In this document: piece after piece, positions 1 to 64,000 of the stretch
How the letters are laid out: each line of letters begins with the position of its first letter
Numbering within the stretch: position 1 is the stretch's first letter
Assembly (NCBI GenBank): GCA_051294905.1
Contig: CM119371.1
Span: 6,822,001-6,886,000 of the forward strand
Direction: 5' to 3'
Length of the DNA stretch: 64,000 bases
Origin: Botryllus schlosseri
Lineage: Eukaryota
The notes under the pieces: generated by a model
What the model saw: only the letters and a program-made list of their open reading frames with translations
Told to the model about the DNA's origin: nothing
Databases searched by the model: none
Position numbers and translations under genes: made by a program

Positions 1-620
1 CATATTCGTACTCGCTTTGGAACGTCGCGCAGGACTGGGCCGGTTCACGTCCTCCTCGCTCTGCAAAAACAGAAGGGGGTCAGTCAATACTAGCATTGGA
101 GTCACGGGATTTTAAGGTATATTTCTGATAGCGATTCCGGGATCAACTCTATTGAAATCCAGGGATTTAAAAAAAGCATCTACGAGACCTGACATCACTT
201 CCACTTACAGTTTTTTTCCGGCAAAACTAGGCCTAAAATACTTTACTCTTTACTTATTCGGAAATTTCTACTTTTACTTGTACTTGAGTAGAAATTTACG
301 ACGCTACTTATCCTTCCATTTGAGTACCAACAATGAATACTTTGTTCTTCTGAAACAGAGATGTCGAATGACCTCCAACCCCAACCTTCACCCACCTTTT
401 TACATCGGGATGGACTGTCTTGTAGGCATCCGAACCAACAGTGGGTCTTGGGAAACTTTCTGTCGGATCATTCCCAGCTAGTGGGCCGACCTTTTATCAA
501 TTGCGTGGCGAGCCGGAAATCCTTCCCAAGCAAGGGTGACACTGGAATAAAAGGGTGTCAGTTTTTTGGGCAACTCTAAGCAAATTGTGACACTGACTCG
601 ATTACAATCATAATTGTAAA

Positions 621-2241
621 CAGGCGCGTAGCCAGGGGGGGGGTTTCGGGGGTCGGAACCCCCGACTTTTGAAGCGCGAAACCCCTTCCATTTACGCGGA
701 ACCCCTCTCGATGCATTTCAATATTTCGTCGGTCGGTAGCACTAGCTAATTTGTAGCACGCTCTTGCGCAATGATATGACCGATACATATGATGGCCTTT
801 TTCTCGCGTCTTCTCTCGTGTGCACAGTAGACGAGAGAGGGCTTTTTTCACGTGCGTGCAAGGGAGACAAGGTCGTTATATCGTATAATGTAATCACAGT
901 CACAAAGTGTAGCTACAACTCGTCGCGTCGCTTTTCCGAACGCGCGTAATTAGTATTAATAATATCAGATGTATTGCAGTATTCACCTCACTGGCGACGC
1001 GTAATTCATAATTGTCGCGTGGTCCGCGATCTCATCAAATCTAGAACTCTATTAGGTCTATGCTTCAACAATTGGATGCTTAATCTCACGCATTCACCGA
1101 TACACGGCAACGCAACTTTGATCTACAATTTGACGGCTTAATATCAACAAAGAACAAAGAAATAGCAACAGGTTATCTGAAGAACACTGTATTCAAACGG
1201 CATTCTTCAATCTACGCTAACATTTTTTTGCTAAAATCCTTTAACACGGCCAAGCCAGGCTTGCGCGCGGCCAATTGGCCGGGCCTATTGCAGATGCGGT
1301 TCTTCAAGCCAGTAGAACTAGGCTTGTTAGAGACGTGATAAATCAGGCTAGCAACGATTGCATCCAGCACGGCAAAACCAAACGAGAATCGATCTCGCTG
1401 ATATGATTGCGAAATTAAGTCATCGATTGGCGCGCGCTCGGCAATCGTTGCTAGCCTGATTTATCACGTCTCTAACAAGCCTAGTTCTACTGGCTCGAAG
1501 AACCGCATCTGCAATAGGCCCGGTGCGAACTATACCATCGCCTGCACAATCGCATCTGCTTTGCCTGTCCGGCACTATATCATCGTTGGCTTACACAACA
1601 ATCGCATCCGCAATATGCCTGATACCAAAGATATCATCGCTAGCCTAATAACGATCGCGTCTCAGGCCTAGCATGCTTTGGCTCCTATCTCTCGATGGAT
1701 TGTATGCGGATTTGCGATTGTGATTAAAGAATGACATCGCTAAACTGAATGACATGGAATGTCCGCAATCGACCTCAAACATGTACGTGCGACGGTGCGT
1801 ACATACTTGATTGATTTTCGCTAATACTTGAACATAACCATCGGAAGATGTGTGTCAATGCTTGAGTTATAAAAGATGAGAAAGGTTTGAAATTGAACCA
1901 CCTGAAATCGGTGCCATTATAGAACAGATTCCATAACAACTCGGACATTTTGACTTGTGCAAATCGTCGCCGAGGTTACGTAATATGCGTTGATATGCGC
2001 GTAATACGCGTTGAGAAAGCTCGCGTATTCAATTGTTCGCGAGAGATCAGGGACTCGCTAATTAACAGCACTTCCGGACACGTTGGCAAGCTTATCATAC
2101 GCGTAACTTCGTCAACGCGAGGCGATTGTATAATCGTCATTTACGCATTACTTAACCCTAATGAATTGATGCTATAAAAATCGAAACCCCGCCCTCTTCA
2201 TTTCAAACCCCTCCCATATTTTTCGGCTGGCTACGCGCCTG
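621..2241. mobile_element. Non-autonomous hAT-like (Ac/Tip100-type termini) element
   Basis: TIR CAGGCGCGTAGCCAG / CTGGCTACGCGCCTG. Absent from the paralogous site near 51744. No clean TSD. Confidence 0.8.
1279..1523. repeat. Long inverted repeat (about 83-bp arms, 79-bp spacer) inside the 621-2241 element
   Basis: 1279-1361 is the reverse complement of 1441-1523, with one mismatch seen. Confidence 0.9.
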
Positions 2242-2452
2242 TTTACATAGCATTTAAAAAAAAATTAGATTACAATTACTGAATTTACGAAAACTTGCAC
2301 ATTGTATGAAGTTCAGTTCATATTAAATCACAGAGTTCCTTATCATAAGCACGAGAATGGCAAACTCCTGTTTCTTGGCTCGATTCACGCGATACAGTTC
2401 TCCTAGATCCTCTTCATAAAAGCCAGAAAATAGATACGCTATCACATTAGAG

Positions 2453-3471
2453 CAGGGGTGGGCAAACTACGGCCCGCAGGCCGCATGCGGCCCGCAACAC
2501 CGTTCTGTCCGGCCCGCAAGAGTCTAAAGAATTATTTTTTAATATTGATAAAATGCGTACGAAAAATCGAATTAATGCAGGGACTTGATTAACTTTTTCT
2601 TAGTATATTTCACCATGATAATCCAAAGACAGTGGTTCTGAAGGGGGGCTCGAAGCTGAGCTCAACTGAGAAAAATTTTCGCGCTTCGCGCAATTTACAT
2701 CCAATTCATAGCTGTTATTGCTCTTTATTTACTCTGAATTACATGTTGAAAAAACCTCTCATCCACAGTCGCAACCTTCCATGCCATCAAACTACCCGTG
2801 AGGTTTGCATAGCATCCTGGTTGCGTTTTGTGATATGACGATAAGGGGGCGCGAAATCTTTCATCATCACAGGTGTCTTAAAAAGTTTGAGAACCACTGA
2901 TCTAAGGTAAATACTTAATATCACAGCGGGATAGCTGCAATAACATTGACATAATTTGGATCACCAGTGGGATTTCAGATTGGCTACTACATTTTTAATT
3001 ATTTCAGTGATGTGCTTATAAAAAACGATTCGAGCGTGTCTTAGGTAGATTCGTTGTCTGTACGTATAGAATGGGGTGGTGGTATATATATTTTATCTCC
3101 ACATAGTAGAAGCTGACATGGTCGTGATGCTGTCAGCATTGTGTGGCCCGGAACTGAACCAAAAGTGGAATTAGTAAATCTATGAACAGATCGCTTCTCA
3201 CAGATTTGAATTTCAATCCTGTTCTAAAAATCAGGCAAATTGGTTATTGAGGTCCGCCAGCCTATGAAATCTCGCCACTATATATGTTTCTGACGCATGT
3301 ACGATATCATCAAAGCAATGATTGGCTTGACACATATCTCCATGTCCTCACTATATAATCAAATATCAATATTGCGTTTTTGGTTTATAATCCCAATTTT
3401 ATTTAGTGCGGCCCGCGAATGGATTCGGATGTTGAATGCGGCCCGCGAGCTCAAAAGTTTGCCCACCCCTG
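2453..3471. mobile_element. hAT Buster-type MITE with a nested hAT MITE at 2630-2899
   Basis: TIR CAGGGGTGGGCAAACT / AGTTTGCCCACCCCTG and TSD CATTAGAG on both sides. The paralogous site near 52840 is empty. The inner element has CAGTGGTTCT / AGAACCACTG ends. Confidence 0.9.
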
Positions 3472-4539
3472 CATTAGAGCATAGAAATATTTCACAAATC
3501 AGATAAGAATTTCATGACTAGAATTATCTAGTTGTCCAAGTCTGCACAGTGGTGGTCAGTAACAAAGTACTTTTTCCAAGTAATCGAGTATTTCCCCACT
3601 ACTGGTAGCACCTACTAGAGTAACTAAAATTTCCAATACTTTTACTTGTAATCTGTCATATTTCGTAACTTGACTACTTTCACTATTTCCAGTTTGTCAA
3701 GAGGAAGTGTTATGTTCTCCCAATAAGAGAGTTACAGCGTGACCAAGACGGAGAAATTCAGGTGCTGCTGTAGCGGAGAGCTCAGACTTGTCGCGCTTTG
3801 TGCGAATATATGGAGCGACCAATATCTTTCCACTAAAGCAGGGGTGGCCAGCAGTTTCGGCCAGAGGTCCACATGCGATCTAAGAGCCTTTGCGCGGGCC
3901 ACTTGAATGTTGATGACCTTTTCAGTCGTCCGATAGGAGTGAACCAGACTAGGTACCGGTGAAAACAAGACTTATCTGACTACGCATCAAAATCGGTACC
4001 TATTATTTCATGAAAACTCCTAGCTGCGCGAGGGGAGAAAGATTTCAAAGTTAATGAATGAATTCGGCAAATTATACCGTACCTTGCATATATTGCGGGC
4101 CGTCTTTGTTGACCGCTAGGCACATTTGGCAAGGGCAAGGAAGTCGCATGTTGGACGACACGTTCTCTCGTAATTGCGAATATATAGTTAGGCTCAATTC
4201 CGTATTCTGGGCGTATTTGGGGATACCCATACTAAAAGCAAGAAATCGAGTGAAAATAAATCGCGCGAAGTGCTGAGAAAAATTTACAGTCAAATAAATC
4301 TGCCTCGATCTATTCTACTTGATGGTCATATACGAAGATCTACGAAAATTGTGACTGGCCCGTGGCTTATACGCCTACGCGACATAACTGATATTTTAGT
4401 CATCAACATCCCAAATTTTGCGATCAGGTAAATCAAATTTTTGGTTTGCCTTTGCAAGTTCATAATAAATTACCTGGGTAAGTCATTTTTTATATTATTT
4501 CCAATTTCGAGAATTACCGGGTCATGGGTTGGCTGCCCC

Positions 4540-4930
4540 CAGGGTTGTAATGACTCGACTCCGACTCGAGTCACGATTTTCTGATGACTCGACTTGACTC
4601 GAACCAAGTCATATCAACCAAGACTCAGACGGCCAAGACAGACATTCCATTGTAATTTCGAAGAATAGTAAAGTCACCACACTATTGGGATTACGTGTAT
4701 TGGTGCTGGTACTTGAAAATGCGACCAGAAACTACTAAAAGTGAGGAAAATTAGTATATTAGAAATGCTAACGAATCGATATCACCAAACAGAGTTATAA
4801 AAAGTGGGTGTTAGCAAGAATTTCACTGGAAACTGAGCAGTCAACACAACGACTTGGACTCGGACTCGAGTCATAATACTGTGACTCGGACTCGACCCTC
4901 TGCTCGATGACTTGGACTTGACTCGGTGGT
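4540..4930 (+). mobile_element. GACTCGAGTC-rich non-autonomous TIR element (CAGGGTTGTAA termini), truncated
   Basis: Starts CAGGGTTGTAATGACTCG and carries arrays of GACTC/GAGTC motifs. Same family at 8360-8836, 14987-15493, 24628-25651, 53730-54125 and 62788-63185. Confidence 0.75.
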
Positions 4931-5752
4931 TGTGGCTTCTGCATCTTTTAAGCCCAAAACCAGCTTTCTAGTGCAAGCGGTTGTCAATATGTAGGGAAAT
5001 TATCCAATTTTGGCTCGTTCGTTGAAATTGCACAACCACTAGACTAGAGGGTGAGCAAGCCCAATATTATTATAGAAAATATTTTTTTGATCTTTGGCAC
5101 CACAGAGCAAGTGTCCGTTTTGAAATTCAAAATTTTCCATTTTCACTCCATCCTAATATAGGAGTTTCATGACAGTAAACAGGCCTAAAATTCAGCAAAA
5201 CGTTTGGAATCATACAACCTGCCGTACGGTATTTTATTTTATTTTCTTTCCTAATAGCGCAAAACATCAAGGTAGTGTACGGGCAGAACTTATCTACATC
5301 AGTCATTGTCTTATTAACTACAGGCATTGTAATATGACTTAGGGCATCATACCGTCACATTTTCTGAAAGTAGGCACTGGGATGAAAAAGAGGTCAAGAG
5401 CCACTGTTGTTATGCAATGGCGTCATTTGTAGGCTATCACATGATATATTAGAATCCTGATGCAGTCAAAATAGATATAACTCCTGGGATGTAGCAACAC
5501 AAACCCAGCTATCTGCACCGTCCACATACAGTTATGTCAGTTTCCAGGTTCCGAAAGTGTATTTATGACTGATTTTCAAATCTACGTACATAATTCTGTA
5601 GTTTTCAAAGACAGCAAATTCTACTTCTACCTTAAATTAGCTACTTTTGGAACAGCAATACTATTACTCATACTTGAATGAAATACGCATCGCTACTTCT
5701 ACTTGAGTAGTTTTCTTGACTACTTTGACAACTTCTGATCATGTATGTGGAA

Positions 5753-6260
5753 TAGGTTTGTTCAGAAATAACTCTCAAAGTCCGGGGAGTCACTGATTAA
5801 ATTGTAAGGTTGCCTAAAAAAAAAGGCTGCACAACAAATTCGGCTCAATTCCAACCATCCAAAGCCACGGCAGAGCAAATTGAAGTATTTTTTCAAATTT
5901 TTTTTTAGATTTTACTGTCAACCCAAGGAAATTGTTGAGTTGCCTAAAAGAACGATGCATAACAACCGGTAGAAGCGAAATTATTGCAGTGGAGAGTTTT
6001 GGATTTGCAAAAATAGTATTGATGGTGGGTAAACCCAGAATTATTAATGAAAAACTGAAATAACTTTGTTTCTACGGGTTGGAATTGCATTAAATTTCTT
6101 TTGCATAATTTTTGTAGACAGCATAACAACTTCATGGGGCTGACAGTGAAATTTGCGTCGGCTTCTACTGGTAGGAATTAAGCCAAATTTTGTGTGCAGC
6201 ATTTTTTTACGCAACCTAACATTTTAATCAGTGAATCCCCGGGATACGGAAAAAGATTAC
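5753..6260. mobile_element. Foldback MITE with long imperfect TIRs, shared by three units
   Basis: The left part (..AGGTTGCCTAAAAA..CAAATTCGGCT) is mirrored by AGCCAAATTTTG..GCAACCT. Paralogs lie at about 26158-26745 and 54942-55388. Confidence 0.65.
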
Positions 6261-8003
6261 AGACTTTACCCCCCTCCGAATTTACTGGCAATCAGTGAGC
6301 CAGATTTATTGCCGATTTCTTTGTCATCTCGGAATGAGTAACTGCTGAATGTGTGAGACTGTAGGGTGTAAATATATGGTGCGTTGATATTAAGGGAGAT
6401 AGCAGGTTGATATGAAAATCCATGGCATTTCTACATTGTCACCGACTGTGGATATGTTACAAAATTACACAGTAACTCACCTGCAGTCATCACGATTCCT
6501 GGAAATCTCATTATCGAGATCTTGCCTTTTGGTTGGTGACAATGCCTGAAAGTAAATCCCATAATTACACAGACAAAAAATAGACATGGACAGTAAAATT
6601 AAACAGGGGTTCCACCAGCCATCTCGAACTGTATAGAGCAAAAAATGCCAGAAACTGCCTTCATTTGGTGTAAAAAATATCTCAGTGTCAACATGAGAGT
6701 GGCTCACTTTGGTTTATTCATACCATCTTAATGACGTTACAGAGACGTCACAATGCGCGTTCATACAATTTAGGAAGATTTGGTTGTTTATTAACCCTGA
6801 CCTCTGCCCAATTATGTAATTAATCATCTCATAGAGTTCAACCACGATAGGCACTAATGAATATAGAGGCATACGCGAATGAACACTTTTCAACGGGATT
6901 TCAAGAATATGCAGCACGGGTGAGAATAGCTATTAGCCAACATCAATTATATACTATTAGCAGTCATGCGTGGTTCAAACAGCTCCTGCAAACCGGGGTA
7001 ATAACTTCAGACTAAGGAGCAAATTGAAGACTAACAACCTCCGGATATGAGCTGGTGATTATTATGCGAAGAGAATGCCGGTCCTAATTGTGGCTTGAAA
7101 ATACGCAGCCGGATATAACTCACCTTGAATGACAATTGATGAACTTGCTTGACTCTGATTGCAAGAAAATCCTTGCCTGTGATGATAAAGAAACAATGCA
7201 TCGGATTAGAAACTATTCGAATTTGAACTTTACAGTTACCAAATGTGTAGTTACAGATAGAAATAAGATCGTCACTAGTGGTTTTGAGTCGAGATTATTG
7301 GTAATAATTTATTTATTTCGAAATACCCTACTATAGCATTGATGGCAAATAATCGAATCCGAAATCATTGATTTTGTAAATGGATAAGTTCAGAATTACT
7401 CACTTTCATCTCCCGGGTAGATTTGTCACACATTGATGTGTGTCAGATTTAAACTGATTGAGATAGGCTGAGATCGCCTTGCAAACTTCTTTTATCATCA
7501 GTGCCATTTCACATCCAACGACCAGACCATTAAATAATATGCTATTTTGTTATAAATGATCTTCTGATTGCAATCCACTGTAACAAAAATAATAATGGTT
7601 ATGAAAAGTAAAATTAATGAATCTATAATTCTATATACACCACATGTTGCTCAAACCTGTCTATCGTAGCAGCAGATGCGGTGTATAGCGAGTTGCCAAT
7701 AGTCGCCTCATTCAAATATAATCAAAATAGTTCATGGTTGATAACCGTACCCGCACAAATTTAGCATCTTGATCATGGATAGCTAAAAACTGCTGACAGT
7801 TTTTGAATCAGGGCCCCCAAATTCATCGAAACAATAAAATAGCAAAATAAAGAAAAATTTCATCCGCTCTTATTAGGCCTAGATATGTGATCACTGTTAA
7901 TCCACGATTCTCATGAAGTAAGATAGGCAATTAGGCATATAAACTAGTAACCCAAGCTCAATTTGGAAGCACACATTGTTGTGAGGATACCTTTTGAAGA
8001 GTA

Positions 8004-8345
8004 CCGTAATTTTCCATGTATAGTACGCCCCCATGTATAATACGCACCGTTAAAATAGCATGCAAATTCTGGGAAAAAGCCTGTACCCATGTATAGTACG
8101 CACCCTGCATTCACAGTACATGAATAGCTGTGTTTTAGTACGCGATGTTGTTCTGTTTTGCGATGTCACTGTCGAACAATCATGACATAACCATCGCTAA
8201 TCATTATGCAATTTACGGCATTGTCTCCGAACGATAGTAGAGAGCATCCAAAGCCTGCGAGGTTGGCGACGCGATAGTTCGGGCCAGCGACACGACGTCT
8301 TGCGCACGAGGCCTATTACAGATGCGATTGGTAATCATTATACAA
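8004..8345 (+). mobile_element. Truncated pogo/Tc2-like MITE (left end)
   Basis: TA|CCGTAATTTTCCATGTATAGTACGC, the same family as the complete copy at 57229-58093. Confidence 0.75.
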
Positions 8346-8359
8346 GTAACGGTTTTCTG

Positions 8360-8836
8360 ATGACTCGACTTGACTCGAGTCATTTTCTCAAAATACGAAA
8401 ATGACTCGACTTGATTTGAGCCAATTTGTATAATCACTCGACTTGGACTCGAGTCATTGCGCATGACTCGAGACTCAGACGGCAAAGGCCAACATTTCAT
8501 TGTAATGTCGAAGAATAGTAAAGTAACCACCATATTGTCTATTGGTGCTGGGACTTGAAAATGCGATCGGAAACTGCTAAAAGTCAGGAAAATTGGTACC
8601 TTATAAATGCGAACCATTCGATATCACCAAACAGAGTTATGAGAAGTGGATTGAACAAGACTTTAACAGACAACGTAGCAGTCAACACAATGACTTGGAC
8701 TCGACCCTCTGCCCACTGACTTGGACTCGGACTTGACTCGGTGGTGCATTGAAAATGACTCGACTTGACTTGAGTCAAAACTACAAAAGTGCGATTGAAT
8801 TGTGACTCGGAGCCTTGTGACTTGGTTACAACCCTG
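8360..8836 (+). mobile_element. GACTCGAGTC-rich element, right portion
   Basis: Ends GGTTACAACCCTG and carries GACTC arrays. Confidence 0.75.
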
Positions 8837-9617
8837 GCATGGATCGCAAATAATCGAATCCGAAATCGTTGATTTTACGAAAAAATAAATTCAGAATTAC
8901 TCACTTTCATCTCCCGGATAGACTTGTCAGACAGTGATGCATGTCAGACTCCAACTGATTGACATTGGTCGATATTGTCATGCAAACTTCTTTTATCACC
9001 AAAGCCATTTCACATACGATGACCAGACTATAAAATGATAAGTTATCTTATAATGATGATATTCTGATTGAAATCCACTGTAACAAAATGGAGAGTGGTT
9101 ATGAAAAGTAAAATCAATGAATCTTCATACACCATGCAGTTTGCTCAAGCCTGGCCAGTGGCCATCGTACCAGCAGATTTGGTAGATAGCGAGTTGACGA
9201 TAGTCGCCTCATAAAAATATAATCGAAATGGTTTATGTTGAGTATGGGTACAAATTTGGCATCTTGATCATAGATAGCAAAATACTAATGTTATTTATGA
9301 ATCAGCACCCCCATATTAGTTAAAAACAATAGAAACAACAAGATAAACAAAAATTCCCTCCAATTTCATTTTGTAATTAATCATTGTTTAGCCTATCCAC
9401 GATTCTCATTAAGTATGACAGGCATATAAACTTGTAATACACGCTATATTTGGAAGCACATACTGTTGTGAGTACCGGTATACCTTTTGAAGAGTGAATA
9501 ACAGGAGCAAATATCGTATGCGGTTAAACAAAGAAGAGATCATCCACATAGAGCATTGAGTGCTGTGGGTTATTTCATACTGAATCATGGGAAGTGAAAA
9601 ATTTAAAGGGCCTACAG

Positions 9618-10487
9618 CAGGGGTGTCAAACTCAACTTGCGACGCGGGTCGGATTCAGACCTTCAGGTCGCCCGCAAGCCGCACCAGGCAAATGTTAACT
9701 TGAAATCCATGACCTTGTTTTTTACTTTGATAGCAAGCATTTTATTATGTTACGGATCATACGCGTTCTATTCTAGCAGCACCGTTATTCGCAAACCACG
9801 AAATTGGCAAAATACGATGATTTTCTGGATTAAATATACGGTAATAGACCACTAAAATAGTAGCTCTAACGGCGATAGAAGTCGGCATATTTCAATGCTC
9901 TATTTGTTTTGGTCGTAGCCGTTAGCTATTCCTATGCGTACGTGAGGAATACACGAGATATTAAACGTAAACGAGGACGTTGGAATTTGATTCATGAGGC
10001 TGTTATCATGAAATTGTGATACGGGTTTTTCTAGAGGCCGGGAACTTTTGAGTCAGAAATGATACGGCACTGCGATCACGAATATTTAAATTACAATTTT
10101 GTGTAATTATTATATTCTTCATGTAGCCTGAATAACAGTTTTGCATTGGCTTCTATGAATAACCATACTTCACGGTAATTTTGTCTATAAAACTCGAAAT
10201 TCAGTATGCAATTTTCGCATTCTTGGAATTGGGAATCAATGTCACCGACTGTATGGTGGGTAGACCACTGCATGTCGGACGGTTATAATGTGGCCTATGA
10301 ACATGCTCGGCATTTGATGTCTTGAGGGATTGTTTGTTGGAAGTAATTCCTACTAAAAATTTCAACATTTGTTAGAAATGTGTTGGATAATACAAGCATT
10401 TTTCAATTTAATCGGAATGACTTCGCAGGGCGGATGGAATTGTCTGGCGGGGATGCGGCCCGCGGGTTGTTATGTTTGACGCCCCTG
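9618..10487. mobile_element. hAT Buster-type MITE
   Basis: Termini CAGGGGTGTCAAAC / GTTTGACGCCCCTG with a perfect TSD GCCTACAG. Paralogous sites are empty (about 28615 and 46465). Confidence 0.9.
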
Positions 10488-11328
10488 GCCTACAGTGATC
10501 AGTAGGATGCCCACTCCTGATATTGGCCATATAACCATTGTGGAATCGAATGTCCAAGTTATCAAAATCATAAGCCATATCTATATTGAGTAAGGAACTA
10601 AATATATGATGTGCTGCATCAACTAGAATTGCCGGCAGGATTATGCACTTTCGTACAAGTCAGGAAGTATATTTCCACAAAATTACTGGTTACTATTGCT
10701 ATGACATTCATCAAATGATACGAATCTACCGAAAAGTAGTTTACACACGACAAAATTTGAAAAGTCAAAGGTACGAAATTCTGTTGATTTGGAACAAAAA
10801 AATGCACAATTTTCAAGGCAATCATGATGGATATAGCTCGATGAACTGAAAATTGTAATTGTGAGCCTCTTTATTTTCATTCATGTCTCAGCTGCAGACT
10901 TGTAATGTACAAACTACTAATCTAGTTGGTTTACGGTCAAGTGTAGTTTTAGTTACAGATTTTGAAAAATGAACGAATAGTGACACTAGTGTTCTGTTGT
11001 GTGATTTTTTTGCATCCCCTGTTAGCTTAGAGTCAACACTACTAACAGTAGCGTAACCAGGGGTGGGTTTTGGGAGTCGAAAAACCGTCCCATTTCGAAC
11101 TCAAAACCTCGTTCTTTTGAAACCCAGATTCTATCTCCAGTATTTTTTTTTCTCATTTCCAATTCAGTAATTTGCATTATCAGAATTGTAGTTGCTTCAG
11201 AATTAATCGACTTAGTTGTGCTTTAGTTCGCTAGTTGCAGATTTTTGAAGCATGTTAATTGTAGTTCTAGGTTGACCTGCATTCAAAAAATCCTATAATT
11301 TCTTAAAGTCTGCTCATGTGAGTGCAAT

Positions 11329-12957
11329 CTATCTCTTCAAAAATACGGATGTGTAAATTTGAAAACCTTGATCTACTTTTGGTTTCACTATCGTCCATTT
11401 ATCCTGCGATGAATCAAACTTTTCAATTGTGTTAGAAGTTTCTCCATCTGTTACTGCAAAAATCCACTTGTCAATGTGATAAGCAGAAACTGGACCGTGA
11501 CAAGCATTCATACAAGATAATGAAGTCCACTGAGCTGAAGTAACATCGTAACATTCTACGTTGTCGATTTTCTTTCCTCCACTCACCCCACCGATCACAA
11601 ATATCTTCTGATCAACTGCAACAACACCACTCCCACACACAGGATATCTCATTGGGTCGAGATCAACCCACTCTGATGAAGATGGAGTGAATCTGCAGAA
11701 TGATGGAACTATGACACCATCTTGTGCTATACCGCCGATGCAATAGATGGAGTCATTCAATGATACGAGACTTGTTACACGAATCTCTGAAGGTTTGTCT
11801 TCTAGTTGAAACCATTGATTCACAAGAGAAGTAAATATTTCCACATCACTTGTTGCTTTATTATAACTTCCTCCAACAACAAAAATCGATCCCGACAAAG
11901 AAACTGAGCGAGGATACCATCCATGGTCACAAATCATATCTTTTATCCTTTCCCATTTTGAATTTTTGCTCTGAAAATTGAGTCGATGAACTGATTTATT
12001 CCTACATAAAATGTAGATATACGAGTCTAGAGAAATCGCTGAGAAATTTGTTAAATTCCCAAACTTCTCAACATGAAACTTTTCTACTTTCTCAGTTACT
12101 GGATTGAAGGATCGGATACAATCTGCGTCATCATCAAAAAGAATTATCAATTCATCATTGACAATTTCTTTATTCATTTTGTGCGATGCCTTTGAAGCTT
12201 CTAAAAGATGTCCAGTGATCAACTTGTACAGTCCCAAGTCGTTATTGATAATTTGGTTTGATTTCAAAAGACGTTCTAAAAATGCCGGAGGTACTTTATC
12301 AAACTTGATTGCTTCAAGACATTCGTCCAAATGTTCCTGATTTTTGCGATTTTTCTCAATCCAATTGAACAATAGCGTAAGTTTTTCTTCTTCGCACAAC
12401 TTTGATTTTTCTGAGATCACAAATTTGAGGATGTTGGTTTTTTCAATGCCTCCAAATTCAGGTTGGTTTGATATTTTCATGATATTTTCAATAAAAAACG
12501 CTTCACATCGTGTAGAGAGGGCATCCAGTCCATATATATCGGCAACATTTCTTGTGGGAAAGTAGTTCTCTACATCAACTGATTCCTCCAAAACGTCAGA
12601 TACTGCCTGCTTCACATCTTCCAACTGCATCATGATTGCGACATGTAGAAGATCATTCATCTTTTTATCAGGAATCTCAAATTTGCCCGAGTATATGAAA
12701 TCAATGCAGTTTTTCACACTCTGAGAATCGACCTCTTTCAAAACGACTTTTCCTTCACGACTCTCTTTAGTGTCGTGTTTCAACATCGCTTTGAAATAAG
12801 CACAACCAGCCGACAATACATTTTTGTGAGTGTAATAGACATCATCTCCCACTTGAATTATGAAATCACAATGATCGTTTTCTTGCTTCATTCGATGTAT
12901 TTCGTCCATCATCTTCACTGAATGTTTCTCTACATTTCTACACACAATCTGCACCAT
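11329..12957 (-). CDS. BTB-BACK-Kelch (kelch-like) protein, paralog 1, 542 aa, single coding exon
   Basis: Uninterrupted ORF with a BTB motif (HCDFIIQVG..THKNVLSAGCAYFKAML..CIDFIYSG), BACK helices (EEEKLTLLFNWI) and kelch repeats with GG and Y/W motifs (IFVVGG, IYCIGG, IFVIGG, VECYD..QW). Confidence 0.95.
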   Translation of the reverse strand: MVQIVCRNVEKHSVKMMDEIHRMKQENDHCDFIIQVGDDVYYTHKNVLSAGCAYFKAMLKHDTKESREGKVVLKEVDSQSVKNCIDFIYSGKFEIPDKKMNDLLHVAIMMQLEDVKQAVSDVLEESVDVENYFPTRNVADIYGLDALSTRCEAFFIENIMKISNQPEFGGIEKTNILKFVISEKSKLCEEEKLTLLFNWIEKNRKNQEHLDECLEAIKFDKVPPAFLERLLKSNQIINNDLGLYKLITGHLLEASKASHKMNKEIVNDELIILFDDDADCIRSFNPVTEKVEKFHVEKFGNLTNFSAISLDSYIYILCRNKSVHRLNFQSKNSKWERIKDMICDHGWYPRSVSLSGSIFVVGGSYNKATSDVEIFTSLVNQWFQLEDKPSEIRVTSLVSLNDSIYCIGGIAQDGVIVPSFCRFTPSSSEWVDLDPMRYPVCGSGVVAVDQKIFVIGGVSGGKKIDNVECYDVTSAQWTSLSCMNACHGPVSAYHIDKWIFAVTDGETSNTIEKFDSSQDKWTIVKPKVDQGFQIYTSVFLKR

Positions 12958-14986
12958 GATTGTCGATCAACTATAATTATCCTACGATTATTATAATATA
13001 GTCAAGCACTGTTATTGAATTAAAGATGATTAGTTAACTGAAGACTCAAGTAATGCCTGTTGAAAGAATCGTAATACGTATATCAACATCTCGAGAATGA
13101 ATTGAAGGACCTTCAACTACCCACAAGGTGAACACTGAACAGTGCTAAATCAGACGCAACCCTGCCATAATGCAGTTATGAAAACTTCATCCATCGATTT
13201 GCTTTACTTTTTATTCGTTGTATTATTGAGTATTGACACGAAACCTAAGAGTTATTGCGGTCTAATACCCCCACCTCGCGAATGATCGAGTTGATTATCC
13301 GTAATCTAAATTGTATTTTGGAACATCGTCAATTAATTTCATACTGTGGTATATTCCAGGAGCGGCCGCATCAGCTTCATCCTCCAACCGAATATCACAA
13401 AGATTGGTTTTAACAGAGAAGCAACACGAAAATCACACTGATATCACTCCGTGTTTGGAAACGAAATCAGCGAAGCATGTAGCTTGTCAGTGTCATCTAA
13501 CGGATAATTAGTTTTTGCATTTGCAGTGTAGCCGTTACCACCAATGATATAATATTTATCATTGCGGTTACTGACGCGATAAACCTTGTGCTAGCAGTAA
13601 CAGTTATTCAGTTTATGAATATTTTATTCATTTCAAAACACCACAAGACTGCGACTAGACGATGTAGACAGGGATATTTAGAACTAGTTCTAGATATCCG
13701 TGGATGTAGAGAAGAGGCATGCACTCACACTGAATGGAAAAAAGTAAAGCAGAAAATATAAAAGACAAGCTAGCCATACAAATGGGTACACCGGTACAAT
13801 CTTTGAAAATAGCGGGATTACCTCCAGCAAAAAGTGGAGTACGTTACCTGCATCCGCGTGACACTCTCCCTGACTGTAAAATCTGCATTCACCGTGTGCC
13901 CTTTGACATTCGTTTGTTGTTTTAGTTTCATCATGGAAAACTGAATGGGATAGAACGGTAACTACGTGGCCTGTCAATCATTTACGGTTGAATAACAATC
14001 AGTAGAGCCAGAATCTTTCGATGGTTTGCTGTTATTCTCCGGCTTACGTAACAGCGTACAACGGGCCAAGTAAGTGCTATTATTATTATCTTAAGTAACT
14101 TGTCTTGTCTAAATTACTTTGAATGTAATTATTGACAGTATCTGGCATGTGCCTTGATAACGTTATGAAGTGAATGACTTGTAAACTCCTTGACACAGAA
14201 ATGTCCCAACACTGCAAACTCAGGCCTCTCGCGCTTTCCCTTCACTCAGTTTTTCTTTCACATTGTCAGGTGATTGCCCAAACAAAGGTCAACTTTCCGG
14301 CCCAGCTCTCGAAATGGCCGCCGGAGCGTTACTGCAGTGCTGACTGATTATGTCTCTGTCGAATTCGGCCTTATATTTAACCTCAATTCTCAAAAAAAGA
14401 GGACATTTGGGCGTCCTCCAAGGACACTTTCACAAAAGTAAAAAAGAGGGCAAATCCTCTTAAAAGAGGACGTATTGTAACCCTACAATACAGAATGTTT
14501 GGTGATGACGCTGGCACGAAGATGATATCTTTTTCGAATGGACAGCATCTGTTGCAGCCTGTGCTAATGTTGAACATCATTACTATAAACGTTGAAGGCT
14601 ACTTTGGGTAAGTTTGATCTTTGTAGATGCCTGAGATTATGGGATGGTATTAATCCAAGTTTTGAATCGGTCTGTGCTGATTTGTTATGAGGCTTTCTTG
14701 TGATCTGTATACAGGGCAAACTAGTTGTTTACCTAGACTTATTAGACCGAAAAGCATGTCATCTAATTCTGTCTATTCTAACTAATTTTGAAATACTGTG
14801 TACTGTGTAGCTATAATTCTGATGCGGTTTGAATAAAAACTGTGTACTCCTAATTCAAATTCTAGTCTAATTTGTAAAAAGTGTATCGCTCTAATTCTGA
14901 TATAATTTGGAAAAGCTGAAAATTTCCTAGTTGTTCAAATTTGATGCAGTGGTAGTGTTAACATTTGTGTTACTCGTGCCAAGAAA

Positions 14987-15493
14987 CGGGGTTGTAACCC
15001 AGTCACAAGTCAATCTCACTTTTATAGTTTTGACTCGATTCATGTTAAATTCACCACCGAGTCAAATCCAAGTCATGGAGTGGAGTGTCGAGTGCGAGTC
15101 ATAGTGTTTAGACTCGATTCCGAGTCATTGTGTTGACTGTTCGGCTCCCAGTTAATGTCACGCGAAACCCACTTCTTACACAACTCCGCCCAGTGATATT
15201 GAATGCTTTGCATTCATAATATACTAATTTTCCTCACTTTCGACAGTTTCTGGTAGCATTTTCAAGTACCAGTACTGATAGACGAAATAATAATAGCATG
15301 ATAACTTGATCATTCTTTGAAATTACTGAAATTACAATGAAATGCCTATCTTAGCAGACCCAACTTCGAGTCATATGACTTGGTCCGAGTCATGCGCAAT
15401 GACTCGAGTGCAATAAGTCGAGTAATTTTTCGTTTTTCAGAAAATGACTCGAGTCACCAAAAATGGCCACTCGAGTCTGACATTACAACCCTA
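14987..15493 (-). mobile_element. GACTCGAGTC-rich element, reverse orientation
   Basis: Ends GGGTTGTAAC / TTACAACCCTA; flanks CCAAGAAA / CCAAGAAT. Confidence 0.75.
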
Positions 15494-16230
15494 CCAAGAA
15501 TTAATGGAGGTTCACCTACCGTTTGAAACCATTCCACCCAGGCTGACATTATCTCATCACTTAACTCTTGTCCCTACCTTGTTTGTGATCATCAGGATTT
15601 TATTTTTCAGATGTAGGCCTACATGAAAAGTCCAATATCGACAAGTCATATCAGAACGCCACAGACCGTGCACTGATGGACGAGGATATTACTATGTCTG
15701 ATGTTGAAAAACCTGAAACTGTCACTGACACCCAACCCATTTGCTGGATATGAAGAGTCATGGCTATCTTTCATGTTAACCGTGTTTATACTTTGGTATA
15801 TGCGTCTTCATCTATCCAGCTGTGCCCCGGATAGCTTTGCAGAACTGGCAGGCATCTAGCAAGTTGTTGATTAATTGACAAGATTCCTTTTAATTCGTCA
15901 ATATACAATCCTGCACAATGCACAATTGCACATGAATATTGAGAGTAGTTTATTTATTGAATAGATGAGAAATGAGAGGCTTACAAACATATAAATAGCA
16001 GTCAACAATATATCCGATTTTAGTGTTCATATCGTTCCTTAATGACCGTGCAATAACTGATAACAATCATTAGATGCGCAGGGAGACAGTCAATAGGGCA
16101 GATAGAATGTGTTAATCTGAAAAAAATAAAATCAATATGACGTTTAATAAGAACTAAGTGCCGGTAGTGCTATGCAGATGCGTAACAGTATAATACACAA
16201 TTGCAGGCTCAGCGCAGTCGAATAATAACT

Positions 16231-16316
16231 TATAGATCGTTATCTGTATTTCTATTTATTTAACTTAGGCTACTATAGATCGTTATCTGTATTTCTATTT
16301 ATTTAACTTAGGCTAC
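16231..16316. repeat. 43-bp perfect tandem duplication
   Basis: TATAGATCG...TAGGCTAC occurs twice. Confidence 0.9.
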
Positions 16317-16838
16317 TTTGATTGGATATAGATAGAAGTCGCTTAAAAATACTAATATATGTTTCTACATTCTTGATTGATTTTTTTCAATCTAAGGAAG
16401 GAGGTTGACGAGCTACTACGCACATAATATAGTCGCCAGCTTCACTGGCCTTTTTTAGTAACCAGCACGCCAAATTGAGAGGTGGGGTCGCGACTATAAA
16501 AAGTTTGGGAACTCCTGGTCTAGATGCTAGCGAAATAATTATACACTATCCTGTTTTGATGGATCAAAAGTGATCGGAGTTGGTATAAGCTGGTCGGATA
16601 ACCAATTACTATACAATTTATGATGCAATTCAAACATATAGCATTGCAGCCTAAATACTACACATCGTACCGCACTATAGCATATTAGAAACTACAAAGG
16701 ACACTGGTGTCGATGTTCAACTTGATAGCGACGTACAGTCATTATAACTACATGAAAATTAATTTAGACTAGTCACGATAACGATAATAATGACACTTAC
16801 TTAACCCGATGTATGGCTGTTACGTAAGCCGTAGCACC

Positions 16839-19116
16839 CAGTGATGAGCACCGGAGCGGAGTCGGAGTGGATTCGGAGCGGAGTTTTGCCAATTTTGTGA
16901 TACCCGGAGTGGAGTCGGAGTTTATAGCAGATATTTTTCCGGAGTGTTGTAAGTTTTGCCCCCGATATCTATCGATAGCTTTGACCAGAAGACACTATTG
17001 ATTACAAACCAAAACACAGACAGTTGCACCTTGTAAAGTTGTAATATGACCGGTAACATGCAAAAATGATTGACAAGTGCATAAAAATCAGCCATCTGCA
17101 CTGCAATTGGGGACTGGAGAGTAACCTAGTGATCTAGCAAGGCATTTCCGTTGAGCAGTGTCTGTAGTTCACAAACTTGAAGGCACCCAATATCGTTCGC
17201 AGTGCATCATATTCTCCCTGCCTTGAGATGCAGTCTTTGAATCCACTGCTGAATGTCACCATATTATGAGATGAGATCTCCAGAATCTTCCACGTTGCTG
17301 TCATTGCAGTCTTCTATAGTCACATCATATTCCTCCTTGCGTATTTGTATCGTGACTAATTTTCATGCTACCCCAGTAATTGTGCGAAACATTTACCGCA
17401 ACATACAGCGGGGCTTCCCTATGATACAGCCTTTAGCTACCCTGATTCTTCCAGCAAGTTCATGATCATAACGGAATATATCCCATTATCCTGATGACAT
17501 TCAATATAGTAATAGGTCCATTTTGTGAAAATGTATTCCCAACGTTGGTATCAGTTGAAACAAGATAATATCCGATACCACTTTTGTGATAACTTTTCGC
17601 AACTTTCATCGTACTTGCAATTTGCAGTGAGAGATATAGATAATAAGTGTTACATCAATATTACCTTTATATCTGTGAGAAATATACATACAACAAGCAA
17701 GTATCTGGATGGAAACAATAATAACTTATGCAATGTGTTACATGATTTAATGACATTGCCACGACTTTTCGCTAGTAAGATCCGCTCACAGAGGCATACC
17801 AGCATCTAAGCCCGCTTTAAAGATTTCAACAATACATAAATCACCAAGGTAAGCTGATCTTACCCTGTAAAAACAGAATATTCCGAATTTTTGAACAGCC
17901 ACACTAAATAACTACAACCGTCTGCTTTGCTCTGCTCGCATCAACTCAACTATGCTTCCTTCAATATTGATTGACGTAGTCAGTCATCCAGAACTCTTCT
18001 GAATTTTCGTCATGTAATGTTTTGTTTGATTGAGAAATGACTTTGATGTGATAAGAAAAATCAGCACCGCTATCAAGTTTCTGCTGCTGGTCTGTCTCAG
18101 ACTCCAAATTCCAGATATCATGTATCAGCTTCAAAATTGGAAGTCACTAGTCATTTAGTCAACTCCAAGGAGCGTCGATCGGTGCGTCAGTGATGCATCA
18201 TGTATGTTTAGTACAGTGCAGTTCCATCAACTGTTTCATGGCGATGCGGAACTTAATTTACTGAAACCTGTGATGTGATCGTCGATTTCGGTGGTGTTAG
18301 TGGTAGTTAGTTCGAACTGACTGGTCTTCCTTCGTCGTTTTCATATAATGACTGAAGCACCGTCGACGTCAAGTGGGTTACTCTCTAAGACGCAGAAAAA
18401 GAGTGACGTGTGGAAGGATTTCACTCTGATGCTGCATGATAATAACGGCCAGTATACTGGGTTTGCGAGATGTCAAAATTGCAATGTTCAGCTAAAGCAT
18501 CACAAGTTGACAAGTGGTACGTCGCATCTTCGAAGACATATCGAAGCTTGTAAGAAGAATTGATCGCAGTTGAAATGCAAGTAAGCGAGTAATCAAAGGA
18601 GAAGGTGATCATGGGGAACACTGATCGCCGGGTGGAGAATACCGAAGAAGTGCCGGTTTGTCGTGGTGTTGTGCAGAAGACGTTTTGCCATCCAGACTTA
18701 CGGTGAAACGTAAGTTCGATGAGGAGGCTTCATCTTTGAAGCAGAAGCTGTCAGAGGAACTAAGAGTTGCTATCAAGTGTTATGGGCTGGCTGGCATCAC
18801 CACAGATATGTGGACCGATCTAGAGGGTCGCAGTTCTATTAGCTTGACTTACCATTTTGTTGGAGAGAACTTGACTTTCAGAAGTTCGGCAATTCACGGA
18901 TACTAAAAAAACTGGTACGAATATCAGACAGGCTATCGAAAACATCGATTGGGATTCTTCGACAATGGTCTGAATATATTTCGGGGACTGGACAAGATTC
19001 GTCGGGTTATCTCGGAGTCTGGGATTGAGATCCCCGGAGTCGGAGGGACTTTGCCTCAGAGACCAAAGTTGTCGGAGGGACTCGGAGTCTCGAAAAGCAG
19101 ACTCCGCTCATCACTG
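16839..19116 (+). mobile_element. Deleted hAT (Ac/Hermes-like) element
   Basis: TIR CAGTGATGAGC / GCTCATCACTG, flanking duplication TAGCACC, subterminal CGGAG repeats and transposase remnants. Confidence 0.85.
18348..18906 (+). pseudogene. zf-BED hAT transposase remnant (disrupted and truncated)
   Basis: BED finger SDVWKDF..ARCQNC..LKH..SGTSHLRRH. The downstream frame reads LPSRLTVKR..GITTDMWTD, containing the first catalytic Asp. Confidence 0.85.
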
Positions 19117-19407
19117 TAGCACCACAGCAAACCACCAAAACATTCTGGGTTGATTGATTGTTATCTACTGATTGTTATTCAACCGTAAATGATTGACAGG
19201 CCACGCAGTTACCGTTCTATCCCATTCAGTTTTCCATGGTTTCATGCTTGGTTGTTCCAAAGTCTATGTTGAGCGACTGTGGGTTGTTCTAAATCAGGGG
19301 CGGGCAACATGCGGCCCGCAGCTAGCTTCCGGTCGTATACGATAATGTGGCCCTCGTCTACATTCACTCGCGAGCCAATGTTTTCGACAATGAACATTAG
19401 CCTAACA

Positions 19408-20837
19408 CAGTGGTTCTCAACCTTTTTGGCTTCGCGGACCCCTTTTGACCGTCACGGACCCTCGCGGACCCCCTCAAGTTTTAGTAAAATTTTAGCTCTA
19501 TTATGGTGCAACCTTCATCTGTTTTGTGCACATATGAACTGTAGGCTTGTGATAAACAGCAAAATATTGGTTTTTCTTGAAGATGACATCATACTATTTA
19601 TGTAGAAATTGGTGGACTTTTGTTATTTCAAAGCTAATTTTGCTGCTGTATTTCTTGAAGTACGTGGTCGTGTCTTGAAAATCCGCGTCTTTGTTTTGAT
19701 ATGAACGAGGAGTGCCGAAAATCATTTCCACAAAGATAGATGAAGGCTAATGCAATATTAACACATAACGCTTCCGACGATACTGTTGGCGTGATTGCAA
19801 CATTTATGGCTCCAAATGAAGAAACACATATTTTATGAACATATCACGTCAAGCATCTAGCGCAGGGACGGGCAACATACGGACCGCTGGTCGGATTCGG
19901 CCTGCAACGACATTTTGATCGGCGCGCAGAGAGTTTCTACTGTCAAAGTGAAATCCTCATCTAGAAGTGCAGACAAATTTTATGCGCAAACTAATGGATC
20001 CAAGTTTCCAACCAGAGAAAGACTGTCATGAAACGATTTGTTCTGTTCGGGTTTGCATATATATTTACGAGCAAACATTTTCGACCATGAGCAATTGAAT
20101 ATTAACGAGACAAGGCTGCATACCAATATAACTGATGATATGAATTTCGGGGCTGGAGCGTAATGCTTTGATAGCAACGAAACACTCCTTGTTCATCAAA
20201 AAATCAGCCTTGTCGATAGGGCATCCGCAATAAGAATGCTCAAAATCTGACAGCCGAGCTTTAAGAGTATAGATATATCATTGTCCGACTTATGACGAGC
20301 GTCAGCCGAAAATATTCGGGTTCATTTCAATATGAATATACTATTCAATTGTATATTAAAGTTCTGTACCTCCAAGAAGCTGTTCCATGCATTGGGCCAA
20401 ATTATGGAAATACTTCGGAAATTTTTATTTCAAACGACTGTTCACTAATTTGATGAGACTGCTAACTTCAAATTGAAAAGGTTTCGCAGACATTACGAAG
20501 TCACCCTGATTGACGTTACTATAGTGTACTATAATATCTCCATATTTTTATTTTTTCCACAAACCCCAACAAAACATCTCTAAACAGCAATTTGTTTGTA
20601 TCAGCAGGTTTTTGGAAAATTGGCAATGAAACTGAGTTTCCACACTACGACAGTCCATGTCAGACGATTATTATGATGATATGAGTCATGAGGTTTTAGC
20701 ATTTGTGGTGCGAAACTGCCTCATGCTTTCTTAAATTAAAAAATAAAATAAAAAATATGTTATCAGCCTTTTTAAAAATTTAGAGGTCTCGCGGACCCCC
20801 TGAAATTGCTTCGCGGACCCCCGGTTGAGAACCGCTG
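19408..20837 (-). mobile_element. Nested hAT Buster-type element with a decayed transposase C-terminus
   Basis: TIR CAGTGGTTCTCAACC / GGTTGAGAACCGCTG and TSD GCCTAACA. A minus-strand remnant ..FSALLVHIKTKTR lies at about 19690-19740, and a further hAT end starts at 19863. Confidence 0.85.
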
Positions 20838-21509
20838 GCCTAACAAGACCAAGCCTCGTTCCAGTCAAACTTATGTTGACGTGCAGTCTTCACTGAGGGT
20901 TTATACGTCCAACATGCAGCCAGAGAGTTCAAAGAACTTGTATCGACCACGGATTGACTTTAACGCAGCTATTGAAGTAGGCCTACGTTACTAAATTAAT
21001 TGACTACTGTTGTTGGTCTCTATGCTTACGCTTAAAAGTCTGTATGAAATACGATTTGTACCTTGTATAAGTGGATGAAGACGCGATTGATGCGCCGATT
21101 AACGTCGGTTTTGCAATATACTGATTTGCCCGATGACTGTGTGAATAGATGTTGTTGTATTAGGTTTCGGGATATGATATTGGTTGATGAGATGGTACAG
21201 AAGTAGGAGACAGGGCTAGTGGTCGATTGCGGTGGTGGGCTGTGGCACCTATCCGGCGTCGTTGGGCACCCAAGTGGTACCCCACCTAATACCGACATAT
21301 ATAGCCGCCACAATTTTGTGGTTACCAGTTGGTTTCCCTCGTGGTCACTTGCTTTCGACCCGCGTTGGTCCCTTGTTGTCCCCAAGTGGCCGTGTTACCT
21401 GAGTTGGATGAACATCAGGATTTTTGAATTTGGATTACGCCAAATTTGTGGGGGGTGAACCCAGCTGAGTCTTGCTCTGGTTGGCGGATCACCTCACCAT
21501 GTCCGTCGT

Positions 21510-22145
21510 TGGTCATTTGCAAGGTGAAATCATTCCTTGCTCATTTGCAAGCATTCTTTCCCATTTGCAAGGTAAAGCCTTTCCCATTTGCAAGATTTGT
21601 TACCCATTTGCAGGGTAAATCGTTGCCCATTTGCAAGGTAAATCCTTACCTATTTGCAAGATTCCTTACACATTTGCAAGGTAAGTCCTTGCCTTTACCT
21701 ATCTGATGGATTTCGTTGTCTTTTGCAAGGTAAGTCGTTTGATTTCTGATGGATTTCAAGGTAAATCGTGATGAGAATCTGGAGTTGGATTTCGCTGAAT
21801 TGGTGGGGGGCATATGCTAGCACCAACTACATCTGGCGTTAGTTTTGAATCAAAATGTGGATTTTCGGATTTGATGGAAATCTGGATTTGGATCAATCCG
21901 AATTGGTGGTGGGGAGAGGTCATACGGTTGCACCAATTAACGTCAGTTTTGGATGAACATCTGGATATTTGATTTTTGATTTCGCCGAATTTGTGTAGGG
22001 TGAACCCGTCTTGCTCCACCATGTCGTGTGTTTCGACCGTTGTTGGTCATTTGCGAGGTGAAATCATTCCTTGCTCATTTGCAAGGTAAAGCCATTTCCA
22101 TTTGTTTCCCATTTGCAAGATAAATCCTTACCCATTTGCAAGGTA
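21510..22145. repeat. Minisatellite-like array (CCCATTTGCAAGGTAAA core) within an unclassified insertion of about 21095-22150
   Basis: More than ten TTTGCAAG cores. The block at about 21400-21600 is repeated at about 21945-22145, and the insertion is absent from the paralog near 50300. Confidence 0.8.
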
Positions 22146-23218
22146 TACGAGCACCAACCCTATCGATCCGGCCCGCCAAGTAGCCTACATCATTTTTCCA
22201 TTTCCGGACCGCCGAATCGAGAAGTTGCCTCCCGGGTTCTGAATGTTCAGTTGTTCACCGCATAATAATCAGGTCGATAACTTGCTAGATTCCCAATTTC
22301 ATGCGTTCAATACAGTTTATTTTTACAAACAGTAGTTAAGTAACAAACACAGTTATGTCCGATTCATTTCGCAGAAGATGACGAGAATTTACTCTTACGC
22401 AGTTGTAGCAACAGATAGGACAATGGCAAATAAGAGACATTGAATTTCTGGACTCTCTTCTTCTGAGTAAATACCAGTGTTGGGATGACTCGAGTCATGA
22501 CTTGACTCGAGTCACCTTTTTCGTATGACTTGAGTTGACTCGAGTCACTTTGTTAAAATGACCTGACTTGAATCGCGCCAAGTGTTTACACCGTATCCTA
22601 TACATGCCATTGCTGTGTAGGCTACAGCATTAAAATTCTGATGCGGCGTTTTAACACTGGCACTGTACTCGTTAACATTAAGCCATACAGCTCAATTCAA
22701 TCTTTAAATGTGCGATTTTTATTCAACTGTAACTGTAGTAAGAGCAATATGGGCGGATATAACGACGTGATCAATAGAAATTCGATTTGTACCAAATGGC
22801 CAATGGTTTGACGTTCGATATTGGTGCACTCGTTACCAGTCCATCCGGTGTCGATCAAGCTTATCGGAATATAATATTTTCCCGTTGAAACGAGTCGAAT
22901 AATCGAATTAAACACTGTGCCATGCCCATAACGAATTAAACTATGCAGTGTGCACATTGCACATTTACAAGTTTACGAAACAGATGATTACAAATTGGAA
23001 ATCGCGTATCAAATCAGTAATTTGTCTCCAACATAAAATACCATGGGGTTTTGGGCTACTCTTCTGCCATCCCCTATTTACGCTAGAAAATCCTTACTTG
23101 AGTGAATGACGATGATGCGGGCTCTAGTGCAGGACCACCCCTAAAAACTCGCCATCTTCCGTGGGTCCTGCACTTATTTTGGTATCCCATCTTGAAAGAT
23201 ACTTTTCAAAACTCTTTA

Positions 23219-23912
23219 AGGGACTAGAAAGTCAAAATTTGAAATATGAAAATTTTCATTTTTTTCCTTGGCTTGAAATATTGACATAGTACCTATACTC
23301 TGACCTCATGGCCTTATCTTACCCAAAACATAACTAATAACTTCATAATTTCGATTTTCATCGGCACCGGTTAGTATCTGTTATTACTGGTAAAATGTTT
23401 ATTAACGTTTTTCTCCTTAGTAAAATTTTGTTAAACAGCGTCACGGTAAATCAAAAATTTGTATGACATATATGTCGTATAGTATTCATTAAGGTTTTTT
23501 TGAAAATCTAACATAGAGACCTGTGTTATGCTAAGAGACGTTTGGCCTAGGACTACCTTACTCTGAATTACAGAGCTTCACAGCAGACTTTTTGAGAAAA
23601 TGACCTGAAATTTGAAATTTCAAAATGGAATTTCTCCTAGAAGGGTTGCACATATTCCTTCATATTTTAGCATAACACAGCACTGTCCTAGTACTTCCTA
23701 CAGAAGGCGTTAGATTGAAAAAAGGGCTTCACAATATTGAGATTTAGCATTCCCCGTGTCGGTGCATTTTTTCTCCTTCAAATCCACAACCTGCAGGGTA
23801 GAACCAAACTATTTGTTTTTTTTGTATATAGCATAGCGACATCTAGCGACTGAAAATTTCATGGTGATGGGGGTAGTCTTCTGAGAGTTAGGTTTCTGAC
23901 TTGCTAGTCCCC
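23219..23912. mobile_element. Kolobok-like non-autonomous element (TTAA-flanked)
   Basis: TTAA-GGGACTAGAAAGTCA ... TGACTTGCTAGTCCCC-TTAA. Confidence 0.55.
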
Positions 23913-24627
23913 TTAAGTAGGTTTGCTCTACTTCTACAACTACCTCCAGTGGCTCGTTTTTCCACTCTTACACTTCTACTGAACAGATTTGTAGGAAAAA
24001 CTAGTTGCTTCTTACACTTTGGATCTCGTGGGAAGAAGTTTTGTGATACTTGCAATTCTTACTCGAGTGGTAACAATTTCAAACTACTTCCATTACAGTA
24101 TTTTTTGAAAACTAGGCCTAGAATAATCAACTTTTTCACGAATTTGGAAATTCCTACTTGTAGCCTACTTGAGTAGAAACTTACAACACTGCTTAGCCTC
24201 TTATTTGAGTGGCAACGATGAATACCTTGATATCTGCTCACGAAACAGCAATCTCGATTCAACCCCAACCTTCACCCACATTCGTCACTCACCTGCTTAC
24301 ATCGGGATCAACCGACTTTTCCTGTAGGCACCAACACCAACGGTGGGACCTGGAGCACTTTCTGGTCGCTAACCTCACGTTGCTGGGCGGCGGGCCAGGA
24401 AGTCATCCCGAATGAGGGGGACTCTGGAATAAAAGGGATTCTGTTTTTAGGGAAACATGAAACAAATTGTGACTCGATTATAACTGTAACTACAGTGTTT
24501 GACAAATTAGATTAGAATTAGAATGATAGCTATATAGTTTTTTTTTTTTTCGAATGAGATTAGAATTAGAATTATAACTACTCGGTGTTTTCCAAATGAT
24601 ATTAGAACTACAATTATAGGGAATTAG

Positions 24628-25651
24628 CAGGGTTGTAATGACTCGAGTCATGACTCGACTCAAGTTAGACTCGAGTCACGATTTTCTAATGACTCGACTT
24701 GACTCGAGTCATTTTCTCAAAACACAGAAATGACTCGAGTTGACTCGAGTCATTTCCTCGAAATACAGGAATGCCTCGACTTGACTCGAGTCATTTTCTC
24801 AAAATACGGAAATGACTCGACTCGAGTAAACGTGTGTATTGACTCGACTTGGACTCGAGTCATTGCGCATGACTCGAACCAAGTCATATGACTCGAGACT
24901 CAGACGACCAAGACCGACATTCATTGTAATTTCGCAGAACAAATAAAGTAACCACCCTATTGGGATTTCTTCTATTGGTACTGGTACTTGAAAATGCAAC
25001 CAAAAAATGTTAAAAGTGAGGAAAATCAGTATTATAGAAATGCGAACTATTCAATATCAACAAACAGAGTTATAAAAGTGGGTTTAGCACAGGGTTGTAA
25101 TGACTCGAGTCATGACTCGACTCGAGTCACGATTTTTGGATGACTTGACTCGATTCGAGACATTTTCTCAAAATACGGAAATGACTCGACTCGACTCAAG
25201 TCAATCTGTGTATTGACTTGGACTCGAGTCATTGCGCATGACTCGAAGCAAGTCATTGACTCGAGATACAGACGGCCAAGACCGACATTTCATTGTAATT
25301 TCGAAGTCAACACATTATTGGGATTGGGTTTGTAGGTACTGATGCTTGAAAATGCGACCAGAAACTGCTAAAAGTGAGGAAAATTGCTATATTATAAATG
25401 CGAACCATTCAATATCACCAAACAGAGTTAAAAAAGAGGGTTTAGGAAGACTTTAACTGGAAACTGAGCAGTCAACACAATGACTTGGACTCGAGTCATA
25501 ATACTATGACTCGGACTCGATCCTCTGTTCGCTGACTTGGACTCGGACTTGACTCGGTGGGAATTGAAAATGACTCGACTTGACTCGAGTCAAAACTAGA
25601 AAAGTGGGGTTGACTTGTGACTCGGAGCTTTATGACTTGGTTACAACCCTG
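24628..25651 (+). mobile_element. Complete GACTCGAGTC-rich element with an internal head duplication
   Basis: TIR CAGGGTTGTAA / TTACAACCCTG and flanking GAATTAG on both sides. A second left end lies at 25090. Confidence 0.85.
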
Positions 25652-26809
25652 GAATTAGAATTACTGGATTTGTAAAAAGCTGGCCGTAGCATGAAGTTGA
25701 GTCCATATCAAATTATAGTTTGTTCTCATAAGCACGAGAAAGGCAAATGCCTATTATACAGCAAGCTTGGCTCGTTTCATTGTTATTGTCTTATTCACTA
25801 CAGGCATGGGAATACGACTGAGGGCATCACACCATCACATTTTCTAAAAGGGGGCACTTATGTAAAAAAGAGGTCAAGAGCCACTGTTCTATATCAAGGG
25901 TATCATTTGGAGGCTGTCACATGATATGTTCGAATAATTATGCTGTTAAAAATAGATATCTCCTGGTTTTGATAGTGTATTTATGACAGGTTTTCAAATC
26001 TAGTTACATAATTCAGTAGTTTGAAAGACAGCAAATTCTACTGCTACCTGAAGTAGGCTACTTTTGGGTTGCTTGGAACAGCAATACTATTGCTAATACT
26101 TGAGTGAAATATGCACCGTCTTGACTATTTTGACAACTTCTGATCATGCATGCGGACTAGGGTGGTTCAGAAATAACTTTTTTTTTTAATTCCTAGGATT
26201 CACCGATTATATTGCTAGGTTGCCGAAAAACGCTCCACACCAATTTGGCTCGTTTCAACCAGTAAAAGCCGACGTAGAGCCAATTGAAATTTTGGAAATT
26301 ATTATAATTTGTTTTCTTCAAATTTCATTGTCAACGCCATAAAATTGTTAAGTTGCTTAAAAGAACAATGCATAACAATTTTTCTCAATTCAAACTGGTA
26401 GAAGCAAAGTTGCTGCAATTAAAAGGTTTAGATTTGCAAAAATAGCATTGATGGTGGGTAATCCCAGAATTATTAATGAAAAACTCAATTAACTTCTCTT
26501 TTACGGGTTGGAATTGCTTCAAATTTGTTTTGCAACTTTCTGTAGACAACTCAACAATTTCATGAGGTTCACAGCAACAACAAAAAAAATTTGAATAAAT
26601 ACCGTAATAAATTTCAATTGACTCTGCCTCGACTTCTACTGGTAGGAATTAAGCCAAATTTTGTGTGCAGCATTTTAAGGCAACCTGACATTCTAATCAG
26701 TGAATCCCGGGGATATGGAAAATAAGTTATTTTTGAACAATCCTAATGCATGCAATCGCTGATACCGGTAGTTTTTTTTTTTGTGACTATTTCGCGACAA
26801 CCAAAAGAC

Positions 26810-29010
26810 TTTACCCCCTCCGAATTTGCTGGAAATCTGTGAGCCATATTTAATGCTTGATTTCTATGTCAGTTCGTAATGAGTAAATGCTGGATGTAGG
26901 AGTCTGTAGGCTATAAATATATGGTGTGATGATGTTAGGGAAGATAATATGTTGATATGAGAGTCCATGGGATTCCACTTGATTCATTTAAAACAGATAT
27001 TGTCTACACTGTAGATGGAATGTTTGCTATATATTTCTATATTGTCACCCATTCAGGATATTACAAAATTACACATAAACTCACATGTCGCCATCATGAT
27101 TCCTGGAAAGCTGGATGTCTAGATCTCTTCTTTTGATCGATGAAAAAGCCTGAAAGAAAATCTCATAATTACACAACAGTAAAATGAAACAGTGGTTCCA
27201 CCAGCCACCTGGAACTGCATAGAGAACAAAAGTATCAGAAAATACTTTCATTTGGTGTAGAAAATATATTGGTGTCCACAGTGAAGTGGTTCACTTTAGT
27301 TTATTCATTCCATCGTTACGGCATTACAGAGACGTCACATTGCTAGGTTTGTACAATTTAGGAAGATTTGGTTGTTCATTAAACTCTGACCTGTGCCCAA
27401 TGTCACATCAAAGATGTAATCAAGTACCGGTATCTCATATAAGAGACTTACTAAATGTGGCTTGAAAATATAGCCAGATAAAACTCATCTTGAATGACAA
27501 TTGATGAACTTGCTCTAAATTTGCACCTTGCTTGACTCTGACCCACAGAAAATCCTTGCCTGTGATGATGAAGAAAGGATACATCTGGTTAGAAATGATT
27601 CAAATTCGATCTTTCCAGTACCCAATGTGTTGAGACTTGTTGTTACAGATAGATATAAGATCGTCACTAATGGTTGAATTGAATTTATTGGTAATAATTT
27701 TATCATTTCAAAACACACGACCATAGCATTGATTGCAAATAGTCGAATCCGAAATCATTGATTTTACGGAAAATGAATTCAGAATTACTCACTTTTATCT
27801 CGTCGACAGAATTGTCAGACATTGCTGCATGTCAGATTCCAACTGATTGATATCGGTTGAGATTGTCATGCAAACTTCTTTTATCATCAAAGCCATTTCA
27901 CATCCGACGACTAGACCATTAAATGATAAGTTATAAATTATGATCGTCTGATTGCAATCCACTGTAACAAAATGAAGAGTGGTAATGAAAAGTAAAATCA
28001 ATGAATCTATATACAGCACAGGTTGCTCAACCCCGGCAATCATACCATATTATGATGTGATATAGCGAGTGCGATAGCCCCGCATAAAAACATAATCGAA
28101 ATGGTTTACGTTGAGTATGCATGCGTACAAATTTGATATCTTGATCATGGATGCAAAAAACGATGTCAATTTTTGATTCGGTGCCCCCAAATTTGTCAAA
28201 CATAATAAAAATAACCAGATGAACAAAAATTTCATATGATTTTATTTCGTACTTAATCATTGTTCATGCGCGATTATCATAAAGTAAGATAGGCATATAA
28301 ACTTGTACCTTGTAACCGAAGCTCTATTTGGAAGCACATACTGTTGTGAGTATACCTTTTGAAGAGTGAATACCTTGAGCAAATATCGTATGCGGCTCAA
28401 CAAGGAAGAGATCATCCACACTCATATGTAATTTTCAAGCATCGAGTCAATGAGTGTTGTGGGTTAGTTCATACGGGGGAGGGGGTGCAGACTAGAGGAC
28501 CGTGCTATAAAGGTCTCATCACATCTCCGTCGTCAAAGCATCTCGATGGTGTAGGCGAAAAAAGAATACCATCTCTCTCTCTCTCTCTGAATCATGGGAA
28601 GGGTAAAACTTATACCGCTTACAGTAATCAGTAGCTTCCCCACTACCGATATTGGCAATATAATCATAGTGGAATCAACTGTCCAAGTCATCAAATTCAT
28701 TGATCATATTTATATTGAGTAAGGAACTAAACACATGATGGGCTGTATCGACTACAATAGGCGGTAGGATTAGGCACTGTGGTACAAGTCATGAAGTATA
28801 TTTCCACAACATTACTGGTTACTAATTGCTGTTACGTTCATCAAATGATACCAATCTACCGAAAAGTAAATTACACTTTTAAAAACTAAACGATCGAAAT
28901 TCTGCTGATTTCAAACAAAAATTACACGATCTTCCAAGGAAATTATGATTGATATAGCTTGATGAGTTGAAAATTGTAATTGTGAGCGACTAATTTTTAT
29001 TCATGTCCCA
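26810..29010 (-). pseudogene. Decayed multi-exon gene, possibly C-type-lectin-domain (unit 2 copy)
   Basis: Candidate exons bounded by pyrimidine-rich acceptors and GTGAG-type donors that are conserved among paralogs (e.g. 27793-27961). There is a signal-peptide-like MKFLFIWLFLLC, and many stops and frameshifts. Confidence 0.45.
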
Positions 29011-29519
29011 GATATAGACTTGTACAAACTACTAAGCTAGTTATGTGATGGTCGAGGGTAGTTCTAATTACGGATTTTAAAATGTGAATAGTTTTAGTAT
29101 CGTCGTTTGGCGTGAATAGCGATACTGGTGTTCTTTTGAGTGACGTTTTTGCAGCTTTTGCTAGCTCAGAGTTAATACTGCTAACAGTGGCGTAGCCAGT
29201 GTGGGTTTTGGGGGGTGGAAATACGTCAAATTTCGAACTCCAAACCCTGTTCTTTTGAAACGCCGATTCTATTTCCATTACATATTTTTCTGCTCATTTC
29301 CAATTCAGTAATTCACATTACCAGTAATACAGTTGCTTCCGGATTGAATCGACTTAGTTGTGTTTTGGTTACCTAGTTACAGATTGTTAAAGCATGTTAA
29401 TTCTAGTTCTAGTGGCAAGTTTTGAAAAGCGAGTAGTTCAGTAGTTCTAGTTTTAGTAGAATTTTTGAAAAACCAGTAGGCCTACCGTAATTTGTACAAG
29501 TCTGCTGAAGTGAGAGTCA

Positions 29520-29870
29520 TTTTTATTTAATCACCCAGTCTATCCGAAACCGAGTAATTTTACGAGAAGGACGCACAAAACGAAATCACAATTTCAAGTC
29601 ACGAATCATCAACGGGTCATGTTCTATCGTCATGAACTAGAAATGCGACGTAATCGCTGATCTTCTACCACCTCGTTGCTTTTAAAAGTGATGTGATACT
29701 GAAGTTTGTTGAGATCCCAGTGATTTTTATAGTAGTTTTAGATTGAACTTTAAGCTCTTAAATCTAAAAAAACATATGGCACCTAAATATATTGTTGAAT
29801 ACTTGAAATTCCAAAATAGCGTCGCAGTCCGCACAAAATGCTCCCGTGGGCCGCGTGTTTGAGACCTATG
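29520..29870. mobile_element. Truncated hAT MITE abutting the stop codon of kelch paralog 2
   Basis: Ends GGGCCGCGTGTTTGAGACCTATG, 2 bp from the stop codon. Absent in paralogs 1 and 3; the left end was not found. Confidence 0.6.
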
Positions 29871-29872
29871 AT

Positions 29873-31483
29873 CTATCTCTTCACAAATACGGATCTGTAA
29901 ATGTCCATTTGTCTTGTAAATGTCCATTTGTCTTGCGATGTATCATACTTTTCAATTGCCTTAGACGTTCTGAAATCTGCTACTGCAATAATCCACTTGT
30001 CAATGTGATATGCAGAAACCCACCCATGACAAGCATTCATAGAAGATAATGAAGTCCACTGAGATGAAGTAACATCATAGCATTCAACTGTATTGATGAC
30101 CTTTCCACTCCATCCACCGATCACAAATATCTTCTGATCAACTGCAACAGCACCACTCTCATAAACAGGATATCTCATTGGGTCGAGATCAACCCACTCT
30201 GACGAGGATGGAGTGAATCTGCTGAATGAAGAAACTGGAATAAGATCTTGTCCTCTACCTCCGATACAATAGATGGAATCATTCAATGATACGAGACTTG
30301 CTGCACAAATCCCTGTAGGTTTGTCTTCTAGCTGAATCCATTGATTCACGGGTGGTTTAAATATTTCCACATCACATGTTGCTTCAAGATAACTTCCTCC
30401 GACAACGAGTATTGATCCTGACAAAGAAACTGAGCAAGGATCGGTTCCATGATCACAAATCATATCTTTCGTCCTTTCCCATTTTGAATTTTTGCTCTGA
30501 AAATTGAGTCGATGAACTGATCTATTCTCACATAAAACGTAGATATACGAGCCTAGAGAAATTGCCGAAAAATTTGTTAAATTCAGAAACTTCTCATCAT
30601 GAAACTTCTCTACTTTCTCTGTTACTGGATTGAAGGATCGGATACAATCTGCCTTAGGATCAAAAAGAATTATCAATTCATCTTTTCCAATTTTTTCGTT
30701 TGTTTTGTGTGATGCTTTATACGTTTTCAAAAGATGTCCATTGATCAACTTGTACAGTCCAAAGTCGTTACTGATAACTACGTTTGATTCCAAAAGACAT
30801 TCTAAAAATGCCGGAGAGACTTTATGAAACTTGATTGCTTCGAGACAATCGCGCAAATGTTCTACATTATTGCGATTTTTCTCAACCCAATTGAACAATA
30901 CCGTTAGTTTTTCTTCTTCGCATAACTTTGATTGTTCCAACATCACATATTTGAGGAAGTTAGTTTTTTCAATGCTTCCAAATTCCGATTGATTTGATAT
31001 TTCCATGATATTTTCAAGAAAAAACGCTCTACATCGCGTAGACACGGCATCCAGTCCATACATATCGGCGACATTTCTTGTAGAAAAGTAATTCTTAACA
31101 TTAATTGATTCCACCAAAACGTCAGATATTGCCTGTTTCACATCTTCCAACTGCAACATGATCGCGACATGAATAAGATTATTCATCTTTTCTTCAGGAA
31201 TCTCAAATCTGCCGGAATATATGAAATCAATGCAGCTTTTCACACACCGAGAATCAACGTCTTTCAAAACAACTTTTCCTTCACGATTCTCTTTTGTGTC
31301 GTGTTTTAACATAGCTTTGAAATAAGCACAACCAGCCAACAATACATTTCTGTGAGTGTAGTAGACATCATCTCCCACTTGAATTATGAAATCACAATGA
31401 TCGTTTTCTTGCTTCATTCGATGTAATTCTTCCATCATCTTCACTGAATGTTTCTCTACATTTGGACACACAATCTGCACCAT
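29873..31483 (-). CDS. BTB-BACK-Kelch protein, paralog 2, 536 aa from the ATG at 31483
   Basis: Colinear with paralog 1. The ORF track starts at an upstream TTG; the shared ATG (MVQIVC) is at 31483. The C-terminus has been remodelled by an indel. Confidence 0.93.
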   Translation of the reverse strand: MVQIVCPNVEKHSVKMMEELHRMKQENDHCDFIIQVGDDVYYTHRNVLLAGCAYFKAMLKHDTKENREGKVVLKDVDSRCVKSCIDFIYSGRFEIPEEKMNNLIHVAIMLQLEDVKQAISDVLVESINVKNYFSTRNVADMYGLDAVSTRCRAFFLENIMEISNQSEFGSIEKTNFLKYVMLEQSKLCEEEKLTVLFNWVEKNRNNVEHLRDCLEAIKFHKVSPAFLECLLESNVVISNDFGLYKLINGHLLKTYKASHKTNEKIGKDELIILFDPKADCIRSFNPVTEKVEKFHDEKFLNLTNFSAISLGSYIYVLCENRSVHRLNFQSKNSKWERTKDMICDHGTDPCSVSLSGSILVVGGSYLEATCDVEIFKPPVNQWIQLEDKPTGICAASLVSLNDSIYCIGGRGQDLIPVSSFSRFTPSSSEWVDLDPMRYPVYESGAVAVDQKIFVIGGWSGKVINTVECYDVTSSQWTSLSSMNACHGWVSAYHIDKWIIAVADFRTSKAIEKYDTSQDKWTFTRQMDIYRSVFVKR

Positions 31484-34180
31484 GCTTGTCAATCATCCAC
31501 AATTGGCTATAATTATAGAGTGATCCTACGATTATTATGATATAGTCAAGCACTGTTATTGAAGGAAAGATGATGAGTAGGGCGATTTTCTTGAGATGTC
31601 AATATAAGTCTAAATTGAAGCGCTAGGTCAAAAATTGTTCACAAAGTCAAAATTTGTGTGACCTCTGCATTTCGTTTGTCCAGTAGATTTTGCACTGTCG
31701 GTGAACTTATCATTGTCCGCTCATTGTGAATCATAAATGGTATCAAGCAGACACTACTAATAAGCATTGGTCAGAAACGAAATTTATGAAATAGTCAAAT
31801 AGCATACGTGTAGTCTACATGCACTTAGTCAAGTATTCAAGGACTTGGACTTGCAGTCTTTCTTAATCATTTGTTCGACCCAAGCAGCTGAGCTACAGTA
31901 CATGTATTTTCAATTTGGTCAAGTGGGAAGCAGCGTTCGGTTATACTTACATTAATTACACAATTTAACGAAACCAGATAAACAACAACCTGATATTATT
32001 CAAAACACTGAGGCGAAGTGTAGATGTCAAACAAGCAGTAGTAACTAAAGCGAAAGAATCAAAACTTCTGTACAATATCATCTATACATAGTGACCATTA
32101 GAATATGCAACCTAAATTGCATATTTTCCTTAAGTAAAAGAAACCGTTATTGGCTTTGGGAATAGTGAGGATTAACACATCTGCGAAATGCAGTGGTTCT
32201 TGACCTTTTCATGGATGCAGCCCAATTTTCATTTCGCAAATATGCCATGATCCACAACTCAGCCTCAATTTCTATCTAAGCGGTGGCAATATGGCAGGTT
32301 TAGAGAGGTGACCTATTTAATGGGTGTTACATCACAATTCCCTTGTCATTGACATAAGTTATTGTTCAACTCAATAGCAGGTTGTAAATTGAGCATGGGG
32401 CGTCAATATCATTAACGAGCGGCACAGTGAAATTTTACGATTCTTCAAGGGATATCTGGACCTCGACAACTAGAACTTTTCAGATTTTTCAAATTAGGGC
32501 AAAATCAGAATAATAGCTACACTGTTTTTTTTTCAAATTAAGGGTAAAATCAGAATTATAGCTGAACATTATTTTCCAAACTAGATAAAAATTAGAAATA
32601 TAGTTACACTTTTTTCCAAATTATATTAGAATAGCCGAGTTCACGAAAACTTGGACATTAAATCAAGTTCAGTTCATATCAAATCATCGTTGCGAGCACG
32701 ATCAAGTCAAATGTCTGTACCGCAAGCTTAGCTCGTTTTGAGCTATACAGTTCTTCTGTAGCATTTGCAGGAAAACCGGAAATTAGATTAGAATTAAAAT
32801 TAGAGCATAGAAACATTTCTGAAATTAAATTTTAATTAGAGAAAGGGCACATTTCACGAAATCGATTACGTGCATTTCAATCGAATCAGTCAAATTGGAC
32901 AACTAAAATTATCTAGTTGTCCAAGTAGGTCTGGACAGTCTCCGCCTTATTGGGTCAACTGTGTGATTTGGAGCCCGAGTTGGATTGTTACTTGGTGCCT
33001 GCAGTGCGCTTTGCCTGGTCACTAGATGTCGACAAAATGAAGGAGGCGCTTTTCGTAATGAGTTCACGACAAATGTGAAATTTTGTCGGTGTCTGCTTCT
33101 GTGACAACCTGCGATCCAGTGATGGGGCTGGGGTTTAAATTTTACGAATTCTGCGTTTGGCTGCTTCGAGCCACCGCATTCTTACTCCCCTTCAAAATTT
33201 TCCGGGTATGCGCTGCTTCACGTCCTCCTAGATCTGCAAAAAATAGTAGCGAGTCAGTCAATACTAGCATTGGAATCACATGTTATTAGGATATTTTACA
33301 AATCCCGGGATTTCGAGAAAGCATCTTCTAGAGCAGTGGTTCTCAACCGGGGGTCCGCGGAGCCTCAAAATAGTTGATAAGCTAATTTGTATTTTTTCAA
33401 ATTCGGAAAATCACGAGGCACTTTCGCTTCATTACTCGAAAGAGTGCGGGGCTGACATCAACAGAATGGCAGTCTGAGGTGAAATATCAGACTCATTTTA
33501 ATTGCTAAATAGCGATAGCCTAGGGATACAAACATTTTTCTGTTACGAGATGTTTTGTTGGATGAGTAAGGTCAGGCACGGTGATTTCAAAATGTTTACA
33601 AAAACCCATTTTCTCTTTAGATAACCATTTTTCCATAACAACTTCACGATAAACTGCTAGATAGAAATGACCAGGATTGTGATAAGGGGCGTGCAGCTTC
33701 TCCAGTCGGCTGGTCCGATATGGAAAAATTAGGTACTGGAGGCGGACCAGATTCCTGAGTTGATACATAAATCGTGTATTTATCCACCTATATATCTATT
33801 GCAGAGGTGGGCAACCTTTTTGGCGTCCACGGCCGCATTTCGAATACTTCGGCGCCATACGGCCGCCAGCCATATGTGAGTTGACTAAAAAAATCTCAAT
33901 CTTCCGTTTTGAATCCCGAAATACCCGTTAACGTTATTTGGGTTGATAAAGTCAACCATACCCATTGTCGTCGCGAATGCCGAAATCCACATTTCACGCC
34001 ACTTTAGTGCAATCCACAAGCTTGAAGACGCGGTATAATTGCCTACGAAGACATTTGGCCGCCCTCGGAGGACATTTTAGCTTTGTTTAAAAACTTAATT
34101 TCTACTAATCTTATCATATCTAATAAATACCAAACATATTTTGAAACGAATATATTTAAGGAAAGTCTCTAACATTGAAA

Positions 34181-35998
34181 TCAGTGACTTCCTTGATTTT
34201 GCATACGAGATGACAAACTTGCAAAATTGGGAACCTCACGCGACACCATAAGTCTTAGTTGCGACTCTAGGTTTCCGTTCAGTAAGCGAGTTCGGTACTC
34301 GTTTTTCAGGTATTTCATTTGCGAAAAGGCAGACTCGCACACGTAAGTGCTTCCGAAAATAACAAGAGTTTCTTTAGCCAATTCTCGCAAAAGTGGATAT
34401 TCATGGGCCATTTTCCACGTGTCAATCAAATTCTCCTCGCACTTGAACTTTGTCACAAGCTGCTCATCATTCTTCAATTCCAACAGCTCCATCTGAAGGT
34501 GTGGCGGTGCACTTTCCGTTTCCACCAGGTGTGGAAAGGCAACAAGTCGTAATGTATGTGATATTTTTTGGAAATCTTTGAAACGATCTGCGAAATCCTG
34601 CAACACAGTATCAAAAATCCCCGAAAATAAAGTGATCGGAATCTTTTCTACCTTTATTTCGCAGCTGTCGATGAGAGACTTAAGTTGTGTAAAATGGAAA
34701 AAATCACGCTGCTGAATATGAAGTTTAAGGAGACGACATTTGTCACGAAAATCCGATACTTTTTTGTACATGGTGCATATCGTTGCTTCTTTTCCTTGTA
34801 GGCTTCGGTTTAAAATGTTAACATGGGACAGAAAATCCACAAGAAACGCCAAATATATGACAAAGCTCTCATTTTGTAAGGGGCAGTCTTTATTTTTTGT
34901 GGAATAAAATTCCAGTATTTCTTCTCGCAACTGTAGAACACGACGAGATGTGTCTCCTTGGGACAACCAACGTACTGCGGCGTGGTAGAGAATGTCTTCT
35001 GCCGACGTTTCGCGCTCTTGCAGAAGTTCTTGAAATTGCCTATGATGAAGACCATTTGCACGAATGTACAAGATGATGCGATTGACGTCTTTCAGAGTGT
35101 CATTTAAGGCAACAGATTTGACACTCAAGGCTTCTTGGTGGATAATACAATGAAGGTTTGTGAGCTGGTTATTATCGTACTCTTTCGACACGAATTCTGA
35201 AAATCTTGTCACAAAGCCATTTGTGTTACCTATCATTGCAGGTGCTCCATCTGTACAAATACCGCGAAGATTTTTCAAGTCTAATCCATTGCGAATGCAA
35301 GCATTCTTAACAGCCCCAAATATGTCTTCACCACGAGTGTGGGTGGAGAGTGTTTCCATTGAGAGCAGATCTTCGCAGAACTCAAAATTTGGAGACAGAG
35401 AGCGAATGAAGATCAATAGTTGTGCAGAGTCCTTAATGTCAGTCGATTCGTCGATAGCCAGTGAAAATAAAGTTGCTTCCTCATTAACCTTTGTCTGTAT
35501 GGAGATCGTCAACTGTTTGGCGATATCATCTTGCCGACGCTGAATTGTACGACGCGAGAGAGGAATTGGAGAATAATCAGTTTCCTTACCAGGATGAATG
35601 CACCTAACAACGTCCACGAGACATCGCTTATGTAGTTCGCCATCTGAATAAGGCTTTCCCGCTGCACCAAGATGATATGCGACTATATAAGACGCTTCGC
35701 ACAACTTATTTTTCGACTGAATGAAAGCTGATATGCAAGATGTCTGCATTTGCACACTTTTCTTCAAACTTTCGAGACGACTTTTCCTCGACTCACCCAC
35801 CATTTTTGCGTACTTGTGTGACTCATGACGACGAAAATGCTGCCTTGCATTATCTCCTTTAACAGTTTTGACCACTTGATTGCATATCAGACACATCATA
35901 GTATGGGCTGCCGTTTCTACCATAAAATAATCCAACTCCCATTTGATATTAAATGCCCTCTTCTCCTCTGTTACTGTTCTTTTTCGTTTTACTGACAT
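34181..35998 (-). CDS. hAT transposase, Buster/SPIN/GTF2IRD2-like group, copy A, 605 aa from the ATG
   Basis: Contains an N-terminal zinc finger (CLIC..HFRRH), the catalytic motifs AIDESTD and CTDGAPAM, CxxH (HCIIHQE), RW (VRWLS) and the C-terminal dimerisation motif FGSTYVCESAFS. The ORF is intact. The likely ATG (MSVKRKR) is at 35998; the track starts at GTG 36100. Confidence 0.95.
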   Translation of the reverse strand: MSVKRKRTVTEEKRAFNIKWELDYFMVETAAHTMMCLICNQVVKTVKGDNARQHFRRHESHKYAKMVGESRKSRLESLKKSVQMQTSCISAFIQSKNKLCEASYIVAYHLGAAGKPYSDGELHKRCLVDVVRCIHPGKETDYSPIPLSRRTIQRRQDDIAKQLTISIQTKVNEEATLFSLAIDESTDIKDSAQLLIFIRSLSPNFEFCEDLLSMETLSTHTRGEDIFGAVKNACIRNGLDLKNLRGICTDGAPAMIGNTNGFVTRFSEFVSKEYDNNQLTNLHCIIHQEALSVKSVALNDTLKDVNRIILYIRANGLHHRQFQELLQERETSAEDILYHAAVRWLSQGDTSRRVLQLREEILEFYSTKNKDCPLQNESFVIYLAFLVDFLSHVNILNRSLQGKEATICTMYKKVSDFRDKCRLLKLHIQQRDFFHFTQLKSLIDSCEIKVEKIPITLFSGIFDTVLQDFADRFKDFQKISHTLRLVAFPHLVETESAPPHLQMELLELKNDEQLVTKFKCEENLIDTWKMAHEYPLLRELAKETLVIFGSTYVCESAFSQMKYLKNEYRTRLLNGNLESQLRLMVSREVPNFASLSSRMQNQGSH

Positions 35999-36602
35999 AT
36001 TGCGATGTAGACCAACTTTATAATGTAATTGGGCTATAAGGAAAAAGTTTTGTCTCAATGTATTATTCTCTTTCCGTTTGCTCAATACACCCACACCCAC
36101 TCAATGTTATCCGCTTACCAAGGCTTTTATAACTACGGTTCAACCTATCGCAGTATCGCCAATAGGCCCCTCACATTTGGACTTCGCGACAAGACTGACT
36201 AAGCTTAGTCCTTGGTCCTCATACTTAACCGACATTTGCGAAGTGTGACGTAACAATGCAATAATAAAACGCTAGGCGAAGTCAGCTTTACCGGCAACCG
36301 GTAGTCATGACAAGTGACGACTGGAAATAAAATTATCCAATTCACTGAAGGCGTTACACAGACAATTACGGGTTCATGTTAATGGAAACTTTCAAGATTG
36401 TATAGAAACTCCTTCTGTCCACATACATGAGGATTGGTCAATTTCATAATGGTTGACTCCAATACATACAGATGAGAAGCAGATCTCTATATTTAGCAAT
36501 CATTATTGTGCCCTCAACTCTCGATAAAGTGCACGATAGTCGCATATTCGTATCGCAGGAAGCCTAATAAGCAAATCTGAAATTGAAGAACCCGGACTAG
36601 GA

Positions 36603-36684
36603 CGGGGCTCGTTCACTTTCGGACCAAAAACACATTTTCCCCGTAAGGATGTAGTGAGTTTGGTCCGAAAGTGAACGAGCCCCG
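36603..36684. repeat. 26-bp perfect inverted repeat (hairpin) in the hAT 5' non-coding region; also at 40116-40197
   Basis: CGGGGCTCGTTCACTTTCGGACCAAA ... TTTGGTCCGAAAGTGAACGAGCCCCG. Confidence 0.9.
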
Positions 36685-36952
36685 CAGGTCCGTCTTTTAG
36701 TGGGTAGATTGCAGTATTATATTATGTCGCTAAAAGCAGCTGGAAACGCAGTCACTGAGTATGCAGTGAAAGAGTTTACCACAGTGATTTAACAATACCC
36801 TCCATCGTCGTAATAAGTTTTATCATACATGTAACATATGATCCATCAACACACGGCCGCCAGCACATGCATTTCACATCACGCGCTCACGGCCGCACAA
36901 TTATGCCTCCACGGCCGCATGCGGCCGTACGGCCGCAGGTTGCCCACCCCTG

Positions 36953-37314
36953 GCCTACAGTTACAACTCTGCTACCAGATTGTTGCAATTCAAAAGTTAC
37001 GTCGAATGAGCCTATCGGCGTATTCCTGGCTATTGTAGTTTAGGAGATATTGGCAGATTTAGCCATTTTGGGGGGTATGAAAATTTATGAAAAGTTCAAT
37101 TCCACCAAGATTTCTCTATGTTCCCGAGGGCCTACAGTTACAACTCTGCTACCAGATTGTTGCAATTCAAAAGTTACGTCGAATGAGCCTATCGGCGTAT
37201 TCCTGGCTATTGTAGTTTAGGAGATATTGGCAGATTTAGCCATTTTGGGGGGTATGAAAATTTATGAAAAGTTCAATTCCACCAAGATTTCTCTATGTTC
37301 CCGAGGGCCTACAG
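36953..37314. repeat. Two identical 177-bp tandem monomers plus 8 bp (satellite-like cargo between the hAT copies)
   Basis: GCCTACAG recurs at 36953, 37130 and 37307 (period 177). The two monomers read identical, and I found no copy elsewhere in the window. Confidence 0.92.
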
Positions 37315-40300
37315 CAGAGGTGGGCAACCTTTTTGGCGTCCACGGCCGCATTTCGAATACTTCGGCGCCATACGGCCGCCAGCCATATGTGAGTTGACTA
37401 AAAAAATCTCAATCTTCCGTTTTGAATCCCGAAATACCCGTTAACGTTATTTGGGTTGATAAAGTCAACCATACCCATTGTCGTCGCGAATGCCGAAATC
37501 CACATTTCACGCCACTTTAGTGCAATCCACAAGCTTGAAGACGCGGTATAATTGCCTACGAAGACATTTGGCCGCCCTCGGAGGACATTTTAGCTTTGTT
37601 TAAAAACTTAATTTCTACTAATCTTATCATATCTAATAAATACCAAACATATTTTGAAACGAATATATTTAAGGAAAGTCTCTAACATTGAAATCAGTGA
37701 CTTCCTTGATTTTGCATACGAGATGACAAACTTGCAAAATTGGGAACCTCACGCGACACCATAAGTCTTAGTTGCGACTCTAGGTTTCCGTTCAGTAAGC
37801 GAGTTCGGTACTCGTTTTTCAGGTATTTCATTTGCGAAAAGGCAGACTCGCACACGTAAGTGCTTCCGAAAATAACAAGAGTTTCTTTAGCCAATTCTCG
37901 CAAAAGTGGATATTCATGGGCCATTTTCCACGTGTCAATCAAATTCTCCTCGCACTTGAACTTTGTCACAAGCTGCTCATCATTCTTCAATTCCAACAGC
38001 TCCATCTGAAGGTGTGGCGGTGCACTTTCCGTTTCCACCAGGTGTGGAAAGGCAACAAGTCGTAATGTATGTGATATTTTTTGGAAATCTTTGAAACGAT
38101 CTGCGAAATCCTGCAACACAGTATCAAAAATCCCCGAAAATAAAGTGATCGGAATCTTTTCTACCTTTATTTCGCAGCTGTCGATGAGAGACTTAAGTTG
38201 TGTAAAATGGAAAAAATCACGCTGCTGAATATGAAGTTTAAGGAGACGACATTTGTCACGAAAATCCGATACTTTTTTGTACATGGTGCATATCGTTGCT
38301 TCTTTTCCTTGTAGGCTTCGGTTTAAAATGTTAACATGGGACAGAAAATCCACAAGAAACGCCAAATATATGACAAAGCTCTCATTTTGTAAGGGGCAGT
38401 CTTTATTTTTTGTGGAATAAAATTCCAGTATTTCTTCTCGCAACTGTAGAACACGACGAGATGTGTCTCCTTGGGACAACCAACGTACTGCGGCGTGGTA
38501 GAGAATGTCTTCTGCCGACGTTTCGCGCTCTTGCAGAAGTTCTTGAAATTGCCTATGATGAAGACCATTTGCACGAATGTACAAGATGATGCGATTGACG
38601 TCTTTCAGAGTGTCATTTAAGGCAACAGATTTGACACTCAAGGCTTCTTGGTGGATAATACAATGAAGGTTTGTGAGCTGGTTATTATCGTACTCTTTCG
38701 ACACGAATTCTGAAAATCTTGTCACAAAGCCATTTGTGTTACCTATCATTGCAGGTGCTCCATCTGTACAAATACCGCGAAGATTTTTCAAGTCTAATCC
38801 ATTGCGAATGCAAGCATTCTTAACAGCCCCAAATATGTCTTCACCACGAGTGTGGGTGGAGAGTGTTTCCATTGAGAGCAGATCTTCGCAGAACTCAAAA
38901 TTTGGAGACAGAGAGCGAATGAAGATCAATAGTTGTGCAGAGTCCTTAATGTCAGTCGATTCGTCGATAGCCAGTGAAAATAAAGTTGCTTCCTCATTAA
39001 CCTTTGTCTGTATGGAGATCGTCAACTGTTTGGCGATATCATCTTGCCGACGCTGAATTGTACGACGCGAGAGAGGAATTGGAGAATAATCAGTTTCCTT
39101 ACCAGGATGAATGCACCTAACAACGTCCACGAGACATCGCTTATGTAGTTCGCCATCTGAATAAGGCTTTCCCGCTGCACCAAGATGATATGCGACTATA
39201 TAAGACGCTTCGCACAACTTATTTTTCGACTGAATGAAAGCTGATATGCAAGATGTCTGCATTTGCACACTTTTCTTCAAACTTTCGAGACGACTTTTCC
39301 TCGACTCACCCACCATTTTTGCGTACTTGTGTGACTCATGACGACGAAAATGCTGCCTTGCATTATCTCCTTTAACAGTTTTGACCACTTGATTGCATAT
39401 CAGACACATCATAGTATGGGCTGCCGTTTCTACCATAAAATAATCCAACTCCCATTTGATATTAAATGCCCTCTTCTCCTCTGTTACTGTTCTTTTTCGT
39501 TTTACTGACATATTGCGATGTAGACCAACTTTATAATGTAATTGGGCTATAAGGAAAAAGTTTTGTCTCAATGTATTATTCTCTTTCCGTTTGCTCAATA
39601 CACCCACACCCACTCAATGTTATCCGCTTACCAAGGCTTTTATAACTACGGTTCAACCTATCGCAGTATCGCCAATAGGCCCCTCACATTTGGACTTCGC
39701 GACAAGACTGACTAAGCTTAGTCCTTGGTCCTCATACTTAACCGACATTTGCGAAGTGTGACGTAACAATGCAATAATAAAACGCTAGGCGAAGTCAGCT
39801 TTACCGGCAACCGGTAGTCATGACAAGTGACGACTGGAAATAAAATTATCCAATTCACTGAAGGCGTTACACAGACAATTACGGGTTCATGTTAATGGAA
39901 ACTTTCAAGATTGTATAGAAACTCCTTCTGTCCACATACATGAGGATTGGTCAATTTCATAATGGTTGACTCCAATACATACAGATGAGAAGCAGATCTC
40001 TATATTTAGCAATCATTATTGTGCCCTCAACTCTCGATAAAGTGCACGATAGTCGCATATTCGTATCGCAGGAAGCCTAATAAGCAAATCTGAAATTGAA
40101 GAACCCGGACTAGGACGGGGCTCGTTCACTTTCGGACCAAAAACACATTTTCCCCGTAAGGATGTAGTGAGTTTGGTCCGAAAGTGAACGAGCCCCGCAG
40201 GTCCGTCTTTTAGTGGGTAGATTGCAGTATTATATTATGTCGCTAAAAGCAGCTGGAAACGCAGTCACTGAGTATGCAGTGAAAGAGTTTACCACAGTGA

Positions 40301-40465
40301 TTTAACAATACCCTCCATCGTCGTAATAAGTTTTATCATACATGTAACATATGATCCATCAACACACGGCCGCCAGCACATGCATTTCACATCACGCGCT
40401 CACGGCCGCACAATTATGCCTCCACGGCCGCATGCGGCCGTACGGCCGCAGGTTGCCCACCCCTG
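37315..40465 (-). mobile_element. Autonomous hAT (Buster-type) transposon, copy B, 3151 bp
   Basis: Same TIRs and length as copy A. Left flank GCCTACAG, right flank ATCTATTG. Confidence 0.95.
37694..39511 (-). CDS. hAT transposase, copy B (translation identical to copy A)
   Basis: Identical translation, offset exactly 3513 bp from copy A. Confidence 0.95.
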   Translation of the reverse strand: MSVKRKRTVTEEKRAFNIKWELDYFMVETAAHTMMCLICNQVVKTVKGDNARQHFRRHESHKYAKMVGESRKSRLESLKKSVQMQTSCISAFIQSKNKLCEASYIVAYHLGAAGKPYSDGELHKRCLVDVVRCIHPGKETDYSPIPLSRRTIQRRQDDIAKQLTISIQTKVNEEATLFSLAIDESTDIKDSAQLLIFIRSLSPNFEFCEDLLSMETLSTHTRGEDIFGAVKNACIRNGLDLKNLRGICTDGAPAMIGNTNGFVTRFSEFVSKEYDNNQLTNLHCIIHQEALSVKSVALNDTLKDVNRIILYIRANGLHHRQFQELLQERETSAEDILYHAAVRWLSQGDTSRRVLQLREEILEFYSTKNKDCPLQNESFVIYLAFLVDFLSHVNILNRSLQGKEATICTMYKKVSDFRDKCRLLKLHIQQRDFFHFTQLKSLIDSCEIKVEKIPITLFSGIFDTVLQDFADRFKDFQKISHTLRLVAFPHLVETESAPPHLQMELLELKNDEQLVTKFKCEENLIDTWKMAHEYPLLRELAKETLVIFGSTYVCESAFSQMKYLKNEYRTRLLNGNLESQLRLMVSREVPNFASLSSRMQNQGSH

Positions 40466-41259
40466 ATCTATTGTAACCTTTAAGTTTAAATTAGACACCA
40501 AAAACAGTAATTGTGGATTATTCGTAATGTAATTCAATAGCTGTTGAAGTCAATGAGACAGCTGTGGTAATCAAAGTTGTCAACAAGTTCTTTAAACTCT
40601 GGCTGCATGTCAGCAGTAGAAACCCTTGGGAGAGAATACAAGTGAATGACAGTTAGATTGTTAATGTTCATGGTAGAAAATGTTTGCTCGCAAATGTATG
40701 TAGACCCGCGGGTCACATTATCATGGGACACCGGAGACTGTTCGTCAATTTTGGTGCCATGTTTATTGTGATCATACCCAAATGAGTCGTCTGAAGCGTT
40801 ACGTATTATTATTTCATTCGCCAACATCTGTATTTGTGGAAATGGATTTTCGGCGCTCGTTAATATCCTATCGAAGGCGCGGATTTTCAAGACACGACCA
40901 TGTATTACAAGAACTGCAATTGCCGAATTCACTTTGAAGTAATAGTAGTAAACTCAAGTTCTAGATCGATAATAGGATCTTAATTTCAAGTATAGGCATT
41001 TTGATGCTGATAATCACTAAGTTTATGGTTATCATTTGCACAAGACAAATGACGTTTGCACGATAATTGAGCTAAATTTGAACTACTACTTTGTGGGGGT
41101 CTGGGAGGGTCCGTGACAGTCCGAAAGGGATTCGCGAATACAAAAAGGTTGGGAACCACTGTTCTAGAGCTGAAGAAGTGCTTAGTTTGCTCTTAAAGCA
41201 GCGTTACAATATCATTTGAATGTCTTGAACACGTTACATGACATTACAAACTATTGCAT

Positions 41260-44200
41260 AACAATGAACTACAATCTTCAATCTTTTTCGCAACGGTACA
41301 CCATTTTAAAGAATGTTCTAAACTTGCCCACCTCAGTTCAAATAATACATCGAATCCGTAGAAATCCTAATCGGAATAGGGATGTTACCCCGCTGCAATC
41401 CATCGGAAATGCTAATGCTACAAACAAATCAGTTTTCAACATAACTGGATCACGATCGAACACAGCATGGTTTTCAACCACGGCCTACGAAACAATATTA
41501 GGAAACCGTGAACTGCTTGAAAATATAATTTGTGACATCGGAAGCCAGGGCAGACCAACACAAACCCAGATCTCTGCACCGTGTAGTCAGATTCCAGGTT
41601 TAAAGAGTGTATTTATGATTGATTATCAAAACTACTTACATAATTCAGTAGTTTTCAAAGACAGCAAATTCTTTTTCTCCTTGAGGTAGTCTACTTCCGG
41701 GTTGCTTGGAAAATAGTGTTACAATACGTCCTCCTTTCTCAGGTTTTTGAAAATGTCCTCCGAGGACGCAGAAATGTCCTCCTTTTTGACATTTCGTCCT
41801 CTTTTACAGCCAAGGTAATGGATAGATTGGAGTGAGAATGGGCATAAATGACCCTAAATAGGAAATTCGTAGTTCGATGAAAAGTGAGGACGTTTTTTTT
41901 TCAAGTCAACACCACTAATTTCAAGTAAAAAGTCTGTAAAACGGGAGTCCAACGAAAGTGATGACCTTTTTTTTAGTGAAGCAACCATCAAGTCAAGAAT
42001 ATTTTTTGACATTTTTTCCGGATGTTTCTCCAGTACCGTAATTCTGAAAATTTCGAAAAGTGGCCTCTTTTCAGATTTCCAAAATATGGTAATGGTAACC
42101 CGATCGGAAAAGAAATACTTTGACTCGTACTGGAGTGAACTTCGCATTGATACCTTTACTTGGAGTAGCTTTCTCGACCACTTTTGATCATGCATACAGG
42201 CTCATGCAATCTCAGATAGTTATTCTTAGTAACTATTATGAGACAGACACGACCTACCGATCGAGAAGCCGGACACATAACCATTACACTATCTCGCTCG
42301 GTGGACTTTACCTCCATCCAAATTTACTGGTATTGGTGTGCAATATTTATTTCATGATTTCTTTGTCAGCTCGGAATGGGTAAATATTGAATGTAGACAT
42401 AGGTAAAGAGTGTAAATATTGGTGTGCTCATGTCACCGGAGATAGCATAGTGCTACGAATATATACGGGATTTCATTCTGAAATTCTCAACATCACGGAC
42501 ATAATGTTTACTATATATTTGTAACACTGTTTCCAATTCTGGATATGTCACAGTATTTCAGAGCAACTCACCTGATGTCATCGTGATTACAGAAAATCTT
42601 GATATTGAGATCTTGTCTTTTGGCCGGTGACAAGGTCTGGAAGAAAATCTCACAATTACACAGCCGGCAAAATAGATTTGAACCAGAATTGAACAACTGG
42701 AAAATGTTCAGCTTTTCCAAAATAGATTCGAGTTACAGCTGCGAAGTTTTTTCCAAATTAGAGTAGAATTATAGCTACACAGTTATTTCCAAATTATATT
42801 AAAATCATGTTTATAGCTAGCTTTGTTCCAATTAGATTAGAATTCACACAAACTCATGGTTCATTCTTAGGAGCGTGAATTGAGTAAAGCATGCTGTATG
42901 ATAATAGCAAATGTCTGTAGAGCAGGCTTGGCTTGTTTCGCACTATATAGTTCTCCTGTCGCATTTACAGGAAAACCAGACATTAGATTAGAAATAAAAT
43001 TAGAGCATAGAAACATTTTACAAATTGGATTAGAATTAGATTACTGATACCAGCATTTAGGAAGATATGTTTGGTTACTAGAATCTGCCTGAGGCCTGCT
43101 TGAATGAATGCTTTTAGACAGGATTTCAAAGAACATGCAGCACGGGGAAGGATAGCTGTTAGCCTATTAGCCAATCTTCAATTGTTCTATTAGCAGCCAT
43201 TCACGGTTCAATCAGTTCCTACAAGCCAGGATATTAACTTCTGAGTTGGAGCAAATTGAAAACTATGGCATGACAATGAACTACAATCTTCTTCAATCTT
43301 TTTGTAATGGTACACCCTTTTAAAGAATGCTCAAAACTTGGCCACCTCAGTTCAAATAATACATCGAATCTGTAGTATTCCTAATCAGAAGAGGGATCTT
43401 ATCCTGCTGCAGTCTATAGGAAATGCTAATGCTACAAACAAATCAGCTTTCCACATAACTGGATCACAATCGAACACAGTGGTTTTCAACCAGGGTTTAC
43501 GAAACATTATTAGGAAACTGCAAACTGATTTATAAATAAAATTCGTGACTTTGGAAGCTCGGGCAGACCAACACAAACCCAGATCTCTGCACCGTGTAGT
43601 CAGATTCCAGGTTTATAAGAGTGTATTTATGACTGGTTATCAAAACTACTCACATAATTCAGTAGTTTTCAAAGACAGCAAATTCATTTCCTCCTTGAAA
43701 TAGTCTACTTCTAGGTTGCTTGGAAAATAGGGTTCCTTTTACAGGTTCATGAAAATGTCTTCAGACGATGCCTAAATGTCCTCCTTTTTGGCAATTCGTC
43801 CTCCTTTACAGCTTTTACAGCGAAGATAATGGATAGAGTCAAGTTAAATTGGCATAAATGACGCTAAATGGGGAATTGGCGGTTCGACCAAAAGTGAATA
43901 CCGTATATACATTTTTCTCAAAGTCAACACCACTAATTTCAAGTAAAAAGTGTGTAAAACGGGAGTCGTACGAAAGTGATGACCTTTTTTTAGTCAAGCA
44001 ACCATCAAGTCGAGAAAAAAGTTAATATTTTTTCCGGATGTTATTCCTGTATTATAAGTCTGAAAATTTTGAAAAAGTGTTCTCTTTTCAGATTTCCAAA
44101 ATATGGTAATGGTAACTCAATTGGAAAAGCAATACTTTTACTCGTACCGGAGTGAACTTTGCATTGCTAATTTTACTCGGAGTAACTTTTTCGACCACTT

Positions 44201-45340
44201 CTGATTATGCATACGGGCTCATGCAATCGCAGATTGTTATTCTTGTTCTTAGTAACCTTTTCGAGAAAGCTAAGAGACTTTACCTCTGTCGAAATTTAGT
44301 GGGTCTCAGTGTGCAACATTTATCGTATGATTTCTTTGTCAGCTCGGAATGAGTAAATACTGGATGTGGACATAGGTAGAGTGTAAATATTGGTGTGCTC
44401 ATGTCACGGAGATAGCATAGTGCTATGAATATCTATGGGATTTCATTATGAAATTTACAACATCACGGACAGAATGTTTGCTATATATTTGTTACGCTGA
44501 TTGCCAATCGTGGATATATCACAGTATTTCATAGCAATAACTCACCTGAAGTCGTCACGATTCCTGAAAATCTTGATATTGAGATCTTGTTTTTTGGCAG
44601 GTGACAAGGTCTGGAAGAAAATCTCACAATTACACAGCCGGAAAAATGGACTTGGACCAGACTTGGACAACTGGAAAATATTCATCTTTTTCAAATTAGA
44701 TTCGAGTTACAGCTACAAGGTTTTTCCAGATATGTGTAGAATTGAAATTACAGCTACTCAGTTATTTCCAAATTAGATTAAAATTATAATTATAGCTACA
44801 GCTTTGTCCCAATTAGATTAGAATTACCGAATTCGCGAAAACTTTGATATTGAATCAACTTCATTAATATCAACTCATGGTTCATTCTCATGAGCATGAC
44901 TCGAGTATAGCATGCTGCATGAGAATAGCAAATGTCTGTAGAGCAAGCTTGGTTCGTTTCGTATACAGTTTGCCTGTAGCATTTACAGGAAAACCAGAAA
45001 GTAGATTAGAAATGAAATTAAACATAGAAACATTTTACAAATTACATTAGAATAAGATTACCGGTGCCAGCATTTAGGAAGATTTGTTTGGTTATTAGAC
45101 TATGCCCTGTGCCCAATGTCACTCAACGATGTATTTAACCCTCCCATAAGAGAGTTCAATCTTGATGATCACAAACGAAGACAGAGGCGTGCTTGAATGA
45201 ATGCTTTTAGACGGGATTTCAAGAACATGCACTTGGGCGGGAGAAGCCATACTTCAATTGTTCTATTGGCAGCCATTCATGGTTCAATCAGTTCCTACAA
45301 ACCGGCATAATACCTGCAGCGTTGGAGCAAATTGAACACT
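41260..45340. repeat. About 2-kb diverged tandem duplication (about 41260-43270 and 43270-45340)
   Basis: ACAATGAACTACAATCTT at 41261 and 43273, with colinear similarity through to GGAGCAAATTGAA (43248 and 45324). Confidence 0.85.
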
Positions 45341-46600
45341 GATATCATTATGTTAACGTCACTAATTAATTTTTAAATGCCTAGGTTGGTGCAAATAGAA
45401 TATCGTTGTCCATCCTAATTGCGACTCGAAAATACGCAGCCAAATAAAACTCACCTTGAATGACAATTGGTGAACTTGCTCTAATGTTGCAACTAGCTTG
45501 ACTCTGATCGAAAGAAAATCCTTGCCTGTGATGATAAAGAAAGGATACATCAGGTCAGAAACGATTCAAATTTGAACTTTACAGTCACCAACGTGTTCAG
45601 ACTTGTTGTTACAGATCGAAATAAGATCGTTACTAGTGTTCGAGTGGAGTTTATTGTGAATAATTTTAATTTTTCAAAACACCCCACTATAGCATTGATG
45701 GCAAATAATCGAATCTGAAATCATTGATTTTATGAAAAGGTAAATTCAGAAATTCTCACTTTCATCTCCCGGGTTAAATGGTCACACATTGATGCATGTC
45801 AGATTCCAACTGATTGATAACGGTTGAGATTATCATGCAAACTTCTTTTATTACCAAAATCATTTCACATTCGCCGACCAGACCATTAAATGATCTGCTA
45901 TGTATGACGGTATTCTGATTGCAATCCACTGTAACAAAATGAAGAGTGGTTATGAAAAGTAAAATCAATGAATCTATATATACAGCACAGGCTGCTCAAT
46001 TCTGGCAATCGCACCAGAATATGTGGTAGATAACCAGTAGCCAATAGTCACCTCATAGAAGCTTAATCACAATGGTTGGTTTTGAGTACGAATAAAATTA
46101 GGAATCTTGATCATGGATAGCGGAAAAATGACACTTTTTCATTCCGCGCACCCAAATTCTTCAAAAAACAATAAATATAGCAAGATAACCAAAAATTTCA
46201 TCCGATTTTATATCGTACTTAATCATTTTATCCACGATTCTCATAAAATAAGATACACACATAAACTTGTAACCTAAGCGCTATTTGAAAACGTATACTG
46301 GTACTGCTGTTGTGTTCCGTTTGAAGAGCGGATAACTTGATCATGTACGGTACTCGACTTAACAAGGGTGAGATCATCCAAACTGATTTGACTTTTTCAT
46401 ATTGAGTCTTTGAGTGCAGCTGGATTTTTCGTATTGAATTATTGGCAATGTACAACTTATACGGCCTACAGTAATCAGTAGGTTCCCAACTCCTTATATT
46501 GGCCATGTAACCCCTGTGCAATGAATTTTACCAGTCATCAAAATCATCCTCCATATTTATATCGAGTAAGGAACTACAGTAAATATATGATGGGCTGTAT
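44270..46600 (-). pseudogene. Decayed multi-exon gene (unit 3 copy)
   Basis: A 71-nt candidate exon at 45455-45525 (CACAG|...|GTGAGT) encodes QGFSFDQSQASCNIRASSPIVIQ. A signal-like MKFLVILLYLLFF lies near 46200. Confidence 0.45.
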
Positions 46601-46922
46601 CAACTAAATCTTATGCATCTAGTTGGTTGATGGTAAGGAGTAGTTCCGGTTGAAAATTTTTAAAGCGAGTAGTTTGGCGCGAATAGTGAAACTGGTGTTC
46701 TGTTGTGTGACGTTCTTGCAGCTATTGATAGATTGGAGTCAACACCACTAACAACATTGGCGTAGCCGGGGAATGGGTCTTGGGGGGTTGAAAATTTTCC
46801 TATTTCAAACTCCAAACCCCGTTCTTTTCAAACATAGATTCCGTCTGCAACTGGCAGTAATTCGAATTATAAGTACTGCAGTTGTTTCAGAACTGAAAAT
46901 CCAGTAATTTGCGCAAGTTTGC

Positions 46923-48563
46923 TCAGTTGAGTGCAATCTCTCTCTTCACAAATACAGATTTGTAAATTCGACAACATCGATCTACTTTTGGTTTCACTAC
47001 AGTCCATTTGTCTTGTGATATATCATATTTTTCAATTTGATTAGAGGTTTCTCCATCCGTTACTGCAAAAATCCACTTGCCAATGTGATAAGTAGAAATT
47101 CTATAATGACAAGCATTCATAGAAGATAATGAAGTCCACTGAGCTGAAGAAACATCGTAACATTCTACGTTGTCGACATGGAATCCTCCCCTGACCCCAC
47201 CGATCACAAATATCTTTTGATGAATTGCAACAACACCACTCGCACGTACAGGATATCTCATTGGGTTGAGATCAACCCACTCTGATGAGGATGGAGTGAA
47301 TCTGCAGAATGATGAAACTTCATCATAATCCTGTTTTATACCTCCAATACAATAGATGAAATCATTTGTTGATACGAGACTAGCATCATATATCGCTGTT
47401 GGTTTGTCTTCTAATTGAATCCATTGATTCAGGGAAGAAATAAACATTTCCACATCACTTGTTGCTTTATTGCTTGCTCCAACAACAAATATCGATCCTG
47501 AAAAAGAAACTGAGCAAGGCCGGCATCCATGATCACAAAGCATATCGTTCATTCTTTCCCATTTTGAACTTTTGCTCTGAAAATTGAGCCGATGAACTGA
47601 TTTATTCCCACATAAAATGTAGATATATGAGTCTAGAGAAATCGCAGAAAACTTTTTTAAATTCTCATACTTCTCATCATGAAACTTCTCAAGTTTCTCA
47701 GTTACCGGATTAAAGGATATGATACAATCTGCCTTAACATCAAAAAGAATTATCAATTCATCATTGCCAATTTCTTTGTTTGTTTTCTGTGATGCTTTCG
47801 GAGCTTTCAAAAGATGTCCAGTGATCAACTTGTACAATCCTAAGTCGTTATTGATGATTAGGTTTGATTCCAAAAGACATTCTAAAAATGCCGGAGAGAC
47901 TTTATCAAACTTGATTGCTTCTAGACATTCGTGCAAATGTTCCTGATTTTTGCAATTTTTCTCGACCCAATTGAACAATAAAGTTAGTTTTTCTTCTTCG
48001 CATACCTTTGATTGTTCCGACATCACAGATTTGAGGAGGTCAGTTTTTTCAATGCTGCCAAATTCAGGTTGGTTTGATATTTCTATGATATTTTCATGAA
48101 AAAATGCTCTACATCGCGTAGAGACGGCATCCAGTCCATACATATCGGCGACATTTCTTGTGGGAAAGTAGTTCTCTACATTAACTGATCGCTCCAAAAC
48201 GTCAGATACTGCCTGTTTCACATCTTCCAATTGCATCATGATTGCGACATGAAGAAGATCATTCATCTTTTCATCAGAAATCTCAAATTTGCCAGAATAT
48301 ATGAAATCGATGCAGTTTTTCACACACTGAGAATCGACCTCTTTAAAAAGAACTTTTCCTTCACGACTCTCTTTGGTGTCATGTTTCAACATAGCTTTGA
48401 AATAAGCACAACCAGCCGACAACACATTTTTATGAGTGTAATAGACATCATCTCCTACTTGAATTATGAAATCACAATGATCATTTTCTTGCTTCATTCG
48501 ATGTAATTCTTCCATCATCTTCACTGAATGTTTCTCAACATTTCGACACACAATCTGCACCAT
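46923..48563 (-). CDS. BTB-BACK-Kelch protein, paralog 3, 546 aa from the ATG at 48563
   Basis: Colinear with paralogs 1 and 2. The TAG used in paralogs 1 and 2 is GAG here, which adds EIALN. Confidence 0.93.
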   Translation of the reverse strand: MVQIVCRNVEKHSVKMMEELHRMKQENDHCDFIIQVGDDVYYTHKNVLSAGCAYFKAMLKHDTKESREGKVLFKEVDSQCVKNCIDFIYSGKFEISDEKMNDLLHVAIMMQLEDVKQAVSDVLERSVNVENYFPTRNVADMYGLDAVSTRCRAFFHENIIEISNQPEFGSIEKTDLLKSVMSEQSKVCEEEKLTLLFNWVEKNCKNQEHLHECLEAIKFDKVSPAFLECLLESNLIINNDLGLYKLITGHLLKAPKASQKTNKEIGNDELIILFDVKADCIISFNPVTEKLEKFHDEKYENLKKFSAISLDSYIYILCGNKSVHRLNFQSKSSKWERMNDMLCDHGCRPCSVSFSGSIFVVGASNKATSDVEMFISSLNQWIQLEDKPTAIYDASLVSTNDFIYCIGGIKQDYDEVSSFCRFTPSSSEWVDLNPMRYPVRASGVVAIHQKIFVIGGVRGGFHVDNVECYDVSSAQWTSLSSMNACHYRISTYHIGKWIFAVTDGETSNQIEKYDISQDKWTVVKPKVDRCCRIYKSVFVKREIALN

Positions 48564-49949
48564 GATTGTCAATCAACTACAGTATATAATTATTCGACGA
48601 TTACTATAATATAGCCAAGTACTGTTACTGAATTAAAGATGATTAGTTAACTATTCATTAGTAATGCCTGTTCTGTTGAAGGAATCATAATAATCCGTAT
48701 CAACGTCAAGAGTACGAATTGAAGGAAATTCAACTACACACAAGGTGAACACTGACCAGTGCTAAATCAGAGACATCCCTGCCAAACTGCCATAATGCAG
48801 TTATAAAAACTTCTTCCATCGATTTGCTTTACTTTTTATTCATTGTATAGACACGAAACGAAAGAGTTATTGCAGTCGATTACTACGACCTCAGGAATGA
48901 TCGAGTTGATTATCCGTAATCGAAATTGTATTTTGGAACATATTTAAATAATTCTGTACTATGGTATATTCCAGGGGTGGGCGCACCTGTTTCATGCTCC
49001 AACCGAATATATCAAAAATTGATTTTAAAAGAGCAGCAACAAGAAAGATCACGCTGATTTCACTCCGTGTTTGGAAACGAAATCAGCGAAGCATGAGGCT
49101 TGTCAGTGCTATCTCACGGATAATTAGTTTTTGCATTTGCAGTGCGGCTGTTTACCAATGATAAATATATATGTCATTGCGGTTACTGACGGGATAAGCC
49201 TTGTTCTATCAGTAACCGCTATTCAGTTTATTATTATTTTCTTCATTTCAAAACACCACAAGACTGCGACTAGGCGATATAGAGAAGAGGCATGCACGCA
49301 CACTGAATGAAAAGTACAGCAGAAAATATAAAAGACAAGCTAGCCGTACAAATGGGTAAAATCTTCGAAAATATATGCAATTACGATAGTTATAGGTCCA
49401 AAGAATAGTCCAAGTAGTTGTGGAAGTAAAATTTCAAAATGTCACCATTATGGTATGTAGCGCAAATAAGCAGAACGCACAAAAGTACTTTGAATAGGGA
49501 CAATCTTCAGTAATATGTTCAGTTACGATAAGTGACTATTTTACGGGCTTCTTAAGACAATTTCACTCATAAAAACGATCCCAATTATCCAAAAGCTTTC
49601 CCAAACCCAAAGTGTAAAAATTAGTTTGCATATAATCTGTTCAAGTAGTTGCTTTTACTAATGGCATAAAAAGATAGCTACTTCAGTACTTCCCAAAAGT
49701 GGTATTACATTGTTATAGACCCCCTCTGGCAATGTCCCTAACTTTGCGCAGGATGACCAATTTTATTGTCGTCATAGCAGTATCAATTCAAACGAGCTTT
49801 CGAACGGCTATAGCGGTATTACTTCTTGCAAGCCGTGGAGAAAATGAACTGCATCCGCGTGACTCTCTCCCTGACTGTAAAATCTGCATTCACTGTGTAC
49901 CCTTTGACATTCATTTGTCGTTATAGTTTTATGCTTGGTTGTTCCAAGT

Positions 49950-50384
49950 CAGGGGCGGGCAACATGAGGCCCGCGGACAGCTTCCGATCGTGTACGATAA
50001 TGTGGCCATCGTCTACATTCACTCGCGAGCCATCGTTTTCGACCATGAACATTAGCCAACAAGACAAAGCCTCGTTCCAATCAACCTTATGTTTACGTGC
50101 AGTATCTACAGAGGGTTGGTACGTCCAACATGCAGCCAGATAGTTCAACGAACTTTCTCGGCCACGGATTAATTTTAACAGCTACTGAATTACATTACGT
50201 TACTGAATTCATTGACTACCGTTTTTGGTCTCCATGCTTTACTCTCAAAGTTTATATTATGTACGATTTGTTCCTTGTATGGATGGATAAAGACGCGATT
50301 GATGTATCGATTCAGCAATCCGGCCCGCCAAGTACTTCATTTTTCCATATCCGGTCCGCCGAACGGAGAAGTTGCCCGCCCCCG
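49950..50384 (+). mobile_element. hAT Buster-type MITE (paralog of 19295-22236)
   Basis: CAGGGGCGGGCAAC / GTTGCCCGCCCCCG. Confidence 0.8.
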
Positions 50385-51937
50385 TTCTAAATGTTCACCG
50401 CATAATAATCAGGTTGACAACTTGCTAGATTCCCAAATTCATGCTTTCAACACATTTTATTTTTTACAAACAGTAGACAAGTAAGAAACCCCATAATACG
50501 TGATTCATTTCGCAGGAAATTATAAGAGTTTATTCTTACGCAGTTGTAAGCAACAGATAGAACGAAGACAGGGAGACATTGAATTTCAAGCTTAACCTGA
50601 ACACAGTCGTGTCTTAGAATATGCAACCTAAATTGCGGTTTCCTTAAGTCAAGAAAGAGATCGTGTTTCGGCTTCGGGAATAGGGAGGGTTAACATATCT
50701 GCACGTGTAGTGGTTCTTGTCCTTTTTCGTAGCCATGGCCCAATTTCCATTTTGCAAATATGCCATGACCCACCACTAGGCCTCAGTCTCCTGTTAAGCC
50801 ACTGCAATACGGCAGGTTTAGGCCTAGCAGTATCGCAAGCTTGGCACAGTCATTCAGTAGCCTTTACAGGAAGCCAAAATTAGAGGGGAACATTTCCCAA
50901 ATTAGATTAGAATTAGAGCAAAGAAACATTTCACAAATTAGATTAGAGTCAGATTACCGGCATTTTCCTCGAATTAGGCAAAATCAGACAATTGAAATTA
51001 TCCAATTGTCCAAGCCTGTCTGGACCGTATCTGCCTTTTTGGGTCGAATGTTTGATTTGGGGTTCCAACTTAAATTGTTAATTGGGGCCTGCAGTGCGCT
51101 TCGCCCTGTCACTAGGTGTCGACAAAGTGAAGGAGGGGGCTTTTCGCAATGAGTTCTCCCTCAACAAATTCGAAATTTTGTCGGTGTCTGATTCCGTCGT
51201 CGTGGCAACCAGGGAGGGGTCTGAATTTTACGAATTCTTCGTTCGATTGAGCCGTCACATCCTTACTCGCTTTGGAACGTCGCGCAGGACTGGGCCAATT
51301 GACGTCCTCCTCGCTCTGCAAAAATAATAGAGGGTCAGTCAATACTAACATTGGGATCCCGGGATTTCAAGGTATATTTCTGATAGCGATTCCGAGATCA
51401 ACTGTATTGAAATCCCGGGATTTTAAAACGCATCTACGAGACCTAAGACTACTTCCACTGACAGAGATGTCGAATGACCTCCAACCCCGACCTTCACCCA
51501 CATTCGTCACCTACCTTTTTGCATCGGGATCGACAGACTTTTCTTGTAGGCATCAGAACCAATGGTGCGTCTTGGGAAACTTTCTTGTGGATCACCCCAG
51601 GCCAGTGGGCCGGGCTTTTATCAATTGGGCGGTGTGCCGGAAATCCTTCCGAAGCAAGGGTGACACTGGATTTAATAGGTGTCAGTTTTTTGGGCAACGT
51701 GAAGCAAATGGCGACACTGACTCGATTGCAATCATAATTGTAAATACACAGCTTCTGGTAAATTACATACATATAAGTAGAAGTTTTGGAAAAATTAGAT
51801 TACAATTACTGAATTTACGAAAACTTGCACATTGAATGAAATTCAGTTCATATTAAATCACAGAGTTCCTCTCATGAGCATGAGAATGGCAAATGCCTGT
51901 TTCTTGGCTCGATTCAAGCGATACAGTTCTCCTATAT

Positions 51938-52794
51938 CAGGGGCGGGCCACTAACGGCCCGTGACGGGATTTTGAGCGGCCCGCAGACAGATTCTGGCCA
52001 GTAAGAAAAATTTCAACCTGAAACATAGACAATTTTCTTCCGTCACTAAATGAATCCAAATTTGCCAACATGAGAAAGATGGCCTCGAAACTACTTATTC
52101 TGTTCGGGTATAATAAATTAATTCGAGAGCGAATATTTTCGATCATGAACATTACCAAGACAGAGCTGCGTCCCAATCTAACTGATATTTATGTGCAGTC
52201 TTTGCTAAGGGTTTCTACGTACGACATGGAGCCAGAGTTAAAAGAACCGGTTGCCTACTTTTATCGACCACAAATGTCTCATTGACTGCAACAGCTATTG
52301 AAGTACATTATGCGTTAGTAAATTCATTATACTGTTTCGGTCAGAATATATGCTTCAAACTTAAAGCTTACATTACATACGATTTTGTCCTTGCATAGGT
52401 GGTATTGCGGAACGGATAGACAAATTCTCTGGTCCGACTCTGATCCGGCTCCTGCCATATCAGGGAGAATACTGATCCGGCTCAAATGGGGCTCCAGCCA
52501 AAAATGAAAAAGTCCAGTCAGATATACAATCCGGCTCCGGTCCATGCTCCGCCCTACACGGCACGGTGGTTCCGTGAATTTATAAATATGACTCGTTTAT
52601 TTTCGCACTGGCTTGGCGCCTACTTGCGTGCAGTTGGTTGGGAGCTATTTAGTAACAAAAGTCACGTTACTAACTACTGATCCGGCTTCGATCCGGCTGA
52701 AATTGAAAGAATCAGGATGAATATCCAATCCGTCCCCCTGACTACTTCATTTTCCCATATCCGGCCCGCCGACTGGAGAAGTTGCCCGCCCCTG
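51938..52794 (+). mobile_element. hAT Buster-type deletion derivative with a transposase C-terminal remnant and a nested GATCCGGCT-rich element
   Basis: TIR CAGGGGCGGGC / GCCCGCCCCTG and TSD TCCTATAT. Remnant ..IFSIMNITKTELRPNLTD..LLRVST. The paralogous site near 2400 is empty. Confidence 0.88.
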
Positions 52795-55700
52795 TCCTAT
52801 ATCCTTTTCAGGAAAGCCAGAAAATAGATACCATATAAAATTAGAGCATAGAAATATTTCACAAATCAGATAAGAATTTCACAACTAGAATTATCTAGTC
52901 GTCCAAGTCTGCACAGTGGTGGTCACCAACAAAGTACTTGTACTTTTTCCAAGTAATCGAATAGTTCCCTACTACTGGTAGCACCTACCAGAGTAAGTAA
53001 AATTTTCGCTACTCTTAATTGTACTCTGTCATATTTCGTAACTTGACTATTTTTCATTATTTCCAGTTTGTCAAGAGGAATTGTTATGTCCTTCTGATAA
53101 GAGAGATAGAGTGACCAAGACGGAGAAATTCAGGGGATGCTGTTGCGGTTAGCCTGTACTTTTTGTCGTGCTTTGCGCGAATATATAGAGTGACCAATAT
53201 CTTTCTACTAAAGCAGGGGTGGCCAACAGCCAGAAGGCCACATGCGCTATACGAGCCTTTGCTGGAATGTTGATGATCTTTTTAGTCGTCCGATAAGAGT
53301 GAACCGGACTAGGTAACGGGGAAAACAATAACTATTATTTCATGAAAGCTCCTAGCCACGCTAGGGGAGAAAAATTCCGAAGTTATTGAATGAATTCGGT
53401 CAATAATTCTGTACCTTGCATACATTGCGGGAAATCGAGTGAAAATCAATCACGCGAAATGCTGAGAAAAATTTGAAGTCAAATAAATCTGCCTTTATAT
53501 ATTCTACTTACTGTTCATATACAAAGATCTACGAAAATTGTGACTGGCCCGCGGCTTATACGCCTACACGTCGTAACTGACATCTTAGTCATCGACATCC
53601 TAAAGTTTGAGCTCAGGCTAATCAAATTATTGGTTTGCCTTTGCAAGTTCATAATAAATTACCTGGGTAATTCATTTTTTATATTATTACCAATTTCGAG
53701 AATTACCGGGCCATGGGCTGGCTGCCCCCAGGGTTGTCATGACTCAAGTCACGATTTTCTGACGACTCGACTTGACTCGAGTCAATTGCGCATGACTCGA
53801 ACCAAGTCATATGACTCGGGACTCAGACGGCCAAGACAGACATTCCATTGTAATTTCGAAGAATAGTAAAGTCACCACACTATTGGGATTACGTATATTG
53901 GTGCTGGTACTTGAAAATGCGACCAGAAACTACTAAAAGTGAGGAAAATTAGTATATCATAAATGCTAACCATTTGATATCACCAAATAGAGTTATATAA
54001 AGTGTGTGTTAGCAAGACTTTCACTGGAAACTGAGCAGTCAACACAATGACTTGGACTCGGACTCGAGTCATAATAGTGTGACTCAGACTCGACCCTCTG
54101 CTCGTTGACTTGGACTTGACTCGGTGGTTGTGGCTTCTGCATCTAATTTTAAGCCCAAAACCAGCTTCTAGTGTAAGCGGTTATCAATATGTAGCGAAAT
54201 TAGCCAATTTTGGCTCGTTCGGTGAAATTGCACAACCACTAGACTAGAGGGTGAACGAGCCCAAAATTACTATTGAAATTATTTTTTTGATCTTTGGCAC
54301 CACAGAGCAAGTATCCGTTTTGAAATTCAAAATTTTCCATTTTCACTCCACCCTAATATAGGAGTTTCGTGACAGTAAACAGGCCTAAAATTCAGCAAAA
54401 TGTTTGGAATCATACAACCTGCCGTACAGTATTTCAGTTTCCTTCCTAATAGCGCAAAACATCAAGGTAGTGTCCGGGCTGAACTTATCCACATCGGTCA
54501 TTGTCTTGTTAACTACAGGCATTGTAATATGACTTAGGGCATCATACCATCACATTTTCTGAAAGTAGGCACTGGCGTGAAAAAGAGGTCAAGAGCCACT
54601 GTTCTTATGCAATGGCGTCATTTGTAGGCTATCACATGATACATTTGAATCCTGACGCAGTCAAAATAGATGTATCTCCTGGGATGTAGCAACACAAATC
54701 CAGCTCTCTGCACCGTCCGCATAAGTCAGTTTCCAGGTTACGAGAGTGTATTTATGACTGATTTTCAAATCTACGTACGTAATTCTGTTGTTTTCAAATA
54801 CAGCAAATTCTACTTCTACCTTAAATTAGCTACTTTTGGAACAGCAACACTATTACTCATACTTGAATGAAATATGCATCGCTACTTCTACTTGAGCAGC
54901 CTTCTTGACTACTTTGGCAGCTTCTGATCCTGCATGCGGAATAGGATTGTTCAGAAATAACTCTCAAATTCCGGGGATTCACTGGTTAAATTGCAAGGTT
55001 GCCTAAAAAAGAGGCTGCACAACAAATTCGGCTCAATTCTAACAAGCCAAAGCCGCTAAAGAGCGAATAGAAGTTTTCGAATTGATTTAAAAAAAATTCT
55101 ACTGTCAACCCAAGGAAATTGATTTGCCTAAAAGAATGATGCATAGCATTTTTGCTCACTTCCAGCCGGTAGAAGCGAATTTATTGCAATTGAAAGTTTT
55201 GGATTTGCAAAAATAGCATTGATGGTGGGTAATCTCAGAATTATTGATAAACAACTTAAATAACTTAGCTTCTACTGGTAGGAATTGCGCCAAATTTTGT
55301 GTGCAGCATTTTTTTACGCAGCCTAACATTTCAATCAGTGAATCTCCGTCCCCGGCATACGGAAAAAGATTATTTTAGGATAACCCTAAAGCATGCAATC
55401 GCGGATAGGTATTTTTAGTGACTATTTCGCGACAACTAAACGATTTCACCCCCTCCTAATTTACTGGAAATCAAATAGCCATATTTGGTGCATGAATTCT
55501 TTGTCCGCTCAGAATGAGCTGGATGTAGGAGTCTGTAGGGTGTAAATATACGGTGCGCTGATGTTAAGGAATATAACATGATGATAAGAAAATCCATGGG
55601 ATTCCACTTGATTCATTAACAATGAAATCGTCTACATTGTGGACAGAATGTTTGGTATGTATTTCTACATTGTCACCAATTCTGGATATGTTACAAAATT

Positions 55701-57228
55701 ACACAGAAACTCACCTGTCGCCATCATTCCTGGAAATCCTAATGTCGGAATCTTGTCTTTTAACCGGTGACAAAGCCTGAAAGAAAATCTCATAATTACA
55801 CAGTCGAAAAAATAGATTTGAACAGTAAAATTAAACAGCGGTTCCACCAGCCACCTCGAACTGCATAGAGCACAAAAATGCTTTCATTTAGTTTAGAAAA
55901 TATAATGTTGTCCAGAGGGAAGCGGTTCATTTTGGTTTATTCATTCCATCTTTACGACATTACAGAAACGTCGCAGTGCATGTTTTTACAATTTAGGTAG
56001 ATTTGGTTGTTCATTAAACTCTGGCCTGTGCCCAATGTCACATCAAAGGTGTAATCAAGTACCGCTGTACCGGTATCTCATAAAAGAGTTTAAAGACGAT
56101 TGCCTCTAATGAACATAGAGGCATGCATGGATGCTTGCTTCTCAACGGGATTTCAAGAACATGCAGCACAGTTATTAGCCATACCTCGATTATTCTACTA
56201 GCAGTCATGCATGGTTCAATCACTTCCTGTAAAACGTGTTAGTAGCTTCAGCGTGGGAGCAGTGTGCAGCTTAAAAGCCTGTATGTTGCGTGAAGCTTGC
56301 AGTTTTTCTGAAGTGCGCCCTTCCTTGACCACCAGTTTAGTGTTTTTGTCATAAGACCAACTCTAATTAATACCCTTAATCTCGGCAACATGCTCAGCAA
56401 AAACCAAAAGGACGAGTTTACCCCTGGATCGGGTATACAAATATTTAGCGCTCTAGTCTAAGCCTAAACCTTTTTCGGATTTTTTCTGGCATGTCCGTTA
56501 ATAATTTATGGGTGATAGATATGATGAGTCATATAGTAATCGCAAGCACTGATTGACTTGTTTTACAAATTGGGGATTTGGAAACGTATCACGTATCAAT
56601 TTGAAACACATGCCGTATAATGCGTAATGTGACATTGTCACAGTGACAATGAAGAAGGTTTGAACTAAACTATATGGAAAGAGTAACTTCTTGCGACTTT
56701 AACTGCTACAAATACTTTTCCACATTGCCTCTATTTTGAATATGGATAACGCATGCGAGGTGCGTAGGCAATGTAATCGTGGCATATTAATGCACAGGCT
56801 TCAAAGTAAACCAATTTCCTGTTCATTTGATACATCCTACAATTTTAGTCCTTCAAAAAGCAAGTTTTATATTTTGAATTCCAAGCAACCTGTCGCGGTC
56901 CGCATTTTGCCTGCACTTTTCCCAGATCTGTTCTATAGCATTGATGGCAAATAATCGAATCCGAAATTATTGTTTTGTAAATGAATAAATTAAGAATTAC
57001 TCACTTTTATTACTCACTATTAAACGATACTATTAAACGATATGTTATCCGATATGATATTCTGATTGCAATCCACTATAACAAAATGAAGAGTGGTTAG
57101 TAAAAGTAAAATCAATGAATCTATATACACCAGCGGTTCTCAACCGCCGGTCCGCCAGGTATATGACAACTGTATAAAGTATTTTTAAAATTTCATTCAA
57201 TTTTATTAAATGCGATTTGGCGTCACTA

Positions 57229-58093
57229 CCGTAATTTTCCAAGTATAGTACGCCCCCATGTATAATACGCACCCCTAAAATAGCATGTAAATTCTGGGAA
57301 AAAGCCTGTACCCATGTATAATACGCACCCCTAAAATAGCATGTAAATTCTGGGAAAAAGCCTGTACCCTACCCATGTATAGTACGCACCCTGCATTTCA
57401 GTACATGAATAGTTCCGATTTCGTATACGATGTCATTCTGTTTTGCGATGTCACTCGTGAACGATCATTACACGACGACCGCTAATCATTATACAATTAG
57501 CGGGATTGTCTTTAAACGATAGTAGATACCAGCCAAAGCCTGCGAGGCCGGCGGCGAGTTAGTTTAGGCCAACGAACCGACATCTTGCGCACGATGCCTA
57601 TAGATGCGATTGCGCCTATAGGCTAACGGTTATGCCTATGTCATGCGCAACAGGTCTGTTGGAGATGCGACTGATTACGCAAGCGATTATATCTTGCGCA
57701 CATGGCCTCTTGTGTATGTATAAATTGCGTATGCGATTGTTCGGGCCTGTCGTTGACGCGATGAATTGGCGAGAATCGCCACGCCACGCACAAGTGTCTA
57801 TTAGTGACCTAATTTCGCTGCGTACAAACGCCAAACCAACTCAGCAGGAGATCGCGTGATTTTGCACACGACTCTCGTTAATTGGATACAACACTTCCAG
57901 CTAATTACTACGCGCGATGGCTGAAAGTGATGCGCGATTGGAAACAAACATGAAGAATGAAGATAGGTGTGATTTCAAGTTTTTTATCGAGGGAGATTTT
58001 TTCAAGCGTGTTGTTCCCATGTATAATACGCACCCCCCGATTTAAGGGCAAAAAATCGTGAAAATTTTGCGCGTTATACATGGAAAATTACGG
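57229..58093. mobile_element. pogo/Tc2-like MITE
   Basis: TA|CCGTAATTTTCCA ... TGGAAAATTACGG|TA, with an internal tandem duplication of about 56 bp at about 57257-57368. It lies just inside a hAT end that starts at 57131. Confidence 0.85.
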
Positions 58094-58513
58094 TAATTGT
58101 CTTGATTATTGGGTGCCCTTCCACCAAGAAATATCCATGACATATTGCAATAGGCATTCTGGTTTCAATCATTACCGAGCCACGACGCACCATCCCATAA
58201 TGAAGTTTAGGCTAACATAGGACTCTGAAAAGAGTTCCGAAAATTCGGCAGCGAGAAAACCTTGGCTGAAAAGGATTAGCCTTTGTTGACCGAAAACATC
58301 GATATATATATATATTGTCCATATGTGCTTAAACGGCTGTCACCGAATCTCACTGTCCTGGCCATCTGTACCTCACAGGACAGATGCCATCCCACAGAGA
58401 ATAAAATTGTTTGCCAGCGAGCAAACACCACTTTGGAATCGTGTGCATCTTCTCACCCTGCTCTACTGGAAAATCGGATAATTCTGAGATAATAAAAAAT
58501 TTATATCAATATG

Positions 58514-59678
58514 CATAGGCGCCGAACCTGGGCATGCAAGGCATGCCAGGCATGCCTAGACATTTTTTTAGGCATGCGGCATGCCTAGAATTCGGTTTGG
58601 CATGAATCGGCATAAACCCCGATTGTGTTATTTAGAACGAATCGTTATGTATTTCCGTTTACGACATTACCTGCTACCGCTTATATGTGAGTGAGGTAAC
58701 CCGTTGCGCGCGGCCAATTAGCTACAAGCGCGTTGCCAATTAACGAGATTTGTCTGTGCACAATGTAACGCGACGCGATCTTGCGCTGAGATGATCGCGA
58801 AATTGTGTCATTGATTGCCGTGCGCTCGGCAATCATCGTTTGGGACGCTTGCCTGCTTTATCGCGTCTCCGACAAGCCTAGTTTCACTTGCTTGAGCATG
58901 AAATCACATCAGCAGTAGGCCCGGTGCCATCGCTGCCTGCACTATCGCATCTGCATTGGCGCGCACGATATTATCGCTTGCCTACACAATCGCATCTGCA
59001 ACAGGCCTGGTACGAAAGATATCATCGCTGGCCAACTATCACGTCTATAGCCGAGCATGCGTTGGCTCCCATCTCTCGAGCCTACCATGCGTTAGTTCCA
59101 ATCACTCGATGGCTTGGTGACAATGCCGTTAGGTGTTTGTTGGTTAGCGATTGTAATTAAAGAGCGACATCGCTGACCTGAATAACATCGAATGTCCGCA
59201 GACAGGTGCGATTGTGAGTGCGCCGTGCATGCGTAAGTGAATTCCGCTAATACCTAAACATAACCATCAGAAGATGTGTGTCAACTGTCAAGGCTTGAGT
59301 TGTAAAAGACGAGAAAGGTTTGAACAACCTGAAGTCCGTGCCATTATAGAACAGATTCCATAGCAACTCTGACATTTTGCCTTGCGCAAATCGTCGCCGA
59401 GGTTACGTAATACGCGTTGATAAGTGGCGTATTTAATTGTTCGCTAGCGATCAGGAACTCGCTAATTGACAGCACTTCCGGACTCGTTGACAAGCTTATC
59501 ATACGCGCAAGTTTGTTAACACGAAGATATTGCATAATCGGCATTTATGCAGGCACTTAACTCTCATGAATTGATACTATATTATCCCTAATTATCAATT
59601 CCGTCAGACCATGACGTCATTCCTTTGTGACGTCATCGAACTCGCATGCCTAAGGAAAATTAGCGTTCGGCGCCTATG
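58514..59678. mobile_element. Non-autonomous hAT-like element
   Basis: TIR CATAGGCGCCGAAC / GTTCGGCGCCTATG, perfect 8-bp TSD TCAATATG and subterminal GGCATGC repeats. Confidence 0.9.
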
Positions 59679-60505
59679 TCAATATGTATGCAATTACCAA
59701 CAGTATTGACCAACTCAGTAATGAATTGCCATAAAATATTTTCGCGCTTTGCGCGATTACGCTACATAAACACTCTGCCTACACTGAGTAGAATAAATGC
59801 GCTCACAAGTACTGGGGAAAACACCCATCCAACTGTGGGGAGGCCGTTTTTGGGGTGTGGGCTGACAAAGTGCTTTTTATGCGCTGATTTTATGGATGAT
59901 CAGGTACGGTTTAGGTGTTATCATGCAGGTGTTTTCGTGCCGCATTTTTCATTCGTAGTAGCCAGAGTATCCTACGTTTTGTCGCAGAGAGCAATCGCCA
60001 AGGTGGCACGACAAGGTGCTTAGTTCTATTCCAAAACGCTTCATCTCTCGATATTGTCGAAGAGAAGAATATTATTCGTGTTGACTACGCCAAGAGATTG
60101 TAGTCGGGTGTAAGCTACTTCAAAAACTTATCACATACTCCTAAAGATGCGCCTGCTGAACATGGGTTATTGTAAATTACGACAAATATATCCATCAGAG
60201 GACATAGGAAAGGGAAAGTGTATCTTTTTAAGAACAGTAATATATTTGAAATCGGCAATGAATCACAGTAACATGCTTAATACTTGCTGTGGATTGCTGA
60301 CACCGCCAGTGGGATAACCCTTATCACAATATGTTATTTATAAGTCCCGATTGGTGAAGGCATGAGGGGAAATTGAGATAAGCGATGAATAAGGGGGCAT
60401 TAGCCTTCATAAACTACCCATTTTTTTTGGGGGGGGATTAGGTAAAATCATGCAATAGGCCAGACATATACTATTTCGTTTCAGTTTTACCCACTGCTCT
60501 CATCA

Positions 60506-60607
60506 ACGCTTACCAAGGTTTCATAAACAATAGAGGGTAAAGGCATACAAAAAACTACGCTTACCAAGGTTTCATAAACAATAGAGGGTAAAGGCATACA
60601 AAAAACT
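60506..60607. repeat. 51-bp perfect tandem duplication
   Basis: ACGCTTACCAAGG...AAAAACT occurs twice. Confidence 0.9.
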
Positions 60608-60869
60608 ACATCGTCCAAAGTTACCCCACATGCCGGGATAACTTTGGACACGGATAATTCACAAAAATGAGGTACTTATTTATGACCATGATGATTCTGG
60701 ATTAGTTCATTCTAATCTTTGCTCCATTACTCCTGAAAAACACAAAACTTGCCTCCCCTACACCCTAGCATTTCCAAGATACAAAGTGGAATTGTTGAAA
60801 ATTGTCCAAAGTTACCCCGGTTTACGGTAGTTATTCTTATACTCAGTAACTTTTTCGAGACAGCTAAGA

Positions 60870-63720
60870 GACTTTACCTCCGTCCCAATTTACCGCGGTC
60901 TCAGTGTGCAATTTTTATTGCATGATTTCTTTGTCAGCTCGGAATGAGTAAATGCTGGATGTAAACGTAGGTAGAGTGTAAATATTGGTGTGATCATGTC
61001 ACGGGAGATAGCATAGTGCTATGAATATCCATATCTGGATATGTCACAACTCACCTGAAGTCATCACGATTCCTGAAAAGCTTGATATAGAGGTCTTGTC
61101 TTTTGGCAGGTGACAAAGCCTGAAAGAAAATCTTACAATTACACAGCAATTAAAAATAGACTTGATCACTTTACGTCTTAAATGCAACTTCGATATAAGA
61201 ACAGTAAAAGTAAACATTTGATCACCCAATCATCTTGAACTGTATAGAGCAGAGGTTCTTGAACACCGGCCCGCCAAGTACATTAGAACTTTATGTGCAT
61301 CAATTCCAAAACGCAAGAAAGTAAACCCTTGTTCATTATTGGAGAAATACAACAACAAATGTGAAGTTGATTTGGAAGTTTGTAATGCATATTCTGCATG
61401 ATGTCATAATAGGGAGTTCATGGTCGACTTTGGGCATACATAACAATGGTGCAACTGTTGTACAAAACGGTTTGAAAGTAGCCTACAACTTCTGACAAGT
61501 TACATGTGAAAGCTACTGAGACTTTTAAACAAACTTCCTTGACTTCCGACAGTGCAATTAATCACTTGTCAGTATAATAAAGACGACAGCAAACAGCAAA
61601 GTCGCATTTCTTTTAGAGGATACTGAACACTCACAATCAAGTTACGGGTATGTAACAGGAATTTGCGAGCTTCGACCACGGTCTCTAGTAACGAATACAG
61701 AGGCGTGCATGAATGTCTGTTTCCAAATGAGATTTCAAGGAGAACACGAGACACGGGCAAGGATAGCTAATAGCCATATCTCATTTGTTATAGTAACAGG
61801 CACGTAAGGTTCATTCTGTTCCTACAAACTGGGGTAATAGCTTCAACGTAGCCTCAAATTGAAAACTGATATCATTATGTCAGTAATCAATTGTTAAATA
61901 CTTGGGTAGGTTTGAATAGAATGTCGATTTACATCCTAATTGCGGATTGAAAATACGAAGCCAGATAAAACTTACCTTGAATGAAAATTGGTGATCTTGC
62001 TTGAAAGTTGCAACTTGTTTGACTCTGATTGAAAGAAAATTACTGCCTGTGATGATAAATAAACGATACTTCGTGATAGAAACGATTCAAAATTCGAACT
62101 TTGCAGTCACCAAATGTGTTGAGACTTGTTGTTACAGATTGAAATAAGATCGTTTATCGGATCGCGGTTGAGTTGAGTATAAACACCCCACTATAGCCTT
62201 GATGGCAAATAATCGAATCCGAAATCATTGATTTTGTAAAAAGATAAACTCAGAATTACGGTACTCACTTTTATCTCCCAGGTAGAATTTTCATAAATTG
62301 ATGCATGTCAGATTCCAACTGATTGATAACGGTTGAGATTGTCATGCAAACTTCTTTTATCACCAAATCCATTTCCCATCGGACAACCAGATCATTAAAT
62401 GATACGTTATAAATTATGATCTTCTGATGGCAATTAACTGTAACAAAATGAAGAGTGGTTATGAAAAGTACACTCAATGAATGTATAATTGTATTGTATA
62501 TGCACCACAGGTTGTTCAAGCCTGGCTACTGTACCAGCAAAAGTGGTTGCCTAGCCTATATAACAAGTTGCCGATAGTCGCCTCATATAAACAGAATCGA
62601 AATGGTTTATTTTGAGAATACATACAAATTTGGTATCCTGATCGTGGATAACAAAAAACGAATGATTTTTTAATTAAGGTGTCCCCAAATCCGTCAAAAA
62701 CCATCAAAAGAAAGATTTTATTATGTAGTAAAATATTGTTTATGCAAGATTCTCATAAAAGAAGATGGGCATATGAACTTGTAACCCAGGATTGTAATGA
62801 CTCGAGTCATGACTTGAATCGAGTCCGACTTGAGTCACCATATTTTGGTGACTCGACTTGACCAGAGTCATTTTTTCAAATGCGCAAAATGACTCGACTC
62901 GACCTGTAGGCCTACTCGATGCATTGAGCATGACTCGAACCAAGACATACGACTTGAAACTAGACGGCTAAGACAGACATTTCATTGTAACTTCGAAGAA
63001 TAGTAAAAGTCACCACATGTCTATTAGTTCTGATACTTGCGAAATGGGCCACAAACTGATTGTACCGAGGAAAATTACAATATTATCATTATGAATGCGA
63101 ACCATTCTATTTCACTCGAGCAGAGTTGAAAGAAGTGGGTTGGACCTGGTTGAACACAAAAAACTGAACAGTAAACACAATGACTTTGAAGAGTGAATAG
63201 CTCAAAGCATATAACGCATGCGACTCAACTAGTATTGAAATATTTCTCACTTATTTGAAATTTCCATGCATTGAGTCATTGTATGCTGTGGGGTATTTCA
63301 GGCTGAATTAGCGGAAGTGTGAAACTTGAACCGCCTGCAGTAAGCAATAGGTACGAACTCCTGATATTGGCCGTATAACCATTGTGGCAACAGTTGTAGG
63401 CTACAAGTCGTCATAATCATTGACCATGTCCATATTGAATAGGCCTAAGGAACTAAATATATGATCGGATGCATCGACTAAATCTACCGGCAAGATCATG
63501 CACTGTGGCACAATTAATGGAAGTATATTACCACAAAATTACTGGTTACTATTGCTATTACATTCATCAAATGATACGAATTTACCAAAAAGCAGTTTAC
63601 ACTTATCAAATTACTGCCGCATTGAAATAAAAATGCACAATTTTCAATGCAATAATGATGGATATGGCTTGATGAATTAAAAATATCAAATGTGAGAAAC
63701 TTTATATTCATTCATGTCAA
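60870..63720 (-). pseudogene. Decayed multi-exon gene (unit 4 copy; a further partial copy lies at about 55440-57130)
   Basis: Same exon-like blocks. The lectin-like exon at about 61976-62046 has a GTAAG donor and an in-frame stop. Confidence 0.4.
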
Positions 63721-64000
63721 AGCTGCAGACTTGTACTAACTACTAATTGAGTTACTTCGACGGTCAAGACTAGTTCTAATTACCGATTTTGAAAGCGATT
63801 AGTTGTAGTGTTGATATTAGTGTAAACACCAACAGCGGTACACTGGCACAGTAATTGGGTGGGTTGAAAACGGTACATTTCAAACTATTAATAAAATTCT
63901 TTTTAAACGCCGATTTTATCCCTGATATTTTCACTTATCAGGCTCATTTACAATTCAGTAATTCACATTATCAGTACTGCAGTTGCTTCAGAATTGAAAC

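What the first reader, a model, noticed from the sequence alone, without database searches (positions are those of the whole stretch)
11329..48563. Kelch paralogs vary in the propeller's predicted binding-face loops while the scaffold is conserved
Seen, paralog 1/2/3: DHGWYPRSV / DHGTDPCSV / DHGCRPCSV; KPSEIRVTS / KPTGICAAS / KPTAIYDAS; GGIAQDGVIV / GGRGQDLIPV / GGIKQDYDEV; YPVCGSG / YPVYESG / YPVRASG; GGVSGGKKID / GGWSGKVIN / GGVRGGFHVD; CHGPVS / CHGWVS / CHYRIS; FDDDADC / FDPKADC / FDVKADC. The adjacent strands (RFTPSSSEWVDL, VECYDV, HRLNFQSK) and the BTB domain are nearly invariant. Established: the loops after GG and before strand A form the substrate-binding face of kelch propellers, and BTB-BACK recruits Cul3. 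Inference: a diversifying array of ubiquitin-ligase substrate receptors, as expected of intracellular pathogen- or selfish-element-recognition genes.
Basis: partly seen in the sequence, partly recalled or inferred. Interest (0 to 1): 0.78.

Follow-up and report, generated by a model that had tools for sequence, protein, structure and literature searches.

The report
Diversifying BTB-Kelch gene array in tunicate
Three neighbouring genes belong to a megabase-long array of about fifty near-intact copies of a ubiquitin-ligase adaptor whose target-binding surface, and almost nothing else, has been driven to differ from copy to copy, which looks like a large inherited set of intracellular recognition proteins whose targets are unknown.

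Summary
It carries three coding-intronless BTB-BACK-Kelch genes. They belong to a roughly 1 Mb array with 52 copies at 78-85% identity, 44 of them complete and open. The genome holds at least 104 places of this family.

My codon site models on 44 array genes reject neutrality:
- M8a against M8 gives 2dlnL 561; four null simulations gave at most 3.6.
- M1a against M2a gives 660.
- About 5-7% of codons have omega near 4.
- The signal survives when each 90-135-codon segment gets its own tree.

On an AlphaFold model (pLDDT 90), 20 of the 22 selected Kelch sites lie in BC or DA loops, and every one of the 12 such loops holds at least one (Fisher p 5e-7). These loops form the substrate-binding face of Kelch adaptors (PMC3597819).

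BTB and the propeller strands are under purifying selection. A second cluster repeats the pattern.

Still open: expression (only trace RNA reads), Cul3 binding, and the targets. The youngest duplicates do not show the top-face focus. An immune or anti-selfish-element role remains conjecture. The scan had not noted this family before on other DNA.

The parts
11329..12957 (-). Paralog 1: uninterrupted ORF of 542 aa (BTB-BACK-Kelch), stop codon included
   Evidence: ORF list. Pfam BTB E 1.5e-22, BACK 2e-13, Kelch_1 1.5e-27. AlphaFold model with pLDDT 90.2.
12583..12891 (-). Paralog 1 BTB domain (residues 23-125)
   Evidence: Pfam stretch 23-125. Pooled dN/dS across the array is 0.17, and 86 of 128 BTB-class codons are under purifying selection at P>0.9.
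12265..12552 (-). Paralog 1 BACK domain (residues 136-231), whose first helices would form the 3-box
   Evidence: Pfam stretch 136-231. All-helical in the model. dN/dS 0.34.
11335..12153 (-). Paralog 1 six-bladed Kelch propeller (residues 269-541). Blade 1 is closed by the C-terminal strand 534-541.
   Evidence: 24 strands in the DSSP of the model. Foldseek TM-score 0.82-0.84, normalised on the target, to the KLHL12, Keap1 and KLHL3 Kelch domains. 20 of 22 selected Kelch sites lie in BC/DA loops.
29873..31483 (-). Paralog 2: ORF of 536 aa from the ATG at 31483, stop codon included
   Evidence: An identical coding sequence lies 145 kb away at C1:6707039-6708646.
46923..48563 (-). Paralog 3: ORF of 546 aa from the ATG at 48563, stop codon included
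12958..13031 (-). Conserved leader of about 74 nt in front of the ATG, with a pyrimidine-rich ...AACAG that looks like a 3' splice or trans-splice acceptor about 50 nt upstream of the ATG
   Evidence: Alignment of 9 paralog upstream regions, A3. Homology to paralog 1 in the 100 nt before the ATG is shared by 92% of 28 paralogs and falls off beyond 200 nt. Use as an acceptor is inferred, not shown.
23136..33786 (.). Segment around paralog 2 that is duplicated at C1:6.70 Mb
   Evidence: Megablast gave 91.6%, 97.8% and 95.4% identity in three pieces. The gene plus 300 bp on each side differs at only 1 of 2208 bases. This points to recent gene conversion or a very recent duplication.

Best explanation
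The three genes are members of a large, lineage-specific, tandemly amplified family of cytosolic BTB-BACK-Kelch proteins. They are most likely dimeric substrate receptors of Cullin-3 RING ubiquitin ligases. After a burst of duplication (synonymous divergence about 0.29, star-like tree), positive selection changed 1-4 residues in each of the twelve BC and DA loops. These loops build the substrate-binding upper face of the propeller. The Cullin-binding BTB-BACK module and the propeller strands stayed under purifying selection. The result is a germline-encoded repertoire in which nearly every copy carries its own binding surface, so each copy should recruit a different protein or degron for ubiquitylation. 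Shown here: the domain architecture and fold, the array, the selection signal and its location on the structure. Inferred: Cul3 recruitment, ubiquitylation, and that the variable face binds substrates. Conjecture: the targets are fast-evolving foreign or selfish proteins, which is the leading guess but carries less than even odds.
For: Architecture and fold:
- Pfam finds BTB, BACK and Kelch in all three genes.
- The AlphaFold model has pLDDT 90.2 and six blades.
- The best Foldseek matches are full-length KBTBD2 and KLHL22 in CUL3 complexes. Kelch domains of KLHL12, Keap1 and KLHL3 match at TM 0.82-0.84.

Array:
- There are 52 places at 78-85% identity in C1:6.59-7.55 Mb, and 44 are complete and open. 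44 of the 47 near-full-length copies lie on the minus strand.
- together give 104 distinct places of the family.
- Pairwise nucleotide distance is tightly grouped (5th-95th percentile 0.113-0.149).

Selection:
- My likelihood engine reproduces the IQ-TREE M0 lnL of -24140.23.
- M1a -23055.8 against M2a -22725.7 (5.0% of sites, omega 4.3). M8a -22983.7 against M8 -22703.3 (7.0% of sites, omega 3.8).
- Four of four null simulations gave an M8a/M8 statistic of 3.6 or less.
- With a separate tree for each of five segments, M8a/M8 is 154.6, 68.5 and 89.2 for the three Kelch segments, against 11.9 and 29.6 for BTB and BACK.
- A dual-rate grid gives beta 6-11 with alpha 0.5-2.3 at the strongest sites, and 256 of 539 codons under purifying selection.

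Location:
- Selected sites per class are BC 10/49, DA 10/62, strands 1/125, AB 0/10, CD 1/28, BTB 2/128 and BACK 2/126. Fisher p is 4.7e-7.
- For structure-defined classes, tree-free pooled dN/dS is 1.18 for BC, 0.59 for DA, 0.30 for strands and 0.17 for BTB, and dS is similar across these four classes (0.235-0.365).
- Canning et al. 2013 state that the substrate pocket on the upper face is shaped by the DA and BC loops (PMC3597819, section 17, passage read).

Repertoire:
- There are 43 distinct 22-site signatures among 44 genes, and a median of 18 of the 22 sites differ per pair.
- Arg and Trp are enriched 3-4 fold at these sites.

Replication:
- A second cluster at C1:35.9-36.1 Mb (6 genes) gives BC 0.92 and DA 0.75 against strands 0.23.
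Against: - Expression is not shown. In three RNA runs the coding bins of paralog 1 had depth of at most 1, and paralog 2 at most 0.2. 96-97% of all reads laid on the stretch fitted only in part.
- Cul3 binding is untested. The triplet aligned to Keap1's L-R-E in the alpha3-beta4 loop is T-K-E: the Glu is kept but the hydrophobic residue is a Thr.
- The youngest duplicates do not focus their changes on the top face. L024/L031 have 5 nonsynonymous codons, all in BTB. A trio in the 15 Mb cluster has only 5 of 24, 10 of 33 and 14 of 40 nonsynonymous codons in BC/DA loops. The signal therefore comes from the older burst.
- Synonymous divergence is somewhat raised at the selected codons (NG86 dS 0.50 against 0.275; mean alpha 1.74 against 1.10). 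The tree-free ratio at the 26 selected sites is only 1.64, because those sites are saturated.
- Gene conversion occurs in the array, and this can distort tree-based tests.
- My site models fixed kappa and the relative branch lengths, and used empirical-Bayes posteriors without a prior on the parameters. PAML and HyPhy were not available.
Confidence: 0.62

Rival explanations
1. The loops are simply unconstrained. Neutral drift, gene conversion mosaics and alignment error together mimic positive selection.
For: Loops tolerate change in all propellers. Gene conversion is visible: the gene is nearly identical inside a flank that is 2-8% diverged. The M7/M8 test is grossly inflated under a neutral-class null, at 207-293. 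Young duplicates have N:S codon counts near neutral expectation.
Against: M8a/M8 gives 561 against at most 3.6 in 4 of 4 null simulations. The signal persists with separate trees for each 90-135-codon segment. 25 of the 26 selected columns have no gaps. dS in BC loops (0.266) equals dS in BTB (0.264). Within the top loops, 34 of 111 codons are under purifying selection, so the loops are not free to vary.
Confidence: 0.06
2. The array is a set of sub-functionalised housekeeping or developmental Cul3 adaptors. Each is matched to a member of an equally expanded endogenous substrate family, with no link to conflict or immunity.
For: All characterised vertebrate KLHL proteins have endogenous substrates (general knowledge; examples appear in PMC3597819). 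Nothing here links the genes to infection. Purifying selection on most of each protein shows long-term usefulness.
Against: Omega of 4-5 at the binding face, and nearly unique signatures in 43 of 44 copies, are unusual for adaptors with stable endogenous partners. Birth-and-death turnover is seen: 7 of 52 copies are broken or truncated. No relative above 53% identity was found among 1.84 billion representative proteins.
Confidence: 0.2
3. The repertoire serves self/non-self discrimination between individuals or gametes. It would work like the arrays of S-locus F-box proteins in plants, which jointly degrade non-self S-RNases (recalled).
For: The logic is analogous: a linked array of E3 substrate receptors, each with its own specificity. 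Earlier notes of this scan place the genome among sea squirts (not verified by me). Sea squirts are hermaphrodites with self-sterility and, in colonial forms, allorecognition (recalled).
Against: There are no data on polymorphism between individuals, linkage to a compatibility locus, or gonad expression. The family sits at several chromosomal sites rather than at one locus.
Confidence: 0.05
4. The proteins are not ubiquitin-ligase adaptors. The BTB-Kelch scaffold is used for another purpose, such as cytoskeletal scaffolding, or as decoys or inhibitors that merely sequester partners.
For: The residue aligned to the hydrophobic Cul3-clamp position is a Thr in all 44 copies. Some Kelch proteins bind actin (recalled).
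Against: BTB and BACK are the most conserved parts of the protein (dN/dS 0.17 and 0.34), as expected if they keep a common partner. The Glu of the motif is kept in at least 90% of the 49 aligned homologues. The best structural matches are CUL3-bound adaptors.
Confidence: 0.07

Closest known systems
Vertebrate KLHL/KBTBD Cul3 substrate adaptors (Keap1, KLHL12, KLHL3, KLHL22, KBTBD2)
   Same: BTB-BACK-six-blade-Kelch architecture and length. The fold matches at TM 0.82-0.84 for the Kelch domain. The variable surface is the BC/DA-loop face that binds substrates in Keap1 and its relatives (PMC3597819).
   Different: Only 15-23% identical in the structural alignments. The coding sequence is intronless. 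There are at least 104 copies in megabase arrays instead of single conserved genes. The binding face is under positive selection. A Thr sits at the position aligned to the hydrophobic Cul3-clamp residue.
Adaptively evolving MATH-BTB and F-box adaptor families of nematodes and grasses (Thomas 2006, Genome Res 16:1017)
   Same: Large lineage-specific tandem families of Cullin-ligase substrate adaptors. The Cullin-binding module is conserved and positive selection acts in the substrate-binding domain, which was read there as recognition of foreign proteins.
   Different: The recognition domain here is a Kelch propeller, not MATH or FTH/FBA, and the host is a tunicate-like chordate relative. I could not read that paper: it is not held, and I saw only its entry in the reference list of PMC4091423. 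Its content is recalled.
TRIM5/finTRIM-type E3 ligases with hypervariable B30.2 loops (recalled)
   Same: An E3-linked recognition domain with a fixed scaffold, surface loops under positive selection, and tandem expansion.
   Different: RING-B-box-coiled-coil-SPRY architecture that acts as its own E3, rather than a Cul3 adaptor. No call tested this comparison.
BTB-Kelch gene families of poxviruses and other Nucleocytoviricota
   Same: Intronless, multi-copy BTB-BACK-Kelch genes. A protein-atlas cluster of Nucleocytoviricota 'KBTBD1' proteins ranks among the look-alikes at score 0.97.
   Different: These copies lie in a chromosome array. No relative was found in the viral contig collection with a single-protein query. 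Mollusc and chordate KLHL clusters score as high or higher.
S-locus F-box (SLF) arrays of Solanaceae (recalled)
   Same: A linked set of diversified E3 substrate receptors that work as a collective recognition repertoire.
   Different: F-box/SCF rather than BTB/Cul3, and plants rather than animals. There is no evidence here for a compatibility function.

Membership tests
BTB-BACK-Kelch (KLHL/KBTBD) Cul3 substrate adaptors | N-terminal BTB/POZ domain | tested here: met
   Pfam PF00651, with E-values 1.5e-22, 7e-21 and 1.6e-20 in the three genes.
BTB-BACK-Kelch (KLHL/KBTBD) Cul3 substrate adaptors | BACK domain, whose first two helices form the 3-box | tested here: met
   Pfam PF07707, E-values from 2e-13 to 1e-12. 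Helices 132-142 and 145-157 follow the BTB domain in the model. Their identity as the 3-box is inferred from position (PMC3597819).
BTB-BACK-Kelch (KLHL/KBTBD) Cul3 substrate adaptors | C-terminal six-bladed Kelch beta-propeller | tested here: met
   24 strands in six blades, with C-terminal closure. TM 0.82-0.84 to the KLHL12, Keap1 and KLHL3 Kelch domains.
BTB-BACK-Kelch (KLHL/KBTBD) Cul3 substrate adaptors | Cul3-contact loop alpha3-beta4 with a hydrophobic residue and a Glu (phi-X-E; motif name recalled) | tested here: inconclusive
   The triplet aligned to Keap1 L-R-E is T63-K64-E65. It is invariant in the three window genes, and the Glu is kept in at least 90% of 49 homologues. The hydrophobic position holds a Thr.
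BTB-BACK-Kelch (KLHL/KBTBD) Cul3 substrate adaptors | Physical binding of Cul3, and BTB homodimerisation | not testable with these tools
The complex predictor was not available.
Adaptively evolving E3-adaptor arrays (Thomas 2006 type) | Large lineage-specific tandem family with birth and death of copies | tested here: met
   52 places in about 1 Mb, of which 7 are broken or truncated. The union of three searches gives 104 places. The nearest outside relative is 53% identical.
Adaptively evolving E3-adaptor arrays (Thomas 2006 type) | Positive selection confined to the substrate-recognition surface, with the Cullin-binding module conserved | tested here: met
   M8a/M8 gives 561. By segment it is 154.6, 68.5 and 89.2 in Kelch, against 11.9 and 29.6 in BTB and BACK. 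20 of 26 selected sites lie in BC/DA loops.
Adaptively evolving E3-adaptor arrays (Thomas 2006 type) | Targets are foreign or selfish proteins, or the genes respond to infection | not testable with these tools
   No substrate or infection data exist. The RNA reads laid gave only trace coverage.

The most novel reading that the evidence does not exclude
A sea-squirt-like animal, from the sister group of vertebrates, carries a germline-encoded repertoire of at least 100 intracellular Cul3 receptors. Each has its own roughly 22-residue binding surface spread over all twelve top-face loops. This would be an E3-ligase-based recognition library that marks fast-evolving foreign or selfish proteins for destruction. 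Candidates include the products of the virus-like transposons that earlier notes of this scan report in this genome. Alternatively it could act as a collaborative non-self system of the plant SLF kind.
Probability: 0.25. Interest if true: 0.85.

Novelty: new variant of a known kind. Interest (0 to 1): 0.62.

Why it matters
Arrays of ubiquitin-ligase adaptors under positive selection are known for F-box and MATH-BTB proteins in nematodes and plants. In four of my paper searches I found no report of a BTB-Kelch array with selection mapped to the propeller's binding face, and none in tunicates.

The case here is unusually clean:
- All twelve binding-face loops are hit, while the strands and the Cullin-binding module are conserved.
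- There are 43 distinct surfaces among 44 genes.

This gives a natural library of Kelch binding surfaces on one scaffold. It is useful for asking what such repertoires recognise in an invertebrate chordate that lacks adaptive immunity, and as a guide for engineering Kelch-based degraders.

The work also gives a practical warning: M7 against M8 alone would have 'detected' selection even in neutral simulations.

Tried and rejected
I worked from searches and fetched stretches instead.
- **The look-up of sequencing runs** listed no RNA holder.
- **Read laying** on window 10900-30899 with three RNA runs and one contig set gave only trace depth on the genes. The contig run X1 covered all 30 bins, so it looks like DNA. 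Expression is therefore neither shown nor excluded.
- **M7 against M8** gave 2dlnL 703. I rejected it as evidence after null simulations gave 207-293.
- **Cul3 complex prediction** was not possible.
- **Viral origin:** no relative in viral contigs with a single-protein query. The protein atlas gave only generic KLHL look-alikes.
- **The search for homologous proteins** gave 7 hits, three of them at 41-52% identity and without names. It gave no help on organism or function.
- **Pfam on 37 other window ORFs** of at least 90 aa gave 0 hits, so no second gene type is visible within the repeat unit.
- **Paper searches** found no description of this family. Thomas 2006 is not held.
- **Earlier findings by sequence:** none.
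Only three of its five young copies were compared.
Full report
**What is in the window**

The minus strand carries three uninterrupted ORFs:
- 11329-12957 (542 aa)
- 29873-31483 (536 aa from the ATG at 31483)
- 46923-48563 (546 aa)

Each has BTB, BACK and Kelch domains by Pfam, with E-values from 1e-20 to 1e-28. The proteins are 79-82% identical. The N-terminus is not hydrophobic, so by inspection the proteins are not secreted.

Apart from a compound hAT transposon with two identical 639-aa ORFs, none of 37 other ORFs of at least 90 aa matched a Pfam family.

**The wider array**

The window is G000:C1:6822001-6886000 in a 495.5 Mb assembly. A six-frame search with paralog 1 scored 80 of 550 first-look candidates. 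All 80 matched at E of 1e-204 or better.

- 47 near-full-length places at 78-85% identity lie in C1:6.59-7.55 Mb. 44 of these are on the minus strand.
- Five shorter places lie in the same range. Three of them contain stop codons.
- Of the 47 near-full-length copies, one has a premature stop (L015), one lacks the first 34 codons (L046), and one loses its last four codons (L006).
- Searches seeded from two other clusters added 5 and 19 further places, giving 104 distinct places. Further clusters sit at C1:13.8-14.0, 14.7-15.7 and 35.9-36.2 Mb and on C14.
- Gaps between neighbouring genes are 6.8-89 kb.
- Pairwise nucleotide distance is tightly grouped (5th-95th percentile 0.113-0.149) and the tree is star-like. 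This indicates one main burst of duplication.
- The left end of the array is paralogous to the right end, at an offset of about 790-830 kb.
- Outside this genome, the nearest of 26,763 hits among 1.84 billion representative proteins is 53% identical, then 47%, 43% and 32%.

Earlier notes of this scan call the genome a sea squirt's. I did not verify that.

**Selection analysis: methods**

I extracted 49 coding sequences: 45 from the array and 4 from C14/C16. I dropped one exact duplicate (L044, identical to window paralog 2), the two broken copies (L015, L046) and the four out-cluster genes. That left 44 genes by 539 codons.

IQ-TREE's GY+F3X4 model gave omega 0.477, kappa 2.217 and lnL -24140.23. 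My own pruning code reproduced that likelihood.

I kept kappa and the relative branch lengths fixed. A global scale was chosen per model from seven values, and site likelihoods were interpolated on an omega grid.

**Selection analysis: site-model results**

| Model | lnL | Positive class |
|---|---|---|
| M1a | -23055.8 | – |
| M2a | -22725.7 | 5.0% of sites, omega 4.3 |
| M7 | -23054.8 | – |
| M8a | -22983.7 | – |
| M8 | -22703.3 | 7.0% of sites, omega 3.8 |

Twenty-six codons have an M8 posterior above 0.95.

**Selection analysis: controls**

*Null simulations.* I ran four simulations on the same tree under the fitted M8a model. The M7/M8 statistic came out at 207-293, so that test is not diagnostic here. 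The M8a/M8 statistic came out between -5.5 and 3.6, against 561 observed.

*Recombination.* I cut the alignment into five segments and gave each its own tree.

| Segment | M8a/M8 2dlnL |
|---|---|
| BTB | 11.9 |
| BACK | 29.6 |
| Kelch 1 | 154.6 (omega 5.5) |
| Kelch 2 | 68.5 |
| Kelch 3 | 89.2 |

*Dual-rate model.* A grid over synonymous and nonsynonymous rates, with weights fitted by EM, gave 27 sites with P(beta>alpha) above 0.95 and 256 sites under purifying selection. At the strongest sites beta is 6-11 and alpha 0.5-2.3. Mean alpha is 1.74 at the selected sites and 1.10 elsewhere.

*Alignment quality.* 25 of the 26 selected columns have no gaps.

**Mapping on structure**

AlphaFold2 on a 49-sequence alignment gave mean pLDDT 90.2 and pTM 0.57. 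The model has a helical BTB-BACK part and 24 strands that form six four-stranded blades. The C-terminal strand 534-541 closes blade 1.

Foldseek's best matches were full-length KBTBD2 and KLHL22 in CUL3 complexes. The Kelch domains of KLHL12, Keap1 and KLHL3 matched at TM 0.82-0.84.

By the topology of a four-stranded blade, the B-C and D-A connections lie on one face and the A-B and C-D connections on the other. Canning et al. 2013 state that the substrate site lies on the upper face and is shaped by the DA and BC loops (PMC3597819, section 17, passage read).

| Structure class | Selected / total codons | Pooled dN/dS (946 pairs) | Bootstrap 95% |
|---|---|---|---|
| BC loops | 10/49 | 1.18 | 0.84-1.63 |
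| DA loops | 10/62 | 0.59 | 0.40-0.83 |
| Strands | 1/125 | 0.30 | 0.23-0.41 |
| AB loops | 0/10 | 0.19 | – |
| CD loops | 1/28 | 0.43 | – |
| Linker | 0/11 | 0.37 | – |
| BTB | 2/128 | 0.17 | 0.12-0.25 |
| BACK | 2/126 | 0.34 | 0.27-0.44 |

- Within the propeller, 20 of 111 top-face codons are selected against 2 of 163 others (Fisher p 4.7e-7).
- Each of the twelve BC/DA loops holds at least one selected site: 277; 300 and 304; 319; 347 and 348; 366; 393 and 394; 410 and 416; 441 and 442; 458, 461, 462 and 465; 489; 505; 533.
- dS is alike across classes: 0.266 in BC, 0.264 in BTB and 0.235 in strands.
- At the 26 selected sites the pairwise method gives only 1.64, because those sites are saturated (pN 0.50). 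dS there is 0.50 against 0.275 elsewhere.
- The 22 selected Kelch sites give 43 distinct signatures among 44 genes, and a median of 18 of the 22 sites differ per pair. Arg is 12.6% at these sites against 3.4% overall, and Trp is 4.9% against 1.5%.

**Replication and limits**

Six distinct genes of the cluster at C1:35.9-36.1 Mb show the same contrast: BC 0.92 and DA 0.75, against strands 0.23 and BTB 0.25. Variation sits at the same loop positions.

The youngest duplicates do not show the focus on the top face.

| Pair or trio | Nonsynonymous : synonymous codons | Location of nonsynonymous changes |
|---|---|---|
| L024/L031 | 5 : 11 | all 5 in BTB |
| L028/L032 | 11 : 9 | 3 in BC/DA |
| L027/L035 | 13 : 2 | 5 in BC/DA |
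| 15 Mb trio (3 of its 5 young copies) | 24:7, 33:33, 40:34 | 5, 10 and 14 in BC/DA |

So the binding-face diversification belongs mainly to the older burst. Recent copies look relaxed, or are changing elsewhere.

Gene conversion is at work. A 10.6 kb segment around paralog 2 recurs 145 kb away. Its flanks are 91.6-97.8% identical, but the gene plus 300 bp on each side differs at 1 of 2208 bases.

**Gene structure and expression**

Homology between copies extends about 100-200 nt upstream in most paralogs and about 800 nt downstream in about half. The roughly 74 nt before the ATG are strongly conserved and contain a pyrimidine-rich AACAG that could be a splice or trans-splice acceptor. That reading is inferred.

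No RNA run is on record as holding the stretch. Three RNA runs were read to 6-13% of their size.
- Depth on paralog 1's coding bins was at most 1.
- Depth on paralog 2 was at most 0.2.
- 96-97% of all laid reads fitted only in part.
- The higher depth in the intergenic bins belongs to repeats with many loose ends.

Expression is therefore open. The purifying selection on half of the codons argues that the proteins are made.

**Mechanism**

By homology, the BTB-BACK part should dimerise and bind Cul3, and the upper face of the propeller should hold the substrate. The position aligned to Keap1's L-R-E in the Cul3-clamping loop is T-K-E. The Glu is conserved but the hydrophobic residue is replaced.

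I could not test binding. Cullin genes here are split into small exons, and the complex predictor was unavailable.

Four selected sites lie outside the propeller, at residues 7, 79, 204 and 211. What they do is unknown. An effect on dimer partner choice is a guess.

**Comparison and novelty**

The closest concept is the adaptive evolution of MATH-BTB and F-box adaptor families in nematodes and plants (Thomas 2006). That paper is not held. I saw only its citation, and its content is recalled.

The differences here are the recognition domain (Kelch), the host lineage, and the complete coverage of the binding face. The paper searches returned no report of such a BTB-Kelch array. Those searches cover only the held open-access library.

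No viral relative turned up. The scan had not noted this family on other DNA.

**Verdict**

Ligase function is likely but inferred. The immune or anti-selfish-element role is conjecture.

Noticed in passing
window 33794-40473 (ORFs 34181-36100 and 37694-39613, minus strand): Two identical 639-aa hAT-type transposase ORFs 3513 bp apart (Pfam hAT dimerisation domain, DUF4371, a C2H2-type zinc finger). The duplicated segment around paralog 2 ends exactly at this element (33786).
   Followed up: partly
window 23136-33786 versus G000:C1:6701326-6710907 (L082/L083): A segmental duplicate 145 kb away. The flanks are 91.6-97.8% identical, but the gene plus 300 bp on each side differs at 1 of 2208 bases. 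This suggests recent gene conversion, or patchy assembly redundancy.
   Followed up: partly
window 12958-13031, and the same place before the other paralogs (alignment A3): A strongly conserved 74-nt leader with CTTTA(A/C)TTCAATAACAG, a candidate 3' splice or spliced-leader acceptor about 50 nt before the ATG. No read evidence was obtained.
   Followed up: partly
window 14235-20904 and 22239-26240: The intergenic bins have the highest RNA depth. Many reads carry loose ends, and joints link 22518 to 25571 and 15030 to 25498 (opposite strands). These are probably transcribed repeats or transposons. One joint, 14607 to 15626, appears in 21 reads of one run without canonical splice ends.
   Followed up: no
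window 4242-5821 versus 53431-55010: About 1.6 kb repeated at 90-94% identity, 49.2 kb apart (repeat families D6, D9-D12). This could be a dispersed repeat or a trace of a three-unit duplication.
   Followed up: no
window 7283-7622, 8784-9123, 27672-28011, 45639-45978, 62262-62487: An element of about 230-340 bp recurs 1-4 kb downstream of each Kelch gene (families D1 and D2), so it is part of the duplication unit. Its function is unknown.
   Followed up: no
G000:C1:14.77-15.18 Mb (L079, L084, L085): A young sub-cluster of five copies, 93-96% identical to the query copy L079. One pair has 24 nonsynonymous against 7 synonymous codon differences, and 17 of the 24 lie in BTB-BACK rather than in the propeller loops.
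   Followed up: partly
paralog residues 7, 79, 204, 211 (paralog 1 numbering; window 12937-12939, 12721-12723, 12346-12348, 12325-12327): Four codons outside the propeller also fall in the positively selected class. Residue 7, just before the first BTB helix, takes many different residues among the copies (R, P, K, T, Q, A and S are seen).
   Followed up: no
G000:C1:35879435-35881057 versus 35999604-36001226 (L052, L051): Two copies 120 kb apart differ at 3 bases of the coding sequence. This is another very recent duplication or conversion, in a different cluster.
   Followed up: no

Follow-up and report, generated by a model that had tools for sequence, protein, structure and literature searches.

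Kelch-like genes, intronless and of BTB-BACK-Kelch type, lie on either side of an older MITE-like element in the window, the whole 64-kb stretch of DNA analysed here. This element bears its own perfect target-site duplication, TTCTAGAG, and contains a compound unit of 6664 bp in which two copies of a hAT transposon enclose two monomers of a 177-bp repeat (Table 1). The copies (A and B) lie in direct orientation and show 0 differences over 3151 bp each; between them stands GCCTACAG plus 169 bp, twice, followed by a third GCCTACAG. A second 8-mer, ATCTATTG, is found at both outer ends and at no other position in the window, and GCCTACAG occurs three times in the cargo and at three unrelated sites. 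Neither copy has an 8-bp duplication of its own, and a single such duplication is common to the outer ends. The order proposed in an earlier sequence-only reading, with hAT A, two 177-bp units and hAT B separated and flanked by short sequences, is thus confirmed exactly by the coordinates and the identity of the copies. Its further claim, that neither copy has matching flanks and that one 8-mer surrounds the 6.66-kb unit and another the cargo, agrees with the 8-mer positions. The identity of A and B may be slightly overstated if the assembly was polished from long reads.

Table 1. Features of the compound hAT unit and its host element, with positions in the window.
Feature	Position	Strand	Remarks
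TTCTAGAG, left copy, target-site duplication of the host element	33326..33333	.	Same 8-mer at 41162-41169
Left arm of MITE-like host, TIR CAGTGGTTCTCAACC	33334..33801	+	Ends in target 8-mer; paralog aligns across insertion point
Outer 8-mer ATCTATTG, left copy	33794..33801	.	TA at positions 4-5; target 8-mer ending left MITE-like arm
hAT copy A, 3151 bp	33802..36952	- (transposase gene strand)	0 differences from copy B
Transposase ORF, copy A, 605 aa	34181..35998	-	Uninterrupted; Pfam, profile and fold evidence
Strong hairpin in copy A	36603..36684	.	-41.4 kcal/mol, z -11; also at 40116-40197 in copy B
Satellite unit 1, GCCTACAG + 169 bp	36953..37129	+	Identical to unit 2; TRF; contig depth
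Satellite unit 2	37130..37306	+	177 bp, identical to unit 1
Third GCCTACAG	37307..37314	.	Extra copy expected from 8-bp duplication on insertion into satellite
hAT copy B, 3151 bp	37315..40465	-	0 differences from copy A
Transposase ORF, copy B, 605 aa	37694..39511	-	Translation identical to copy A
Outer 8-mer ATCTATTG, right copy	40466..40473	.	One of 2 occurrences in window
Right arm of MITE-like host	40474..41161	+	TIR with 1 mismatch at 41147-41161
TTCTAGAG, right copy	41162..41169	.	Matches left copy at 33326-33333

Put together, the right junction of A and the left junction of B reconstitute a single standard insertion at GCCTACAG, each giving one half of it in the same orientation. With a probability of about 1.5e-5 for an 8-mer match by chance, a chance origin of the bracketing pattern is excluded. 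The outer flanks are shown to have been contiguous at one time, because together they make up a single MITE-like element, one arm each, complete with terminal inverted repeats (TIRs) and a duplication of its own. A paralog of this host element at 50168-50382 aligns across the insertion site with 73-80% identity, too low for a single ATCTATTG to be recognised there. Two single elements in the window serve as controls: a 1019-bp relative at 2453-3471, flanked by a perfect 8-bp duplication, CATTAGAG, and the host element itself, with its ordinary matching duplication. A search for the junction pattern in metagenome contigs gave 0 matches.

The features of a hAT superfamily member are all found in the repeated element, namely the 8-bp duplication, short TIRs, a dimerisation domain, a Hermes-like fold and the D-D-E, W and CxxH residues. 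Its TIRs match at 15 of the first 16 positions, and the TIR motif has 11 matches in the window against 0.01 expected; subterminal repeats of ACGGCCGC stand at element positions 28, 58, 3052, 3088, 3110 and 3128. The C-terminus of the transposase contains the hAT dimerisation domain (Pfam PF05699, 28.2 bits against a cutoff of 21.4). Searched as a single sequence against the PDB, the transposase gave no significant match (best E 0.56), and a profile of 25 homologues matches Hermes transposase chains with an E-value of 6e-5. The structure model (mean pLDDT 83.6) likewise retrieved Hermes in all top 10 Foldseek matches in the PDB (E 1e-10 to 4e-9; TM 0.50-0.59 by target). Residues D183, D250, E555, W344, C284 and H287 are the same in all 25 sequences, and we take their catalytic roles (D-D-E, W, CxxH) to be those suggested by the profile alignment to Hermes and the Hermes literature. 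The named homologues are animal proteins described as GTF2IRD2-like, ZBED5-like and SPIN-DOC zinc-finger proteins, which we take to be Buster-derived, a view partly stated in PMC3517528.

In the available text of the same source, the Buster target duplication has the consensus nnnTAnnn (PMC3517528). ATCTATTG, GCCTACAG and CATTAGAG all carry TA at positions 4-5, as do 6.9% of 8-mers in the window background, so the assignment of both 8-mers of the compound unit to this consensus in the sequence-only reading stands. Together, the target consensus and the named homologues support a Buster-like hAT. The same reading had described both transposases as intact and identical in translation, which the uninterrupted and identical 605-aa ORFs bear out; Pfam, homologues, invariant residues and the Hermes profile and fold agree. 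Judged from the sequence and the predicted structure, both ends and the transposase look functional. A strong hairpin within each copy belongs to sequence that is common to a much more abundant repeat, and contig depth is raised in the bins 36474-36749. Over 33700-40600, Rfam gave nothing at the gathering score and nothing on the 177-bp monomer; the hairpin drew only sub-threshold, miRNA-like matches.

For the cargo, evidence was drawn from contigs of four public runs (X1, X15, X18 and X6; three samples of one species label plus a second label), mapped over 33300-37420, which takes in the left outer junction, copy A and the cargo. TRF reports a period of 177 with 2.1 copies and 100% matches. 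The summed contig depth of the 177-mer is 1.0-1.2e7 in X1, 5.5-5.6e6 in X15, 4.0-4.6e6 in X18 and 0.9-1.3e5 in X6, and that of the hAT body is 2.2-4.0e4, 1.3-6.8e3, 47-802 and 0-18, respectively. In all four runs the monomer is therefore 300 to more than 10,000 times as deep as the hAT body, a summed contig depth being distinct from a copy number. Contigs fitting both monomers number 159318 of 231898 (X1), 7738 of 11926 (X15), 51629 of 59156 (X18) and 283 of 380 (X6). Depth across the junction of two 177-bp units is as high as within a unit, and 0 of the 24 loose contig ends listed lie at a monomer boundary (1006 further ends exist beyond these); this pattern of depth and loose ends fits head-to-tail arrays of the 177-mer, and no long array as such was seen in these short contigs. 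The repeat also varies among the contigs, common alternatives being found at 37102/37279, 37147 and 37161. The cargo is thus a real satellite, a hugely abundant and variable repeat. The earlier description of the 177-mer as satellite-like is borne out by an abundance orders of magnitude above that of the hAT in every run, and the objection that it might be single-copy sequence is removed. In metagenome contigs, a 20-base piece of the monomer was found at two loci, where the match extends over only 21-22 bases and is due to chance.

The same contigs bear on the relationship between the two hAT copies. At eight positions or more, A and B carry the same letter where that letter is rare among members of the hAT family. 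For example, at 34022 the other letter accounts for a depth of 13322.5 of 13416.9 in X1, 1231.4 of 1231.4 in X15 and 79.1 of 79.1 in X18, and the same rarity is seen at 34024, 34374, 35128, 35823, 36237, 36474 and 36756. An origin of the duplication type directly explains why these letters are common to both copies.

Bacterial composite transposons, in which the outer ends of two IS copies define the mobile unit, were the model invoked in the sequence-only reading. They offer an analogy only, with another transposase family and another domain of life, and the framing of the locus as a bacterial-style composite was overstated, since exactly this pattern has already been described in hAT macrotransposons of eukaryotes (Ac, Tam3L). 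In maize, such Ac and Tam3L macrotransposons are documented in Huang and Dooner 2008 (as cited by later work), at the White Cap locus (bioRxiv 10.1101/082677) and in SP-97 and related alleles (PMC9910405). As far as the available text of these sources goes, they likewise consist of two hAT elements in direct orientation that lack 8-bp duplications of their own and share one at their outer ends, with flanks that are contiguous in the empty state and host DNA carried between the elements. Unlike these Ac-like elements, the element here is Buster-like and resides in a genome that looks animal, judging by the intronless BTB-BACK-Kelch genes and the animal homologues. What it carries is 362 bp from a major satellite, whereas the maize cargo comprises genes; moreover, compound excision and reinsertion were demonstrated in maize, while the present unit is known from its sequence alone.

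Composite insertions, which arise by alternative (reversed-ends) transposition of Ac with re-replication, provide another close parallel (PMC4270019). In the cases presented there, the termini flank former donor-flanking DNA whose relative positions are switched and whose parts are joined at a new junction, in some cases through homologous recombination of repeats; an 8-bp duplication bounds the whole, and the product has macrotransposon structure. Those maize cases derive from a two-element donor that is known, and in many of them a linked duplication or deletion is present. At the present locus, by comparison, the fused flanks are satellite, and the junction is therefore seamless and uninformative. 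A third comparison is with Tetris and Helentron-borne repeats, in which satellite arrays form the central repeats of non-autonomous transposons (cited in PMC11610590). These also bring short satellite arrays to euchromatin by means of a mobile element; according to the available account, however, they are single non-autonomous elements with internal tandem repeats, whereas here two complete copies, predicted to be autonomous, enclose a pre-existing major satellite, and target-site evidence indicates that the landing in the satellite came first. The anatomy thus matches known macrotransposon and composite-insertion structures, and what is new is the Buster-type element and the satellite cargo. 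The literature searched, which by title dealt mostly with plants, yielded no case of macrotransposition outside plant Ac-type elements; the non-plant titles, noted as titles only, were a Teratorn review, an Anopheles P-element and Drosophila Galileo. In a limited literature judged by titles and the beginnings of abstracts, no description of a two-copy hAT with satellite cargo was found.

From the observed anatomy, element family and satellite cargo, we infer movement as one piece, a donor configuration and a recent event. On this proposal, a recently active Buster-like hAT entered a 177-bp satellite array at GCCTACAG, a step shown by the junction logic. The transposase would then have brought together two ends of different copies, the outward-facing left end of one and the right end of the other. 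The copies may have been neighbours in the array with two monomers between them; alternatively, a single insertion may have supplied both as sister copies, its satellite flanks being fused later by homologous repair. Integration of the paired ends at ATCTATTG in the older MITE would have produced one 8-bp duplication around the 6664-bp unit and brought two satellite monomers between the Kelch-like genes. That the locus is a compound hAT of the macrotransposon or composite-insertion type, moved as a compound by the transposase, we regard as an evenly balanced proposition. The two models offered earlier, namely duplication within an array followed by movement through the outer ends, and insertion into a satellite circle that recombined with a resident copy, both fit the locus, as do two further routes: a composite insertion produced by alternative transposition, and gap repair in which the template was switched. 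One point against movement as a unit is that a variable satellite is represented here by two identical monomers, which would also be accounted for by a circle, by rolling-circle copying or by an assembly loop that was collapsed.

The compound could instead have been built in situ by recombination at an existing single hAT insertion, which would yield exactly the observed order and require just one hAT in the satellite. By one route, a circle carrying the hAT and two monomers would join the resident copy at ATCTATTG through a homologous crossover, the circle deriving from insertion into a 354-bp satellite circle or from loop-out of an array via recombination between flanking monomers. By another, gap repair after excision would switch template to a satellite-borne copy, and the nascent strands would anneal via their satellite tails. 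The identical monomers would suit a small or rolling-circle-derived circle. Homologous integration of circles in an animal germ line is nevertheless a rare event, and A equals B at all 3151 positions, including the rare letters, so that the resident and partner copies would need to come from the same rare sublineage. Satellites are, for their part, known to give rise to extrachromosomal circles, and the available text of PMC7403614 and PMC11610590 proposes eccDNA as one way in which they spread. On balance, we consider in-situ construction unlikely.

An assembly artefact appears quite improbable. Here the genome would hold two hATs of one sublineage, one at ATCTATTG and one in a long 177-mer array, and the assembler would have walked them as one locus, with the array collapsed to two units. 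In a genome of that kind each of the four junctions would be real, the graph walk would give the observed order, and a loop traversed twice would give perfectly identical copies and monomers; furthermore, the contigs available are short (116-656 letters among the longest listed, against a unit of 6664 bp), and none of those listed, beside 164163 further pieces, spans a junction or the unit, so that the contigs speak neither for nor against the compound structure. However, the 64-kb window crosses a multi-copy 3.1-kb repeat without an N, which suggests long reads able to span 6.7 kb; 354 bp of satellite is probably too short for overlap-based assemblers to join two reads; and the many copies of the hAT family make a simple two-way graph loop unlikely. 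Were it an artefact, the locus would still be a useful warning about identical transposon copies adjoining satellites. An ordinary hAT insertion combined with an unrelated satellite insertion and a local duplication, for which nothing speaks beyond the general occurrence of local duplications, is very unlikely on the junction sequences, since the 8-mer pattern would be coincidental, a foreign 362 bp would have to abut both element termini to the base, the TA-centred 8-mer is present one time more than the monomer count, and the 177-mer occurs nowhere else in the window.

The available text of PMC11610590 and PMC7403614 treats the arrival of satellites at new places in euchromatin as a largely unsettled question; the routes proposed there run through non-autonomous transposons that contain internal repeats, through eccDNA or through interlocus gene conversion. 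At the present locus, the target-site scars record the order of events, first the landing in the satellite and then the two-copy unit at a gene-rich site; therefore, the locus is a concrete, testable case of satellite spread. If the compound was moved by its transposase, satellite DNA may have reached this gene-rich region as the cargo of a cut-and-paste transposon. More tentatively, and with somewhat less than even confidence, the locus can be seen as a snapshot, taken within at most about 1e4-1e5 generations, of a transposase exporting major-satellite monomers into a euchromatic gene cluster, where they form the cargo of a two-copy compound element that is still mobile. If true, hAT landings in arrays would constitute a general, testable route of satellite seeding in animals, beside eccDNA and gene conversion. 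Macrotransposon and composite-insertion behaviour would also extend past plants and Ac-type elements to those of the Buster type, a family that is described as including engineered gene-transfer tools (TcBuster).

The sequence bears out exactly the layout proposed by the sequence-only reading, with two hAT elements, two 177-bp monomers and bracketing 8-mers. Copies A and B of the hAT element, 3151 bp each, differ at no position, and the two 177-bp units between them are likewise identical (TRF: period 177, 2.1 copies, 100% matches). The outer 8-mer ATCTATTG occurs only twice in the whole 64-kb window, and the 177-mer has no further occurrence there outside the cargo. The same reading had claimed intact, identically translating transposases; indeed, each copy holds a single open 605-aa frame, and the two translations are identical. 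Its proposed Buster-type target also agrees with the 8-mers adjoining the hAT ends, which have TA at positions 4-5, as does the Buster-family consensus quoted in PMC3517528.

Features of the compound unit and its neighborhood (window coordinates)
Feature	Position	Strand	Remarks
hAT copy A	33802-36952	minus (transposase)	
hAT copy B	37315-40465	minus (transposase)	
Outer 8-mer ATCTATTG	33794, 40466		
Satellite-side 8-mer GCCTACAG	36953, 37130, 37307		
177-bp monomers	36953-37129, 37130-37306		
Strong hairpin in A, B	36603-36684, 40116-40197		DNA fold -41.4 kcal/mol, z -11; ~600 bp upstream of transposase start
Host MITE-like element	33334-41161		TIR CAGTGGTTCTCAACC; 1156 bp without insert
Duplication TTCTAGAG of host element	33326-33333, 41162-41169		perfect, 8 bp
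Paralogous copy of host element	50168-50382		aligns across insertion point
BTB-BACK-Kelch open frame	11329-12966	minus	intronless
BTB-BACK-Kelch open frame	29873-31492	minus	intronless
BTB-BACK-Kelch open frame	46923-48572	minus	intronless
Non-autonomous hAT relative	2453-3471		1019 bp; TIR CAGGGGTGGGCAAAC; perfect matching duplication CATTAGAG (total 2445-3479)
Other TIR-like ends	10505, 19295, 49950, 52780, 53214		CAGGGGTGGGCAAAC type, 2 mismatches
Unrelated tandem repeat	24688-25453		period 358, 1.9 copies, 80% matches; 41-bp palindromic GACTCGAGTC-rich unit

The element is a complete hAT, probably an active one, on account of its domains, conserved residues, matches to Hermes and subterminal motif. 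Its ends are inverted repeats (15/16 positions matching). In the transposase, the hAT C-terminal dimerization domain and a SPIN-DOC-type zinc finger exceed the Pfam cutoff, and DUF4371 stays under it. Of 5476 candidates in a database search, 337 were relatives with E <= 0.001; those with names are GTF2IRD2-like, ZBED5-like or SPIN-DOC zinc-finger proteins. Identity is 58-67% for the top full-length sequences and 97% for one partial sequence. Membership in the Buster family is putative, being based on the target consensus and these names. In an alignment with 24 relatives, D183, D250, E555, W344, C284 and H287 are invariant, and the profile of these 25 sequences matches Hermes transposase chains (E 6e-5), with the DE..D, TDGA and CE motifs aligned. 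The ten best PDB matches of the predicted structure (mean pLDDT 83.6) are all Hermes (E 1e-10 to 4e-9). Each element contains six copies of ACGGCCGC, apparently a subterminal binding repeat; all lie no more than 60 bases from one end or 100 bases from the other, and the rest of the window has none.

Contigs of four public sequencing runs were aligned to 33300-37420, which takes in the unit's left two-thirds. X1 is probably the source sample, X15 and X18 are further samples under the same species label, and X6 carries another label. Whether the cargo is a satellite-like repeat was the main point left unsettled earlier, and depth in all four runs now confirms it. Although summed contig depth is not copy number, the monomers are 2.5 to 5 orders of magnitude deeper than the hAT body in every run (4/4). 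Together with the diversity of monomer variants, frequent at 37102/37279, 37147 and 37161, this gap identifies the 177-mer as a highly abundant repeat family that several individuals and a second label share.

Summed contig depth and contigs fitting both monomers
Run	Two monomers	hAT body	Aligned contigs fitting both monomers
X1	1.0-1.2e7	2.2-4.0e4	159318/231898
X15	5.5-5.6e6	1.3-6.8e3	7738/11926
X18	4.0-4.6e6	47-802	51629/59156
X6	0.9-1.3e5	0-18	283/380

The 177-mer is likely tandem beyond the window; none of the 24 loose contig ends listed (a further 1006 lie beyond the listing) falls at a unit boundary, and the monomer has no match in Rfam. In X15, one contig leaves the monomer at 37220 and continues into the host MITE family's TIR, CAGTGGTTCTCAACC; hAT-type elements therefore also insert in the 177-bp satellite in other individuals. 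The X6 run also yielded hAT contigs over 34059-36957 (0-9 differences per 198-656 letters, depth about 4-7), one of which, 328 letters long, exits the hAT 5 bases beyond the element end; these suggest either that the species is a close relative or that the element was transferred recently. The hairpin stretch is 10-100x deeper than the remaining hAT in public runs, and many contigs exit the element at 36693/36694, so this stretch is common to a far more abundant repeat. In Rfam, the hairpin has only sub-threshold, miRNA-like matches.

The compound lies within a tandem BTB-BACK-Kelch gene family in a gene-rich region, the three paralogous frames (539-549 aa) being spaced ~17-18 kb apart. Its flanks are the two arms of the host element, itself hAT-type and older than the compound nested in it; the host TIR motif has 8 matches in the window against 0.15 expected. 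The alignment of the paralogous copy runs through the insertion point, so both flanks were formerly adjacent. The 1019-bp relative, with its ordinary duplication, shows as an internal control what a normal single insertion leaves.

The inner junctions of A and B share site and orientation, with one more GCCTACAG than monomers. A's right and B's left junction are two halves of one standard insertion in the satellite, and the outer junctions those of one at ATCTATTG, so that two transposase-made integrations are recorded, combined in some way. A plus monomer shows 0 differences over 3328 positions, which points to a recent duplication, no older than about 4.5e-4 over the per-site mutation rate (~5e4 to 5e5 generations at 1e-8 to 1e-9), though differences could also have been removed by gene conversion or polishing. 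Both copies carry a family-rare letter at no fewer than eight positions (34022, 34024, 34374, 35128, 35823, 36237, 36474 and 36756). The alternative letter makes up 98.7% (34374) to 100% of depth in X1, and all depth in X15 and X18 except at 34374 (90% and 94%); contigs drop rare variants, and the window's letters may still exist in runs where unseen. By these shared letters, no other members of the large and almost uniform hAT family are as close to A and B as the two are to each other.

Four routes yield the identical element order. Transposase-mediated movement of the compound, whose probability we put near even, would proceed by macrotransposition from a donor with two hAT copies two monomers apart, or by alternative transposition using ends of different or sister copies, the satellite flanks then being joined by homologous repair into a composite insertion. 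Both account for the shared rare letters without added assumption. The same order would arise in situ if a single resident copy recombined with a circle bearing hAT and satellite, or through gap repair with template switching, but the resident and satellite-borne copies must then be parent and daughter, and we consider it unlikely. Misassembly, with the assembler walking a hAT-satellite loop, likewise requires parent and daughter copies, and is also considered unlikely because a gap-free window across a multi-copy 3.1-kb repeat would imply long reads spanning 6.7 kb. The mechanism is narrowed among these routes.

Comparable hAT compounds have been described elsewhere. In maize, whole Ac macrotransposons can be excised and inserted again as units (PMC9910405). 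The White Cap locus is described in bioRxiv 10.1101/082677 as a Tam3L macrotransposon, diagnosed by boundary elements without their own duplication, one 8-mer common to the outer ends and contiguous reference sequence beside; the compound shares these features. In composite insertions, transposon termini enclose DNA that once flanked the donor, with positions switched and joined by end joining or homologous recombination, and the whole possesses macrotransposon structure (PMC4270019). For satellites, PMC11610590 and PMC7403614 name central repeats of non-autonomous elements, eccDNA and interlocus gene conversion as routes to new euchromatic sites. A literature search of partial coverage, judged by listings, turned up no example of a major satellite carried between two autonomous hAT copies. 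At the sequence level, the compound qualifies as a hAT macrotransposon or composite insertion, and its cargo is a real, abundant satellite.

Follow-up and report, generated by a model that had tools for sequence, protein, structure and literature searches.

A compound hAT unit with satellite cargo in Botryllus schlosseri, probably a macrotransposon

Anatomy and insertion site of the compound unit

The window analyzed here is a stretch of 64,000 nucleotides from Botryllus schlosseri (assembly GCA_051294905.1, contig CM119371.1, positions 6,822,001 to 6,886,000). It contains a compound unit that reads, as assembled, ATCTATTG / hAT A / 362-bp spacer / hAT B / ATCTATTG (Table 1). The two hAT copies lie in the same orientation, show 0 differences over 3151 bp and encode the same 605-aa open reading frame (ORF), in line with the identical transposase translations claimed by a first-pass annotation of this DNA. 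The spacer (2 × 177 + 8 bp) consists of two monomers at 36953-37129 and 37130-37306, which are identical at 177/177 positions and both start with GCCTACAG, followed by a third GCCTACAG. The repeat period is 3513 bp (3151 + 362), and the hAT-satellite-hAT segment that would have been excised and inserted measures 6,664 bp (~6.7 kb). The layout, the order and the 3151-bp copies were drawn correctly in the first-pass diagram, but its spacer was not: taken literally, the diagram gives 370 bp instead of 362 bp, because the first GCCTACAG belongs to monomer 1.

The flanks of hAT A are ATCTATTG / GCCTACAG and those of hAT B are GCCTACAG / ATCTATTG. As had been noted before, neither copy has matching flanks of its own, and one 8-mer surrounds the unit while another surrounds the cargo: both copies lack an individual duplication, and a single 8-bp duplication, ATCTATTG, encloses the pair.

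Table 1. Features of the compound unit and of the element that hosts it, in window coordinates.
Feature	Position	Strand	Evidence
Host-element left target-site duplication, TTCTAGAG	33326..33333	.	Same 8-mer at 41162-41169
Host element, left part including target ATCTATTG	33334..33801	+	TIRs (CAGTGGTTCTCAACC), TSD
Outer target-site duplication copy 1, ATCTATTG	33794..33801	.	Single in 5/5 paralogues and in the run X15 empty allele
hAT copy A, 3151 bp	33802..36952	-	TIRs 33802-33817 and 36937-36952; ACGGCCGC subterminal motif clusters at both ends
Transposase ORF of A, 605 aa	34181..35998	-	ORF and Pfam domains
Cargo: two 177-bp monomers and third GCCTACAG at 37307-37314	36953..37314	+	Satellite arrays elsewhere 97-99% identical
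hAT copy B, 3151 bp	37315..40465	-	0 differences from A
Transposase ORF of B, 605 aa	37694..39511	-	Identical to ORF of A
Outer target-site duplication copy 2, ATCTATTG	40466..40473	.	Same 8-mer as copy 1
Host element, right part	40474..41161	+	TIRs, TSD
Host-element right target-site duplication, TTCTAGAG	41162..41169	.	Same 8-mer as left

The A/B family shows the 8-bp duplication, short terminal inverted repeats (TIRs) and C-terminal dimerisation domain that characterize the hAT superfamily. The 16-nt TIRs of A and B consist of CAGAGGTGGGCAACCT and its near-complement (15/16 positions complementary, CAG...CTG). Pfam searches with the transposase returned the hAT dimerisation domain PF05699 (28.2 bits; cut-off 21.4) and a Spin-doc zinc finger, which likewise exceeded its threshold, with DUF4371 staying under the cut-off (22.9 bits; cut-off 32.1). 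The closest Atlas clusters are GTF2IRD2-like / FAM200 / ZBED5-like (593-645 aa) and bear FAM200-ZBED5 RNase-like domains, which we take as a lead only; a sequence search of the PDB yielded no meaningful match, the sole hit being an eIF-2B chain (E = 0.56). According to PMC3517528, a GTF2IRD2-like protein belongs to the Buster clade, for which the target consensus nnnTAnnn is given there. The earlier claim that the target 8-mers fit this consensus extends to the targets read for the family, all 14 of which carry TA at positions 4-5. From these sequence features we classify hAT A/B as a putative Buster-like hAT.

Copies of the A/B family elsewhere in the genome are 91-99% identical, and the closest of them in this assembly reaches ~99% identity to A/B (5563 vs 5683 bits). 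Among the 19 dispersed near-full-length copies, 11 were checked, and 10 of these 11 are each flanked by a perfect 8-bp duplication. Dispersed copies therefore carry individual duplications, which makes it meaningful that A and B share only the outer one; the chance match of one 8-mer is ~1.5e-5 by simple arithmetic.

The compound unit is nested in a 1156-bp SPIN-like, non-autonomous hAT-type element with the TIR CAGTGGTTCTCAACC, of which the genome holds many paralogues (74-88% identity). The target ATCTATTG is located 2.3 kb from a BTB-Kelch gene in a gene-rich region. All 5 of 5 paralogous flanks contain a single, uninterrupted ATCTATTG, reading ...TATATATCTATTGTAACC..., or ATTTATTG in one case. 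An allele with an empty site, suggested by the first-pass annotation as a check, is present in a contig of run X15 (other sample, other study), in which 30 letters corresponding to window 33764-33793 are followed directly by 40466 onward, joining left flank to right flank. This contig matches 30/30 letters of the left flank and represents the allelic empty site; the assembly's closest paralogue of the 472-bp left-flank query (window 33330-33801) is only 86% identical. The satellite is absent from the paralogous and the allelic empty sites alike. The compound unit is a true single insertion, and the locus, young and polymorphic, has all of its junctions intact. A further contig of 126 nt, from run X1, matches 40466-40543 over its final 78 letters, whereas the 48 letters before them fall outside the stretch compared; it may be an empty allele in the probable source sample.

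Satellite arrays, a hAT insertion hotspot and a second unit

The 177-mer is a real and abundant satellite that forms long arrays on numerous contigs. We found 177-bp arrays in 15 of 20 fetched genome stretches and the satellite in 28/28 further loci, 27 of which it fills wall to wall, with head-to-tail runs reaching 56 monomers within 10 kb (C6, C36, C27, C20, C40, C15, C35, C55). The genome-wide search proposed earlier hence shows that the 177-mer is not single-copy sequence: it forms tandem arrays, with hAT insertions, on multiple contigs. None of 570 sampled monomers equals the cargo monomer exactly, the minimum being 1 mismatch. The satellite has no similarity to the hAT-type families a-e, nor to the element that hosts the unit, and its derivation from one of these was rejected.

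The 8-bp GCCTACAG site of the monomer is an insertion hotspot for several hAT families. Members of the hAT-type families a, b (in both orientations), c, d, e and f are all inserted at exactly this site or its variant, with a duplication wherever both flanks belong to the same satellite type. The check proposed for copies of this hAT at GCCTACAG within arrays turned up at least six hAT-type families at that very position. Genome-wide, we counted 80 junctions from element end to satellite (3 in the reversed-pattern control) and 94 from satellite to element end (control 0). The cargo of the compound unit is in register with the hotspot site. In a position-weight matrix built from 10 duplications, GCCTACAG ranks first of the monomer's 14 TA-centred 8-mers, narrowly (5.6 vs 4.5 and 4.3), a sample too small to account for the hotspot.

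Inside arrays, units of hAT plus monomers are tandemly amplified on C11, C141, C10 and C101. C11 holds 8 tandem hAT copies with ~5-7 monomers between them, C141 carries a pair of copies at a distance of 8,244 bp with 4 nt differences between them, and the elements on C10 and C101 are separated by 1-3 monomers. These donor-type arrays involve other satellite variants and families. For a donor with the A/B hAT in 177-type satellite, the full junction was found only at the compound unit itself among the candidates scored (40/477 and 40/430); a cut-and-paste move would remove such a donor. On C15, two hAT-type elements are located between different satellite types without matching duplications, so that satellite-embedded copies do rearrange or recombine in this genome, and explanations by recombination become more likely a priori. 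Two other loci were inspected. The array at C10:7.397-7.406 Mb repeats a 2.58-kb element plus 3 monomers, and at its borders no element begins at the place predicted for the first one, and other elements follow after two monomers. At C13:19.968 Mb, a degenerate hAT copy with 158-type satellite at its left is truncated at the right and is uninformative.

A second compound unit is located at C2:7229078-7235887. It comprises two direct-orientation copies of a 2.6-kb SPIN-like element from a hAT family other than A/B (the reading covers all but the interior of the right-hand copy). Their inner flanks, GCCTAGAG and GCCTAGAA, surround a single monomer of the related 158-type satellite variant, and the pair is enclosed by TACTAGCC as a matching outer duplication. 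On C8, this type of element occurs as a solo copy with an individual duplication, CAATAAAC. The C2 unit is an independent second case and older than the window locus.

Macrotransposition and rival explanations

The best explanation for these observations is that the compound unit is a hAT macrotransposon with satellite cargo, to which we assign a probability of roughly 80%. In the order of events that we infer, an autonomous Buster-like hAT would have inserted at GCCTACAG within a 177-bp satellite array, and a second identical copy would have ended up two monomers downstream in the same orientation. This direct pair may have arisen via duplication of an array unit or, equally well, via a second local insertion into the hotspot. 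The transposase would then have brought together the two outermost ends of the pair, one from the upstream and one from the downstream copy, and the whole 6,664-bp segment would have been excised and pasted into ATCTATTG within the SPIN-like element, yielding one 8-bp duplication around the entire unit. The locus shows what marks a macrotransposon, namely a direct pair flanking host DNA, one shared outer duplication and a known empty target. One of two models in the first-pass annotation had already proposed insertion into the array, duplication and movement by the outer ends. It fits every test run and is supported, and neither of the two outcomes named in the annotation as refuting has come about. 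The movement that it calls "bacterial-style" is macrotransposition, which is on record for hATs in maize and is thus no new mechanism.

An unlikely competitor starts from a solo hAT at ATCTATTG, which is later joined through homologous recombination by a 3,513-bp circle (hAT plus two monomers) from an array, or which suffers a break that is repaired from an ectopic hAT-satellite-hAT template. It predicts the same final structure with the period of 3513. Array units on C11, C141 and C101 would be able to pop out as such circles, and the elements that lack matching duplications where one satellite type meets another are evidence that hATs embedded in satellite rearrange. However, two rare events are required instead of one, and the resident and incoming copies would have to match at all 3151 positions, when the nearest other copy is only ~99% identical. 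The allele in the other sample is empty rather than solo (a contig-based observation that leaves room for a solo allele), and the C2 unit would demand the same coincidence again. The second first-pass model, a satellite circle recombining with a resident copy, belongs to this explanation and is disfavoured on the same counts: two rare events, identity over the full 3151 bp and the allele seen empty.

We consider it very improbable that the unit is an assembly artefact, in which one hAT or none is really present and the assembler threaded into satellite, or in a milder form miscounted the tandem units. Assemblers tend to mishandle sequence such as exact 3.15-kb repeats and an exact tandem dimer, and the junctions are known here from assembled sequence. 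Among the contigs listed from runs X1, X15, X16 and X20 for window 37130-41300, none bridges satellite and hAT B or hAT B and flank, and none leads from 40465 back to 37130; given how few rows this set covers, the result carries no weight in either direction. Yet the outer junctions share an 8-bp duplication at a site that is single in 5/5 paralogues and in the allele, which a mis-thread would not create, and the scored candidates (40/477, 40/430) contain no other hAT-to-177-satellite junction to supply the reads. The unit of 6.7 kb is also small against an assembly of 219 contigs for 495 Mb, from which we assume long reads, and the same architecture recurs at the independent C2 locus. Finally, two separate hAT insertions beside a pre-existing satellite dimer, conceivable in that the family uses the monomer site as a hotspot, were rejected as next to impossible, as each would have its own duplication, the flanks ATCTATTG / GCCTACAG and GCCTACAG / ATCTATTG contradict this, and the paralogous and allelic empty sites are without satellite.

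Returning to macrotransposition, the first-pass annotation had gone on to suggest that either of its models would let such an element seed satellite DNA at new loci. Delivery of 1-2 monomers bears this out, but only to that extent, as expansion was not seen. We put forward tentatively, as a possibility on the weaker side of even, that hAT macrotransposition might be a recurrent route of monomers from arrays to gene-rich DNA: one 8-bp landing pad common to at least six hAT families would repeatedly yield direct pairs competent as carriers, and once the flanking elements were lost, orphan monomers able to seed arrays would remain.

Significance and comparison with known systems

How satellite DNA gets to new places, euchromatin above all, is an open question, and its arrival there was called "still quite a mystery" in a 2024 preprint (10.1101/2023.04.24.538079). 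Routes proposed so far are extrachromosomal circles, gene conversion and transposons with internal repeats; that two cut-and-paste elements could carry satellite between them has until now been speculation only, as presented in PMC6947457. A limited search found no literature linking macrotransposons with satellite DNA. The mechanism is already known for hATs in maize, and here it would act on satellite cargo. Our analysis extends macrotransposition past the maize Ac-type elements to a putative Buster-like hAT and shows a satellite monomer serving several transposon families as an insertion hotspot. Together, the window locus and the C2 unit show a concrete way for satellite DNA to spread, and the idea is directly testable.

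In the composite transposons Tn5 and Tn10, as in our unit, two copies bracket a cargo, and the outer ends are used, as we propose for our unit; these are formed by IS elements with unrelated transposase families, often in inverted orientation, and the likeness is functional only. Macrotransposons of maize Ac/Ds were reportedly described by Huang and Dooner in 2008 and by Wang et al. in 2022. They excise and reinsert, a documented case being a 28-kb macrotransposon that left a footprint on excision (PMC9910405). There, as probably here, two direct-orientation hATs or ends move together with the intervening host DNA and leave or create a single 8-bp duplication. The maize examples concern a plant, Ac-clade hATs and gene or enhancer cargo, mostly in experimental stocks, whereas our case involves a Buster-like hAT, satellite cargo and an array donor context with a common hotspot, with movement inferred from structure alone.

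At White Cap (Wc) in maize, the Tam3L macro-transposon is described as including an intact hAT without its own 8-bp duplication, and the two outer junctions share GTTCTAGT (10.1101/082677). According to this account it is, like our unit, a natural event recognized by the same two diagnostic signs (no own duplication, a common outer one), and the region is young, uniform and capable of later tandem amplification. Its cargo is a gene segment (Ccd1 and neighbours) that moved 1.9 Mb from a known donor, in contrast to 362 bp of satellite from a donor that we did not find.

With respect to satellites, the review cited above (PMC6947457, Fig. 5A) speculates that satellite monomers are carried along when a transposase acts on TIRs belonging to two different transposon copies on either side of them. 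This is the same idea as ours, set out in that figure as speculation without an example, whereas we present two cases recognized from their structure, with duplications and empty sites. Satellite-like repeats are also reported inside the non-autonomous Helentrons of oysters (PMC7492417) and inside the Tetris element of Drosophila virilis (as cited in 10.1101/2023.04.24.538079). In these systems, as in ours, transposons scatter short tandem arrays into euchromatin; their repeats are internal to one element, whereas in the compound unit an external host satellite is caught between two complete elements.

Architecture of the compound unit and of hAT-a

The window sequence bears out the order of parts that the first-pass annotation had proposed for the compound unit, namely two hAT copies (A and B; family hAT-a) enclosing a satellite cargo within a single outer duplication (see the table). 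The two 177-bp monomers of the spacer were also found as described, but its length is 362 bp rather than 370 bp because the first GCCTACAG is part of monomer 1. Copies A and B show no difference over 3151 positions, and their 16-nt TIRs are complementary at 15 of 16 positions. The motif ACGGCCGC occurs twice near one end and four to five times near the other (33802-33870 and 36850-36952; same in copy B) and nowhere in the interior; lying no further than ~65 nt and ~100 nt from the respective ends, these motifs are candidate subterminal transposase-binding repeats. The minus strand of each copy encodes the same 605-aa ORF, for which a hAT dimerisation domain and a Spin-doc zinc finger exceed the Pfam cut-offs and DUF4371 falls under the cut-off. 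The ORF is full length, as the proteins of the closest protein-atlas clusters (GTF2IRD2-like, FAM200 and ZBED5-like) measure 593-645 aa.

At least 87 hAT-a matches are listed for the assembly (495 Mb, 219 contigs; best 40 of 878 first-look candidates scored). We read the ends of 11 of the 19 dispersed near-full-length copies, and 10 of these 11 are each flanked by a perfect 8-bp duplication (CTGTAGAG, CTTTAACG, GTCTAGAT, CTCTACAG, ATGTAGAG, ATTTAGAG, CTCTAGAT, GTCTACGT, GTATAGGC and ATCTAAAG). TA stands at positions 4-5 in all 14 hAT-a target 8-mers, which agrees with the proposed fit to the TA-centred Buster-type consensus (PMC3517528). Because an ordinary hAT-a insertion makes its own duplication, the outer-only duplication around A and B is a real signal. 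Contigs from three sequencing runs (X15, X16 and X20) join hAT ends (window 37315 and 40466-40471) to flanks absent among the 11 copies read; such flanks may mark further, perhaps polymorphic, insertion sites.

Features of the compound unit, its surroundings and related loci (positions without a contig name refer to the window; C-numbers are contigs of the assembly)
Feature	Position	Length	Remarks
Outer duplication, copy 1	33794-33801	8 bp	ATCTATTG
hAT copy A	33802-36952	3151 bp	
Satellite monomer 1	36953-37129	177 bp	begins with GCCTACAG
Satellite monomer 2	37130-37306	177 bp	begins with GCCTACAG; identical to monomer 1
Third GCCTACAG	37307-37314		end of spacer
hAT copy B	37315-40465		
Outer duplication, copy 2	40466-40473	8 bp	ATCTATTG
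Host element	33334-41161	1156 bp	TIR CAGTGGTTCTCAACC; contains the compound unit
BTB-BACK-Kelch ORF	11329-12966		minus strand
BTB-BACK-Kelch ORF	29873-31492		minus strand
BTB-BACK-Kelch ORF	46923-48572		minus strand
Family b	C40	1203 bp	TIR start CAGGGGTCGGCAACC
Family b	C35	1595 bp	TIR start CAGGGGTCGGCAACC
Family b	C55	1932 bp	TIR start CAGGGGTCGGCAACC
Family b	C6	1528 bp	TIR start CAGGGGTCGGCAACC; opposite orientation
Family c	C15	1473 bp	TIR start CAGTGGTTCTCAACC
Family d	C27	1232 bp	TIR start CAGGGGTTCTCAGCC
Family e	C15:4766496-4769421	2925 bp	hAT-type; TIR CAGGGGTGGGCAAAC; no matching duplication
hAT-a, eleventh dispersed copy	C15:5688178-5691325		99% identical to window hAT; no matching duplication
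f1	C2:7229078-7231653	2576 bp	SPIN-like; TIR CAGTGTTTCTCAACC
C2 spacer, between f1 and f2	C2:7231651-7231823		GCCTAGAG, one 158-type monomer, GCCTAGAA
f2	C2:7231821-7235887	4067 bp	apparently with an extra 1.5 kb
hAT-a array	C11:11529330-11564081		eight tandem copies; periods 4381-4705 bp; two copies differ by 2 nt
hAT-a pair	C141		copies 8,244 bp apart; 4-nt difference
Family f array	C10:7397175-7406802		2.58-kb elements alternating with three monomers; chromosome-scale contig
Element array	C101:5690-37236		2.13-kb elements spaced by one to three or more monomers

Target site and its empty forms

The compound unit interrupts a SPIN-like, non-autonomous hAT-type host element, which has its own TTCTAGAG duplication (nested structure, 33326-41169) and belongs to a family with 3838 first-look candidates genome-wide. 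Paralogues of the left flank on the same contig are 80-88% identical, and all five that we fetched run through a single ATCTATTG (ATTTATTG in one) straight into the right-flank homologue. We also placed contigs of four sequencing runs on window 37130-41300. X15 belongs to another study, on another sample of the same organism; one of its contigs follows the window from 40466 on and has, just before that, TACATAAATCGTGTATTTATCCACCTATAT, identical letter for letter to window 33764-33793; the paralogues mismatch this region at three or more positions. This contig is an allelic empty site. The compound insertion is therefore polymorphic and young, in keeping with two copies, A and B, that do not differ. 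Among the contigs listed for the four runs in this interval, none spanned an inner or an outer junction.

At window 41169, X15 and X20 contigs follow the host element to its right duplication and then share one non-window continuation, one X16 contig leaves the window with a different continuation, and another X15 contig crosses unchanged. The diverging contigs may represent other host-element copies or an adjacent structural polymorphism. The window is part of a tandem BTB-BACK-Kelch gene cluster (uninterrupted ORFs of 539-549 aa, ~17-18 kb apart), and the host-element flank paralogues, located at 6.71-7.49 Mb, may represent units of this cluster. With the compound unit, two monomers came to lie at a distance of 2.3 kb from a BTB-Kelch gene.

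Satellite arrays, a monomer hotspot and a second compound unit

A genome-wide search with the 177-mer gave at least 128 matches of 97-99% identity in the assembly and identified it as a true satellite with tandem arrays on many contigs. Arrays were present in 15 of 20 fetched stretches (C6, C36, C27, C20, C40, C15, C35 and C55), where as many as 56 monomers follow one another within 10 kb, and the remaining five held the related ~158-bp variant (158-type). All 28 further loci were satellite, 27 of them across the entire 1.8-3.2 kb. The perfect cargo dimer is not unusual, since 55 of 444 pairs of neighbouring monomers are identical. Among 570 sampled monomers, none matched the cargo monomer exactly (closest, 1 mismatch), and no similarity was found between the satellite and any of the elements.

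Within 177-type arrays, elements with differing TIRs (families b, c and d) all sit at exactly GCCTACAG, each with a GCCTACAG duplication. The monomer site is a hotspot shared by several families, and hAT-a itself occupies the homologous 158-type site on C141 (duplication GCCTAGAA) and, in opposite orientation, on C11 (duplication CTCTAGGC). A genome-wide pattern scan yielded 80 junctions of the form 'element end, site, satellite' (3 with the reversed-pattern control) and 94 of the form 'satellite, site, element start' (control, 0). Junctions without a partner on chromosome-scale contigs, among them C1:1918411, C1:15055394, C5:3966605, C8:20493817, C11:775994 and C11:24488761, are candidate sites of more exported units or of what is left of such units. 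Each monomer contains 14 TA-centred 8-mers, among which a rough matrix from the 10 duplications ranked GCCTACAG first by a narrow lead.

Several arrays contain direct pairs with short satellite spacers, as formation of the compound unit within an array would require; none is the actual donor. The C11 copies share a ~440-bp insertion at element position 2570, lack ~18-33 bp near the right end and are spaced by 5-7 158-type monomers in opposite orientation. The C10 array could be an exported unit that was later amplified. Two elements on C15 lie at array borders: family e has CTCTAGGC in 158-type satellite (reverse) on its left and GCCTACAG in 177-type (forward) on its right, marking an array junction and an orientation flip, so a rearrangement passed through this element; the hAT-a copy has CTGTAAGC in 177-type satellite on its left and CTCTAGGC in 158-type on its right. 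As both lie between satellite types without matching duplications, recombination or alternative transposition among satellite-embedded copies occurs here.

By pairing junction coordinates and placing element ends by search, we found one more isolated short satellite spacer, on C2, enclosed by f1 and f2, with TACTAGCC on both outer flanks. Identity between the two elements is 98% in the first 120 bp and complete (100%) in the last 114 bp, and a 2575-bp solo copy of this family f on C8 is flanked by a duplication of its own, CAATAAAC. No ORF of at least 80 aa was present in the part of f1 read; family f is a different and apparently non-autonomous hAT family. The C2 unit has the same architecture as that of the window at another locus and is older, and no other observation argues as strongly for a mechanism, and against an accident, behind the structure in the window.

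Probable macrotransposition of satellite cargo

The best and simplest explanation is hAT macrotransposition of the compound unit (probability roughly 0.8). A direct pair of hAT copies would arise in a donor array, either when an array unit is duplicated, for which C11 and C141 offer parallels, or by a second local insertion at the hotspot. The transposase would then pair the outer ends of the two neighbouring direct-orientation copies, and everything between these ends would move together, making a single 8-bp duplication. The outer duplication, empty sites, hotspot, donor-type arrays and C2 unit all support this route, the first of two models in the first-pass annotation.

The second model, in which a 3,513-bp circle (hAT plus two monomers) would integrate by recombining with a resident solo copy, and its variant, template-switching repair of that resident, yield the same product but are considerably less probable: two events are required, the incoming copy must equal the resident at all 3151 positions when the nearest other copy among the matches listed is ~99% identical, and the allele seen in the other sample is empty, not solo. 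An assembly artefact is very improbable, given that a matching outer duplication encloses a satellite-containing insert, that no other locus with a hAT-to-177-satellite junction was found (best 40 of 477 and 40 of 430 candidates) and that C2 repeats the architecture. Separate insertions next to a pre-existing satellite dimer are ruled out by the flanks of A and B and by the empty sites.

The proposed seeding of satellite DNA at new loci is shown up to the delivery of monomers, two here and one on C2, and any founding of new arrays is hypothetical. Transport of satellite monomers between two flanking cut-and-paste transposons has been put forward in a review as speculation (PMC6947457, Fig. 5A). 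A 2024 preprint describes how satellites spread in euchromatin as 'still quite a mystery' and names transposon-internal repeats, circles and gene conversion as the routes that have been proposed (10.1101/2023.04.24.538079). Among the openly available papers searched, we found none joining macrotransposon terms with satellite DNA. The mechanism itself, the hAT macrotransposon, is already known: in maize, excision and reinsertion have been documented for Ac macrotransposons of 10-28 kb (PMC9910405), and our two criteria are those by which the Tam3L macro-transposon was identified at the Wc locus (10.1101/082677). Whereas the maize systems involve Ac-type elements, the setting here, with Buster-like and SPIN-like hATs, is new, as is a cargo of host satellite monomers instead of genes. 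Also new would be the tie between macrotransposition and a shared monomer hotspot that appears to keep generating competent pairs.
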